64,000 nt of DNA, taken from contig CM000434.1 in NCBI GenBank assembly GCA_000165345.1, forward strand, positions 96,001 through 160,000, in the 5' to 3' direction. The notes beneath the pieces were generated by a model. That model had not been told where the DNA came from and made no database searches. It was given only the letters and a program-made list of their open reading frames with translations. Both the position numbers and the translations under genes were made by a program. Positions 1 through 64,000 of this stretch are shown piece after piece (the stretch's first letter is position 1; each line of letters starts with the position of its first letter).

Positions 1-314
1 GTGAACCTGAAGCTGTCGAGACTGCTTTAAAATTTGATGGAGCTATGTTTAGAGGTAGACAAATTAAGGTTTCAACAAAAAGAAAGAACATACCAGGATA
101 TAATAGAGGAAGAGGAATGGGACCAGGTGGTGGATTTAGAGGAGGTATGGGAAGAGGTGGATTTAGAGGGGGTTACTCTAGAGGAGGAATGATGTCTGGA
201 GGTCATGGACCTAATATGCGTGGTTATTATGGTAATCCTTATAAATCTTATAGGGGAGGAGGAGGTGGAGTTGGAGGTTATTCAGGTAATAGACATATTG
301 TGAATCCTTATTGA
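1..314 (+). CDS. 3' end of a polyadenylate-binding protein 2 (PABPN1)-like gene: end of RRM followed by RGG/GGY tail; CDS enters from upstream of window, stop TGA at 312-314
   Basis: Frame from nt 3 reads EPEAVETALKFDGAMFRGRQIKVSTKRKNIPG, which matches the conserved PABPN1 RRM C-terminus (SLFRGRQIKVIPKRTNRPG). It is followed by an Arg/Gly/Tyr-rich tail ending ...NPY. Confidence 0.6.
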   Translation, partial: EPEAVETALKFDGAMFRGRQIKVSTKRKNIPGYNRGRGMGPGGGFRGGMGRGGFRGGYSRGGMMSGGHGPNMRGYYGNPYKSYRGGGGGVGGYSGNRHIVNPY

Positions 315-1383
315 ATATACTTATGGTTATTATTCGTCTCTTTTCCTTTAAGAGAAATATCTTAATATTATTTTCTTTATTTTGGGTTAAAATTTTATAA
401 TTAAAAATGATGATATACATATGGTCAGGACTATTTCTACTTTAAAGAGAATATTTTATTGATTTATATTAATATGAGGAATTATTGATATGTAAATATA
501 AAGAAAATTTTTTTTTTTACTAAAACTATTATTTTGTTATTATATGTTAACTAATTGGAAAAATGAAAGAATTAATTAATACGTAAATTAATGGAAGAAT
601 ATATATATATAGTAATATAATTTAAGAAATTTATTGAAGGGGTACTCTTATGAATATAAATGATTAGATTAAATTAAATTAAAATAAATTAAAATTAAAA
701 AAATGAGTGGGACATTTTTTCTTTTAATTCACTACAAATGTAGTTTCCCGAAAATTGATTATATTATCCCACTATACTACCANCCAATGTTTCTGGCATT
801 CCTTTAGTACATTATTTCTCACTTTATTAATATTACTATTGATAATTATATTATTATTAACATTTATTCATTTGATGATTTATTATAATTAATACTTGTT
901 ATTACCTCTTCTTTTTTATTCTTTATTCATCTTTTTTGTACATTTATTTCTTTTTGGATATATTCAATTCTTCGAAAATAATGAGTAAATGCTAAATGAA
1001 TTTCCCTTAAATTAATTATGATTAATAAATAATAATAATAATAATAATAATAATAGGATATATGAATAAATTAATAAAGAAACTCCCAGTAATAAAGGTA
1101 AAAAGAAGATATTAAAGTCAAAGTTTATTATTATTTTCTTCTCTTATCTTTTGAGATAAATAGATTCAATTAAGTACTTGAATGAATGAATATAATTAAA
1201 TTTGTATAAGAGAAAATATGGGACTTATTGATATTAATAATATATTAATAGTTATAAATTGAGAAATTTTTAAATTGATTAATAAAAATAATTGAATAAA
1301 TAATCATTCAGATTCTTGAAACCCAATATCTCTCTTTATTTAACAAGCAATTTAAAATTTAATATATTAAATAAGAGCTTTCA

Positions 1384-2541
1384 TTATAATTCTTGTACTT
1401 TCCAATAATCAGAAATGAGTGATTTAACAAATTTAGGCTGATAAGAGTCTCTATTAGAAATCTTAGTTCTAAATAAGAACACAGATACTGTCAAAAATAT
1501 CCATACTGTAAGAAGAATTGAAGTTGAGTAGTAATTAAAATGAAGTTGTGATGGTATATAAAAGAAACTGAGCATATCAAAAGGAGATGTTGTAAAAATT
1601 CCAAGTACATATAACATTTGACTGATAAATGATACAATTGGGAAAGTTAATATAAATGAAGATATACTTTGAGTATATTTTTGTAAATTAGAAATTTCTT
1701 CATCAGTTTGCTTTTCATTTCCAGCGACTTTTTTTAGACTTGATGGTAAAATAAAATATATTATAGAAGTAATGCAAATAACAATAATAATATAAAATAA
1801 TTTGAGTGCCATAACAAATAATGTTAGATTCTGAAATTGATAACCAAATATATTTGATATTCTCATTAATAATGCACCACCCAATCCTGTATATAATGGA
1901 TTAATAGAATAATTAGGGATTCCTGCTAATAATTGGTAGATTAAATTTGAAACCAAAAAACAAAAGAATAATATTGATACAAAAGGCATTTCTCTAACTT
2001 TTGTTAGCTTTAATGTACTATATATATTTGCAAAACCAATAATAGTCGAAAATATAATTGCCATTATATCAGAAATTAATCCTCCAAAAATCATCATTCC
2101 CATAGTAAAACCAAAAACGCCACTAATACATCCAAATTGTGCAAAAATTAAATCTCCAGTATCTCCAAATAATGATAAAGTTATGAATGGAACCACTAAT
2201 AGTGATAACATTACAGTCATAAATCTACTCATTGTTAGTGATAAATATTGATAATTCAATTCTGGTATTCTCATCATTGGATTCAAGTATTTTTTGGATA
2301 ATTCCTCCAATTTTGAATGATTTGTTCTCATTTTTTGAGCTGGAAATCTTGGATATCTTATTGGAGTTTTTGTCTCGGTTACAATAGGAACTTGAGGCGC
2401 ATTATTATTTAACAATATATATTCATTATTTCGATTCAATTCATTTCTTCTTATATCTCCTTTTACATACGCAATTAATAACAATATTTGAATTAAAAAG
2501 AATATCTTTATTTTCATACTTTTTAAATACCTCCCTAACAA
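1384..2541 (-). CDS. multi-pass membrane protein (N-terminal signal peptide, at least 8 hydrophobic helices), function unknown
   Basis: 385-aa uninterrupted ORF with hydrophobic N-terminus MKIKIFFLIQILLLIAYV and repeated 20-aa hydrophobic segments. No diagnostic family motif recognised. Confidence 0.5.
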   Translation of the reverse strand: MLGRYLKSMKIKIFFLIQILLLIAYVKGDIRRNELNRNNEYILLNNNAPQVPIVTETKTPIRYPRFPAQKMRTNHSKLEELSKKYLNPMMRIPELNYQYLSLTMSRFMTVMLSLLVVPFITLSLFGDTGDLIFAQFGCISGVFGFTMGMMIFGGLISDIMAIIFSTIIGFANIYSTLKLTKVREMPFVSILFFCFLVSNLIYQLLAGIPNYSINPLYTGLGGALLMRISNIFGYQFQNLTLFVMALKLFYIIIVICITSIIYFILPSSLKKVAGNEKQTDEEISNLQKYTQSISSFILTFPIVSFISQMLYVLGIFTTSPFDMLSFFYIPSQLHFNYYSTSILLTVWIFLTVSVFLFRTKISNRDSYQPKFVKSLISDYWKVQEL

Positions 2542-2691
2542 TTCTTATTTTTATTTTTTATTGGCTTCCTAGTTTATTTTCTTCTTTTAATTAATATTAA
2601 TTATTAATTAAAAAAATTATTATTATTACGTCATGTGGACAATATTTTTTCTTGACAATTCAATTTAGAAAAAATGCAAGATATTTTATCA

Positions 2692-2700
2692 ATACCGGTG
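2692..2700. promoter_or_regulatory. ATACCGGTG copy of recurrent ACCGGT palindromic promoter motif
   Basis: One of about 10 intergenic copies of (T)ATACCGGTAT(A). Flanked by atgtggaca (2633-2641) and tacatgcaatttt (2703-2715). Confidence 0.3.
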
Positions 2701-2751
2701 TTTACATGCAATTTTATAGTCAGTTTTGCCATACCGGTCTGAAATAATGAT

Positions 2752-2790
2752 TGAGGGGGTGGGGGGTAGGAAGGGTTGGAAGTTCATTTT
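2752..2790. promoter_or_regulatory. G-rich tract (gagggggtggggggtaggaagggttggaag) in divergent intergenic region; potential G-quadruplex or GC-box element
   Basis: Runs of G5, G6, G3 and G2 within 39 nt in an otherwise ~85% AT intergenic region. Flanked by ACCGGT palindromes at 2692-2700 and 2731-2740. Confidence 0.3.
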
Positions 2791-3349
2791 ATTTTTTTTG
2801 CATGCAAGTATAGATTGGAATTAATGATTTTATTATTAATGTTATTATTTTAGATATTTTTAAGTATTTCTATTTCAACATTTTTATAGTTTATTTTTTA
2901 ATTTGATATGATTAGTTATAATAATTAGGATATTAATTATAAATATATATAATATATTTTTTTTTTATTTAATTACAATAATTTTTCTTCCTTTCCAATT
3001 GTTTAATTTTCATTTTTTCTAAACCCTCACTACCTTAATGTCAAATCATTACCTATTTAATTATTCAGTTATTAATCAATTAAAGCATGCACATTTGGGC
3101 GCCATAATTTGTTAGTAATTTGTTTAACGCAATAAACACCGGTATATATAAATTATACGTAATATGTATATTTAATGTAAATTAAAAAAAATATATGTTA
3201 CATAGTCATGTAAATGCTGTTTTTTTTAATAAAAGTTATCAAGGGTGGTACATTTATGATCCAATTAAAAATACAATTATTTACATTTATATGTTGTTTT
3301 AATATTATTATTAATTAATTTATTCATATTAAGCCATTTAGTAATAATA

Positions 3350-3928
3350 ATGAAAAGAAAGAATATATTATTTAACTTGATAATTTTCTGTTTTTCAATA
3401 ATGCAAGTTATTCTTGGAAAAAAAGTAAATATTTTAATAGACGATATGGGAACTATTCATAAAGAAACTTTGTTAGATATGAACAATAAAAATATTAATA
3501 CTGATACAAATATTAATAATAATGGTAATAGTATTAGTAATTGGAAAGGAAGTTTAATGGATTTAAAAGATCCATTAAATAGTTCAGAAAATAATAGAAA
3601 ACTTGATCAAGACAATAGTATTATATGTGAATGTAAAATAATGGTAAGTAAATGTAAATATTCAATATTAATTAAATTAACTTAATTAAAATCTAATATA
3701 TATATTCTATAGAATAAATGTATTCCATATAAAGATTGTTATGGATTAGCATGGATTACTACAACTTTAATGTTAATAATAATAATAATAATAGGATATA
3801 CTGTTCAGTATTTATCATTAGTCCCACATGAATATCTTTCAGAAAGAAATAATTCGAGAGAAAATAAATTTTGTGGAATAGTATTAACAAATTATGAACT
3901 TGTTGAGCCTGTACATCCAAATAATTAA
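3350..3928 (+). CDS. two-exon gene for a small signal-peptide plus single-TM protein (about 169 aa): join(3350..3643,3713..3928)
   Basis: Exon 1 ORF ends ...CECKIM and is immediately followed by GTAAGT at 3644. A 69-nt AT-rich intron ends in tatag at 3708-3712. Exon 2 continues in phase 0 as NKCIPYKDCYGLAWITTTLMLIIIIIGYTVQYLSLV... to TAA at 3926-3928. Signal peptide MKRKNILFNLIIFCFSIMQVILG. Confidence 0.45.
3644..3712 (+). other. intron (GTAAGT...AG, 69 nt)
   Basis: Canonical dictyostelid donor GTAAGT immediately after the ATG codon at 3641-3643. Acceptor AG at 3711-3712 restores a long ORF in phase 0. Confidence 0.45.
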
Positions 3929-4067
3929 CAAAAATTGAGTTTATATAAATTCTCCACACTTTTTTGAAAATATAAATATATCTAAGATATTATATTTACA
4001 TATTAGTTGTAACTTTAAATAAATAATTATAATTATAGTTAATTTATTTCCAATATTTAGTTTACTC

Positions 4068-5669
4068 ATGAAATTTAAGATATTTACTAAAAGTAGATCA
4101 AATTCAAGAATTCATACTCCAAAACTTATTGAAGAAAGTTTTTTTGATATTTATAAAGATGATTTATTTAAAAACCAATTAATAACAATTAATGCAGTTT
4201 TAGAATCTGATGATGATTTTTTTGAAGAAGAAGAAGAGGAAGATATTTATTATAATAATGATTATAACTTGGAGGAAAATTCAAAAGATTTATGGATTAA
4301 ATTAAATGAATTGAAGATAGAGGAATGTACTGAAGATGATTTGAATGAAAATAAATTAATTTCAAAAGAAATTCAGGATAATAATAATAATGATTTAACC
4401 AGAAATAAAAAAAAAGATGATTTTCTTGAATATAAAGAATTACTTGATAAAATAAATCCAGAATTTGAAACAAGTATAGTTAAATTAAATGAAGAAGATG
4501 AAATTAACCAATTAAGAACTTCAATATTTAAAAAATTGGATATATTAGAGAATGAAGTAATGAAAATAAGAAGTCAAAATGTTATTCCAACAACAATGAA
4601 AAATGAATTATATCACAGTAATATTGATATAAATATTCAAGATATATTGAGTAATATAGGTAAACAATTTATTGATGGTTTAAATAATATTATAGAAACT
4701 GGCCATTCAAAAATATTTAAAAAATATTCTCTGAAATTGAATGATATAAAGGGTATTATTAATGAATATAACCAGAATGAAATGAATAAAATAATTAACC
4801 AAATTGAAAATCAATCAGAATTATTAAAAAATAATAATAATGATAATATTATTACTTATGAAACATTAAATAATGTATTTCAATATGATACTCCAATTAA
4901 AGGTATAGGATACTGGTATGAACAAGGAATGAATAATACAATGGATGATCGTTGGTTTATTTCAAAATTATCGAGTGGATCTTTTTTTGGTATATTAGAT
5001 GGATATAATGGTAGTAATATAACATCACAACTTGAAAATCTTATAGTTACAGAATTGGATACAAATCTTGATAATGAAATTTGTTTAAATAAAAATAATT
5101 TAGCCAAAATCTTCTTAAAAACAATGCTAGCAATTGATAAAAAGATACTAGTAAATTTACCAAAAGAATCTTTAAATGTTGGTTCAGGCTTAATTTCATG
5201 TTTTATTTTTTATTCAGAAACTGATGATCAATATGTATTATTTTCTTGTAATTTGGGTAATTGTAAAGGTTTTCTTTCAAGAAATAATGAGATAATAAAA
5301 TTTCATAATGAAAATTTTATTAATAGTAATAATAATGAAAATATTGTAAATAGTGCAATAGGATTTGGTTTTTATAAACCTCCATTAAAAAATAAGTTTG
5401 AAGTTGATAATGTACCACAAGTAATTAGTATTGATTTATTTTCTGATTCTGATAAATTTATTATAATTGCAACTGATAGTATTTGGCAAGTTTTTCAAGA
5501 AGAAGAATTAAATGATATGGCAACATGTATATTAAATGAGGTTTATTCAAAATATCCAACACTTAATAAACAAATAATTTCAACAATAATTTCACATTCC
5601 ATTGTAACAGAATCTTTGCTTAGAGGTGTAACTGATAATCAAATTTGTATGGTGGTATTATTAAATTAG
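4068..5669 (+). CDS. PP2C-fold (PPM-type) phosphatase-like protein with coiled-coil, acidic N-terminal half; catalytic motifs partly degenerate (possible pseudophosphatase)
   Basis: C-terminal half carries the PP2C motif series: FFGILDGYNG (cf FFGVFDGHGG), GSGLISCFIF (cf GSTAV), FSCNLGNCKGFLSRN (cf ANVGDSRA), IIIATDSIWQVF (cf ACDGLWDV), VTDNQICMVVLL (cf DNITVIVV). Confidence 0.6.
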   Translation: MKFKIFTKSRSNSRIHTPKLIEESFFDIYKDDLFKNQLITINAVLESDDDFFEEEEEEDIYYNNDYNLEENSKDLWIKLNELKIEECTEDDLNENKLISKEIQDNNNNDLTRNKKKDDFLEYKELLDKINPEFETSIVKLNEEDEINQLRTSIFKKLDILENEVMKIRSQNVIPTTMKNELYHSNIDINIQDILSNIGKQFIDGLNNIIETGHSKIFKKYSLKLNDIKGIINEYNQNEMNKIINQIENQSELLKNNNNDNIITYETLNNVFQYDTPIKGIGYWYEQGMNNTMDDRWFISKLSSGSFFGILDGYNGSNITSQLENLIVTELDTNLDNEICLNKNNLAKIFLKTMLAIDKKILVNLPKESLNVGSGLISCFIFYSETDDQYVLFSCNLGNCKGFLSRNNEIIKFHNENFINSNNNENIVNSAIGFGFYKPPLKNKFEVDNVPQVISIDLFSDSDKFIIIATDSIWQVFQEEELNDMATCILNEVYSKYPTLNKQIISTIISHSIVTESLLRGVTDNQICMVVLLN

Positions 5670-5704
5670 AATATATTTACTTGAAATATAATTTAGAATT
5701 TTAA

Positions 5705-7758
5705 TTATTTATTAATTGATAGTGAATTAATGATTTCATCCAGTTTAATATGGAAATTTCTTGCTGATTTAATAGTCTCTAATATAGGTAAACATATACT
5801 TCTTATAGTATTTGAAGATTGTCCAAATGTACTTAATGAAGATGCTGAGATATTTTTATTATCATGCACAAGTAATTCAATATTATGAGTAATTTTATTT
5901 AATGATTCAATAGTTTTTCTTCTTTCATCATTATCTTTTGGAGATAATGATAATCCCCAAAAGTACTTTAATAATTCAATAGCTTGTATATGTTCTTGTT
6001 GTATTTGTTGCATCCAAATAGGCTTTTCTTCTTTAATTTGATCGATATTATTATCAGATTGATTATTTTGTAATTCAAAAAGAATTTGATTTTTAGAATC
6101 AATTTCATTACTTTTTTTTTGTATTAAATTATTTTTATTAAACAATCCAAGTTGATTAATTTGTTCATGTTGTATTTGTTTTGTACAGTTTAATAATACA
6201 TTCCTGGAAATTGGATTATTAAATAAAGAATCATGGTCATTCTTATTATTTTTATTTGTTTTATTAAAATTGAATTTAACTCTTCGAGTATTATTATTAT
6301 TATTATCTTCTTCTTCTTTTTTCATATTAACATCTAATTTATTTCTGGATGATGAGAAAAAATTAACAGGATTAATATCCAAAAGTTGACTATTACTATT
6401 TGCATTGCTTGGATGTTGTTTAGTTTGTAAATAATTTTGTGAATATTCAAAATCCAATTCATTTTGTCTATTAAATACTGCATTATTACCAGAATTCGTA
6501 AATTCAAGAATTTTAGCTCCATGACAATTAAATCTTTCAAAGAATCCTGTATTAATATTTGCACTTTTTTCAGATGCAATATTTAAATCATTATCAATTA
6601 ATGTACCATATCCTATTTTTTTATAAGTATCATTATTTAATAGATTGATTTCAGAACTAACATAATTTCCAAGTAATTCACTTATTCCATTTGTTTGGTT
6701 ACCATTATTATCATTATTATTACTACTACTATTAAGTGTATTCAACTCATATAATAATTCTTCTCCTTTAGGAATCTCACCAATCATTAATGTATCACTA
6801 TTATTAGGTACCGTAGTTCCGTGCCCAAGTATATCAAAAAATAATGGTGATTGTATAATACGATTCCAAAATTCTTCTTCTGTCAAACGATGTGGAACGT
6901 ATTTCTTTAATTTTTGTTTTAATTGATGGCATTTCTTCAAGAATTGACTTTAAATCATCGGCAGTAATTGTTACATCAATACCTCCAGAATTTGTGATAC
7001 TAACTTTTGGTGGCCTTTTCAAAAAAAAATCAGAATTTTCAACTCCTTTTTCTTGTGTTTTTGATAAAAGTATATCTTGATGATGCATTTGAATAAAAGA
7101 TTCTAAAGACATACTTCCTGTAAGCACTAAACTCTTATAAATTTGATCCAATTCAGGCTTATATCGTAATAATTGATTCAAATCATCGTATATAGAGTGA
7201 CTTTCCTTTTGGCTTAACTTTTTTTTCAATGACTATTCTTTTATTGACATTTTTCTCAACTTTATTAAATTCTAATATTTTATTTTCAATTGAATTAGAG
7301 TTTTCAGATTGTTTTTTTTCTTTAAGCTCTNGAAGTTTTNTATATCTTTCAATAGCTTTACTATGGCAATCTGATATTAATTGTAAAAAATTGTTAAAAT
7401 CATCATTTGAATTTAATGTAAGATTGATATCGATAAATAAGTTAGAATTAACTTTGTCTTTAATCTCTTTATTTTCAAATCTTAATCCAACAAGACGTTT
7501 ATCGTCTCTTTTTCTATGTGCATATAGATTCTGCCATAATTCTACAACAAAATCATTTGCCAAATTTAAATTATTTTTACTTGAACTAACTTCATCATTA
7601 TAATTTAAATTATTATCAGTTTCTGAAATAATTTTNGAATAACTTTCTTTTAAAATACTAATACTTTCGAATGGTTGACCTTTAACCTTATCAGAAATCC
7701 ATATTATATTATTTCTCGTAACATATAAAATACCTGGATTCTTTTTTAAATATAACAT
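5705..7758 (-). CDS. gtf2h1: general transcription factor TFIIH subunit p62 (Tfb1/GTF2H1) homolog; reading frame broken twice (near 7222-7229 and near 6880-6940) and contains N bases
   Basis: N-terminal PH-like domain GILYVTRNNIIWISDKVKGQPFESISILKES (cf human [30 protein letters not shown]). BSD1 PELDQIYKSLVLTGSMSLESFIQ (cf [22 protein letters not shown]). BSD2 YVPHRLTEEEFWNRIIQSPLFFD (cf [21 protein letters not shown]). The three minus-strand ORFs 7183-7758, 6834-7229 and 5705-6940 are collinear with p62. Confidence 0.75.
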
Positions 7759-7902
7759 TTAAAAATTTTGATAAAATATCATCTTCTTTTAAAGGAATAT
7801 TCTAATTTTTCCATGAAATTAAAAATAATAAAAGAAGAAATTTATATTGTGTGTATTCAGTAATTTATTATTATTATTAATTTTATGTGGATTTTTTTTT
7901 TG

Positions 7903-7914
7903 TATACCGGTATA
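7903..7914. promoter_or_regulatory. TATACCGGTATA 12-bp perfect palindrome upstream of TFIIH p62
   Basis: Read directly. Recurrent motif class. Confidence 0.3.
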
Positions 7915-7940
7915 GAGTTTTATTAGCATTAAAATTTGAC

Positions 7941-7955
7941 ACGTAATAATTACGT
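7941..7955. promoter_or_regulatory. perfect 15-bp palindrome acgtaataattacgt upstream of TFIIH p62 start
   Basis: Self-complementary sequence about 185 bp upstream of the p62 ATG (7758, minus strand). Adjacent to tataccggtata at 7903-7914. Confidence 0.25.
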
Positions 7956-8152
7956 CATAATTTTTTTTTAAGACCGGCAATTGCATTTAAATAAAAAAAT
8001 TAATAGTAAACTATCGTATATCGNANTCNCTACCAAACAAAAAAAAAAAAATTATAGAATGAAATAACCAATTAAATAAAAGAATTTAAATTAATTATAT
8101 ATTACAATAATAATTTTTAAAAGAAAAATTTAAGAACAAATTTCCAAATTTT

Positions 8153-9744
8153 TTATTTGCTCTTCTTTTCCAGTAAAGATTCTGATGAGTTCAAATCTTG
8201 AACTTTCCATTCATTTGAATTAAAGTTTTCAATTCTGCGAATCATTGATGGGAAAATAAATAAAGTTGCAATCACACCAAAAATAAAACAAAATAAATAT
8301 TGTATAAAGAAAGAGTCAACTTTGCATGGATTTCCAATTAATAAAAGAAAATAATTGGAAAATTTGCTGTAATCAATTGGATTTTCATTTAATTCACAGT
8401 ATTTATAGTTTGTATAATCCAAAAGCCATAAACTAAGACTTTTTGGCCATTTATATCCTNAATTCGTTTANTAGNATCTCGAGNTNAGGCTAGATGTANG
8501 TTCCAGCAANTCTGTANANCAGAAATTAAATTAAAAAGAGTCATAAATATAAGTGATTGTGAATCACATAAAATTGATGAACAAATTGAAAGAGCCAAAT
8601 AAGTATAGTAAAACAAATTTGGTGTATCTGCAACTTCTTCTGTGTTTATCCATGGCTTATATATTATTCTAGACCATATTAATAACAAACAAAAAAATAA
8701 TGACAGTATTAATTTTAATGGTAATATTATAGTTAGAAATTTAAGTGGGGATTTTCCTTTGTAAACAAATTTAGTCATAATAAACGGAGTAATAAAACTG
8801 AATGGAATCAAGATTGGTCCAATAAGCATAATTTCACTCTTTTTCATACCAAATTCCATTAATTTAAATTCCAAAGATGAATCTGTTATTGCTGATGGTA
8901 TCCTAATAATAAAGAGCAAAATTATTAGTGAAATAACTGGTTTTAATGTTAAAATTTTATATAGAAGAGAATAAGCTTCTTTAATAGTAAGCTCAGCTTC
9001 TTGATCCTCTTGAGCAGCATCATCATCTTTTTTATTATCTATTACGTTTGTGTAAGAGTTATCTTCTTTTTTAAGTATTCCAGTAATTATAGTAACCAAT
9101 AATATAACTACACCCCAGAAATAGATAAATTGACTCATTTTACAAATTGGCTTGTCAACAATTTCTAATCCAAGTAAAGGACGAACATATTTATTACATA
9201 CTTTTGGATCATTTAAGAATAAAAATCCCAAATAAGACGTAATGTGTCCAAAAGATTGACCAATTATATTACAAGTTGATGCTAAACTTTTATGCTGAGG
9301 AGAAAGTAAATTTACTGCCCAAGCATCAACTGCAATATCTTGAGTAGCCATTAAAAAGTATAATGTTGAAAAATATATTGTTAATAAAGTAACGTTTGGT
9401 GATAATTTCTCCGTTAAATTTGATATACCTACTTCCTCACATAACCAAGTTGGAAGAAATGGGCTATAACTACCAATAATCATCAAAATACTACACACAA
9501 GTTGAGTTGGAATAATCCATGTTTTTCTTCTTCCCATCTTTTCTATATAAACTGAATCTACCAAAGGAGCCCAAAGTAATTTAAGTGAGAAAGGAAGTAC
9601 AACCATTCCAAACATACTCTGTTCTGTATATGATATTTTACCTTGTAAAAGAAATGGAATGGAATAACTAATGCCCATAGGAAGACCTTGAATTGTATAT
9701 AATATTAAAAGATAAAAAATATTTAAACATTCCAGAAGATCCAT
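8153..9744 (-). CDS. acetyl-coenzyme A transporter 1 (SLC33A1/AT-1 family, MFS) homolog; frame ambiguous across N run 8458-8520
   Basis: YTIQGLPMGISYSIPFLLQGKISYTEQSMFGMVVLPFSLKLLWAPLVDSVYIEKMGRRKTWIIPTQ aligns almost residue-for-residue with human SLC33A1 (YVLQGIPLGLAGSIPLILQSKNVSYTDQAFFSFVFWPFSLKLLWAPLVDAVYVKNFGRRKSWLVPTQ). C-terminal ORF 8153-8422 matches the SLC33A1 C-terminus (FFIQYLFCFIFG... cf YYVESIICVFIGFGWW). Confidence 0.8.
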
Positions 9745-10403
9745 TTTTGAACAAGTTTTTTTTCTTCTATAAATTAATTATATTATTAATTAAAATAAAA
9801 AAGTACAAAATTTAAAAGAATAATTCTCAAAGTATTTCGTTAATACCAATTTTAATTTCTAAAATACAAAACAATGTATATATATATTAATTAATATTAC
9901 TATACGATGGTGAAAATAATCATATAATCCATCCAAATACGATAATCAATATTTCCAATATTTTATAATGGAAAATCAACACAAAGAATTTCAATAATTA
10001 AATTTGATCTCTATGACTGAATTTAATAAATTAATTAACTTCATACTATATTACTTAAAAGTCTAATAGAATAAATCAAATCAACAGTTTTGGCGGTAAA
10101 TTTGCCCACATCATTAAAAGTAAGGTGCGAGAAAATTAAAGGATTGTAAGGAAGTAAAAAAAAAATATATATTATTTCTCATAATACAGTTATAAATTGA
10201 TGGATTTGAGTTTGAAATATACTTTGTTTAAGATAAAGTTATGTTTTTAACTGGAATATAAGCAAAATATTTTAAATAAAAATTCAAAATTGTAAATATA
10301 AAAAATAAACATTGAGAATTTATTTATTTATATATACAAATATAAGTATAAGAAATTTAAAAAGAAAATATATAATTATATATGTGCATGTATATAGAAA
10401 AGA

Positions 10404-11630
10404 ATGTACAGAGAACAGTTTCAGATTTTGGAGGATCTTTTGAAAAATTCACAAACACAGCAAATATGGTCAATTTATAGTTTATGTAATCATAATTCAA
10501 AATTTGAGAATTTTGAAATTTGTAAAGATATTCTGAAGTTATTTGTAAAGTATATTTCAGAAGAGAAAAAAGATTTTGAAGGAGTAGAATTAGTATATTT
10601 GGTAATGGGAGATATTTCATCAAATGAAGTTGCATACAAATTGGTTTATGATTCAGATTTATCTTTAAATGAATTTGAAGTTTGTAAATCGAATATATAT
10701 GGATTGGCATCAAGAAAAAATAATGAGAATTCTCAAGAAAATATTAATTTGAAATCTAACTCATTGCAATTTCATATAGAATGTGATGATATATATAAGT
10801 CCATTAAAGCAAAGAATTCATTATCTGAAGAGTTATGGAATTCAAAATTTTCAAATATAGCTAACACAAAATCAAATTTGTCAAGAGAATCAAGTAATGT
10901 TAATTCTGTAAATTTAGACCAATCTGAAATAAAATCTAAGACTGAACCATATCCTATATTATTTAGTAGTAATAAAGATATAAATCAAAATAATAAGATA
11001 AATATTAACGAAAATGAAAATGAACAAGAAGATCAATGGAAAAAGAATGGTTATCTTAAGGAAAATGAAAATAATACTGATCCTTATCCTATGAAGAATG
11101 TGTTTGATAATGAAAAAAAAGTTATTTTATCAGAATCAAATAATAAAAAAGATTCTGATACTAGTATGAATGATAATATAACTAATTTATTTAAAGATGA
11201 AGAAAATGAAAATACAAATAGTATTGATGAATTTGTTCAAAATGAAGACGGTAAGTGTAAACCAACAAAAAGAAGAAAAACAAGTAAATCTAAAATATGT
11301 AATGATAATAATGATAATGAAAACAAGATAGATTTTGATCCATTGGAAGTTGAACCAATTATGCATAGTAAAGTAAAGAAAGAGAAAATGTATAAGGATG
11401 CTAAGACAGGTTATTTGGTTGTTGAAGATGATGTAGATTTTGTGATGGAAAAGGAAAATAGAATCACAAAATCAAGAGAAAAAGTTTCTCAAGAAAGCGA
11501 AATTCCATCAAAGAGATCAAACAAAACAAAAAAATCTCAAACTTCCAATATTAATTCTGGTACGAGTAAACAACAAACATTAAATTCTTTCTTTAAAATA
11601 GTAAAATCAACAAACAAAAATACTTTATAA
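10404..11630 (+). CDS. Lys/acidic-rich nuclear protein with C-terminal PIP box; tentatively DNA polymerase delta subunit 3 (POLD3/Cdc27/Pol32)-like
   Basis: C-terminal QQTLNSFF (11571-11594) fits the PCNA-interacting Q-x-x-L-x-x-F-F consensus. Basic NLS-like PTKRRKTSKSK. N-terminal ~70 aa (QILEDLL...IWSIYSL...KLFVKYI...VELVYLVMGDI) resembles the POLD3 N-terminal domain pattern. The rest is low complexity. Confidence 0.35.
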   Translation: MYREQFQILEDLLKNSQTQQIWSIYSLCNHNSKFENFEICKDILKLFVKYISEEKKDFEGVELVYLVMGDISSNEVAYKLVYDSDLSLNEFEVCKSNIYGLASRKNNENSQENINLKSNSLQFHIECDDIYKSIKAKNSLSEELWNSKFSNIANTKSNLSRESSNVNSVNLDQSEIKSKTEPYPILFSSNKDINQNNKININENENEQEDQWKKNGYLKENENNTDPYPMKNVFDNEKKVILSESNNKKDSDTSMNDNITNLFKDEENENTNSIDEFVQNEDGKCKPTKRRKTSKSKICNDNNDNENKIDFDPLEVEPIMHSKVKKEKMYKDAKTGYLVVEDDVDFVMEKENRITKSREKVSQESEIPSKRSNKTKKSQTSNINSGTSKQQTLNSFFKIVKSTNKNTL

Positions 11631-11856
11631 AAAAAAATGTTAAATATATATATATATATATTTATATAATATTAATCAGAATATCAAAATCATTAATATA
11701 TTTAAAGTATAATGATTATGAATTCGAGAAAAAAAAACGAGAAGATTTTCAGTATATTTCATTTTATTATGTATTTCACTTGATTCCTTTTTTTTTTAAG
11801 TATAATTATTTTATCTTAATATTCCTTCAATAAGCATTTGGAGCAATTTCACAATA

Positions 11857-13170
<1,314 letters not shown>

Positions 13171-14031
13171 TTTACTTGGAATTTTTCTTTTATTATTGCT
13201 ATTTTAAAGTAATGGCGTATTTTTATGTTAAAAAAAAATAAAAAAGAAAGGTTTGGGTTAATAAATGTATTTATTAAATTATATTTGATTTCAAGTATTA
13301 ATATAAAAATTGGTTTGTTAATAATTCTTGGAAATGTATTAAGCTGAAGTGATTGACTTTATTTATATTAAACTTGTAGAAAGTCAGCTGTTCTAATTCT
13401 CACATTACTATCTCGAATAAAGAATTGAAAATTTATTGATTTTGATAATAAAAAAATAATTACAATAATAAATAATAAATTCTGTTAAAATTATTTATTA
13501 TCTTAAATCTTCTTTCTTAATTATAATCCTACAGTCCATAAAAAAAAAAAAAGGAAATAATCTTAATTTAGAGGCTAGTAATATATATGAAGTATTTGGA
13601 CATTGGCGCCAAAATTGCTTTTGATACTTTCGAGACATTTATTAAAATATTAAAGTATAAATTTAAAAAATTACGATAAATTGTTAGTAAATATAATTAT
13701 AAAGCATGATTTTAAAATTTAGATGTTTTTTTCTCAAATATAATGAAAGAAAAATCTTAAATTATAATTCATGAACAAATATGTAGTTACAAAGTCACTT
13801 ATTATACAATTTTATCTAGATTTATTAAAAAAATAAAATAAAAAAAGAATAAAATCTATCAAAAAAATGAGAATTTGTTTAATTATTTCAATTACTATAG
13901 TTATATAGAACTTTTTCACAATTTAAATTAATATGCATTAGTTTTTTATTCATAAAATATATTAATTGTATTATTATCATTTTTGATTATTAAATACGAA
14001 TTTTTGTTAATATTACGTAATTATTTAATAT

Positions 14032-14041
14032 TACCGGTATA
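14032..14041. promoter_or_regulatory. TACCGGTATA motif with downstream tgtccaca (14093-14100) and tgcatgcattacatgcaaa (14106-14124) in ZIP/PDE divergent intergenic region
   Basis: Read directly. Same three-part arrangement as at 2633-2810, 32933-33020, 44331-44433 and 54624-54680. Confidence 0.3.
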
Positions 14042-14392
14042 GGGAAAACTTGCTACCATCATATTTATACACGTAATCAAATATATATTTTCTGTCCACA
14101 TCACTGCATGCATTACATGCAAATAATTTAAAAGTGAATAGCAAAAATGAATGATTTTGTTTGATTTAAAAATAAAACAAAATAAACTAAATTAAAATTC
14201 AAGAATTAATAATTCAAGATGACAATACTAAAATAAAATTTTAATATTACTTATTGCATTCATCAAAAGATCAATGCGGCATGAAATACTAAAATAAAAG
14301 TTTAGTTAAGAAATGGGAAAAATAATTTAATTTTTGCCAGATTTATATTTTAAAGAAAAAAAAAAATCATTAAACTAAATTTAAATAAATAA

Positions 14393-14427
<35 letters not shown>

Positions 14428-14572
14428 ATGTAATAATATTAATAATTATTTAATTATTAATAAAAAGATGAAGGCGCTTCATAATTTCATATCAATATAA
14501 AGCAACTATTTAAGCGCGGAAGTTCCAAATACTAATAATGGGGAATTTACAAGAGAATTGTGAGTAGACTTG

Positions 14573-14598
14573 AAAAAAAAAAAAAAAAAAAAAAAAAA
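14573..14598. repeat. poly(A) homopolymer (about 26 nt) in intergenic region
   Basis: aaaaaaaaaaaaaaaaaaaaaaaaag read directly. Confidence 0.9.
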
Positions 14599-15022
14599 AG
14601 CATGCAAAAGTGAATAGCATTGTGGGTAGAAATCAAAGATTCAAATTTCTTTTTTTTTTCTTTAATACAATAAAGAAGAAAACAAATTATATGGATAATA
14701 GTTCTTCTCTTTTTTAAATGTGTAATATATAGTAACAATTAAAGAAAAAAGGATTGTCATGAAAACTAATTTTGATAAAATTTATTTTTAAAGGCCAGAT
14801 TTTTATGGGAAGCAATTTTATTAAACAAAAAAAAAAAAATATATATATATATATATTATGTATGTATATATATATATATATACGTAATTAATAAGTTAAA
14901 ATAATCTTATGTAATAAAATAGAAAGGAAAGAAATATTGAAATTATTTTTTTTTTTTCTCTGAAGACAAATTCAGACATTAAATTAAAAAGATATTTTAT
15001 ATAAATTAATGGTAAATATTGT

Positions 15023-20959
<5,937 letters not shown>

Positions 20960-20984
20960 TTTTTAGAGTTGAAATATTTATTAT

Positions 20985-21360
20985 TTGTTTTTTATTTTCC
21001 TCTTCCTCCTTTACCTTCCTCTTCTCTTTCCTATTTCTCTTCTTTTTTTTTCTACTTCTCTTTTTTTTTCTACTTTTCTTTTTTTCCTCTGTTTCTTATC
21101 TCTCCTCCCTTTTCCTATTTCTCCTCTTTTTTTCCTCTGTTTCCTATCTCTCCTCCCTTTTCCTACTTCTCTTTTTTTCCTCTGTTTCCTATCTCTCCTC
21201 CCTTTTTCTATTCCTCCTCTCTTTTTCCCCTCTCTTTTCCTATTTCTCTTCTTTTTTTTCTTTATTTCCTTTTTCCCCTCTCTCTTTCCTCTCTTTCTCC
21301 TCCCTTTTCCTTTTTTTCATATTTCTCCTCCATTTGCCTCTTTTTCCCCTCTCTATATCA
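20985..21360. repeat. polypyrimidine CT-rich tandem repeat (about 48-bp unit cctctgtttcctatctctcctcccttttcctatttctcctcttttttt, about 4 copies plus degenerate flanks) between convergent genes
   Basis: Direct repetition visible at 21091-21240. Strand-asymmetric C+T composition over about 375 nt. The ORFs predicted inside it (20969-21401) are low-complexity artefacts. Confidence 0.8.
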
Positions 21361-21366
21361 AGTTGC

Positions 21367-22044
21367 TCAATACAATTGACAACATTGATTATTTTTTTTA
21401 GCACTTCTATAAAATTGATAAGAAGCAGCACTCAAATCAGAACTTTTTTGCATTAAAGTATCCAAAGTTTCACCACGATGAAGTAAATCTTCAATATTTT
21501 TAAGCATAACATCTCTAACTTCATCTAAATCTTTTTGTACTTTAAAAATTTTATCATTATTAAGTGGATCTTGATATTTTTTAAAAATTTCATCACATTC
21601 AGGAATTGATTCATTTTGATCTTTAGTAATAATATTACTAGCAATACTATTGTTATTATTATTACTATTATTATTATTAGTAGTAGTAGTAAAATCTGAA
21701 GAAAATAATACATCATGATTTTTAGAAGAATCTATATATGTTTTTAAATATTCATTTAATAATGAAAAAGCACATCTTACAGGATAATCTGGACTTGTAA
21801 TACAACATATACCTAAACCATTATTTGATATATATATATGGCAATGTCCAATATCTTGTGGAAAAGTTACTGTAACTCTATTTCCTTGTTGTACTCTTGA
21901 ACATAATAATCTACTATGAAAAGCTATATGTTCTTGTATTGTTTTTCTTTGAAAGAAATTATAATCTTGTAAATTATAATTACTTGTTAATAATATTGGA
22001 TGTTCTTTATCCCACTTATAAAGTAATACACTTAGTAATTTCAT
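21367..22044 (-). CDS. ykt6: longin-domain R-SNARE YKT6 homolog
   Basis: MKLLSVLLYKWDKEHPILLTSNYNLQDYNFFQRKTIQEHIAFHSRLL aligns with human YKT6 (MKLYSLSVLYKGEAKVVLLKAAYDVSSFSFFQRSSVQEFMTFTSQLI). SNARE motif KVQKDLDEVRDVMLKNIEDLLHRGETLD. C-terminal double Cys (CCQLY) in the position of the YKT6 CCAIM lipidation box. Confidence 0.85.
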   Translation of the reverse strand: MKLLSVLLYKWDKEHPILLTSNYNLQDYNFFQRKTIQEHIAFHSRLLCSRVQQGNRVTVTFPQDIGHCHIYISNNGLGICCITSPDYPVRCAFSLLNEYLKTYIDSSKNHDVLFSSDFTTTTNNNNSNNNNNSIASNIITKDQNESIPECDEIFKKYQDPLNNDKIFKVQKDLDEVRDVMLKNIEDLLHRGETLDTLMQKSSDLSAASYQFYRSAKKNNQCCQLY

Positions 22045-22133
22045 CTTTTTCTATTATTTTTATTATTAATATTATTGTTATTATATTATTGTTGTTATTA
22101 TTAATATTAAATCTTTTTTAATTATTATTAGTA

Positions 22134-22186
<53 letters not shown>

Positions 22187-23485
22187 GAATATTATATTAG
22201 AAATATTACTTTAATAAAAATTTGTTCTTTTTGTTTTGTTTTGTTTTTTTTTTTTTAAAGCCTTGTTATCCTCCTTGACAAACGAATTACAAAAAAAAAA
22301 AAAAGTTAATTTAAAGATGTTTTTTTTTTTTGTTTAATTTTTTTTTATTTACCGGAAACCCCTATTAATATTAAATAAAAATTAATATGATGCACAAACT
22401 TGCCCGCCTAAATGTGGCGCCGAAAGGCACAATACGGTACATGCGAAATTATCAGTATATAAATAATAATATTTGTGCAATTTAAAGGTATCGTAAATTA
22501 TGAATGAGGAAATAAATAAAAATGTAATTTTTTTTTTTTAAATTATAAATATTATAATGGGTAACGTCTAATTAAATAGTCAGATCTGATTTTTAGATTA
22601 TGCAATTATAATTAATTACTTGTAAATAATATGTATAAATAAATAAATAAATAAATAAATATATATATATATATATATAAATACATAATATATTTACATA
22701 CAATATTATATATATGTAATGCAATATAAACATTTTTTTATAATATATATATTACATATACATTTATGTAAATGTGTATAATATAAATATTAATAAAAGT
22801 TGATTTCTTTTTTTCCTTTATAATTAATGTGCATAAAATAACAGAGAAAAAAAAAATAGACAAATAAATTACATGAATTCCAATAAAATATATTAAAAAG
22901 TTGGAAATTAATTGATTAATAAAATTTTGGATTAAGACGGAAAATAATAAAGGCGAAGATTATTAATTATTTATATATACAATAATAATATTAATTATTA
23001 TTGTTGATATTATTAACATTACTACGAATAATTAATTGAATTAGTCAGAAATTTAATAATCAAGAAATAACAAATCAATTCATCTTTAATTTAAAATCAA
23101 CTCATCAAAGATTATATTTGGAAAAATTTTGGATTATTTTTAATATTTTTTTTACTATTATTAGTACATTAATATTATTTTCTAATTTATTATTATTCAA
23201 AATTATTATTATTATTACTATTATTACTATTATATAATAATAATATTAATTATTATTATTATTATTATTATTATTAATATATTATCACTTGGCAAAGTTT
23301 ATTATATCAGGAAAGATAAAAACTTGACTAATTTAGATTTTAGAGTTATTGGGAATTAAACTTGAAAATGAAATTTAATCTTTAATTTATATATTAAAGC
23401 TTCATTAATATATATTATGTATATAAAAAAAAAATAATAAAGATTTTATAATCCAAGACCAATTATTAAGTTGAGTTAAGTTCAT

Positions 23486-23580
23486 TCAAATCAAATCAAG
23501 TCAAGTCAAATCCAAGTAAGTCAAATCCAAGTAAGTCAAATCCAAGCAAGTCAAATCTAAGTAAGTGAAATTAAGTCAAT
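23486..23580. repeat. 15-bp tandem repeat (caagtaagtcaaatc-like unit, about 5-6 copies) about 70 bp upstream of kinase ORF
   Basis: caagtcaaatccaagtaagtcaaatccaagtaagtcaaatccaagcaagtcaaatctaagtaagtgaaattaagtcaa read directly. Confidence 0.8.
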
Positions 23581-23647
23581 ACAAAGTTTCTTTTCATTCT
23601 TTTTTTTCTTTTATAATAATTTTGTTTTGTAAAATCAAATTATATTA

Positions 23648-26998
<3,351 letters not shown>

Positions 26999-27306
26999 TT
27001 CTTCCATATTATATTGAGAATGTAATATGATGGTATCTTAATGGTATCGTAATGGTAAATTAAGCTTGGTATTCTTTTATTTATTTATTTATTTATTTAT
27101 TTATTAATATAATATATGGGATGATGGTTTTATTAATAAATTTGAATTTCTACTATTAAAATATTCAAATCACTTTGTTATTTTTTTTGGGTACATATTA
27201 AATTTTTGATAGGAATATATATTACCTTCAACTTTATTGCCACAATTGTTAATGTAATTTGTTATTAATGGCATTGAAAATTTAGTATTAGAACTATGTT
27301 AGTAAA

Positions 27307-29595
<2,289 letters not shown>

Positions 29596-29643
29596 ATTGT
29601 TATCATTACTTTGACTAAATAATAATTTATTATCTAAATTAAA

Positions 29644-32484
29644 TTATTTANAACTTGAATCATTATTATTATTATTATTATTATTATGAGATAAACTATT
29701 ACTAATACTCAAATCTGGTTCATTTAATTGATATATCATATCAANAGCTAATGATAATTTTGCTCTTGGAGGACCAAATTTATTATTATTGTTATTATCA
29801 TTAGTATTAATATTTGGTTGCTCATATATAGGAAATAAAAAATATCTTTGAATAGGAGAATCTTCAAGTATATCCATATTAAAATCTCTATTACATAATC
29901 CCGATGATATTCCAGAATTCCCTGATAATAATCTATTATTATGAAAATCATCAATTGTTATTCTTGAAGTTTTATTTCCAGCATTATTAATATTATGAAT
30001 TCCATCAATACCACCAATACCTGAACTCTTTTTATTTTTATTTTCAGAATCTGGAAAATAACTAATATGACCAAATACTTCATTATAATAATCACCTAAC
30101 AATAAAGAAACTAATGAAGATATCATGGAAAATGGAGCTGATTTTGGTAAACATAATAAATTATTTGAAATATCCAATAAAAGATAAGGATTTCTTGTTC
30201 TATATCCACATTCGTATAAAATCTTTTCAAATTCTTTATTATCATTAACTGTATTAATTTTTTTATCCAATAAAAATTCTGTTGGATATAATATTGGAAG
30301 CTTCCATAATACAAAATTATGATCATCAAATATTTTTGTAATATTTGTTTTTACTATATCACTAAAAGTTAAATCAATCATATTAACTTTTTCATCACTT
30401 TGTATATCCATTAAAAATGCTGTAGAATTTATTCTATCAATACTTCTTCCAAACAATGTATTTAAAGTTAAATGACTTTCATAAGTTTTTGAATTACATA
30501 TTCTTGATAAATAATATTGAAATTCATTTTTATCAATTGAACTTGGCAATAAATCACTTTTTAATAAATCATCAATATTTATACTATCTTCAATATTCTT
30601 TAATTTTCTTATAATTATTATTGCAGTTTTTGGTATATATTTAAATTCAATTGGTATTTCAATATTAAATACGACTAAATCTTGAATATTTTTTGTATTA
30701 TCTATTGATAATATATTTTGATGATCAATTATTAATTGGCTTAACCAATCATTAAAAATCTCACAAAATTTATCATATTCAAATGCTTTATATTTTATTC
30801 TTAACCACATTTCCAAGAAAATCTGACAAGTATAGCTAGTATCTATAATTAATAATTCATTATTAAGTTGATTAATATCTTCAAATAATATATTTGGTAA
30901 TGAGAATTCATCTTTATTGTTATCAAAATTTGAATTTAAATATGAGCCAAAAATAAAATTGGATAATTTTACTGAATATCCATAAATATCCTCCTCTATA
31001 TAAATACAATTAGATGATAAATTTAAATGAAATACTTCATTTTTATGACAATATGATAAAATTTCAAGTATTTGTCTAAATAAAGACCATATTAAATGAT
31101 TATCCCTTTGTGTTATTTTACCTTTTTCAAATAAATCAAATAATGTCGTATTTTCTTCCATAAATTCTGATTGAATATATAATAATATAAAATCTTCTTG
31201 ATCATTTCTTTCATCTTTTGTATTATCACATTTTTCAACCCAACATTGATAATATCTTACCATATATCTATGTTGAAGCATTACCAGTGAAGATACTTTT
31301 GTTTGAATCTTATTAAATTTATTGGATGGTATCCTATATATAGAAACTTGATAGTTATTTTGGTCAATTAAATGTATTGATTTTGTAATTATTACATTTT
31401 TACCAGAATAAAGTATTTCTAATACTCTAAAATCTTGAGTAAATCTTTTTGATGATAATAATGAATAATTAATATTATGCTCCAAAATCTCTTTTTGAAT
31501 ATATGATAGATCCAAATTTATTGTCATATTAGAAATTTCATTTTCTTCAATAATATCATTTGTGTTTAAAGGATAATCAAGAATTGTATCATCCAAAAAT
31601 CCAGATACCATTTCTGATACTGTTTTATTATTAAATTTTTCAAAATTATTATAAATTTCATTACCCTGATGATTTAATTTTCCAAATTCTTCATTATCCA
31701 TAAAATTATTTCTATTATCTTCATTTATAATACTATTACCCAAATGTCTCTCAAATTCTTTTTGATTATTTTGTCGTCTCATTTGTTCCCATAGATCTTC
31801 AGAAATCTGTAGATAATCACACAAATTATCTAAAATAATTTCCAAACTGTTAATTACTTGAAAAATACATTCTTGATCTCTACTTCTATTACTTAGAATT
31901 TCTTGTATTTCTTCTATTAATTTTATATTAATACTTTCTGGTAATTCCAAAGAAAATTCAAATAGTAATCCTGGGTTGATTATTGGATACTTTTCGTTAT
32001 AATATACTGTTAAACGAGAATATATATGCGTTCTTCTCCAATAACGTCTATTTTTAAAAGGCATTGTTTCACTTAGACTTCTTGATAAAACTAAGCTATA
32101 AACTGTAAAATTATTTTTTTCATAACTTAAGTTATCTAAATATTTTGATTTTTCTGATTCTTCATTAATATCTTCATCTTTTCCAGGCATAAATAAAACC
32201 CTTATTTCCACCCCATCTTTATTATCAAATTCACATTCGATTTCCTTTGAAAAATTTATTGTCTCCCCTTGATCTTCAATTAAGCCTTTAATTGTTCCAT
32301 TTCCATCGCTATGAATTGTTAATGAGCCATAAATTGCATTTATTGCTATTATTTCATTTGAATGTATGCTTGAAAAATCTTCCACTTCAAATACTTCTGG
32401 TCTTGATGGAGATTTAGGAATCCATATAACATTCGTTTTTATATATTCCTCAATAATTTCTTCATTTTCGTCTTCTTTATCCAT
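29644..32484 (-). CDS. N-terminal portion of a GCN2-family protein: RWD domain followed by a GCN2-type kinase domain with substituted catalytic residues (pseudokinase); terminates at an in-frame TAA that separates it from ORF 27307-29595
   Basis: RWD: NEIIAINAIYGSLTIHS ... YNEKYPIINPGLLFEFSLELPESI. Kinase-like: RFTQDFRVLEILYSGKNVIITKSIHLIDQNNYQVSIYRIPSNK...MVRYYQCWVE...LLYIQSEFMEENTTLFDLFEKG...IWSLFRQILEILSYCHKNEVFHLNLSSNCIYIEEDIYGYSVKLSNFIF. This aligns with the human GCN2 catalytic domain ([40 protein letters not shown]...IVRYYNAWIE...YLYIQMEYCEKSTLRDTIDQG...[46 protein letters not shown]). However K is replaced by Y, HRDLKP by HLNLSS, and DFG by SNF. Confidence 0.6.
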   Translation of the reverse strand: MDKEDENEEIIEEYIKTNVIWIPKSPSRPEVFEVEDFSSIHSNEIIAINAIYGSLTIHSDGNGTIKGLIEDQGETINFSKEIECEFDNKDGVEIRVLFMPGKDEDINEESEKSKYLDNLSYEKNNFTVYSLVLSRSLSETMPFKNRRYWRRTHIYSRLTVYYNEKYPIINPGLLFEFSLELPESINIKLIEEIQEILSNRSRDQECIFQVINSLEIILDNLCDYLQISEDLWEQMRRQNNQKEFERHLGNSIINEDNRNNFMDNEEFGKLNHQGNEIYNNFEKFNNKTVSEMVSGFLDDTILDYPLNTNDIIEENEISNMTINLDLSYIQKEILEHNINYSLLSSKRFTQDFRVLEILYSGKNVIITKSIHLIDQNNYQVSIYRIPSNKFNKIQTKVSSLVMLQHRYMVRYYQCWVEKCDNTKDERNDQEDFILLYIQSEFMEENTTLFDLFEKGKITQRDNHLIWSLFRQILEILSYCHKNEVFHLNLSSNCIYIEEDIYGYSVKLSNFIFGSYLNSNFDNNKDEFSLPNILFEDINQLNNELLIIDTSYTCQIFLEMWLRIKYKAFEYDKFCEIFNDWLSQLIIDHQNILSIDNTKNIQDLVVFNIEIPIEFKYIPKTAIIIIRKLKNIEDSINIDDLLKSDLLPSSIDKNEFQYYLSRICNSKTYESHLTLNTLFGRSIDRINSTAFLMDIQSDEKVNMIDLTFSDIVKTNITKIFDDHNFVLWKLPILYPTEFLLDKKINTVNDNKEFEKILYECGYRTRNPYLLLDISNNLLCLPKSAPFSMISSLVSLLLGDYYNEVFGHISYFPDSENKNKKSSGIGGIDGIHNINNAGNKTSRITIDDFHNNRLLSGNSGISSGLCNRDFNMDILEDSPIQRYFLFPIYEQPNINTNDNNNNNKFGPPRAKLSLAXDMIYQLNEPDLSISNSLSHNNNNNNNNDSSXK

Positions 32485-32997
32485 AATTATATAACTTTAA
32501 CATTTTATTATTATTATTTTTTATTATAATTATTTTTATTTATTTTTCTTAATTTGATTTATTATTGTCTGCCGCTTACTTGCACTTTCATTAAGAACTT
32601 AGAAAAGTTTAAATTTTTTTGTTTAATGATTTTTTTTAATATAATTTTTAAAAAAAAAAATTTTAATAACTTAAATATTACTCAAACAAAATCATTAATT
32701 TGCATCAAATTATTCCAATTTATTTAGCATGTTTTCTTTTTGGTTTATTAATTTCACATTATTCCAGTTAATACTCATTTATCCATCTGAGTTATCTAAA
32801 AATAATTCCCTTCCCACAATATACTAATATTTAACTCTTTATCATTAACAAAATACAATATTAATGCTATTCATTAAATTTAAAGTATTTTAATCTCATT
32901 TTCATTTTTAAACTTATAATGACTATTATTTTTGTCCACATTCTTTACCGCCTTTGCATGCAACATGCATTTATTATGAAAATGCAAACATTTTTTT

Positions 32998-33007
32998 ATA
33001 CCGGTAT
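32998..33007. promoter_or_regulatory. ATACCGGTAT motif between divergent GCN2-like and trip13 genes, preceded by tgtccacat (32933-32941) and gcatgcaacatgcattt (32956-32972)
   Basis: Read directly. Confidence 0.3.
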
Positions 33008-33298
33008 TTTTATGTGGAAAGTATATTAGTCAAAAAATAACATAAAAAAATAATATTTAGGCTGGTATAATTATTTTTTTAATTAAATATTAGATAAATC
33101 AAAATATTCATAATTTTATTTATTAATAAGGAACGTTTGTAAATGAAATCTCTCAAGTCATAATTAAATGCAGGTATAAATTAAAGAATCTAATACAATA
33201 TATTATACTAATAATCGTATATTTATTAAATTATTTTGAGAAAAAAATTTGGGAATTTTTCAAAAAGTTTTCAATAAAATATAGTTAAAAAAAGAATT

Positions 33299-34939
33299 AT
33301 GAAACAAGATATCAATTATGGAAGGTTAAATAATATTCCTGAAAGTATTTCAAAGAAAAATACAAAAGTAACAACTCCAGTATATGATTATAATTCAAAT
33401 AAATATAGAAGAACAGAGAATATTATAGAAGAAAGTAATAGAGAAATAAACTATTATCCTATTGGATCACAATTAAGAGCAAAAGAATTAGGAAATATTA
33501 ATAAGATAGAAAATAAATACAAGGAAAAAAGACAAAAAAGTATATATAAAGTCCCAATTTCTGTTGAAGTGTGTATTAGATCAGATATTAACTTAATTCA
33601 AAATGAGAGTGATTCAAATGAATCACAGTTAAGCAGAAAATATTTAATACAAAGAATTAAAAAATATTTTTCATTACAAGCAAATGTTGAATTAGGAAAA
33701 GTCGATATTGATCAAATTGGTGATTCATTATTGAGAAAAGTATGTACTGATATAAATCTATCTTTAAACTACCCAATCCAGTCATTTGAAGAAAAATATA
33801 ATAATAATAGCCAATCAAATCCTCATAGTCAAAGAGAGGATAATGAAAATATCCCAATTTACCAAGCCGAATTCAATATATATACTTATCAACTTAATGA
33901 AAAGTCTGAAGAAGAATATTATATGGAAAGTAATACATCAGATGAAAAGAATACAGATCCTCCAATTTGGAAGTATTGGTCACTTCCAAATATAGAATTT
34001 CATGGATTATGGGATGTACTTCACTATGAAAATAATTTAAAGCAACAACTTATAGATTACACATCTACAAGCTTAATTTTAAGTGATTGTCAAATAGATT
34101 TTAATGTAATTAATTGGAATCATTTAATTTTATTGTATGGCTCTCCAGGAACAGGAAAAACTTCCATTTCTAGAGCAATTTCACAAAAAATTGGAATGAG
34201 ATATTGCCATAGGTACAAAAATATATATTTATTGGAAATTAGTGCACATTCACTATTTTCAAAATGGTTTTCAGAAAGTGGAAAAACTGTTGTAAAACTA
34301 TTCTCTAAAATTAAAAGCTTATTGGAAGAACCTGATTCTTTCGTAAATATTGTAATTGATGAAATTGAAAGTATTTCAACTGCAAGAAAACAAAGTTTAG
34401 GAAGAAATGAACCATCTGATAGTATTCGTGTTGTAAATGCATTGCTCACTCAAATTGATGCTTTAAAAAAATACTCAAATACACTAATTATGACAACCAC
34501 TAATATTCCAGATTCAATTGATGAAGCATTTTTAGACAGAGCTGATTTAAAGCTTCATATACCTCTTCCTTCAATCTATACCAGATATACCATTTTACTT
34601 GAATGCATTGAAGAACTCATATTCAAACAAGTCGTTTATTCAAAAAATAGTGATTTTATTAAAATTTTAAGCTTTAAAGAAATAATGAAATATTCAAATC
34701 ATACAGGAAATAATCAAATTGAAAATCCAAATAACTATGATCAACCCCAAATTAATATTTCTAAAAGTCTACTATATATATCAAAAGTTTCCGAGGGTTT
34801 TTCTGGAAGAAATTTAAGAAAGCTTCCATTTGTTTCCTTACTTTCTTCATATCATCATGGTATTCCTCTAGATATTCAAGTTTTTCTCGAAAAAATGAAG
34901 TATATTGTTGATGAAAAACCCGAAATGGTGAAAAGCTAA
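33299..34939 (+). CDS. trip13: AAA+ ATPase TRIP13 / Pch2 (pachytene checkpoint protein 2) homolog
   Basis: [23 protein letters not shown]...[54 protein letters not shown]...[33 protein letters not shown] is near-identical in pattern to human TRIP13 ([22 protein letters not shown]...[52 protein letters not shown]...[33 protein letters not shown]). N-terminal [11 protein letters not shown] matches FHGLWDSLVYD. Confidence 0.88.
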   Translation: [546 protein letters not shown]

Positions 34940-35505
34940 TTTTATTATTATATTTTTATATAAATATAATAATAAATTCACATATTCATTATTCTTCTAC
35001 TTCATTCATGGGAAAACAAATAATTTAATGAAAATCATAAACTAATTCACATTTTTTTATTACATGTTTAAATTCTCAGCCTACCGATTATTTCTCAGCA
35101 TGCTGAATTACACTAAGATCAACATCAGCGCTTCCCGCCTAAATTAATTGTCACAGTTTACCACAATAAATAGTAAAATGGGGTACCGAATAATATAAAA
35201 TAAATAATTGAAGTATAAATAAATATTGGAATATCAATAATTAATGTAATACACTTTTTTTAAACGAATCAAGAGGGTGGACAGGAAGCGGAAAATACAA
35301 TCAATAATATAAATAGACCAAAAGTATTCTAAAAAACTTTTCTGAGTTAAAGAGTTTCAAAATTCTATTATATTTAATAAGGGAAGCTGATAATCGCTTT
35401 AAGCAATAGTTTGATTGGAAATACTATACGGTCACCAATTTTTGAAGATTGGAATTTCTTGATCTGTAAATAGAACAAGTAATAACCTGTAAGTATTTAA
35501 AAAAA

Positions 35506-38481
35506 ATGAGCTCAGAAACAAATAAAATATGGACAGGAGATGAGGTTCGAAGACAATTCGTGAAATACTTTGAGGGATTAGATCATACATTCTACAGATC
35601 TTCACCAGTAATTCCTTTGAATGATCCAACAATACTGTTTATTAATGCTGGAATGAATCAATTTAAGTCCATATTCTTAGGAACTGTTGAACCAAATTCT
35701 GAACTAAGCAAATTGGTTAGAGTTGCAAATTCTCAAAAATGTATTAGAGCTGGTGGGAAACATAACGATTTAGATGATGTAGGTAAAGATGTATATCATC
35801 ATACATTTTTTGAAATGTTAGGATCATGGTCATTTGGAGATTATTTTAAAGAAGAAGCGATTGAATGGGCATTTAAACTTTTGACTCAAGTATATGGAAT
35901 TCCAAAAGATAGATTATATGCAACTTATTTTGGAGGAGATCCTAAATTACCATCATGTCCACCTGATGAAGAGGCCAAAAGAATATGGTTGAAATACTTG
36001 CCAGAAGATAGAATTCTATCTTGCGGTAGCAAAGAAAACTTCTGGGAAATGGCTGATACCGGTCCATGTGGCCCATGTTCTGAAATACATTATGATCGAA
36101 TTGGAGGAAGAGATGCAATATCATTAGTTAATAAGGATGATCCCGACGTTATTGAAATTTGGAATCTTGTATTTATGCAATATTATAGAGAAGTTGATAG
36201 TACATTAACACCTTTACCTAAAAAATGTGTTGATACTGGTATGGGATTAGAAAGATTGGTTTCAATCTTACAAAATAAAACAAGCAATTACGATATTGAT
36301 TTGTTTAAACCCATTTTTGATCAAATTCATCAAGTAATTTCCTCATCTGGAGTACAGATTCCACGTTATTCTGGAAAAGTTGGTGATATTGATGATCCTG
36401 AAATGATTGATATGTCATACAGAGTTATTTCTGACCATATTAGAACTTTAACTATTGCAATTGCAGACGGTTGTATTCCAAGTAATGAAGGAAGAGGATA
36501 CGTTTTAAGAAGAATTCTAAGAAGAGCTATTAGATATGGATCTCAGTATTTAAAGGCTGGATCTAACGGAGAACCTTGGTTTTATAAATTAGTTGACAGT
36601 GTTTCAAATATTATGGGCAATTATTATAAAGAGATACCAGAAAATATTCAAATTATTAAAGAAGTTATTTTAGATGAAGAAAAACAGTTCTCTAAAACAT
36701 TGTTTAAAGGAACTGAAAGATTTAACAAGGTTATTAATAAGTTAAAGTCTTCTCAAAACAATCAGCAAGACCAGAATAAAAAACTATTCCCAGCTAGTGA
36801 AGCTTTCCAATTATATTCTACATATGGATTCCCAATGGACTTAACAGAATTAATGGCTAATGAACAAGGCTTTGATTTTGACCGTCAGGGATTTCAATTA
36901 TGTATGGAAAACCATCATTTAGCTTCAGAAGGTAAAAATAACAAGTCATTTGACGATTTAATTCTCAAACCTGATATTCAAAATAACTTACTTCTAGAAT
37001 TTGGATTAAAAGAAACTGATGATCAATACAAATATCAATCTCAAACTCAAATTAAAGACTTTTACTCTAATTTGATTGCTATTTTTGATGGAAATCAATT
37101 ATTAAACGCTACTGAAATACAAGGTAAAGTTATTGGATTAATTTTTGATAAAACCACATTCTATTCAGAATCTGGAGGACAAGTTGCTGATACTGGTTTT
37201 ATTGATTTTCAATACAATAACAATGATGAAGTCAGTATATTCCAAGTAATTGATTGTAAAAAATTTGGAAATTATGTATTACATATTGGTATATTATTGC
37301 AAGGAAAAATTGAAATTAGTCCAGAATTAAAATCTTTAATGTCTGTTGATTATTCTAGAAGAAATCTCATTAAAAAGAATCATACTGGTACTCATATCTT
37401 AAATTTTGCATTAAGACAAATACTTGGTAGCACATGCGATCAAAGAGGTTCTGTTGTTGACCCTAATAAATTAAGATTTGATTTCTCATCTCAAAAGCCC
37501 TTAACTTTGGATCAAATTGAGGAAATTGAAAAAATGATTAATCAAATTATCCAAGAAAAACAAACAGTTTATTGTCAGACTGTTGAATTATCTATAGCTA
37601 AGCAAATACCCAACATTAGAGCAATCTTTGGTGAAACTTATCCAGATCCTGTACGTGTATTATCTGTAAGTAAATCTGTGGATTCTTTAATTAATTCTCA
37701 AACAGATAATAATGATCAAGAAAAAGTATCTATTGAATTTTGTGGAGGTACCCATGTTGAAAATACTAGTGAAATTATTTCATTTTCTATTATAAGTGAA
37801 GAAGGCATTGCAAAAGGTATTAGAAGAATTGTAGCAGTTACTGATAATCAATCTGAAATTGCTATTGAAAATGCTAAAAGGCTCAAACAAGAATTTAAAA
37901 AACTTGAAGAATTAAATGGCAAGGAACTTGAGACTTTATTAAATTCTTTCAAATCTAAATTAGATGAAACTAAATTATTACCTTTATTATATAGAAGACA
38001 ATTATCTCAAATTATTGAAGAAAATTATAAGAGAGTTATTGCAGATGCTAAAAAGAAACAAAAAGAAAGATTAAATATGGCTAAAGAATTGGCAACAAAA
38101 ATTGGACAAGAATATTCTCAACAGTTATCTTCAAATAATGAATTTCCAGCTTTAATTTTGAACATTAAACAAATTCAAGGAGATTCTAAGTCTATGGATG
38201 TTATCGGACAAGATATTTCAAAGAAATACCCTGAAGCTCCCATTATGCTTTTTACATCTGGAGAATTTAATGATAATGGAGTTTCTGTTATTTCTATTAT
38301 GCCAAAATCTAAATCTGATAAATTATCTTCATCTAACTGGCTTAAATCTACAATTGAGTTATGTAATGGTAAATGTGGAGGAACAGATCTAAGATCTGTT
38401 GGATCTTCAAAGACAGGATCTGAATCAATTGAATCAATGATTCAACTTGCTTTAGACCTTTTAAAGAAAAATGGTATTTAA
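35506..38481 (+). CDS. alaS: cytoplasmic alanyl-tRNA synthetase (class II AlaRS), full length with editing and C-Ala domains
   Basis: PLNDPTILFINAGMNQFK...KCIRAGGKHNDLDDVGKDVYHHTFFEMLGSWSFGDYFK...FWEMADTGPCGPCSEIHYDRIGGRDA...GRGYVLRRILRRAIRYG. Editing site HTGTHILNFALRQILG...CGGTH. Collinear with human AARS1 over the whole length. Confidence 0.95.
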   Translation: MSSETNKIWTGDEVRRQFVKYFEGLDHTFYRSSPVIPLNDPTILFINAGMNQFKSIFLGTVEPNSELSKLVRVANSQKCIRAGGKHNDLDDVGKDVYHHTFFEMLGSWSFGDYFKEEAIEWAFKLLTQVYGIPKDRLYATYFGGDPKLPSCPPDEEAKRIWLKYLPEDRILSCGSKENFWEMADTGPCGPCSEIHYDRIGGRDAISLVNKDDPDVIEIWNLVFMQYYREVDSTLTPLPKKCVDTGMGLERLVSILQNKTSNYDIDLFKPIFDQIHQVISSSGVQIPRYSGKVGDIDDPEMIDMSYRVISDHIRTLTIAIADGCIPSNEGRGYVLRRILRRAIRYGSQYLKAGSNGEPWFYKLVDSVSNIMGNYYKEIPENIQIIKEVILDEEKQFSKTLFKGTERFNKVINKLKSSQNNQQDQNKKLFPASEAFQLYSTYGFPMDLTELMANEQGFDFDRQGFQLCMENHHLASEGKNNKSFDDLILKPDIQNNLLLEFGLKETDDQYKYQSQTQIKDFYSNLIAIFDGNQLLNATEIQGKVIGLIFDKTTFYSESGGQVADTGFIDFQYNNNDEVSIFQVIDCKKFGNYVLHIGILLQGKIEISPELKSLMSVDYSRRNLIKKNHTGTHILNFALRQILGSTCDQRGSVVDPNKLRFDFSSQKPLTLDQIEEIEKMINQIIQEKQTVYCQTVELSIAKQIPNIRAIFGETYPDPVRVLSVSKSVDSLINSQTDNNDQEKVSIEFCGGTHVENTSEIISFSIISEEGIAKGIRRIVAVTDNQSEIAIENAKRLKQEFKKLEELNGKELETLLNSFKSKLDETKLLPLLYRRQLSQIIEENYKRVIADAKKKQKERLNMAKELATKIGQEYSQQLSSNNEFPALILNIKQIQGDSKSMDVIGQDISKKYPEAPIMLFTSGEFNDNGVSVISIMPKSKSDKLSSSNWLKSTIELCNGKCGGTDLRSVGSSKTGSESIESMIQLALDLLKKNGI

Positions 38482-38981
38482 ATCATATTTTTATATCAAA
38501 TAAGGATCTTTATATAGATAGAGGATTGTAGTTAAAACAAGTAGACTTTTAAAATATCTTTTATTTTAATTCATTCTATTTCTTTTTTTTATAGACAATT
38601 TTACTTTTATTATTATGTTAATTTGAATCCAAAATATAAAACATCTATTCAAGACAATTAGTGGCAAACAAATCCTTTTCTTTTTTATATTCTGAAAAAA
38701 AATCAGTTTTAAAGTATCGAAACAAATTAACATATTAAAAAGATACGAGAATAAAAGAATGGTTATAGCTGCTTAGTCTAATAATTCTATGGCTATTAAA
38801 TATTTGAACTATATTTAATATATTGAATGAATATATACTTCAATTAAATCTAAGATGAAAATAATAAGAAATTATATCACATATTAGACTTTGTCAATAT
38901 ATTATTAATATAGGGACTCTATTCTCACAAATTAAAGAAACAGAGACCATAGAAGAATCATAATAACTTGTTGATTTGAAT

Positions 38982-39401
38982 TTAAACAATAGAAGGAGCA
39001 GCAGCAGAGACCTTTGGCCATAATTCTGCGCATTCCTTACCAACTGGACCAGTAATAGCAGAACCTTTCATTTCTCCCTTTGGATTAACAATTACACCTG
39101 CATTATCCTCAAAGTAAAGGAAGGTACCCTCAGGTCTTCTAAAAGCTTTACGTTGACGTACAATAACAGCTGGCCATACCTTCTTTCTCAATTCTGGTTT
39201 ACCCTTCTTAACAGTTGCCAACACCATATCACCAATAGATGCTGATGGTAGACGGTTTAAGCATGATCCGGTACCTTTAACTGCTATGATGTATAAGTTT
39301 TTACCACCACTATTATCACAACAATTTATAAGAGCACCAACATTCAAACCGAGAGTAATTCTCATCTTAGCACCACCTGCAGCACCTCTTCCTCTCTTCA
39401 T
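38982..39401 (-). CDS. rpl23: 60S ribosomal protein L23 (uL14)
   Basis: [43 protein letters not shown]...[79 protein letters not shown] is about 80% identical to human RPL23. Locally elevated GC content and biased codon use are typical of a highly expressed gene. Confidence 0.95.
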
Positions 39402-39853
39402 CTTTTCTAAATATAAACTATATTAATGAAGCTGGAAATAAGTTTTTGATTTAATTAGGATAATCTTAATTTTTTGGGATTATTTTAATCTAATCTCCAA
39501 AGAAATTATTCTAGTTGTTACAAGATTATTAATATTGTTTTATTAATTAAAGAATTGATTAGCGCTGAAAATAACAATATATTAATTATTATTATTATTA
39601 TTATTATTAATATTATCAGTTTAATGCTAATTTGAATTTGTTCTAATATTTATTTTGAGACAATTTTTGGGCGCCATTTTTATTTTACAAAAATTTTATT
39701 TTATGATGACAATTATTACTTGTACAAAATTTACTAATTAATTAAATATTTATAATACTTATATTACCATTATTTATTTTTCACAAAATTTCTGAGACAT
39801 TATTTAACCTACTTTTAATTAAATATTAACATATTTGGAAGACGTATGCGTGA

Positions 39854-39866
39854 CGGTACCTATTAT
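39854..39866. promoter_or_regulatory. cggtacctattat 13-mer (also present in the inverted repeat at 61969-62008) within GC-containing promoter cluster between rpl23 and cpsf2
   Basis: Identical 13-mer at 39854-39866 and 61972-61984. Nearby three copies of (G/A)GCGGTAA at 39940-39947, 39961-39968 and 39990-39997. Confidence 0.3.
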
Positions 39867-40636
39867 TGTGTCTTTTTTGTGAAGACTTTTTTAAGGAAAG
39901 TGGAGGGGGTTAGCATTCATGGTATTTTGACGCCAATTTGGCGGTAATATATTTGCAAATGGCGGTAACTTGGAACTTTAACAAATGTCAGCGGTAAAAA
40001 ATTATATATTGTATGTAAATATATTATTTCTAAAATTAATAAAAATATTTTGAATATAAATAATTTATCATAAATTGTTTAAATTTAGAAATAGGCTTAT
40101 TCACTTAAAAAATTGTAATCTATAATATACACATATAATTCTTTTCAAATAATTGAGCAAAAATTGATTATTTATAGTTCTTACAATAATATATTTATAT
40201 CTTCAAAAATTGCACATTATTACACACTTTTTTAAATAAAATATAATTTTGACAAAAAGTAATAATGAAAAGGCGGGCTACAGTCGAATTTTAATTAATT
40301 GTGATCATGTAAAAAAAAAAATAATAAAATAGTAAATAAATATTCAAATATACTTTCATTACTATTTAGTAATTATTTGTATATTTCAATAAAATAAAAG
40401 AAGCAATCCAAGTAATTTACTAAGTTAAAGATTGTTTATTTAAAAGATCAGTAACTATTGATATTTTAGATAAATAATAATTAAAGGTAAAAAGGTATCG
40501 ATATTTTAAATCAATTATTATTTATTTATTACAAATATATACATATATATTTGTTTAAATATATTTTAGTAATAATTATTATTTATAATTATTACTTATG
40601 ACCGATTTTTATTGAGTATTTATTATTGTTTATCTT

Positions 40637-43600
40637 ATGATAAATATATCTTTAAAACCAATATGTAGTGGCGTAATTAAAGGTAACGCCCTACGTATTA
40701 ATAATTGTCTAATTTGGTTTGATTTTGGTATAGAAAATGAGTCTAAATTTGATAGATCAGCTTTATTAGATTTGGAATTACCACATTTAATATTACTAAC
40801 AAATTTTCCAAAAACATTTATTGGTGGTTTACCAATTTTACATAAATTATTAACAGAAAAAGGGATATCATGTAAAATTCCTGTAATTTGTACTGAACCA
40901 ATATTTAGATTTGGAAATAATATATTGTGTGATATTATACAAAGTATGAGTATTAGAGATCAAGAAAGAGGATTACAATATACTTGTGATAAGGAAGATA
41001 ATAAAGGATTTAAACAATTACCCTTCACAAATGAAGATATTGAAGGAATCCTTGGTGAAAATGTTTGTAGGTTAAGATATTATCAATCATTTAATATTCA
41101 ACTTTTACATAATGATAATAATATGAATGATGATAATTCTTCTTTAACAAGTATTAATTTAAAAGCATTACCAAGTGGTTTTGAACTTGGTTCTACTATT
41201 TGGAGTATGACAATTAATTCAATTTCTGATAGTTGGGAATTCGTTTATGTAAGTGAGGTAGCTTCTCATCCATATTGGCATGTTACTCCATCAGATTTGG
41301 GTAGATTGAATAAACCAGATTTATTAATGCTTGGAGTTAATACTAGTAATATATTAAAAATACCAAATAATTTATCTTTTTCAATGAGCTCAGATTTTGG
41401 TAATGATTTCAAGAAATGCAATAATCGTTTAATTTCTATTAAGAAATTTGTGAATACTATTTTAGATTGTATTAAAAAGAATAAAACAGGTACAATATTA
41501 ATACCAATGCAATTGGATAGTTTATTGCTAGAAATATTATGTTATTTGGATGCTATTTGGAATAAAGGAAAGATTTTATATCCAATTTTTGTTACTTCAC
41601 CATTAATTAAATCATTTTTATTATCTGTTAAAACTTTGATTGAATGGATGAGTTTAGAAATAAGATCAGAATTTTGTGATTCAAGATTTAATCCATTCCA
41701 TGATTTAAAGAATATTATACTTGAAACAAATCTTAAGAATATAAGAAGTGAAAATTTATCAAAAGTACCAAAAGTTATATTTGCTTTTCCTGAATCTATG
41801 GATTATGGTTATTCCAGAGAACTATTTACTGAATTAGCAACAAATGAAAATAATACCATTATGTTTGTTAGGGAGCCAAAAGAAAACACATTTGCTCATT
41901 ATATTTGGAATAAAGAACTTGAATTACGTAGATCTGATCAATCTTGTATACATTCTTTAATTCACTCTGACAACCATAGTATTCAAATTCCTACAAATAT
42001 TCTTGAGAATAATCATGAATTATCATACTCCATTGAACTTCCCATGATTAGATTTACACCTTATAGACAAGATGAGCTTTATGCAATGTACCTTTCACAT
42101 AAAGAGTCTAATAATGCTGGTAATAATTTAAACCAAAATTCTGACGATATTAACAAAAAGCTGGATGACCAAGGTGTTAATTCTGCAAATTTAGAATTAG
42201 ATAATGGTGATATTAAGTTGGAAGATTGTGATATTAATAAAAAAGATGTTGAGATGAATATTGAGAATGAATCCACTAGTATATATAATGATGATAATCA
42301 TTGTAATAATGATAATAATAATACTGATATTGTTTGTAATAACAATGAGTTGAATAATAAAACATCATATTCTTGTATCTTGTTATCTTCAAATAATAAC
42401 AATTCTGATAATTGTGTTAAAAATGATGATATGAGTAATATAAATAATAATGGTATTGACTATGTTAATGATCAAAATGTTAGTTCTTCTATTCAAACGC
42501 AAATCGAGTTTTTAAGATCAAAATTAGTTCCTGTAAATGTTGATGATGAGCTTTTGAATTTAAATTCACTTTCATCGTCTTCTTCAAGTTCGTCTTCAAC
42601 ATCATCATCATCTTCTTCTTCTTCTTCTTCTTCTTCATCTTCTTCTTCATCTTCTTCATCAAATTTCCATATCTCTGGTCAAAATTCTTCAACAAAACAA
42701 ACAAAGGACGATTATGGATGCTTATTAGATGAACAAACATTGCAATCTATCATTGATTCTTGGAAAGATGCATCTAGTGACCTTGACATTTCATCATATA
42801 ATTTGAAATTAAATGACGAAGTTGTAAAAGATAATAAGTTGAAATTAGATTCAGTTGGTAATGATTCATCGATCATCTCGAGCTTTGATAACTCTAATAA
42901 TAATGATGATAGTAATAATAACAAAATTCGTATTTTGGCCCCGAAAAGAAGAAGAAATGTTGATAGAATATCAAATATCAAAGACGATGTATTACCAGAA
43001 ATAAAGGAAGGAGAAGTAACTCTTGATTCCAATGGAAATTCTGATCCAATTTTGAATAGAAACACAAAACTTGGTGGAAGATTGTCAAGCATGCTAAGCA
43101 TTGACAGTAACAATACAGCTTTTGCAAATAATATTCCAGAATGGAGAATTCATTTTAGACAAATTTTGGGTGGTACTGAACCTTTTAGAATTACTCATGA
43201 AATGAGCAAGATTGAAGTTAGATCAAGAGTAATATTAACTGATGGTTTGGAGCTTAAGAATGAAATATCATCATTATTACCATTATTGAATTGTTCAAAT
43301 CCAAAAACAATTATATTAGTTTCTGATTGTAAGGACTCTAAAGAGGAGAATATTTTAAAATATTATAAATCTATATTAATGTCACTTCCAAATTCTCCAA
43401 AGAATATTGTTTCTTCGAAAATTGATGATAACAATTTGATTGAATTTACTTTGGATGAAAGTGTTGAAATTGTTTCATTTGATAACTCAGTGTGGGATGA
43501 AGTTTCAACAGGAGGTTTTCAGCTTGTACAAAATGGTTCAGCTCCTTCAGCTGCTTTACAAGAGTCTTCATTAAATAACAATAGAAAAAACGAAATTTCA

Positions 43601-44227
43601 AGTTATTACGCTTTTGCAAGAGTTGACAATATTTCGGCAAAGCTTATTAAGGATGAAGTAGTTTTTGTTAAGAATAATAAATTGGAAAATAATTCAGAAC
43701 TTAATCCCAACGAAGAAAAAGTGACTGATAATTGTGATTCATTAAATAATAATATTATGGATGAATACAAAGATCCTCAGAATGAATCATTAATTAACAA
43801 GAATCAACAATCTCCATACAATGTTTTAAATAACCTTATTAATGTAATTAAGAAAAGAGGTAATAATAATTCTTCAAAGAAATTCCATAAGGAAATATTA
43901 CTTTCAAAATCACGTGGTATACGCCATATAGTTTCTGAAATGAGAAAACAAAACCCTCTTCCAATTATTAATATATCCCCAAGTGGAGGAATTGTTTCCG
44001 TCAATAATGCTATAGCGTTTTCTTCAAATCATTTAAATAAAGATTTTGAAATTTCTCAAATTAATAACCAAGACCAAAGCAATTCTTCTTTTAAAGTTCA
44101 AAAGGGCGACCATTTAACAAATAATTCCAATATAGATGATATGAATATTTGGAATTTACATGCAAAACTTCATCCATATTATTATATTGCCAGAGGAATA
44201 CTACGTAATCAGTTTGCTATTTTATAA
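40637..44227 (+). CDS. cpsf2: cleavage and polyadenylation specificity factor subunit 2 (CPSF100/CPSF2) homolog with long Asn/Ser-rich insertions
   Basis: N-terminus ISLKPICSGVIKGNALRINNCLIWFDFGIENESKF...LELPHLILLTNFPKTFIGGLPILHKLLTEKGISCKIPVICTEPIFRFG aligns with human CPSF2 ([36 protein letters not shown]...[40 protein letters not shown]), a metallo-beta-lactamase fold lacking HxHxDH as in CPSF100. INLKALPSGFELGSTIWSMTI matches [20 protein letters not shown]. C-terminal ...ARGILRNQFAIL matches ...RDLLYEQYAIV. Confidence 0.8.
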   Translation: MINISLKPICSGVIKGNALRINNCLIWFDFGIENESKFDRSALLDLELPHLILLTNFPKTFIGGLPILHKLLTEKGISCKIPVICTEPIFRFGNNILCDIIQSMSIRDQERGLQYTCDKEDNKGFKQLPFTNEDIEGILGENVCRLRYYQSFNIQLLHNDNNMNDDNSSLTSINLKALPSGFELGSTIWSMTINSISDSWEFVYVSEVASHPYWHVTPSDLGRLNKPDLLMLGVNTSNILKIPNNLSFSMSSDFGNDFKKCNNRLISIKKFVNTILDCIKKNKTGTILIPMQLDSLLLEILCYLDAIWNKGKILYPIFVTSPLIKSFLLSVKTLIEWMSLEIRSEFCDSRFNPFHDLKNIILETNLKNIRSENLSKVPKVIFAFPESMDYGYSRELFTELATNENNTIMFVREPKENTFAHYIWNKELELRRSDQSCIHSLIHSDNHSIQIPTNILENNHELSYSIELPMIRFTPYRQDELYAMYLSHKESNNAGNNLNQNSDDINKKLDDQGVNSANLELDNGDIKLEDCDINKKDVEMNIENESTSIYNDDNHCNNDNNNTDIVCNNNELNNKTSYSCILLSSNNNNSDNCVKNDDMSNINNNGIDYVNDQNVSSSIQTQIEFLRSKLVPVNVDDELLNLNSLSSSSSSSSSTSSSSSSSSSSSSSSSSSSSSNFHISGQNSSTKQTKDDYGCLLDEQTLQSIIDSWKDASSDLDISSYNLKLNDEVVKDNKLKLDSVGNDSSIISSFDNSNNNDDSNNNKIRILAPKRRRNVDRISNIKDDVLPEIKEGEVTLDSNGNSDPILNRNTKLGGRLSSMLSIDSNNTAFANNIPEWRIHFRQILGGTEPFRITHEMSKIEVRSRVILTDGLELKNEISSLLPLLNCSNPKTIILVSDCKDSKEENILKYYKSILMSLPNSPKNIVSSKIDDNNLIEFTLDESVEIVSFDNSVWDEVSTGGFQLVQNGSAPSAALQESSLNNNRKNEISSYYAFARVDNISAKLIKDEVVFVKNNKLENNSELNPNEEKVTDNCDSLNNNIMDEYKDPQNESLINKNQQSPYNVLNNLINVIKKRGNNNSSKKFHKEILLSKSRGIRHIVSEMRKQNPLPIINISPSGGIVSVNNAIAFSSNHLNKDFEISQINNQDQSNSSFKVQKGDHLTNNSNIDDMNIWNLHAKLHPYYYIARGILRNQFAIL

Positions 44228-44362
44228 GTTATTTAAAATTAGCTTAAATTTTAAGAAACTTCTTCTTTACTAGATTTATTATATTTTTTTAATTAATTAA
44301 GTTAAATTATATACGTGTCATTGTTTTTTTTTGTCCACATAAAATATATTGACTCAAACTTG

Positions 44363-44373
44363 TATACCGGTAT
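44363..44373. promoter_or_regulatory. TATACCGGTAT motif upstream of gene 44537, flanked by tgtccacat (44332-44340), gcatgcatt (44376-44384) and tgtccac (44427-44433)
   Basis: Read directly. Confidence 0.3.
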
Positions 44374-44536
44374 TTGCATGCATTATTGCGCAATTACCGA
44401 ATGCAATTTTTTTGAAATTAATTTCTTGTCCACTTAACGCGGACGATAATAAAAATAATTATATAAAAAAAGTCAAAAAGTAAAATAAAATTTATTAAAT
44501 TAAAAAAATAATAAATTTATGTATAAGATATAATTA

Positions 44537-47500
44537 ATGAAAGAGAACAATGATATATTTAAAGGAAAGAATATAGATGGGAAGATTTTGGTTCCATTGT
44601 CATTCCATAATTCAAAGAAAAGCAGGTAAGTAATTGGTTAATCTAAATTGAATAATATAATAAATAATTAATATACTTATATAATATATATATTTTTAGT
44701 TCACCAATATTAATATCTCAAGATTTATCAGAAAAGTTATTTAAAAAGTATGGCAATCAAGAAAATTATTTTGAAATTATTAGCCATTTGAATCCAGAGT
44801 GTGATGTTATTTATTTTCAGTTGAATAATAGAATTGTGACGGAAAATTTTAATATTGGAGGATTATCAGTTTTAGACTATGTGGTTAGAAGTTCAGGTAT
44901 ACCATTAATTAGACAAGAAGTAGAAATAAGAAAAGTTATATCAAAGAAAGATATTGAATTAACAATAGTTGAATTATCTTTGCCAGAAATACATATATCA
45001 CCAAGAGATTTATGGTATTATGAGAAATCTTTAGTTGGTAAAATACTTTATAATGGAATTTCACCACAAATTACTTATGAAATTAATCAATATTTACCAA
45101 TAAGTATTACAAGAATGGGAAATGAAAATGAAGAAAATAATATGAATAAAAAAATAATCATTTCAGGATTAGTTACAGATGATACTACATTCTTTATAAG
45201 ACCAAAGTCTGTAAGAATTATATTTATTGTGATTATTTCAAAAGAATTTTTTTGTTTTTCCAGTAATGGTTTTCCATGGTGGAGAGGAATTATTTCATTT
45301 TTCAAAGAATATTTAACATCAAATAAACAATCTATAGAGCATCATTATATTACAATACTTTTAGCATGGAAAGTTAAAGAAGAAACAAAAACTATGGATT
45401 ATTATCAAGTTTTTTGGGAGGGAGTTCTTTCTCATATTACATTAAGTCAAACAAGTATTAATAAATTTGTTGAGAAATTAAGAAATATAATGATTTCATT
45501 TCAAAAAAATCAGAATCTAATTAAGAGTTTAGTATCATATTGTGAATCAAATATTTTGGAATCTATTAATCTTGCAGTAACACAATTACAAAATGATTTA
45601 ATTGATGGATCTATTGTATGGACAGGAAGAAATATTAAAGTACTTAGTTCAGGTCCTCCAATTATTATAAGTGACTTAGAAAATTATCAAAGATTACTAA
45701 ATTTATCAAAAATCACAGAAGTTAGATTTCTAAAGACATCAATTACTTGTGATTTTATATCTTTCTCTGAGCTTAATTGGTATCATTTTTTAACTATATA
45801 TATAGTAAAAATAAAAAATAGTCTTTATCAAGAAACACTTAAAGAAATTAAATTAAAGATTCCAATAACAATTTCATATTACAAGATTAAAAATATATTT
45901 TATAATGATTATAATGGCAATTTCAACTTATCATCTACAATTACCTTGTTAGATGAATATATAGATGATAAGTTTTATTTTAAACAAAGTAAAATTCAAA
46001 TTGAAGATAATGAAAATGAAGATGATTGTGAAAGTGATATTGATTTAATTTTAAGTGGTAAAGATTTAGTGGTGAGAAATATATCAAGCTTTGTAAATAA
46101 AAAAGAAAGTTTTGAATATAGTTTGAGTGACTTTGATAATTTTTCTAAAGATCTTTCTTCAAATAATAAGCCTAAAGATTATCAGTATATAAATGAAATT
46201 GAATTATTAAGTCATTCACTTGGAACTTTATTATTGCCTTTAACTACAAGTAACTTAAGTAAAATTGATATTGAGAAAAATATTTCTAATTCAAAGGATT
46301 TAATATTAAGTGAGATTCAAAGAACATCAAATTGGACATTAACTCCCAGAAAAGAGTTGTTTCTGGCATATATTTGGAAAAATTATCGAATAAATAATCC
46401 AAAACTGATTAATTGTGATTTTATCGATTATTCAACATTTACTGATAAATCTGAAAATAAAGATATAAATATTGAGATTTTAAGATTAATATATTACGAA
46501 TTGATTGTACACAGAATGTCAATGTCTTTTCAAATTTCAACTTTCAAATCAAATAGTATTATAAGTCATTATAATTCAGAAAATATACAAATGTTAAAGT
46601 GCTATAATAGCTTAAGTAATAATATTATTCCAAATTATAATTGCATTCACCAATTAATTTTACTTAAAGAAGATAATAATATTTTAGTTGAAGTTATTGA
46701 TGCAATTATACAAGATAATAGTAATAACAGTACTAGCGCTGGAATTGGTATCAGTACAAGTACAAATACAAATATTAATACTGGTAATTGTACTAAAAAT
46801 GATAATATGAGCTCAAATTTGAATTCAAATATTATTAATAATAGCTCAAATAATAATGATAATGGTAATAACAAAAATGAAACATTTTCTATTGAAGTAA
46901 ATCAAGAAAATAATTCAGTACCATTTTATACATTTCTACCAAAATCTATTATTAATTCACAAGATATTAATGAAAATGAATTAAAAAATATAATAATTAA
47001 TTACAAATATGAATATTTTCTTTATAGAAGTAAAAACCATGACTACAATGATATAATTTCTGAAAAGCCGTTAAAAGGTAAATATATTAAATACTATACA
47101 ATTTTTAATAATTTNNCTAATGTTAACTTTAGTACAGNGGANGANATNNNNGTCTNGCAANGNGANATTCCTTTTATTAATGAACTCATAAATGAATCAT
47201 TTAATGAATTACTTAATTACAACTTTGACAAGAATAATTTGGATTATTATTATCTTTTAACATCATATATATCTGGCTTATCAATCAGTTACATTCACTT
47301 TGCATTTATTCCTTTTGTTAAAACTAATAATACTAGTACAAATATTATTAATTTCTACACCAATAAATCTGAACAAAATAAAAATGTTACTAATGATATT
47401 TTAAATTTTGATCAAGATAATAAATTTGAAATTTTAGATTGTTATTCAAATTATTACAAAGATTGTTGTTTGGCAAGTATTCTTAATAATTGGATTAAAA

Positions 47501-48264
47501 TTAATTCAGTAAATAATGATCAATTAAAGGAAATGGTTGATTATAATATTGGTAAGATTGATGATGAATGTTTAAATATGAAAAATTTAAAGAAGATTTC
47601 AGAAATTAATATCAAAAGTTTAATCAAATCATTAGAATCATTCTTTTTTAAAAATGCACCTTCAAATATTGATCATTCATTTAATATTGAAATTATGAAT
47701 GATCATAATTATTTGAAAAATGAAAGAAAATCTATAAAAATTTTATATTCTTGGTGTGAGACTTTTGAACATATTAAAGAAGAATATGAATCTGAATCAA
47801 AAGAAAAATACAGGGAAATTAATCTTAATTNTAACAATAATAACAATAATAATAATAATATTAATGTTAATCATAATGGTATTGATAATATTGATACCAA
47901 TAATTTTGAACCTATTAATTGGTTTGTAATATACTATGATTCTATATGGCATTCTCTTTTACCATTAAAATTTTCAATTGGGTGGTTAACTTGTCCATCA
48001 ATTCTAATTTCAAGAATTGTAAGAAAACTTAAATCAATTCTACTCAATTATAACTTTACATTAATGCAATTAAGATCATCTGATGTCTATTCATCATATG
48101 AAATTTTTCCAGACAACTCAATCTTATCATCATATACTCCATTAAATCCACCATATCTTATCAAATTCAAAAAATCTATTTCAAATAACACTTTGAAATT
48201 ATTACTTAAAAAATTTATATCTTTTCCACTTTCTTTACAACTTATATATTTNGNNCAAAGGTAA
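44537..48264 (+). CDS. large (about 1190 aa) protein of unknown function, two exons: join(44537..44625,44700..48264); contains N-derived X residues and ends next to an N-rich low-quality block
   Basis: Exon 1 ATG at 44537 (MKENNDIFKGKNIDGKILVPLSFHNSKKS) ends ...agcag followed by GTAAGT at 44626. A 74-nt AT-rich intron ends tttttag at 44699. Exon 2 continues in frame (phase 2) into the long ORF listed as 44788-48264, whose listed Met is actually an in-frame TTG Leu. No recognisable catalytic motif. Confidence 0.5.
44626..44699 (+). other. intron (GTAAGT...TTTTTAG, 74 nt)
   Basis: Canonical donor and polypyrimidine-AG acceptor. Splicing joins two in-frame coding segments. Confidence 0.5.
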
Positions 48265-49520
48265 TTCTATTTCAAGATTTTTTTCTTGNGGAATNCTCAT
48301 AGTATATATTCATTGGAATTAAATCAAAATGCTATATTGGTAAGAATTTAATTATTATCAATATTTTGGAAAAATCCATTTTCAATATGATTCATTTTCC
48401 TATACTTAAATGTCCTTGGTTCAAGTTCAATGTTTGATCCAAGTTGGAGAAATNATATATTTCATTTTCATTTNAAACATATCAAAATAATTGTCAAAAA
48501 CATGCATATTNACCGGTNAAATNACAATTACATGCAATTTTGGTTAAATGAAAGCCCGCCNTGTCTTGAAAAATATNACTATAGAATTAAATACAAAAAG
48601 GCAAAAATNNNCACAAAAAAAAAAAANGTTNTAATTAANGNAAAAATTTTGAATTTTGGTGATTTTTTTTGTGTGGAGATGGTAAAAAANAGTGAAAAAT
48701 ACGTTGATTAACTTTGATTAATGTAGAAAANAANTAGTGACACTTGGTAGCTTGGAAAGCATTAAATTAAAGCTTGGTAAGAATTNTTTNTGAGAAAATT
48801 AATGGAATTNAACAANGAAAATTTAATTTANAACTAANAGTCATTTTTGAATCANAAGATGATANAATATTNAAACTTATCACTGATTATATTCATTTAA
48901 TGAATAGAAGAGTATGTGGTNGAAATCAAAATAATAATGATACTAATTCTCTGNATATTATGTGATNCAATAATTCAAGAATGTGAAACAAAGAATGGTA
49001 AGAAGAAATTTACTGTATTATTATCAAAAAGTGAAGATTTGGAAATTATTTCAAATGAAATGGATTCACAAAATAATCAAGATACTGGTCTATTATATTA
49101 ATTGGAAAATAAGAGATAGAACAAAANCACTATGAATTAGTGGGATTATTATCTCAATCAATTATTTCTGAGTTTATTTTTCCAAACTCTATTCTACAAT
49201 ATTCAAATTCTAGATTATTTTTAACTTTATTATCATCCAATAATCAAGAATTAATATGGAGTTCTAATACTTTCTTAATGAATAATTTTATTAAATACAA
49301 GACAATTGATGAAGTAGAAAATAATCAAATAAATGATGATAATACAATGATATATTTAACTACTTTACAAAGTAATAATGGTAATAGTAATGGAAACCTT
49401 TTTATGTTTACAATGAATCAAAAAATAGAATAATCAATAAAAACCAAGTTAAGTTTTGAAGGTATTAAAAAATATAAAATTAAAGAGATTATTGAAAGAA
49501 GTATTAGATTACATAGATTA

Positions 49521-50318
49521 TTGGCTAAATATAGAAATCATTTGGAAAATTACCATTCTCTTAAATTAAAATGTGCTCATCAAAATAAATGGATTACTAA
49601 TGATAATAACAGTAATAATCAACCATTTCAATCCATTTTTCATTTTAATAATAATCAAATTAATAAAAATGAATCACAATTATTAAATAATAATGATCTA
49701 GATATTATTAATTTAAAGAAAAAACAAGAAAAAGAAAAAATTGATAATTATATTAAAGAATTTGAAAGTAAACATAATGAATTAATTGAATTAATTAATC
49801 AAAATAAAATGGATATTGAAAAAAATACTTATAATATTATTGAATTAAATAAAGAAATTAATATATATAGAAATGATTTAATAAATAAAATTTCATATTG
49901 TATATATCCAATTTCTATTGAAAAGAAAACTTCAAATTTCAAAATTAGAAATATGTTACTTCCATTAATTAATGTAATACAAAATTTGGATAATAAACAA
50001 GATTTGGAAATATCAACAACATTAGGATTTTCATTACATTATTTACAATTAATTTATAATATATTGGAATTACCTTGTTCAAATAATATTATTGTAAAAG
50101 GATCATTTTCTACTATTAATAATAATCCATTATATTCTTATCCTAATATGAATAAAAAACAAATTACTAAAGCATTAAAATTATATAAATCAATAATTTA
50201 TAATATACTCAATTATTTTAATGTTAATCATGCTAATTCAAAAAAGATATTATTTACAAATAATATATTACTTATGCTTTTAACAGTTACAAGTTATATG
50301 AAAAATTACCAAAACTAA
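49521..50318 (+). CDS. hypothetical Asn-rich coiled-coil protein (C-terminal 265 aa; probably the 3' part of a gene starting in the N-rich block 48770-49433)
   Basis: Uninterrupted ORF with heptad-like NELIELINQNKMDIEKNTYNIIELNKEINIYRNDLINK. Upstream ORFs 48774-49433 on the same strand carry many N-derived X residues, so the 5' structure cannot be resolved. Confidence 0.3.
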   Translation: MAKYRNHLENYHSLKLKCAHQNKWITNDNNSNNQPFQSIFHFNNNQINKNESQLLNNNDLDIINLKKKQEKEKIDNYIKEFESKHNELIELINQNKMDIEKNTYNIIELNKEINIYRNDLINKISYCIYPISIEKKTSNFKIRNMLLPLINVIQNLDNKQDLEISTTLGFSLHYLQLIYNILELPCSNNIIVKGSFSTINNNPLYSYPNMNKKQITKALKLYKSIIYNILNYFNVNHANSKKILFTNNILLMLLTVTSYMKNYQN

Positions 50319-50321
50319 TAA

Positions 50322-52321
<2,000 letters not shown>

Positions 52322-52563
52322 TTTTCTATTGCTTCTTTTCTTCTTTAATTACATATATAAATATTTTCTTTTAAATTAAAAAAAAAAAAAAAAAGATCAA
52401 CTTTTTAAATACAATATAATATATTGGTTTTGTTATAAGTAATAATTTACATTTTATTAATATTTTAAATGAATTATTTCTTGAATATTATAATATCTCG
52501 ACATATAATACATGTTTTAATATTTTTTTAATTTCCAAAAAAAATATTTTTTTTTTAAATAAA

Positions 52564-52584
52564 ATACGGTACCCGGTACCGTAT
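52564..52584. promoter_or_regulatory. 21-bp near-perfect palindrome atacggtacccggtaccgtat (two GGTACC cores) about 245 bp upstream of ATP synthase alpha start
   Basis: Read directly. Only the central base breaks the dyad symmetry. Followed by GC-rich gcccgcatgacacgcac. Confidence 0.35.
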
Positions 52585-52808
52585 TAATTAATAAATATGC
52601 CCGCATGACACGCACAATTTATATCTTGAGAAGAAATTTTTAATTTTAAGATTAAAAGCAAATGAGGTTTAAATAATAAAAAATAATGATAATAATAATA
52701 ATTATACTACTAACAATAAATAAATTTGACGTTATAATTAATTAAATGAAAATCGATAGACAAAATCTTGATAATTATTTGAATGGTAAATTTTATAAAT
52801 AATATAAA

Positions 52809-53834
52809 TTAAGATGATCCTTTCTGCTCTTCCTGATGAATTTTTTCAAAGTAAGGATGAGCCAAAGCTTCTCTTGGAAGAATTCTCTCAGCATGATCAT
52901 AAACTAGCATTTTATCAAGTAAATCTAAAACAACAGGATTAACAAGATGTTGATTTTCAGCATTGATAAATTTGCTCCATGGTTTTCTAGTATGTCTGCC
53001 AAGTAAATCATCAAAATAAGGTTCCAATTGTTTTTTATATTTAGCAAGATATTCAAATAAACCATCAGTACCTAAAACCCTAGCAATTTTAACAAGTTGA
53101 TCATTGTTATCAACTCCACAAAAGAATGGGTCCCTCTTAAAAATTAATCCAGCTAAAACGCATCCTAAACTCCAGATATCCAAAGAGTAATCATAATATT
53201 GAAAATCAATAAGTAATTCTGGTCCTTTATAGTATCTGCTAGCAACTCTTACGTTATAATCTTGTCTAGGATGATAAAATTCTGCTAAACCCCAATCAAT
53301 TAATCTTAATTCTTTCTTTTTTGGATCAATAATTACATTATGTGGTTTAACATCACGGTGCATAATACCTTGTGAATGACAAAAATCTAATGCTTTTAGA
53401 ATTTGATATATATAAAATCTTATATCATTATCATTAAATGTTGGAAATAAGCTTTTAAAATCAACATTATCAAGGCATTCAAATACAAGACTTATTGTAC
53501 CACTGCTTGGATCTTTTATTATGTCCAACAATTTTACAATATTTGGACCACCATGTAAATTATATAATATTTTTATTTCACGCTTAATTTTCTTTCTTTT
53601 AACCGGTCTAAGTACTTTAATTATTACCTTCTCATTTGTAATCACATTAATTCCTTCAAATACTTCACTGTATTTTCCTCTACCTACTTTTTTAATTATT
53701 TCATAGTTATTTGGGTTACTATATTCAATTTGAAAGCTTTCATAATCCCAATATTCACGAGGTTTATATATATTAACATCTGAATATAATCTTGGAAGTG
53801 GCCATTTATTAGCTGAATTACTATTGTTACTCAT
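52809..53834 (-). CDS. casK: casein kinase II (CK2) catalytic alpha subunit
   Basis: [82 protein letters not shown]...[33 protein letters not shown]...[16 protein letters not shown] is about 75% identical to human CSNK2A1, including the [12 protein letters not shown] basic cluster and the DWG variant of DFG. Confidence 0.92.
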
Positions 53835-54630
53835 TTTTTTCTTTAATTATTAAACTTTTTTTAATGATTAAAAAAAAAATAATAATAAAATATTTTCTTC
53901 AAATATTATATCTTTCTCTTGATGCTTCAAAAACCTGAGAGTTTACTTGGCTTTCAACTCCTTGCATTTACTAGAGTAGATCTCTTTTCTCACTCTATTT
54001 TCCTATTAACAATTTTCAATTAAAATTCCAGATTCTAAATTAATTTTCTTCCTTCTCTTTTATTCTTTATTTTAATTTATCAATTCTGATAAATATCAAG
54101 TCTCATCATTTGGCGCCAAATCAACGGCGGGTTTCAAATAATTAAAAAAAATTTAATTGTTGACTTTTATTATTAATGTTAAATGGATTAATTATTATTT
54201 TTTTTTTTATTAATGAAAAAAATCTACATTCTTATTATTCATATATAGCTACTTTTAAATTGTTGAATTAATTAATTTTATCATTTTATTATTGCATTCA
54301 ATTTCTTAATGTATTATTACCAATAAATTACTCAAATTAATATTAACATTAATTTTCTCTTTCCTTTATTAATAGATATTGGATAGTAATAATAAGAATT
54401 ATTGTTTATTATTACTATTATTCATGATATTAGAAATTAAAATGTAAATATATAGATATATACATGGAAAAATGCCAAATTATATCGCCATAATTTGCAG
54501 TTTATATTTACAATATTATATTAAATTTAATGCTATACTATTTTTTTTAGGACTAATTTAGATGTAACATTTTAATGCATGTAATTATTTCTTGTGTGCA
54601 AATATTAAAATTAGTAATTTTTATGTGGAC

Positions 54631-54640
54631 ATACCGGTAT
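54631..54640. promoter_or_regulatory. ATACCGGTAT motif directly abutting atgtggac (54624-54631) in casK / SFT2 divergent intergenic region
   Basis: Read directly. Confidence 0.3.
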
Positions 54641-55373
54641 ATAAAAATAAAAATTGCATTACGTGTAAAGTGCATGTAGATAAGTTCAAAAATAATAAAA
54701 AAGGGGGGAGAAAATAATTTTCATAAGAATAATTTTATAATAATGAAATTCTTTATTAAACAGGAGCATTAAAAAAATCTTCTATTCTTTTTTAAGTAAA
54801 ATCAGAATATATTATAAAAATAAAATCAGTCATTGTTAAGAAATAAAGAATTTTATATTTTTGTGTGGTAATATTAATTAAGAATATTTAAAGCAAATCA
54901 ATCATTTTCAGAGAAACAAATTAACAATTTTTACATTTTAATTATAAGCTAAATCAATTTAAATTTGTAATAATATATATATTGAAAATTAATATTAATA
55001 TTAAAAAATATATATATATATTATTAGATGATTATTGCGAATCAATATTTTAAAAAAAAAAAATTAATATTACACAAAACGGCGGGCAAATTATTTGATT
55101 TATTGCAAGCGGGTGACATTAAATTATTTAAGAAGAAAAAAATAATTAAAAGTATTTAAGCCGAACAACAAATAAGTGTAAGAAAAAAAATCTTATTATT
55201 AGATTTTTGGAAGTATAAATACATAAATAAAAGCATATTTTCATAAATTCATTCATTCAAATTCATTATCAACTATATTAAGAATTTCTAAGCTTTATTT
55301 GAAAATATATTGGGTAGTAATATTTGCAAAAATCACAAGGTTAAAATAGAATTGTAGAAAGAATCAACTAAAA

Positions 55374-55910
55374 ATGATGCTAGCAAAGATAACAACAGAA
55401 TCAGCAAAAAATGTTATTTATAAGGCTCAACAGAAAGTTCAAGATACTACAGAAACATTGAATCCACAAAAAATATTAACATTTCTATTATGTATGGGAA
55501 CATCAATATTATTTTTATCTTTATCATTTATGTTCTTACCAATAATTGTGGTCTCGCCTCATAAATTTGCGATTTTATTTACATTTGGTTCATTTTTCTT
55601 TATGGCAAGTTTTGCAGTATTAAAAGGACTTGGTGGATTTTTTAAATATATGGTAGAAAAAGAAAGATTACCTTTTTCATTTGTTTATATTTCAAGCCTA
55701 TCATTAACATTATATGCAACATTATTCTTAAAGAGTTACTTATTAACATTATTATTCTCATTGGTACAAATTATTGCATTAGTTTCATTCTTAATAACAA
55801 ATTTCCCAGGTGGATACAGTGCATTGAATTATGTAAGTAACAATCTATTTTCAGGATTGGCAAGCAAGTTATCATTTTCATCTGGTAAAAATACTCCATT
55901 ACCTATTTAA
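55374..55910 (+). CDS. SFT2-domain vesicle transport protein (4-TM, Got1/Sft2 family)
   Basis: FLLCMGTSILFLSL...KFAILFTFGSFFFMASFAVLKGLGGFFKYMVEKERLPFSFVYISSLSLTLYATLFLKSYLLTLLFSLVQIIALVSFLITNFP aligns with human SFT2D2 (FIACFAIGILCSLL...[54 protein letters not shown]...LIFCILQSLALTWYSLSFIP). Confidence 0.65.
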   Translation: MMLAKITTESAKNVIYKAQQKVQDTTETLNPQKILTFLLCMGTSILFLSLSFMFLPIIVVSPHKFAILFTFGSFFFMASFAVLKGLGGFFKYMVEKERLPFSFVYISSLSLTLYATLFLKSYLLTLLFSLVQIIALVSFLITNFPGGYSALNYVSNNLFSGLASKLSFSSGKNTPLPI

Positions 55911-55936
55911 ATTTAACAAAATTAACAATAATATAT

Positions 55937-58681
55937 TTATTCATAACTATTAAAGCTAGAAGATGTATCAGAAGAGTAAGAAGAATCTGATGAATTGTTG
56001 ATATATATACTGGAAAGTGATATGAATCCTGGCTCATGATGCAATAGTGGGGATTTTCCATTGTTATTGTTTTTTATTAAATTTTCATTACCACAATAAC
56101 TAATACTATTGCTACTACAACTGTTGTTGTTATAATTATTATCGTCATTTTTTTTATCATCTGAATTAGTAACAATAAAAGTTTCATTTGATTCAGTTGC
56201 TGAAATATATATTGACTCAAATGTTGAGCAATTCGAATTCTTTAATGAACTTTTCAAATCAGAATCAGATTCAGATTCAGATTCAGAAATTCCATTTTTT
56301 TCAAAATCATCATTAATATCATGATTATTATTATTTCCAGTATATTTAATATTCATTAATTCATCATTTCCATTCAAGTCTTTCAAGTTTATTAATTCTG
56401 GAAGCCAAATATTGCATTTATTAATATTTGGTCTTCCAATTATGGAAAAATTATATTTCTCAACTATATCGTTCGAGTCAATACTTCTATTATTTGAAAT
56501 TAAATCATTAATTGACTTTACTTGATCAAAATATTCATTAATCCAATTCTGGATCTCTTTAATAACGTCTTTAAAAAGATTTGGATCGCCTTCTTGAGAT
56601 TTTATATCATTACCTAATTTGTATAATATATTATAAATTGGATATTTACAAGCTTGATTATTTTTTGACAATGTTAAAATAATCATTTTTATGGATATTT
56701 CTTTATTATTAATATTAATAATAACTTTCTGTTCAGATTTATCTCTTAATATTTTAATGGCTCTTCTATATTCTTTTCTATGAATCAGAATATTAATCAA
56801 GATCTTGATATTATTCATTCTATGAGCAGTATCCATACAAATTTGTTCCAACCAAGATATATTCTTTAATTTGAAATATTTTGAAGCTTGATTAATACCA
56901 TTTTCATCCAAAACTTTGCTATTAAATCTAACATGTCCTTCTTGGTTTGTTTTGGTTGATGGTAATTCATCTTTATTTCTATTAAATAAGTATAATTTAT
57001 AAAGCTCCCTCAAGATCTTATTAGAATCTTCAAATATATGGTATTGCAATACGTATTGTAAAAGTGATTCTCTTTTTGTATGAAAAATTAATATAAGAAG
57101 AATATTATAATATTCTTGGTTGATTTTCAATTTCATATCAACTTTAATTTTAATTATTTCCATCAATATTGTAAAGACTTTTGGACAAGGTTTCGCTGAA
57201 ATATCATTACTATCATTATCATTATCATTATTGTTAATTTCTTGATTAACAAGTGATTTTAACTTTTCTAAAAGTATACTATCCCATAAAATATTTCTAT
57301 TGGAAATAAATGGCAATATATCCATCTTTTCAATACTTAATATGTTTTCAATTAATAATTCGTCGCAAAAATTCAGTCTTGAATATTGAATCTTGTTAAT
57401 ATCCAACTTTATTACTATATTACAAGATGAATTAACAAGAAGTATATGATAATTGTTCAAATGTTGGTTTTTTATCTTTTTTAAAGATTTCATATACATA
57501 TCATTTTTATTATTATCATATAAACAAATTATTGTATTATCATTCAATTCATCATTAAATAATGTTGGTACCATATAAAAATGACCTATATTATTATCAG
57601 TTTCAAGTTTTTTATCTTGGTCAGAATTTGAATTAATACTTTTTGAAAAATTCTTGTTATTATTTTTAACAAGTTTAATATCAAAAAGACCAAATACTTT
57701 TTTTCCATGAAGATTTATTACGACAATTACGTTATCAATAACCAGTAATGTAAATTCTTGAAAATCTTCTCCAATATCTAAAACAAGATCAGAAGATTCA
57801 TGATTAAATAAATCTCTAAGTGATATTCTTTTATTGCTAGAATCAACATGAACACAATAAAGATTTTGATAAATATTTAAGAGAAATATATCTTGTTGTC
57901 TAATTTCAGCATTTAAAATAAGTTCTAAAGGTTGAAGTTTAATAGGTTTTTGTTGTTGATTCATACCAATATTAATATAAGGTGTGAGTATATTTGATCC
58001 AGTTTGTAATAAAATTGACTGAAATTCCATATTATACCAAAATTGAAGATTATTTTCATGAATTTGCCATATTGGATGAATACCATGTTCTTTTAAAGAA
58101 AATAATATTAATTTAGAATTGGTAATCATTAGAATTGAAGGATAATATTGTTCATTACATATTGAAGATGATTGATTTGATGAATCTTCCCACCATATAA
58201 CTCCTCTTAGAATTTGATTATTTTCTATATGGATTTTAGTCTCAATATAATCCACTTCATTCCATTTATAATTATTATCAATTTGTTTTTCCAGATTAAT
58301 TTTCCTAAGTACTAATAATTTGTGATTGCTTCTAGTATTTTTAACATTATCATCTTGTTGAATATATGCTAAAAATACAATATAATTATTTGTTTCTTCT
58401 CTTGTATTTATATACATGATAAGATGTGAAGGCTTGCATGAGAATTCTAATTCATATAATTTAGGTAGTTGATATTCAAACATTTCATTGGAATTAATTC
58501 TTAATAAACTATTATTTAATTTATTATATATAAGTGTATCTCCTTCATTTGTTGAATTAAAATAAATAAATTGTGATTCAATTAGTAAATCTTGATTAAT
58601 ATCAAGTTTTTCTTCTTTTTCAAACTTGTTTAACTCATCTTGATTAATTTGCAAATATCCAAATTTCGATACTTTATCCAT
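55937..58681 (-). CDS. RMC1/Mic1 (regulator of MON1-CCZ1, C18orf8-like) homolog with Asn/Ser-rich C-terminal tail
   Basis: NVIVVINLHGKKVFGLFDIKL matches human RMC1 NLVVVHHQDTETSVIFDIKL. VLQYHIFEDSNKILRELYKLY matches FLQYHVLSDSKPLACLLLSL. KVFTILMEIIKIKVD matches HKFVIAVLMEYIRSLN. Overall predicted beta-propeller-like N-terminus plus alpha-helical C-terminus. Confidence 0.5.
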   Translation of the reverse strand: MDKVSKFGYLQINQDELNKFEKEEKLDINQDLLIESQFIYFNSTNEGDTLIYNKLNNSLLRINSNEMFEYQLPKLYELEFSCKPSHLIMYINTREETNNYIVFLAYIQQDDNVKNTRSNHKLLVLRKINLEKQIDNNYKWNEVDYIETKIHIENNQILRGVIWWEDSSNQSSSICNEQYYPSILMITNSKLILFSLKEHGIHPIWQIHENNLQFWYNMEFQSILLQTGSNILTPYINIGMNQQQKPIKLQPLELILNAEIRQQDIFLLNIYQNLYCVHVDSSNKRISLRDLFNHESSDLVLDIGEDFQEFTLLVIDNVIVVINLHGKKVFGLFDIKLVKNNNKNFSKSINSNSDQDKKLETDNNIGHFYMVPTLFNDELNDNTIICLYDNNKNDMYMKSLKKIKNQHLNNYHILLVNSSCNIVIKLDINKIQYSRLNFCDELLIENILSIEKMDILPFISNRNILWDSILLEKLKSLVNQEINNNDNDNDSNDISAKPCPKVFTILMEIIKIKVDMKLKINQEYYNILLILIFHTKRESLLQYVLQYHIFEDSNKILRELYKLYLFNRNKDELPSTKTNQEGHVRFNSKVLDENGINQASKYFKLKNISWLEQICMDTAHRMNNIKILINILIHRKEYRRAIKILRDKSEQKVIININNKEISIKMIILTLSKNNQACKYPIYNILYKLGNDIKSQEGDPNLFKDVIKEIQNWINEYFDQVKSINDLISNNRSIDSNDIVEKYNFSIIGRPNINKCNIWLPELINLKDLNGNDELMNIKYTGNNNNHDINDDFEKNGISESESESDSDLKSSLKNSNCSTFESIYISATESNETFIVTNSDDKKNDDNNYNNNSCSSNSISYCGNENLIKNNNNGKSPLLHHEPGFISLSSIYINNSSDSSYSSDTSSSFNSYE

Positions 58682-59214
58682 TTTCTTCTATTTTTCTCTG
58701 GTTATTTAATTTGATAGTTATTATTTTTTTCAGTATAAATGGATAGAGTGTGTCAATTCAATATATTGATACTTGTTTCTTTCTTTATTATTAATCCCAA
58801 TTATTTTTTTTTAATTATTTAAATCTTAACATAATTAATTTTCAATATTCATTAATCTTACACATTTATTATTACATACATATTTTAATATTGTTGTATT
58901 TCCCGCCAAAATAACTCCTTTTTTTCTTCCTTTTCTTCCCATAATTTTATTTATATCATCCCCTCTTTTTTCTTTTATTTTTCTTCCTTATTTTTCTTTT
59001 TATTCTTTTTTTCTTCTTCTTCTTAATTGTAATATATAATTTACATGTTACTATTTAAATTTATTTATATATTTGTAAAAACAAACAATCAAAAAGAAAT
59101 AACGATATTTACTTGGATTTGTTTGTTTGATTTGTGTGTCATGTGCGCCCTTTAAGTAATCCTTGACCACATGCTCTTTTATTTTGCATTCCGAAGCAAT
59201 TACCGCGCGCGGGA

Positions 59215-59225
59215 ATACCGGTACC
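59215..59225. promoter_or_regulatory. ATACCGGTACC (ACCGGT overlapping GGTACC) preceded by cgcgcgcggg, upstream of RMC1-like gene
   Basis: Read directly. A GC-rich 25-nt island in AT-rich DNA. Confidence 0.3.
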
Positions 59226-59301
59226 TTATAAATAAATAGAATTACATGGAAAAATTTGTGAGAAAATAAATAATTTAAAAAAAAAAATCTAGGTTTAAAC
59301 T

Positions 59302-61911
<2,610 letters not shown>

Positions 61912-61968
61912 AATTTAAGAATTTTATTTATAACCACCAAAAAAATATTATTATTTTTTAAATATAGG

Positions 61969-62008
61969 TATCGGTACCTATTATATTACAATATAATAGG
62001 TACCGATA
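61969..62008. promoter_or_regulatory. 18-bp perfect inverted repeat tatcggtacctattatat / atataataggtaccgata separated by 4 bp (taca), 58-97 bp upstream of the snfA-like ATG
   Basis: Arms at 61969-61986 and 61991-62008 are exact reverse complements. Each arm contains a GGTACC core. Sits in the short region between the AMPK-alpha start (61911, minus) and upstream AT-rich DNA. Confidence 0.45.
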
Positions 62009-62567
62009 TTTAATATTCAAATAAATGTAAAGTTTTTCGAATGCTTTTTTTTATGTATCACTCTTCCTTTCTTTATTTCGTTGTGGTTTTTGTTTCTATT
62101 CTTTTATTATTCTTCTTTTATATATATATTAGTATATATAAACAATTTTTACTTGAATATAATTTCTTCATTTCTTATACTTTAATGAAACATTTTGTTT
62201 TATTTAAAAAAAAATAAAATGTTATATTTATATTTATTGAATAATTATTGAAGAAATATTTTTAACTTCAATTTACTTTATCTATTTTAGATTATAATTC
62301 TCATTCTTCTTTAATGTATATCTTCGTAAACTTTAATAAAAGAATTGTTAATTTTATTATATAAATAAATATATTTAATTGGAATATTATTACTTAAATT
62401 TTCTTTTCGCTTTTTTTTCTTTTTTTCTCTCCCCCCCCTTTTTCTTGAATTTCTTAACATGAAATTCGATACCTCTTTTCTTTAAATTAAAAAAAAAAAG
62501 TATTCCCCCTATAATTATTTTTTCGTTACCTTTTTTTAAATAAGGTACCTATATTATCATCCAATTC

Positions 62568-62606
<39 letters not shown>

Positions 62607-62848
62607 CTTTTTTTCAGTATTTAGTATTTAATATGAATAAATTATCAATATTATCCAATTGAAGATAAATATTTTAAAGATATTTATTATATTAATTATT
62701 TAATAAATATATTTAGATAAGGAAAGAAAAGAAAGGATAAATTTACAGGTTGAAATATTTATTTTAACCCGATCTTTTTAAAAATATTCCTTCTTTCTCT
62801 CTTAATTTCCTTATTCTAATCTATTATATTAAATTGATTCCAATAAAA

Positions 62849-64000
62849 ATGGGTACCATTTCATCAATAATTAATTATTTATTACTATTAATAGCCATTT
62901 TGAATATTAAACAAACAGAAAAATTAACTTTAATAAATTCCTCCAATAAAATTATTAACCATATAAACTTATTGAAAAATGATGAAATTTTTGAAGTTTC
63001 TGGTAACTTGACCAATGAAGATGTATATAAATGGGCAACATCTTATCGTGATTATGAACAAGATTCAGAACATGATCATGAAAATGACTATGATGCTGAT
63101 ATTGAAGATAACATTGATGATGATGATGATGATTATGATGATGATGATCATCATCATCATCGTGATCGTATTCATAATAACAAATATGAAGATCATAACC
63201 AGTACCAAAACTCTCTTAGTTTAAATAAATCAAAACTTATATACTCAGACTCCGAATCTTTCCTAATTAACCCAAAATTAAAGAATATTTATGATTTTTC
63301 AAATAATAAACAAATTTATAAAACCATTAATGTATTAAATGTGAATGGAGAAATTATACCATATGATGTTTTTATCACTAATATTACCATACCACTCTTT
63401 GAAGTGAAAAATTCACTTTTTGTATGTAGAATTAGAATTGGTGAACCTGAACAAGAATTTTGGCCTATTATTGATACTGGAAGCAGTAATCTTTGGGTTA
63501 TTGGAGAAGAATGTAACCAATCAAGTTGTCAAAAAGTTAAAAGATATTCGAAATATATTTCAAAATCATTTAAAAGAATTTCCAAATATGATAATATTTC
63601 AGTAATTTTTGGTACTGGTAAAATTTATGGTAAATTAATTCTTGAAACACTTAAATTTGATAATTTCCAACTTAATAAACATGTTATTGGAATTATTGAA
63701 CAAGTGGAAAATACTGAAAATAGCAAAATTGATATATTTGATGCAATCGAACTTGAAGGTGTACTTGGACTTGGATTTACACAAATGTCTTCTTCAAAAA
63801 AACTTCAACTACCTTTAATTGAAAGACTTCAAAGTCAAGGACTTATTCAAAATAATATATTTTCTATATATATTAATGATTATAGAATTAAACCAATTAA
63901 TAATAATGATAAACTTTCAAAACCTTGTGCTATTTTATTACTTGGTGGAATTGATCAAAATCTATTTGAAGAAGAACTTCATATTCTTCCAGTTATTAGA
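62849..64000 (+). CDS. pepsin-family (A1) aspartic protease precursor, 5' complete, runs off the 3' end of the window (at least 384 aa; only the first catalytic Asp motif is inside the window)
   Basis: ATG at 62849. Signal peptide MGTISSIINYLLLLIAILNI. Open frame with no stop to nt 64000, so it is absent from the supplied ORF track. Catalytic motif FWPIIDTGSSNLWVIGEEC (DTGSS) and downstream ...VLGLGF... flap region. Unusual Asp/His-rich propeptide segment (DDDDDDYDDDDHHHHRDR, 63100-63165). Confidence 0.8.
   Translation, partial: MGTISSIINYLLLLIAILNIKQTEKLTLINSSNKIINHINLLKNDEIFEVSGNLTNEDVYKWATSYRDYEQDSEHDHENDYDADIEDNIDDDDDDYDDDDHHHHRDRIHNNKYEDHNQYQNSLSLNKSKLIYSDSESFLINPKLKNIYDFSNNKQIYKTINVLNVNGEIIPYDVFITNITIPLFEVKNSLFVCRIRIGEPEQEFWPIIDTGSSNLWVIGEECNQSSCQKVKRYSKYISKSFKRISKYDNISVIFGTGKIYGKLILETLKFDNFQLNKHVIGIIEQVENTENSKIDIFDAIELEGVLGLGFTQMSSSKKLQLPLIERLQSQGLIQNNIFSIYINDYRIKPINNNDKLSKPCAILLLGGIDQNLFEEELHILPVIR

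Follow-up and report, generated by a model that had tools for sequence, protein, structure and literature searches.

The palindrome ATACCGGTAT, most likely a transcription-factor binding site that has not been described before, occurs far above chance in the spacers upstream of Cryptosporidium parvum genes, and we estimate at roughly 0.7 the probability that it is the site of a dimeric factor in composite promoter modules distinct from E2F promoters. From the sequence statistics and the conservation we infer that a protein binds it, with the geometry of a dimer, and that transcription is affected. The window (the whole stretch of 64,000 nucleotides analyzed here) had been taken for dictyostelid DNA in the initial annotation; however, it belongs to C. 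parvum chromosome 6: the alanyl-tRNA synthetase that it encodes shows 100% identity with its C. parvum counterpart, and the C. parvum chromosome bearing the locus measures 1.3 Mb.

ACCGGT is over-represented in the window (76.6% A+T, close to the initial estimate of about 80%), which contains 12 copies (at 2694, 2733, 3138, 7906, 14033, 33000, 36058, 44366, 48512, 53602, 54633, and 59217) versus 0.86 expected from 100 dinucleotide shuffles (shuffle maximum 3). The excess over base composition reported by the initial annotation is thus borne out, as are its counts of about ten intergenic and two coding copies, and its coordinates agree to within 1–3 nt. The non-ORF DNA, 26.1% of the window, holds 10 of the 12 copies (intergenic versus coding, p = 5.6e-5, Fisher test). 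Under an order-2 Markov model of intergenic DNA, 0.80 intergenic copies were expected and 10 found (p = 1.5e-8), and in an unbiased k-mer scan ACCGGTAT ranked first among the non-low-complexity intergenic 8-mers (13 strand counts versus 0.30, p = 2e-17, order-2 Markov), ahead of GCATGCAA and the known AP2 word GCATGCA. One further TATACCGGTATT, also intergenic, is present in the 8.6 kb of C. parvum DNA left of the window; together with the 64 kb of the window it makes up the C. parvum sample, all from one chromosome, and genome-wide behavior is an extrapolation from this sample. Chance or a base-composition artefact can practically be dismissed: only the small sample size speaks for it, none of the 100 shuffles reached 12 copies, both Markov p values are very low, and the excess was replicated in the C. 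ubiquitum and C. meleagridis loci.

We refer to the ACCGGT palindrome with its outer flanks, 10 bp in all, as the P site. The extended palindrome claimed initially held in its general form, since all ten intergenic copies fit (A)(T)ACCGGT(A)(T), but not as an exact word: only four copies (7904, 32998, 44364, and 54631) are ATACCGGTAT itself, and the remaining six intergenic P sites are one outer position off. In the symmetrised flanks of the intergenic copies, position −2 is A in 80% and −1 is T in about 80%, TACCGGTA accounts for 15 of the 18 readable flanks, and no information was found outside the 10 bp. The ACCGGT context is shared by 10 of the 13 intergenic CCGG in the window, while ACCGGTC occurs at one intergenic site and in both coding copies. 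These coding copies are probably incidental: ATACCGGTCC (36056..36065) encodes D-T-G-P of a conserved motif of alanyl-tRNA synthetase, and TAACCGGTCT (53600..53609), in casein kinase 2 alpha, is without the AT...AT flanks. In ATACCGGTAT, two 5-bp half-sites, ATACC and GGTAT, abut to form a perfect two-fold palindrome, which would be the recognition site of a sequence-specific Cryptosporidium DNA-binding protein, most likely a homodimer.

Every spacer that holds one of the ten intergenic P sites is upstream of one gene or more; the 3'–3' spacers of the window have none. Their distances to annotated start codons cluster at 90–270 bp in C. parvum, C. meleagridis, C. ubiquitum, C. felis, and C. 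muris, within a full range of about 90 to about 1,020 bp; for three modules, the nearest start codons are 540–1,020 bp away. P sites occur in 8 of about 15 promoter-containing spacers of the window, at a density of about one per 6 kb, and the P-less spacers bear E2F-like or GGTACC-type words instead. A shared core-promoter element, as the initial annotation had suggested, would position transcription initiation and be read by the basal machinery rather than by a gene-specific factor. Recurrence in many unrelated promoters agrees with this, and a palindrome would suit bidirectional promoters (four of the eight modules are in divergent spacers); however, we consider it quite unlikely, given that about half of the promoter-containing spacers have a P site, that the motif lies anywhere from about 90 to more than 1,000 bp from the ATG and has no consistent order with respect to its companion words, and that the hexamer is unenriched in C. 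bovis and C. muris, which is unexpected for a basal element.

P sites co-cluster specifically with three other words. The zone within 100 bp of intergenic P sites makes up only 11% of intergenic bases, yet it contains 5 of 5 TGTGGAC (p = 1.6e-5), 10 of 13 CATGCA clusters (p = 5e-8), and 6 of 7 ACGTAAT clusters (p = 1e-5), whereas the internal controls GGCGCC (1/5), GGCGGG (1/7), and GGTACC (1/7) were not associated with P sites at this distance; local G+C near P sites is raised only slightly. TGTGGAC/GTCCACA was found at 2634, 14094, 32934, 44333, and 54624, as first noted, but the sixth proposed copy, at 44427, is the variant TGTCCACT; the other companions noted, GCATGC (2800, 3085, 14106, 32956, and 44376) and TACATGCAA (2703, 14114, and 48529), are present. 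The earlier suggestion of a composite cis-regulatory module agrees with this clustering, from which E2F words are excepted, and with a layout kept in the orthologous spacers of C. meleagridis and C. ubiquitum. The P site would thus be one component of composite promoter modules of about 50–180 bp, which also bear the known ApiAP2 word (T)GCATGCA/TACATGCAA, (A)TGTGGAC(A), and the bZIP-like ACGTAAT/ATTACGTAAT, lie either 5' to a single gene or in the spacer of a divergent pair, and may mark a promoter class apart from the predominant E2F class of C. parvum. Word order and orientation differ among modules.

Module 1 (2625..2806), in the divergent spacer between a 377-aa gene (−) and a small gene (+), consists of ATTACGT (2625), TGTGGAC (2634), P site ATACCGGTGT (2692..2701, 177 bp from the ATG of the 377-aa gene) directly followed by TACATGCAA (2703–2711), a second P site ATACCGGTCT (2731..2740) 39 bp from the first, a G-rich, G-box-like run (about 2761–2790), and TGCATGCA (2799). 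The composite at 2692 is kept in C. ubiquitum, C. felis, and C. bovis and inverted in C. muris; at the ortholog of the second P site, C. ubiquitum has ATACCGGCCT and then a G-rich run as well. On the small-gene side of this spacer, 258 bp from the annotated ATG (CP029785), P site ACACCGGTAT (3136..3145) is accompanied by GCATGCA (3085), E2F-like GGCGCC (3098), and ACGTAAT (3157), and its C. ubiquitum counterpart is ATACCGGTAT with TACGTAA. Module 2 (7886..7956), upstream of a BSD-domain gene (−), contains TGTGGA (7886), an exact P site (7904..7913, 97 bp from the annotated ATG), and the inverted pair ACACGTAAT/ATTACGTCA (7939–7956; ACGTAAT at 7941, ATTACGT at 7949); C. ubiquitum keeps this block, and C. 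felis the P site. Module 3 (14012..14122) occupies the middle of a 1.9-kb divergent spacer between a ZIP transporter gene (−) and the phosphodiesterase gene cgd6_500 (+), and comprises ATTACGTAAT (14012–14021), P site TTACCGGTAT (14031..14040), ACACGTAAT (14069), GTCCACA (14094), TGCATGCA (14105), and TACATGCAA (14114); CCGGTAT, TCCACA, and CATGCA are present in C. ubiquitum at similar spacing. Between a large kinase-like gene (−) and the TRIP13 AAA ATPase gene (+), divergently oriented, module 4 (32934..33018) runs through GTCCACA (32934), TTACCGCC (32945), TGCATGCA (32955), CATGCA (32964), an exact P site (32998..33007), and TGTGGA (33013); C. meleagridis has ATGCCGGTAT with unchanged neighbors.

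Module 5 (44333..44434) lies upstream of the IML1 gene (+) and includes GTCCACA (44333), an exact P site (44364..44373, 139 bp downstream of the stop codon of a CPSF-like gene), TGCATGCA (44375), and the variant TGTCCAC (44427). C. meleagridis and C. ubiquitum share the stretch TATACCGGTATTTGCATGCA unchanged, C. felis has TACCGGTATATGCATG there, and in all three the annotated ATG is 163–168 bp downstream. P site (T)NACCGGTN (48510..48519), in an N-rich stretch upstream of an ATG14-like gene (+), neighbors CATGCA (48501), TACATGCAA (48529), and CCCGCC (48555); C. meleagridis has TTACCGGTAA, the same neighbors, and a called ATG 186 bp downstream, but the site is not retained in the orthologous spacer of C. 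ubiquitum. Module 7 (54576..54676), in the middle of a 1.5-kb divergent spacer between the genes for casein kinase 2 alpha (−) and Got1 (+), contains TGCATG (54576 and 54671), ATGTGGAC (54623–54630) abutting an exact P site (54631..54640), and ATTACGTGT (54658), with ATGTGGACATACCGGTATAT...ATTACGTGT kept in C. meleagridis and C. ubiquitum. The last P site, ATACCGGTAC (59215..59224), is 536 bp upstream of a 914-aa gene (−), overlaps GGTACC, and abuts the E2F-like CGCGCGCGGGAA; C. meleagridis retains CGCGCGCGGGA and CCGGTACC but not the left half of the P site.

These arrangements bear on two further readings. The palindrome might bind a protein with a non-transcriptional chromosomal role (origin recognition, chromatin boundary, or nucleosome phasing), the promoter words being co-located merely through the shared short nucleosome-free spacers of a compact genome. 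The strand symmetry of the motif, its mid-spacer location in long divergent regions (863/1,023 bp from the ATGs at 14033 and 799/741 bp at 54633), and adjoining genes without an obvious common function are in keeping with such a role. We nevertheless regard it as unlikely, because the association is specific to TGTGGAC, CATGCA, and ACGTAAT and does not extend to E2F words, which are also in spacers, the majority of copies are 90–270 bp upstream of a start codon, and one site per about 6 kb is denser than expected for origins or boundaries. Less probable again, and by a clear step, is an RNA-level UTR element of the flanking transcripts, such as a translational-control or stability signal: the copies at 44366, 48512, and 59217, 85–250 bp downstream of a stop codon, could be in 3' UTRs and those 90–270 bp upstream of an ATG in 5' UTRs, but a perfect palindrome in DNA with neighbors in either orientation is characteristic of double-stranded DNA recognition, neither mRNA is likely to include the mid-spacer copies of the 1.5–1.9-kb divergent regions, a 10-nt palindrome is unable to fold on itself, and the partner GCATGCA is a proven DNA-binding site (PMC3734150).

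Conservation in orthologous promoters, a check proposed by the initial annotation, revealed purifying selection on the P sites. Between C. parvum and C. ubiquitum, orthologous spacers are 52% identical overall, whereas the P 10-mers reach 79%, and C. ubiquitum retains 5 of 9 hexamers unaltered (p = 3e-7, or 2e-3 with local identity set to 0.70); the companions TGTGGAC and CATGCA are 93% and 83% identical. Word order and spacing are retained in the orthologous spacers of C. meleagridis and C. ubiquitum. The composite ACCGG(T/C)-NN-TNNCATGNA was found in five species, C. muris included; as (T)ATACCGG(T/C)-NN-T(T/C)NCATG(C/T)A, it is 127–197 bp away from the start of one and the same gene in each of five species from across the genus, with C. 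muris having it inverted. ACCGGT is enriched in the C. ubiquitum (6 versus 0.6) and C. meleagridis (6 versus 0.8) loci, where all copies are intergenic, but the exact hexamer showed no enrichment in C. felis (4 versus 3.2), C. bovis (4 versus 1.9, three coding), or C. muris (1 versus 0.6), and the C. parvum sites 14033, 48512, and 59217 are not intact in C. ubiquitum, suggesting high turnover or a factor tolerant of variants. The footprint of a dispersed short repeat or mobile element, raised by the initial annotation, would also explain a short GC-containing palindrome recurring with recurring neighbor words; we reject it as highly improbable, since in all-against-all BLAST the ±150-bp flanks match only in the motif words and A/T-rich low complexity (best non-self E-value about 1e-4, over 28–30 nt of A/T runs), a repeat finder gave only AAT/ATT, GAA, and CT low-complexity families, and word order, spacing, and orientation vary by site while orthologous positions are kept across species.

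Returning to a dimeric factor, the candidates would be a bZIP protein, a dimerising ApiAP2 domain, or one of roughly 16 Myb-domain proteins. Six of 21 tested ApiAP2 domains gave no motif and five bind motifs shown only in figures. The word GCATGCA is recognized by ApiAP2 domains, namely cgd2_3490 and three others (PMC3734150, PMC4117751). In sporozoites, open chromatin shows an enrichment of E2F motifs and lacks AP2 motifs (bioRxiv 10.1101/2025.01.17.633476), which fits two promoter classes. The palindrome is unreported in published cluster-based motif searches of C. parvum and so may not track expression clusters.

Sites of Grainyhead/CP2 proteins are AACCGGTT, and to our knowledge these proteins have not been reported in Apicomplexa. 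The binding-array 8-mers of the Phytophthora infestans Myb protein PITG_08960 are NACCGGTC (PMC11267843, supplementary file 3). Both share the ACCGGT core with the P site, so known DNA-binding folds can read it, but their flanks differ from those of the P site (TACCGGTA).

The over-represented upstream motifs catalogued for C. parvum include AP2_1 (TGCATGCA), E2F ([A/T][C/G]GCGC[G/C][A/T]), G-box, AP2_2, GAGA, and CAAT-box (Oberstaller 2013, PMC3734150; 2025 review, PMC12246861, Table 3). Like these, the P site is short, palindromic (as they often are), GC-containing, and confined to A/T-rich spacers upstream of genes, and AP2_1 words are its physical neighbors; however, it matches none of the 25 motifs or 11 families of Oberstaller 2013, nor the 2025 list (PMC12246861), and it is not associated with E2F words. 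Two motifs of Oberstaller 2013, A[T/A]G[T/A]GGA.A from the upstream regions of the class II oocyst-wall protein genes and TTGTATGTGGAAA from expression cluster 124, match the companion word ATGTGGACA rather than the palindrome; they were reported beside AP2_1-like motifs, as in the P-site modules, for a handful of genes only and with no assigned factor. The palindrome also exists as an oomycete promoter motif: ATACCGGTAT is streme-5 of Plasmopara halstedii (PMC10031896; 206 genes), which equals motif-9, GTACCGGTA, of Phytophthora species (Seidl 2012, PMC3520976; 1,284 genes). The 10-bp consensus is identical and both are inverted repeats abundant upstream of genes, but oomycetes are stramenopiles and Cryptosporidium is an alveolate, and the oomycete motif is tied to effector genes and infection-stage expression; the likeness could reflect either a homologous factor or coincidence between short palindromes. 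The Plasmopara list (PMC10031896) also includes TGTGGWCCACA, which resembles the TGTGGAC companion of the C. parvum modules.

The sequence had been attributed to a dictyostelid in the initial annotation. Protein matches led to a different assignment: the alanyl-tRNA synthetase ORF (35506–38481; 991 residues identical to C. parvum QOY40933 and others; on the 1.31-Mb record CP029785.1), an acetyl-CoA transporter matching CPHLJ_6g470 (8389–9744), and a phosphodiesterase that is cgd6_500 (15056–20959) place the window on chromosome 6 of Cryptosporidium parvum. It is gene-dense, with long unbroken ORFs, 26% non-ORF DNA, and a G+C content of 23.4%, which is lower than that of the C. parvum genome (roughly 30%); its coding regions are rich in AAT/ATT (poly-Asn), GAA/GAT, and TCT/TCA trinucleotide runs. 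The 69 Ns lie mostly at 47–49 kb (47000–49200) and 8 kb (8000–8100), with single Ns elsewhere, and, together with probable frameshifts, they break up genes that the complete C. parvum assembly carries as one ORF each. The BSD-domain gene, for instance, which encodes 700 aa in CP029785, is represented by three ORFs (5705–6940, 6834–7229, and 7183–7758), and an ATG14-like gene is split around 48391–50318. The Ns and split genes indicate that the window is drawn from a sequence version that is older and of lower quality. The phosphodiesterase stop codon is immediately followed by a 380-bp polypyrimidine (CT-rich) degenerate tandem tract (20981–21361), in which the repeat finder reported about 14 overlapping copies of one family and which gives rise to spurious ORFs (20969–21401).

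The hexamer ACCGGT occurs 12 times in the window against 0.86 copies expected from dinucleotide shuffles (maximum 3), so the excess noticed initially is real and non-random. Non-ORF DNA holds 10 of the copies and coding sequence the other two (intergenic versus coding, p = 5.6e-5, Fisher test). The symmetrised flanks give a consensus of A-T-ACCGGT-A-T, with about 80% agreement each and nothing informative further out. The exact 10-mer, ATACCGGTAT (hereafter the palindrome), is present in 4 copies versus 0.03 expected, and the remaining 6 intergenic copies deviate at one outer position; 10 of the 13 intergenic CCGG words have the ACCGGT context. We scanned all 6-, 7-, and 8-mers of the window's intergenic DNA, using an order-2 Markov model as the expectation. 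After A/T low-complexity words, the top 8-mer was ACCGGTAT (13 strand counts versus 0.30, p = 2e-17), followed by GCATGCAA, TACCGGTA, ATGTGGAC, and TGTGGACA. The 6- and 7-mers included G-runs, ACGTAAT, GGTACC(G), and the E2F words GGCGCC, GGCGGG, and TGGCGCC; as the latter are known in C. parvum, the method recovers published motifs. In this window, the palindrome is stronger than any of the published motifs so recovered. The sample comprised the one 64-kb window and 8.6 kb of C. parvum sequence to its left, in which one further TATACCGGTATT is intergenic as well.

One proposed explanation was that the copies are footprints of a dispersed short element. An all-versus-all BLAST of the ±150-bp flanks, together with a repeat finder, revealed no extended similarity, terminal repeats, or target-site duplications around the copies, and this reading was rejected. 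What matched between flanks was short words and A/T-rich or trinucleotide low-complexity families only, which eliminates a transposon or LTR remnant. Rfam (gathering threshold) and tRNA searches of the window gave no match over the palindrome sites and no tRNA. A local G+C island as the cause of the co-clustering of words was rejected as well: G+C within ±100 bp of the sites was only 0.19–0.31 versus 0.16–0.22 in the flanks, and the E2F words did not co-cluster with ACCGGT.

Each of the 10 intergenic copies is upstream of one or more genes, in a spacer containing at least one promoter; four of these spacers are divergent and four are tandem. The 3'–3' spacers have no copy, but they total about 2.6 kb, an amount of DNA too small for a test. 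Measured from the annotated start codons of C. parvum CP029785 and the other species, most copies are 90–270 bp upstream of the ATG. The distance is 97 bp for the BSD-domain gene in C. parvum (88 in C. ubiquitum and 99 in C. felis), 182 and 221 bp for a 377-aa gene in C. parvum (203 in C. ubiquitum and 133 in C. muris), 163–168 bp for IML1 in C. meleagridis and C. ubiquitum (145 in C. felis), 186 bp for the ATG14-like gene in C. meleagridis, and 242–257 bp for the ATP synthase subunit gene in C. ubiquitum and C. meleagridis. Three of the modules described below are mid-spacer, with the nearest ATGs 540–1,020 bp away. In about seven further promoter-containing spacers, the palindrome is missing and E2F-like or GGTACC-type words are present in its place. 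Among the flanking genes, cgd6_430 belongs to expression cluster 55 and cgd6_500 to cluster 24.

The suggestion that the palindrome is part of a composite module gained support from its companion words. The zone within 100 bp of an intergenic ACCGGT makes up 11% of intergenic bases, and this zone holds 5/5 TGTGGAC/GTCCACA words (p = 1.6e-5), 10/13 CATGCA clusters (p = 5e-8), and 6/7 ACGTAAT clusters (p = 1e-5). Control words showed no such association (GGCGCC 1/5, GGCGGG 1/7, GGCGGT 1/4, and GGTACC 1/7). The 10 intergenic sites group into eight modules of about 50–180 bp each. Word order and orientation differ from module to module. Two arrangements recur: at 2694 and 44366 it is ACCGGT-NN-TT(A/G)CATGCA, and at 54623–54640 ATGTGGAC directly adjoins the palindrome. 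A loose cluster of factor sites fits this pattern better than one rigid element.

Some of the companion words are known from C. parvum: GCATGCA is AP2_1, and YTTACAT and ACATGY are listed as fragments. AP2_1 (BGCATGCAH, TGCAT core) appears as TGCATGCA at 2799, 14105, 32955, and 44375, and as TACATGCAA at 2703, 14114, and 48529; the palindrome itself does not match the AP2_1 sequence. Oberstaller 2013 (PMC3734150) lists ATGTGGA as an unassigned motif of cluster 124 and of the upstream regions of class II oocyst-wall genes. The ACGTAAT words (7939–7956, 14012–14021, 14069–14077, 54658–54666, 2625, and 3157) are often bZIP-like palindromes (ATTACGTAAT and ACACGTAAT-AATTACGTCA) or else ACACGTAA; 9 of the 15 copies are intergenic, nearly all of these adjoining an ACCGGT palindrome, and ACGTAAT was not found in the covered parts of the published C. 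parvum motif lists. Module 1 also contains a G-rich, G-box-like run, GAGGGGGTGGGGGGTAGGAAGGG (2761–2790), whose C. ubiquitum counterpart is GTGGGGGGAGGGGGGATAG.

The E2F words behave differently. Intergenic DNA of the window contains five GGCGCC and seven GGCGGG words, and these are not enriched near ACCGGT. E2F-type words (3098, 13605, 22403–22421, 39670, 40272, 54112–54131, 55081, 58902, and 59205; GGCGGTAA at 10092, 32945, 39940, and 39961) are almost wholly intergenic (GGCGCC 5/6, GGCGGG 7/7, and the variant TTGGCGGTAA 4/4). The spacers that they mark, e.g., 22045–23686 and 39402–40636, mostly have no ACCGGT palindrome, which suggests that the two kinds of spacer are separate promoter classes. 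(A/C)GGTACC(G/T) and GGTATCG form another family of palindromic words containing G and C, found at 52560–52585, 35182, 39855, 61967–61978, 61999–62008, 62544, and 59220; GGTACC has 8 intergenic copies versus 0.41 expected, and 8 coding copies as well. The 52560–52585 site contains a 21-nt perfect palindrome, ATACGGTACCCGGTACCGTAT, and its ortholog is ACCGGTATCG in C. meleagridis and ACCGGTACCG in C. ubiquitum. On this basis, TACCGGTA and CGGTACCG may represent a single half-site, CGGTA, in two arrangements inverted relative to each other.

Synteny is kept across the genus around two anchors, the acetyl-CoA transporter and casein kinase 2 alpha. C. parvum, C. meleagridis, C. ubiquitum, and C. 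felis all have the ATP-synthase, ATG14, IML1, and CPSF series, and C. muris has the same series through IML1, where its locus ends. Synteny in C. bovis (locus L010, 11197–21074) is broken directly downstream of casein kinase 2 alpha, and a 260-aa gene, a kinase, ribophorin I, and TCP-1 take the place of this series. C. meleagridis retains the ortholog sites of 44366, 48512, and 54633 and has one-base variants at 33000 (ATGCCGGTAT) and 59217, and C. ubiquitum retains 2694, 3138, 7906, 44366, and 54633, with half-sites at 2733 and 14033. Identity to C. ubiquitum is 79% for the palindrome 10-mers, 93% for TGTGGAC, and 83% for CATGCA, versus 52% for the spacers overall; five of nine hexamers are intact (p = 3e-7; 2e-3 at a conservative local identity of 0.70). 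In the 7759–8388 spacer, C. parvum and C. ubiquitum have in common an aligned block (TGACGTAAT-ATTACGTGTCA ... CTATACCGGTATA ... TCCACATAA), the palindrome of which is also retained in C. felis.

Global spacer alignments with C. felis, C. bovis, and C. muris were near random (36–42% identity) and uninformative on conservation, and alignment-free word maps were therefore used for these species. In C. parvum, C. ubiquitum, C. felis, and C. bovis alike, the 377-aa gene or its ortholog has a composite, (T)ATACCGG(T/C)-NN-T(T/C)NCATG(C/T)A, 127–197 bp from its start; in C. muris, which is the deepest branch sampled, this composite is inverted. The exact hexamer is enriched, with all copies intergenic, in C. 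ubiquitum (6 versus about 0.6) and C. meleagridis (6 versus about 0.8), but not in C. felis (4 versus 3.2), C. bovis (4 versus 1.9, three of them coding), or C. muris (1 versus 0.6). The palindrome therefore looks old, with either expansion or better preservation in the C. parvum/C. ubiquitum lineage, and its individual sites appear to turn over.

Enriched, confined to spacers, under selective constraint, and specifically co-clustered with a proven ApiAP2 site, the palindrome is best read as a candidate binding site for a sequence-specific factor within promoter modules. Two abutting 5-bp half-sites with exact two-fold symmetry suggest that such a factor would bind as a dimer. The modules may drive a promoter class apart from E2F promoters, which fits the open chromatin of sporozoites, where E2F motifs dominate and AP2 motifs are lacking (bioRxiv 10.1101/2025.01.17.633476).

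Three families are candidates for this factor: bZIP, a dimerising ApiAP2 domain, and a Myb-domain protein. The palindrome has bZIP geometry (ATACC/GGTAT, two abutting half-sites with two-fold symmetry), as does the companion ATTAC/GTAAT at 14012–14021, and a palindrome of classical bZIP type, ATTACGTAAT, lies nearby. However, the centre of ATACC/GGTAT is CCGG rather than ACGT or another documented bZIP centre, which makes a bZIP less likely, although oomycete bZIPs do bind unusual palindromes (GTAATTAC, GTTCGAAC, and CATCGATG). As for ApiAP2 domains, 15 of the 21 tested gave motifs and six gave none; 10 of those with motifs bind TGCAT, CACACA, or the G-box, the motifs of the others being shown in figures only, and the binding-array study assigns AP2_1 to the AP2 domains cgd2_3490, cgd1_3520, cgd5_4250, and cgd8_3230 (PMC4117751). 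There are roughly 16 Myb-domain proteins, and one Phytophthora Myb binds NACCGGTC on arrays. The ACCGGTC 7-mer of this PITG_08960 type (PMC11267843) differs from the palindrome, as 7/10 intergenic sites read ACCGGTA. Among intergenic sites, ACCGGTC occurs at 2731 only; both coding copies read ACCGGTC too.

Bankier et al. in 2003 reportedly described no more than two abundant motifs, which were afterwards identified with TGCATGCA and E2F. The palindrome does not appear among the 25 motifs and 11 families of Oberstaller 2013 or in its supplementary tables as far as covered (PMC3734150), nor is it in the 2007 and 2010 motif papers and the lncRNA promoter analysis (PMC1779779, PMC2832001, and PMC7840661), Table 3 of the 2025 review (PMC12246861), and the 2025 ATAC-seq preprint (bioRxiv 10.1101/2025.01.17.633476); neither ACCGGT nor CCGG was found as a motif in the covered text of the 2014 AP2 binding study (PMC4117751). 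Literature on ACCGGT with ApiAP2 or Cryptosporidium yielded primers only. The palindrome thus appears to be a candidate cis-regulatory motif undescribed for Cryptosporidium in the literature covered. [quoted passage not shown] A strongly enriched, conserved word that accompanies the AP2 word GCATGCA and avoids E2F words is a concrete probe for a new factor and a sequence marker of a non-E2F promoter class, possibly one closed in sporozoites. The compact, conserved 50–180 bp modules could also serve in designing stage-specific reporters or drivers in a parasite with limited genetic tools.

Compared with known systems, the palindrome differs from the C. parvum E2F/DP site ([C/G]GCGC[G/C] or GGCGGG core with T- and A-run flanks), as ATACCGGTAT contains neither core. 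Its closest likeness is in oomycetes, where the identical 10-mer is a promoter motif of Plasmopara halstedii (streme-5), equated with Phytophthora motif-9, GTACCGGTA. The window consensus, A (80%) T (about 80%) ACCGGT A T, agrees with streme-5, and the gene-upstream location of the oomycete motif is matched by 10/10 intergenic copies. It is conceivable, although we consider it improbable, that alveolates and stramenopiles have in common an ancient transcription factor that binds ATACCGGTAT, perhaps along with words of the TGTGG(A/T)C type, and that the palindromes TACCGGTA and CGGTACCG of this window are two alternative dimer arrangements of a single CGGTA half-site. If so, one factor–motif pair would organise promoters in Cryptosporidium and oomycetes alike, and Cryptosporidium would have a third major promoter class in addition to those of E2F and AP2. 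Since the 10-mer is identical to a promoter motif that is abundant in oomycetes, the deep conservation of a factor–site pair becomes a testable question.

Follow-up and report, generated by a model that had tools for sequence, protein, structure and literature searches.

A palindrome upstream of an SNF1/AMPK-family kinase gene and a recurring GGTAYCG motif in Cryptosporidium promoters

Gene regulation in Cryptosporidium is little understood, and for several of the predicted DNA-binding proteins no target site has been assigned. In the stretch of C. parvum chromosome 6 analyzed here (64,000 nucleotides, called the window in the following), a perfect inverted repeat with GGTACC cores lies upstream of a protein kinase gene. 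An earlier note on this DNA had regarded the repeat as the type of dyad bound by dimeric transcription factors and had connected it to energy metabolism. The locus raises the question whether the complete repeat or a shorter sequence within it is the unit that recurs in promoters and is kept between species, and whether this unit is likely to be regulatory. The survey for the motif covered about 64 kb of C. parvum DNA and about 150 kb of orthologous DNA.

The inverted repeat and its surroundings

The repeat is located between a kinase gene and an aspartyl protease gene, together with further copies of its core:

59302..61881, reverse strand: coding sequence of an SNF1/AMPK-family protein kinase, 859 aa, true ATG at 61881
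61967..61973, forward strand: GGTATCG copy overlapping the left arm of the palindrome (GGTATCGGTACC), third motif copy of the kinase-proximal cluster
61969..62008, no strand: inverted repeat of 40 bp with the arms 61969-61987 (TATCGGTACCTATTATATT) and 61990-62008 and the spacer AC
62467..62473, reverse strand: GGTATCG copy in the kinase/protease intergenic region, kept in C. hominis and C. meleagridis
62544..62549, no strand: GGTACC in the kinase/protease intergenic region; C. hominis and C. meleagridis read CGGTACC, and a similar C. canis site is found at -478
62849..64000, forward strand: 5' part of the aspartyl protease gene, divergent from the kinase gene and continuing past the window end; codons 2-3 are GGT ACC

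An exact inverted-repeat search confirmed that the repeat with its GGTACC cores is real and perfect, and showed that the arms comprise 19 bp each instead of the 18 bp previously noted, with a spacer of 2 nt. The cores are located at 61973-61978 and 61999-62004, 26 bp apart from centre to centre. With spacers of up to 10 nt allowed, this is the longest perfect inverted repeat of the window; all other inverted repeats of at least 14 bp consist of (TA)n or (TAA)n, and the one at 61969-62008 is the only one that contains G or C. None of the first-order Markov simulations (n = 30) produced an arm of at least 10 bp with at least five G/C. The kinase promoter contains three overlapping or adjacent motif copies within 45 bp, which are GGTATCG at 61967, CGGTACC at 61972 and GGTACCG at 61999.

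The intergenic region between the two divergent genes is 967 bp long. The distance of 58-97 bp between repeat and start codon given previously had been measured from 61911, which is a TTG and the mechanical start of the open reading frame. Since the first ATG at 61881 lines up with the annotated starts of C. hominis, C. tyzzeri and C. meleagridis, the palindrome is located 88-127 bp upstream of the kinase start codon. The nearest named relatives of the kinase are Cryptosporidium proteins termed 'histone kinase SNF1' or 'AMPK alpha' and plant SnRK1; the label 'snfA-like' is a Dictyostelium name that is inapplicable to C. parvum. The C-terminal half of the protein (59600-60200) contains long low-complexity runs of poly-Ser and Gly/Asn/Arg, and its orthologues range from 638 aa (C. 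muris) up to 866 aa (C. hominis). Precomputed Pfam matches of the Cryptosporidium kinase proteins contain no AMPK C-terminal regulatory domain (KA1, AdenylateSensor).

A transposon terminal inverted repeat, a MITE or a dispersed repeat was considered as the origin of the palindrome and rejected, since the arm is found at a single locus and the spacer is just 2 nt long. Even with up to three mismatches allowed, the AT-rich part of the arm has no second occurrence in the window. Between the two genes, a (TA)n microsatellite (62571-62602) differs in length among C. parvum, C. hominis and C. meleagridis (alignment columns 270-310); in the C. tyzzeri assembly this place is covered by a gap of Ns. 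The window contains 69 ambiguous bases (N), clustered for instance at 8460-8519, 47115-47166 and 48252-48639, which suggests older draft-quality sequence. They result in X residues in the kinase and other open reading frames, and the RWD-kinase reading frame is interrupted at about 29650. The reading frame of 914 aa at 55937-58681 (reverse strand) is identical to EAK89761.1 of C. parvum Iowa II.

A recurring seven-base unit

The hexamer GGTACC is found 16 times in the window compared to 1.66 expected, and at least 16 copies were present in none of 100 shuffles. Eight of these sites are intergenic, in line with the previous count of at least seven and far above chance, and eight are coding; an apparent ninth intergenic site (62852) corresponds to codons 2-3 of the aspartyl protease gene, which starts with the ATG at 62849. 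In coding DNA GGTACC is about 6-fold above expectation. This milder excess is explained by codon usage, since five of the eight coding sites are in-frame GGT-ACC codons for Gly-Thr, including two in RPL23 and the protease codons. An additional C before or G after the hexamer is present at seven of the eight non-coding sites, compared to three of the eight coding sites (binomial P ~6e-5 at 20% G+C). The one-base variant GGTATCG recurs in intergenic DNA as well. The recurring unit is the 7-mer GGTAYCG, with CGGTACCG as its palindromic form.

Altogether, 17 copies of GGTAYCG were found in the window (0.68 expected). The 17 kb of non-coding DNA contain 13 of them, where 0.20 are expected and the highest count in 200 dinucleotide shuffles was 2; coding DNA contains the other 4 (0.39 expected). 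G+C content is 25% in the coding and 20% in the non-coding part of the window. Sites containing GGTACC are about 20- to 65-fold over-represented in non-coding DNA. In a ranking of non-coding hexamers GGTACC comes fourth, after GGCGCC and CGCGCG (both E2F-type) and ACCGGT, and the AP2_1 core GCATGC ranks below it. Twelve of the 13 non-coding copies are located in promoter-containing intergenic regions. Apart from the kinase/protease region, the sites are:

22487..22493, forward strand: GGTATCG in the divergent region adjoining a longin-SNARE gene, with a lone CGGTACA at 22435
27043..27049, forward strand: GGTATCG in a convergent (3'-3') intergenic region, the sole site not fitting a promoter location
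35182..35188, forward strand: GGTACCG, 324 bp 5' of the alanyl-tRNA synthetase (AlaRS) gene
39854..39860, reverse strand: CGGTACC in the RPL23/CPSF2 divergent region, part of the 13-mer of the earlier note
40494..40500, forward strand: GGTATCG (followed by ATAT), 143 bp 5' of the CPSF2-like gene, reading GGTATCGATAT
52564..52584, no strand: palindrome ATACGGTACC-C-GGTACCGTAT with perfect 10-bp arms, about 245-260 bp 5' of the ATP synthase alpha ATG (52321, reverse strand)
59215..59225, no strand: ATACCGGTACC, an overlap of ACCGGT and CGGTACC, adjoining the E2F-like CGCGCGCGGGA and 534-538 bp 5' of a Mic1/RMC1-domain gene

Several of these sites had been described before and were found again as described, namely the 13-mer at 39854-39866 in the RPL23/CPSF2 intergenic region, the palindrome upstream of the atp1-like gene, with its arms around a central C, and the ACCGGT overlap. 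The neighboring genes had likewise been named correctly as RPL23, CPSF2-like, ATP synthase alpha and SNF1/AMPK-family kinase. The E2F-like CGCGCGCGGGA and ATACCGGTACC (together 59204-59225) lie 83 bp 3' of the kinase stop codon. The ATP synthase alpha gene (50322-52321, reverse strand) is present as two open reading frames, 51278-52321 and 50322-51125. Its orthologues are called as single genes of 479-630 aa, and the two frames may reflect an intron or a sequencing frameshift; at the orthologous position of C. bovis no such gene was found.

The motif occurs singly or in homotypic clusters, with spacings of 7, 25-28 and 58-61 bp and in inverted as well as direct orientation. A reading as GATA-factor site, suggested by CGATAT or CGATAC after the core, was discarded because most copies are without GATA. 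The idea that energy metabolism is the common theme did not hold up, since motif-bearing promoters also include those of the genes for alanyl-tRNA synthetase, RPL23/CPSF2, the Mic1/RMC1-domain protein, the aspartyl protease and the longin-SNARE protein.

A perfect palindrome with 19-bp arms is able to extrude as a cruciform, and the sites are found in divergent and tandem intergenic regions and in one convergent region. The palindrome could have a structural role instead of being a transcription factor site, for example as a cruciform, as a boundary or in the exclusion of nucleosomes, or in replication. Most other copies, however, are single 7-mers or short palindromes for which a stable cruciform is impossible, and what is conserved is a specific sequence and not a structure. 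A structural role is in our view very unlikely.

Comparison with other Cryptosporidium species

The order of the genes is the same in the loci of C. hominis, C. tyzzeri, C. meleagridis, C. canis, C. felis, C. bovis and C. muris. Cryptosporidium-like contigs with this gene order were also obtained in two assemblies from public reads, L013 (SRR31860986) and L014 (SRR31861040), the kinases of which are about as distant from C. parvum as the C. canis kinase. The 40-bp palindrome is found unchanged in C. hominis and C. tyzzeri. C. meleagridis has a single change, which is located in the spacer and generates a perfect 40-bp palindrome. An alignment of C. parvum to C. meleagridis (84% identity over ungapped columns) contains three blocks in which 39 or more of 40 positions agree, and the palindrome is one of them. 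This block conservation is suggestive, although it is not unique to the palindrome, and the conservation of all 40 bp in close relatives could largely be due to the short divergence time. The kinase promoters of C. canis, C. felis, C. bovis and C. muris do not contain the 40-bp palindrome.

The short motif is retained in the kinase promoter of more distant species. Direct GGTATCG pairs were found in the kinase promoters of the two read-set assemblies, at -130/-69 and -148/-90, and the C. canis kinase promoter contains one GGTATCG at -52. Among the species compared, the full palindrome is confined to the parvum/hominis/tyzzeri/meleagridis clade.

The promoters of AlaRS, CPSF2, RPL23|CPSF2, ATP synthase alpha, Mic1 and the kinase were compared in two to four further species, and the motif sites stand out as phylogenetic footprints: outside of them, four-way identity of the compared intergenic alignments is merely 10-16%. 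In the AlaRS promoter the C. parvum GGTACCG is aligned to GGTATCG in C. ubiquitum. In the CPSF2 promoter the C. parvum sequence GGTATCGATAT (-143) corresponds to GGTACCGATAT in C. ubiquitum (-118) and C. canis (-128). The CGGTACC core of the RPL23/CPSF2 region is kept in C. ubiquitum and the TATTAT flank is not, so that the 13-mer CGGTACCTATTAT was dropped as an extended motif. The ATP synthase alpha promoter contains motif sites in four species; C. ubiquitum and C. canis have two GGTACC each, 25-28 bp apart, the pair of C. canis being an inverted repeat, and C. felis has a single site. In the spacer between the kinase and Mic1 genes, GGTACC is located beside an E2F-like CGCGC word in C. parvum, C. 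meleagridis (L001 6532) and C. felis (L007 12457).

GGTAYCG is enriched in non-coding DNA of C. canis (6 vs 0.17 and 5 vs 0.11 expected), C. ubiquitum (5 vs 0.08) and one of the read-set assemblies (6 vs 0.14). In C. felis the enrichment is weak or marginal, and the C. muris and C. bovis loci compared contain zero copies, showing that the element is not genus-wide.

These comparisons bear on a possible role of the palindrome as RNA, in which the kinase mRNA (in its 5' UTR) or a non-coding transcript would form a stable hairpin that controls translation or stability. The predicted fold is very stable: the DNA fold of the repeat gives -17.2 kcal/mol (z = -7.7), and a 141-nt RNA from the hairpin through the ATG folds at -34.6 kcal/mol (z = -4.9). 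The lone substitution among the four species is located in the loop, and asymmetric motif copies are mostly GGTAYCG on the sense strand of the downstream gene, a trend based on small numbers. Against an RNA function, the arms are invariant in the four close species and covariation is absent. No hairpin is found in C. canis, C. felis, C. muris, C. bovis and the two read-set assemblies, and the direct copies of the short motif in distant species are unable to pair. A scan detected neither Rfam families nor tRNAs in the window, and none overlaps the palindrome. Because covariation, a counterpart in distant species and an Rfam or tRNA match are all missing, a role in RNA is ranked low and appears improbable.

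The palindrome could also have no function at all, if a recent inverted duplication had by chance included GGTACC and the enrichment were a compositional or mutational quirk. The limitation of the palindrome to close relatives would fit, as would the further blocks of the kinase/protease intergenic region that are just as conserved and the excess of GGTACC in coding DNA. This excess, however, is accounted for by the in-frame codons; furthermore, the non-coding sites have the extended consensus in common and recur at orthologous positions although the intergenic DNA is largely unalignable. A neutral origin of the whole pattern is unlikely, if somewhat less so than a role in RNA or DNA structure.

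The proposal that a single dimeric transcription factor recognizes the 18-bp dyad as a whole and co-regulates energy-metabolism genes (AMPK-alpha and F1-alpha) draws on the fact that two of the most striking palindromes are located upstream of the kinase and ATP synthase alpha genes. These two palindromes have just the CGGTACC core in common, and the AT-rich part of the arm is found at the kinase locus only. The core is also located upstream of the genes with other functions listed above, the non-palindromic GGTATCG takes its place at orthologous sites, and the kinase promoters of distant species contain direct and not inverted copies. We consider a dimeric regulator of energy genes acting on the entire dyad to be very improbable indeed.

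The over-representation in non-coding DNA and the retention at orthologous promoter positions support the view that the GGTACC-containing sites behave like cis-regulatory elements. To this extent the earlier interpretation is supported; the unit, however, is not an 18-bp dyad, since just a core of 6-8 bp recurs. Judging from the sequence comparisons, the palindrome is reasonably likely to be a homotypic cluster of a short cis-regulatory motif with the core GGTAYCG and CGGTACCG as fully palindromic form. Sites turn over between both forms: GGTATCG, which is not palindromic, stands in for GGTACCG at orthologous positions, and strict dyad symmetry is therefore dispensable. This interchange of C and T fits a monomeric or loosely dimeric domain, for instance AP2 or Myb. 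The motif would be bound by a sequence-specific DNA-binding protein, most plausibly an ApiAP2, Myb or zinc-finger factor, and this candidate factor would act at many promoters in the intestinal Cryptosporidium lineage. The long AT-rich arms would be a by-product of how the cluster in the kinase promoter arose. They probably stem from a local inverted duplication of one motif copy and its flank in the ancestor of the four species that share the palindrome. The duplicated palindrome would have taken the place where more distant species carry GGTATCG, either as one copy or as two direct copies.

Known motifs, the ACCGGT palindrome and promoter classes

Six motif families have been catalogued for Cryptosporidium, namely E2F, AP2_1, AP2_2, G-box, GAGA and CAAT-box, and the published lists also contain several unnamed FIRE motifs (PMC3734150 Table 1; PMC12246861 Table 3). 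Their consensus sequences include [A/T][C/G]GCGC[G/C][A/T] and TGGCGCCA for E2F, TGCATGCA for AP2_1, GCACAC for AP2_2 and G.GGGG for the G-box (PMC3734150; PMC12246861). Like GGTAYCG, the catalogued motifs are short words with G or C, many of them palindromic, which are strongly over-represented in AT-rich intergenic DNA and kept in different species, and the enrichment of GGTACC and ACCGGT in the window is of the same order as that of GGCGCC and GCATGC. However, no consensus in PMC3734150 Table 1 or PMC12246861 Table 3 fits GGTAYCG or ACCGGT. The 25 motifs and the supplementary files of PMC3734150 include neither GGTACC/GGTAYCG nor ACCGGT, and neither is found in the main text of PMC4117751 or in PMC1779779, PMC7840661 and the 2025 review PMC12246861. 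ATAC-seq of open chromatin in sporozoites combined with MEME reported E2F and poly-T motifs and not GGTAYCG or ACCGGT (bioRxiv 10.1101/2025.01.17.633476).

A full-text literature search for GGTACC, ACCGGT or GTAC in Cryptosporidium returned no relevant report; an earlier description is still possible, with the chromosome 6 study of Bankier and colleagues from 2003 and the supplements of the AP2 arrays outside the search. The abstract of this chromosome 6 study reportedly mentions just two abundant repeats, later equated with TGGCGCCA and TGCATGCA. Most likely, as far as sequence and published lists indicate, the GGTAYCG cluster represents a conserved promoter motif that is absent from published catalogues so far.

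The nearest apicomplexan parallel is the AP2-G-type GTAC motif GxGTACxC / GTGTACAC of Plasmodium and Theileria ApiAP2 factors (PMC4537280, PMC6631176). Like the GGTACC copies, it has a palindromic GTAC core, and it too occurs in double copies in promoters, which in Theileria are 6 bp apart. The AP2-G motif prefers G at -2 and C at +2, whereas the C. parvum sites read C-G-GTAC-C-G with the G adjoining GTAC; as CGGTACCG or TCGGTACCT they have C or T at -2. The GTAC core is present in the GGTACC copies and absent in the GGTATCG copies that replace them at orthologous positions. In the published texts examined, no Cryptosporidium AP2 domain is described as binding a site of this type. According to the main text of the ApiAP2 array study (PMC4117751), the C. 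parvum AP2 domain of cgd4_3820 (a PfSIP2-like ApiAP2) binds GGTGCACC in vitro, and the motifs of about five C. parvum AP2 domains are not listed there. The cgd4_3820 site is also a palindrome with the same outer half-sites GGT...ACC; it differs in its GC-containing centre, GGT-GC-ACC being 8 bp and GGTACC 6 bp long, and the spacing of the half-sites differs by 2 bp.

A second palindrome, ACCGGT, is similarly enriched in the window. It has 12 sites, mostly reading ATACCGGTAT, of which ten are intergenic:

2694, 2733, 3138, 7906, 14033, 33000, 44366, 48512, 54633 and 59217, no strand: intergenic ACCGGT

ACCGGT is likewise not found in the published Cryptosporidium motif lists examined. At two loci, the RWD-kinase|TRIP13 and CPSF2|IML1 intergenic regions, it is kept in C. 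ubiquitum, C. canis and C. felis, and one conserved site is directly followed by TTGCATGCAT. The composite ATACCGGTAT-TT-GCATGCAT (44364-44385), in which the ACCGGT palindrome precedes AP2_1, is conserved with hardly a base changed in C. ubiquitum and C. canis, and it is recognizable in C. felis.

ATACCGGTAT can be written with the same half-site CGGTA as GGTAYCG, in the opposite (everted) arrangement. The two are found in near-complementary sets of promoters. Among the 14 promoter-containing intergenic regions of the window, eight contain ACCGGT and six GGTAYCG, and the two are common to only one, where the sites physically overlap (P = 0.016; post hoc, n = 14). Jointly they mark 13 of the 14 regions. 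Words of the TGCATGCA type are present in all eight regions without GGTAYCG compared to one of the six with GGTAYCG (P = 0.003; post hoc, n = 14), ATACCGGTAT thus co-occurring with TGCATGCA and GGTAYCG promoters being without it. The complementary promoters and the TGCATGCA pattern suggest that another factor probably reads ATACCGGTAT, or that it is read in another context.

GGTAYCG/CGGTACCG and ATACCGGTAT might be two arrangements of the half-site CGGTA and jointly constitute an uncatalogued layer of promoter control specific for intestinal Cryptosporidium, a possibility that we regard as doubtful. If true, promoters of the window would fall into two near-exclusive classes, ATACCGGTAT being accompanied by TGCATGCA in the first and GGTAYCG occurring without TGCATGCA in the second, and the system would act as a general promoter-class selector rather than as a pathway-specific regulator.

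The finding leaves concepts unchanged, as it would add one further short promoter motif to a compact parasite genome. CRISPR-based genetics exist for C. parvum, and an enriched and conserved motif would be useful for the design of promoters in this system; with three copies in 45 bp, the kinase promoter is a handy natural test case. As a seventh motif, perhaps with ATACCGGTAT as an eighth, GGTAYCG would provide concrete sequences against which orphan AP2, Myb and zinc-finger factors could be tested.
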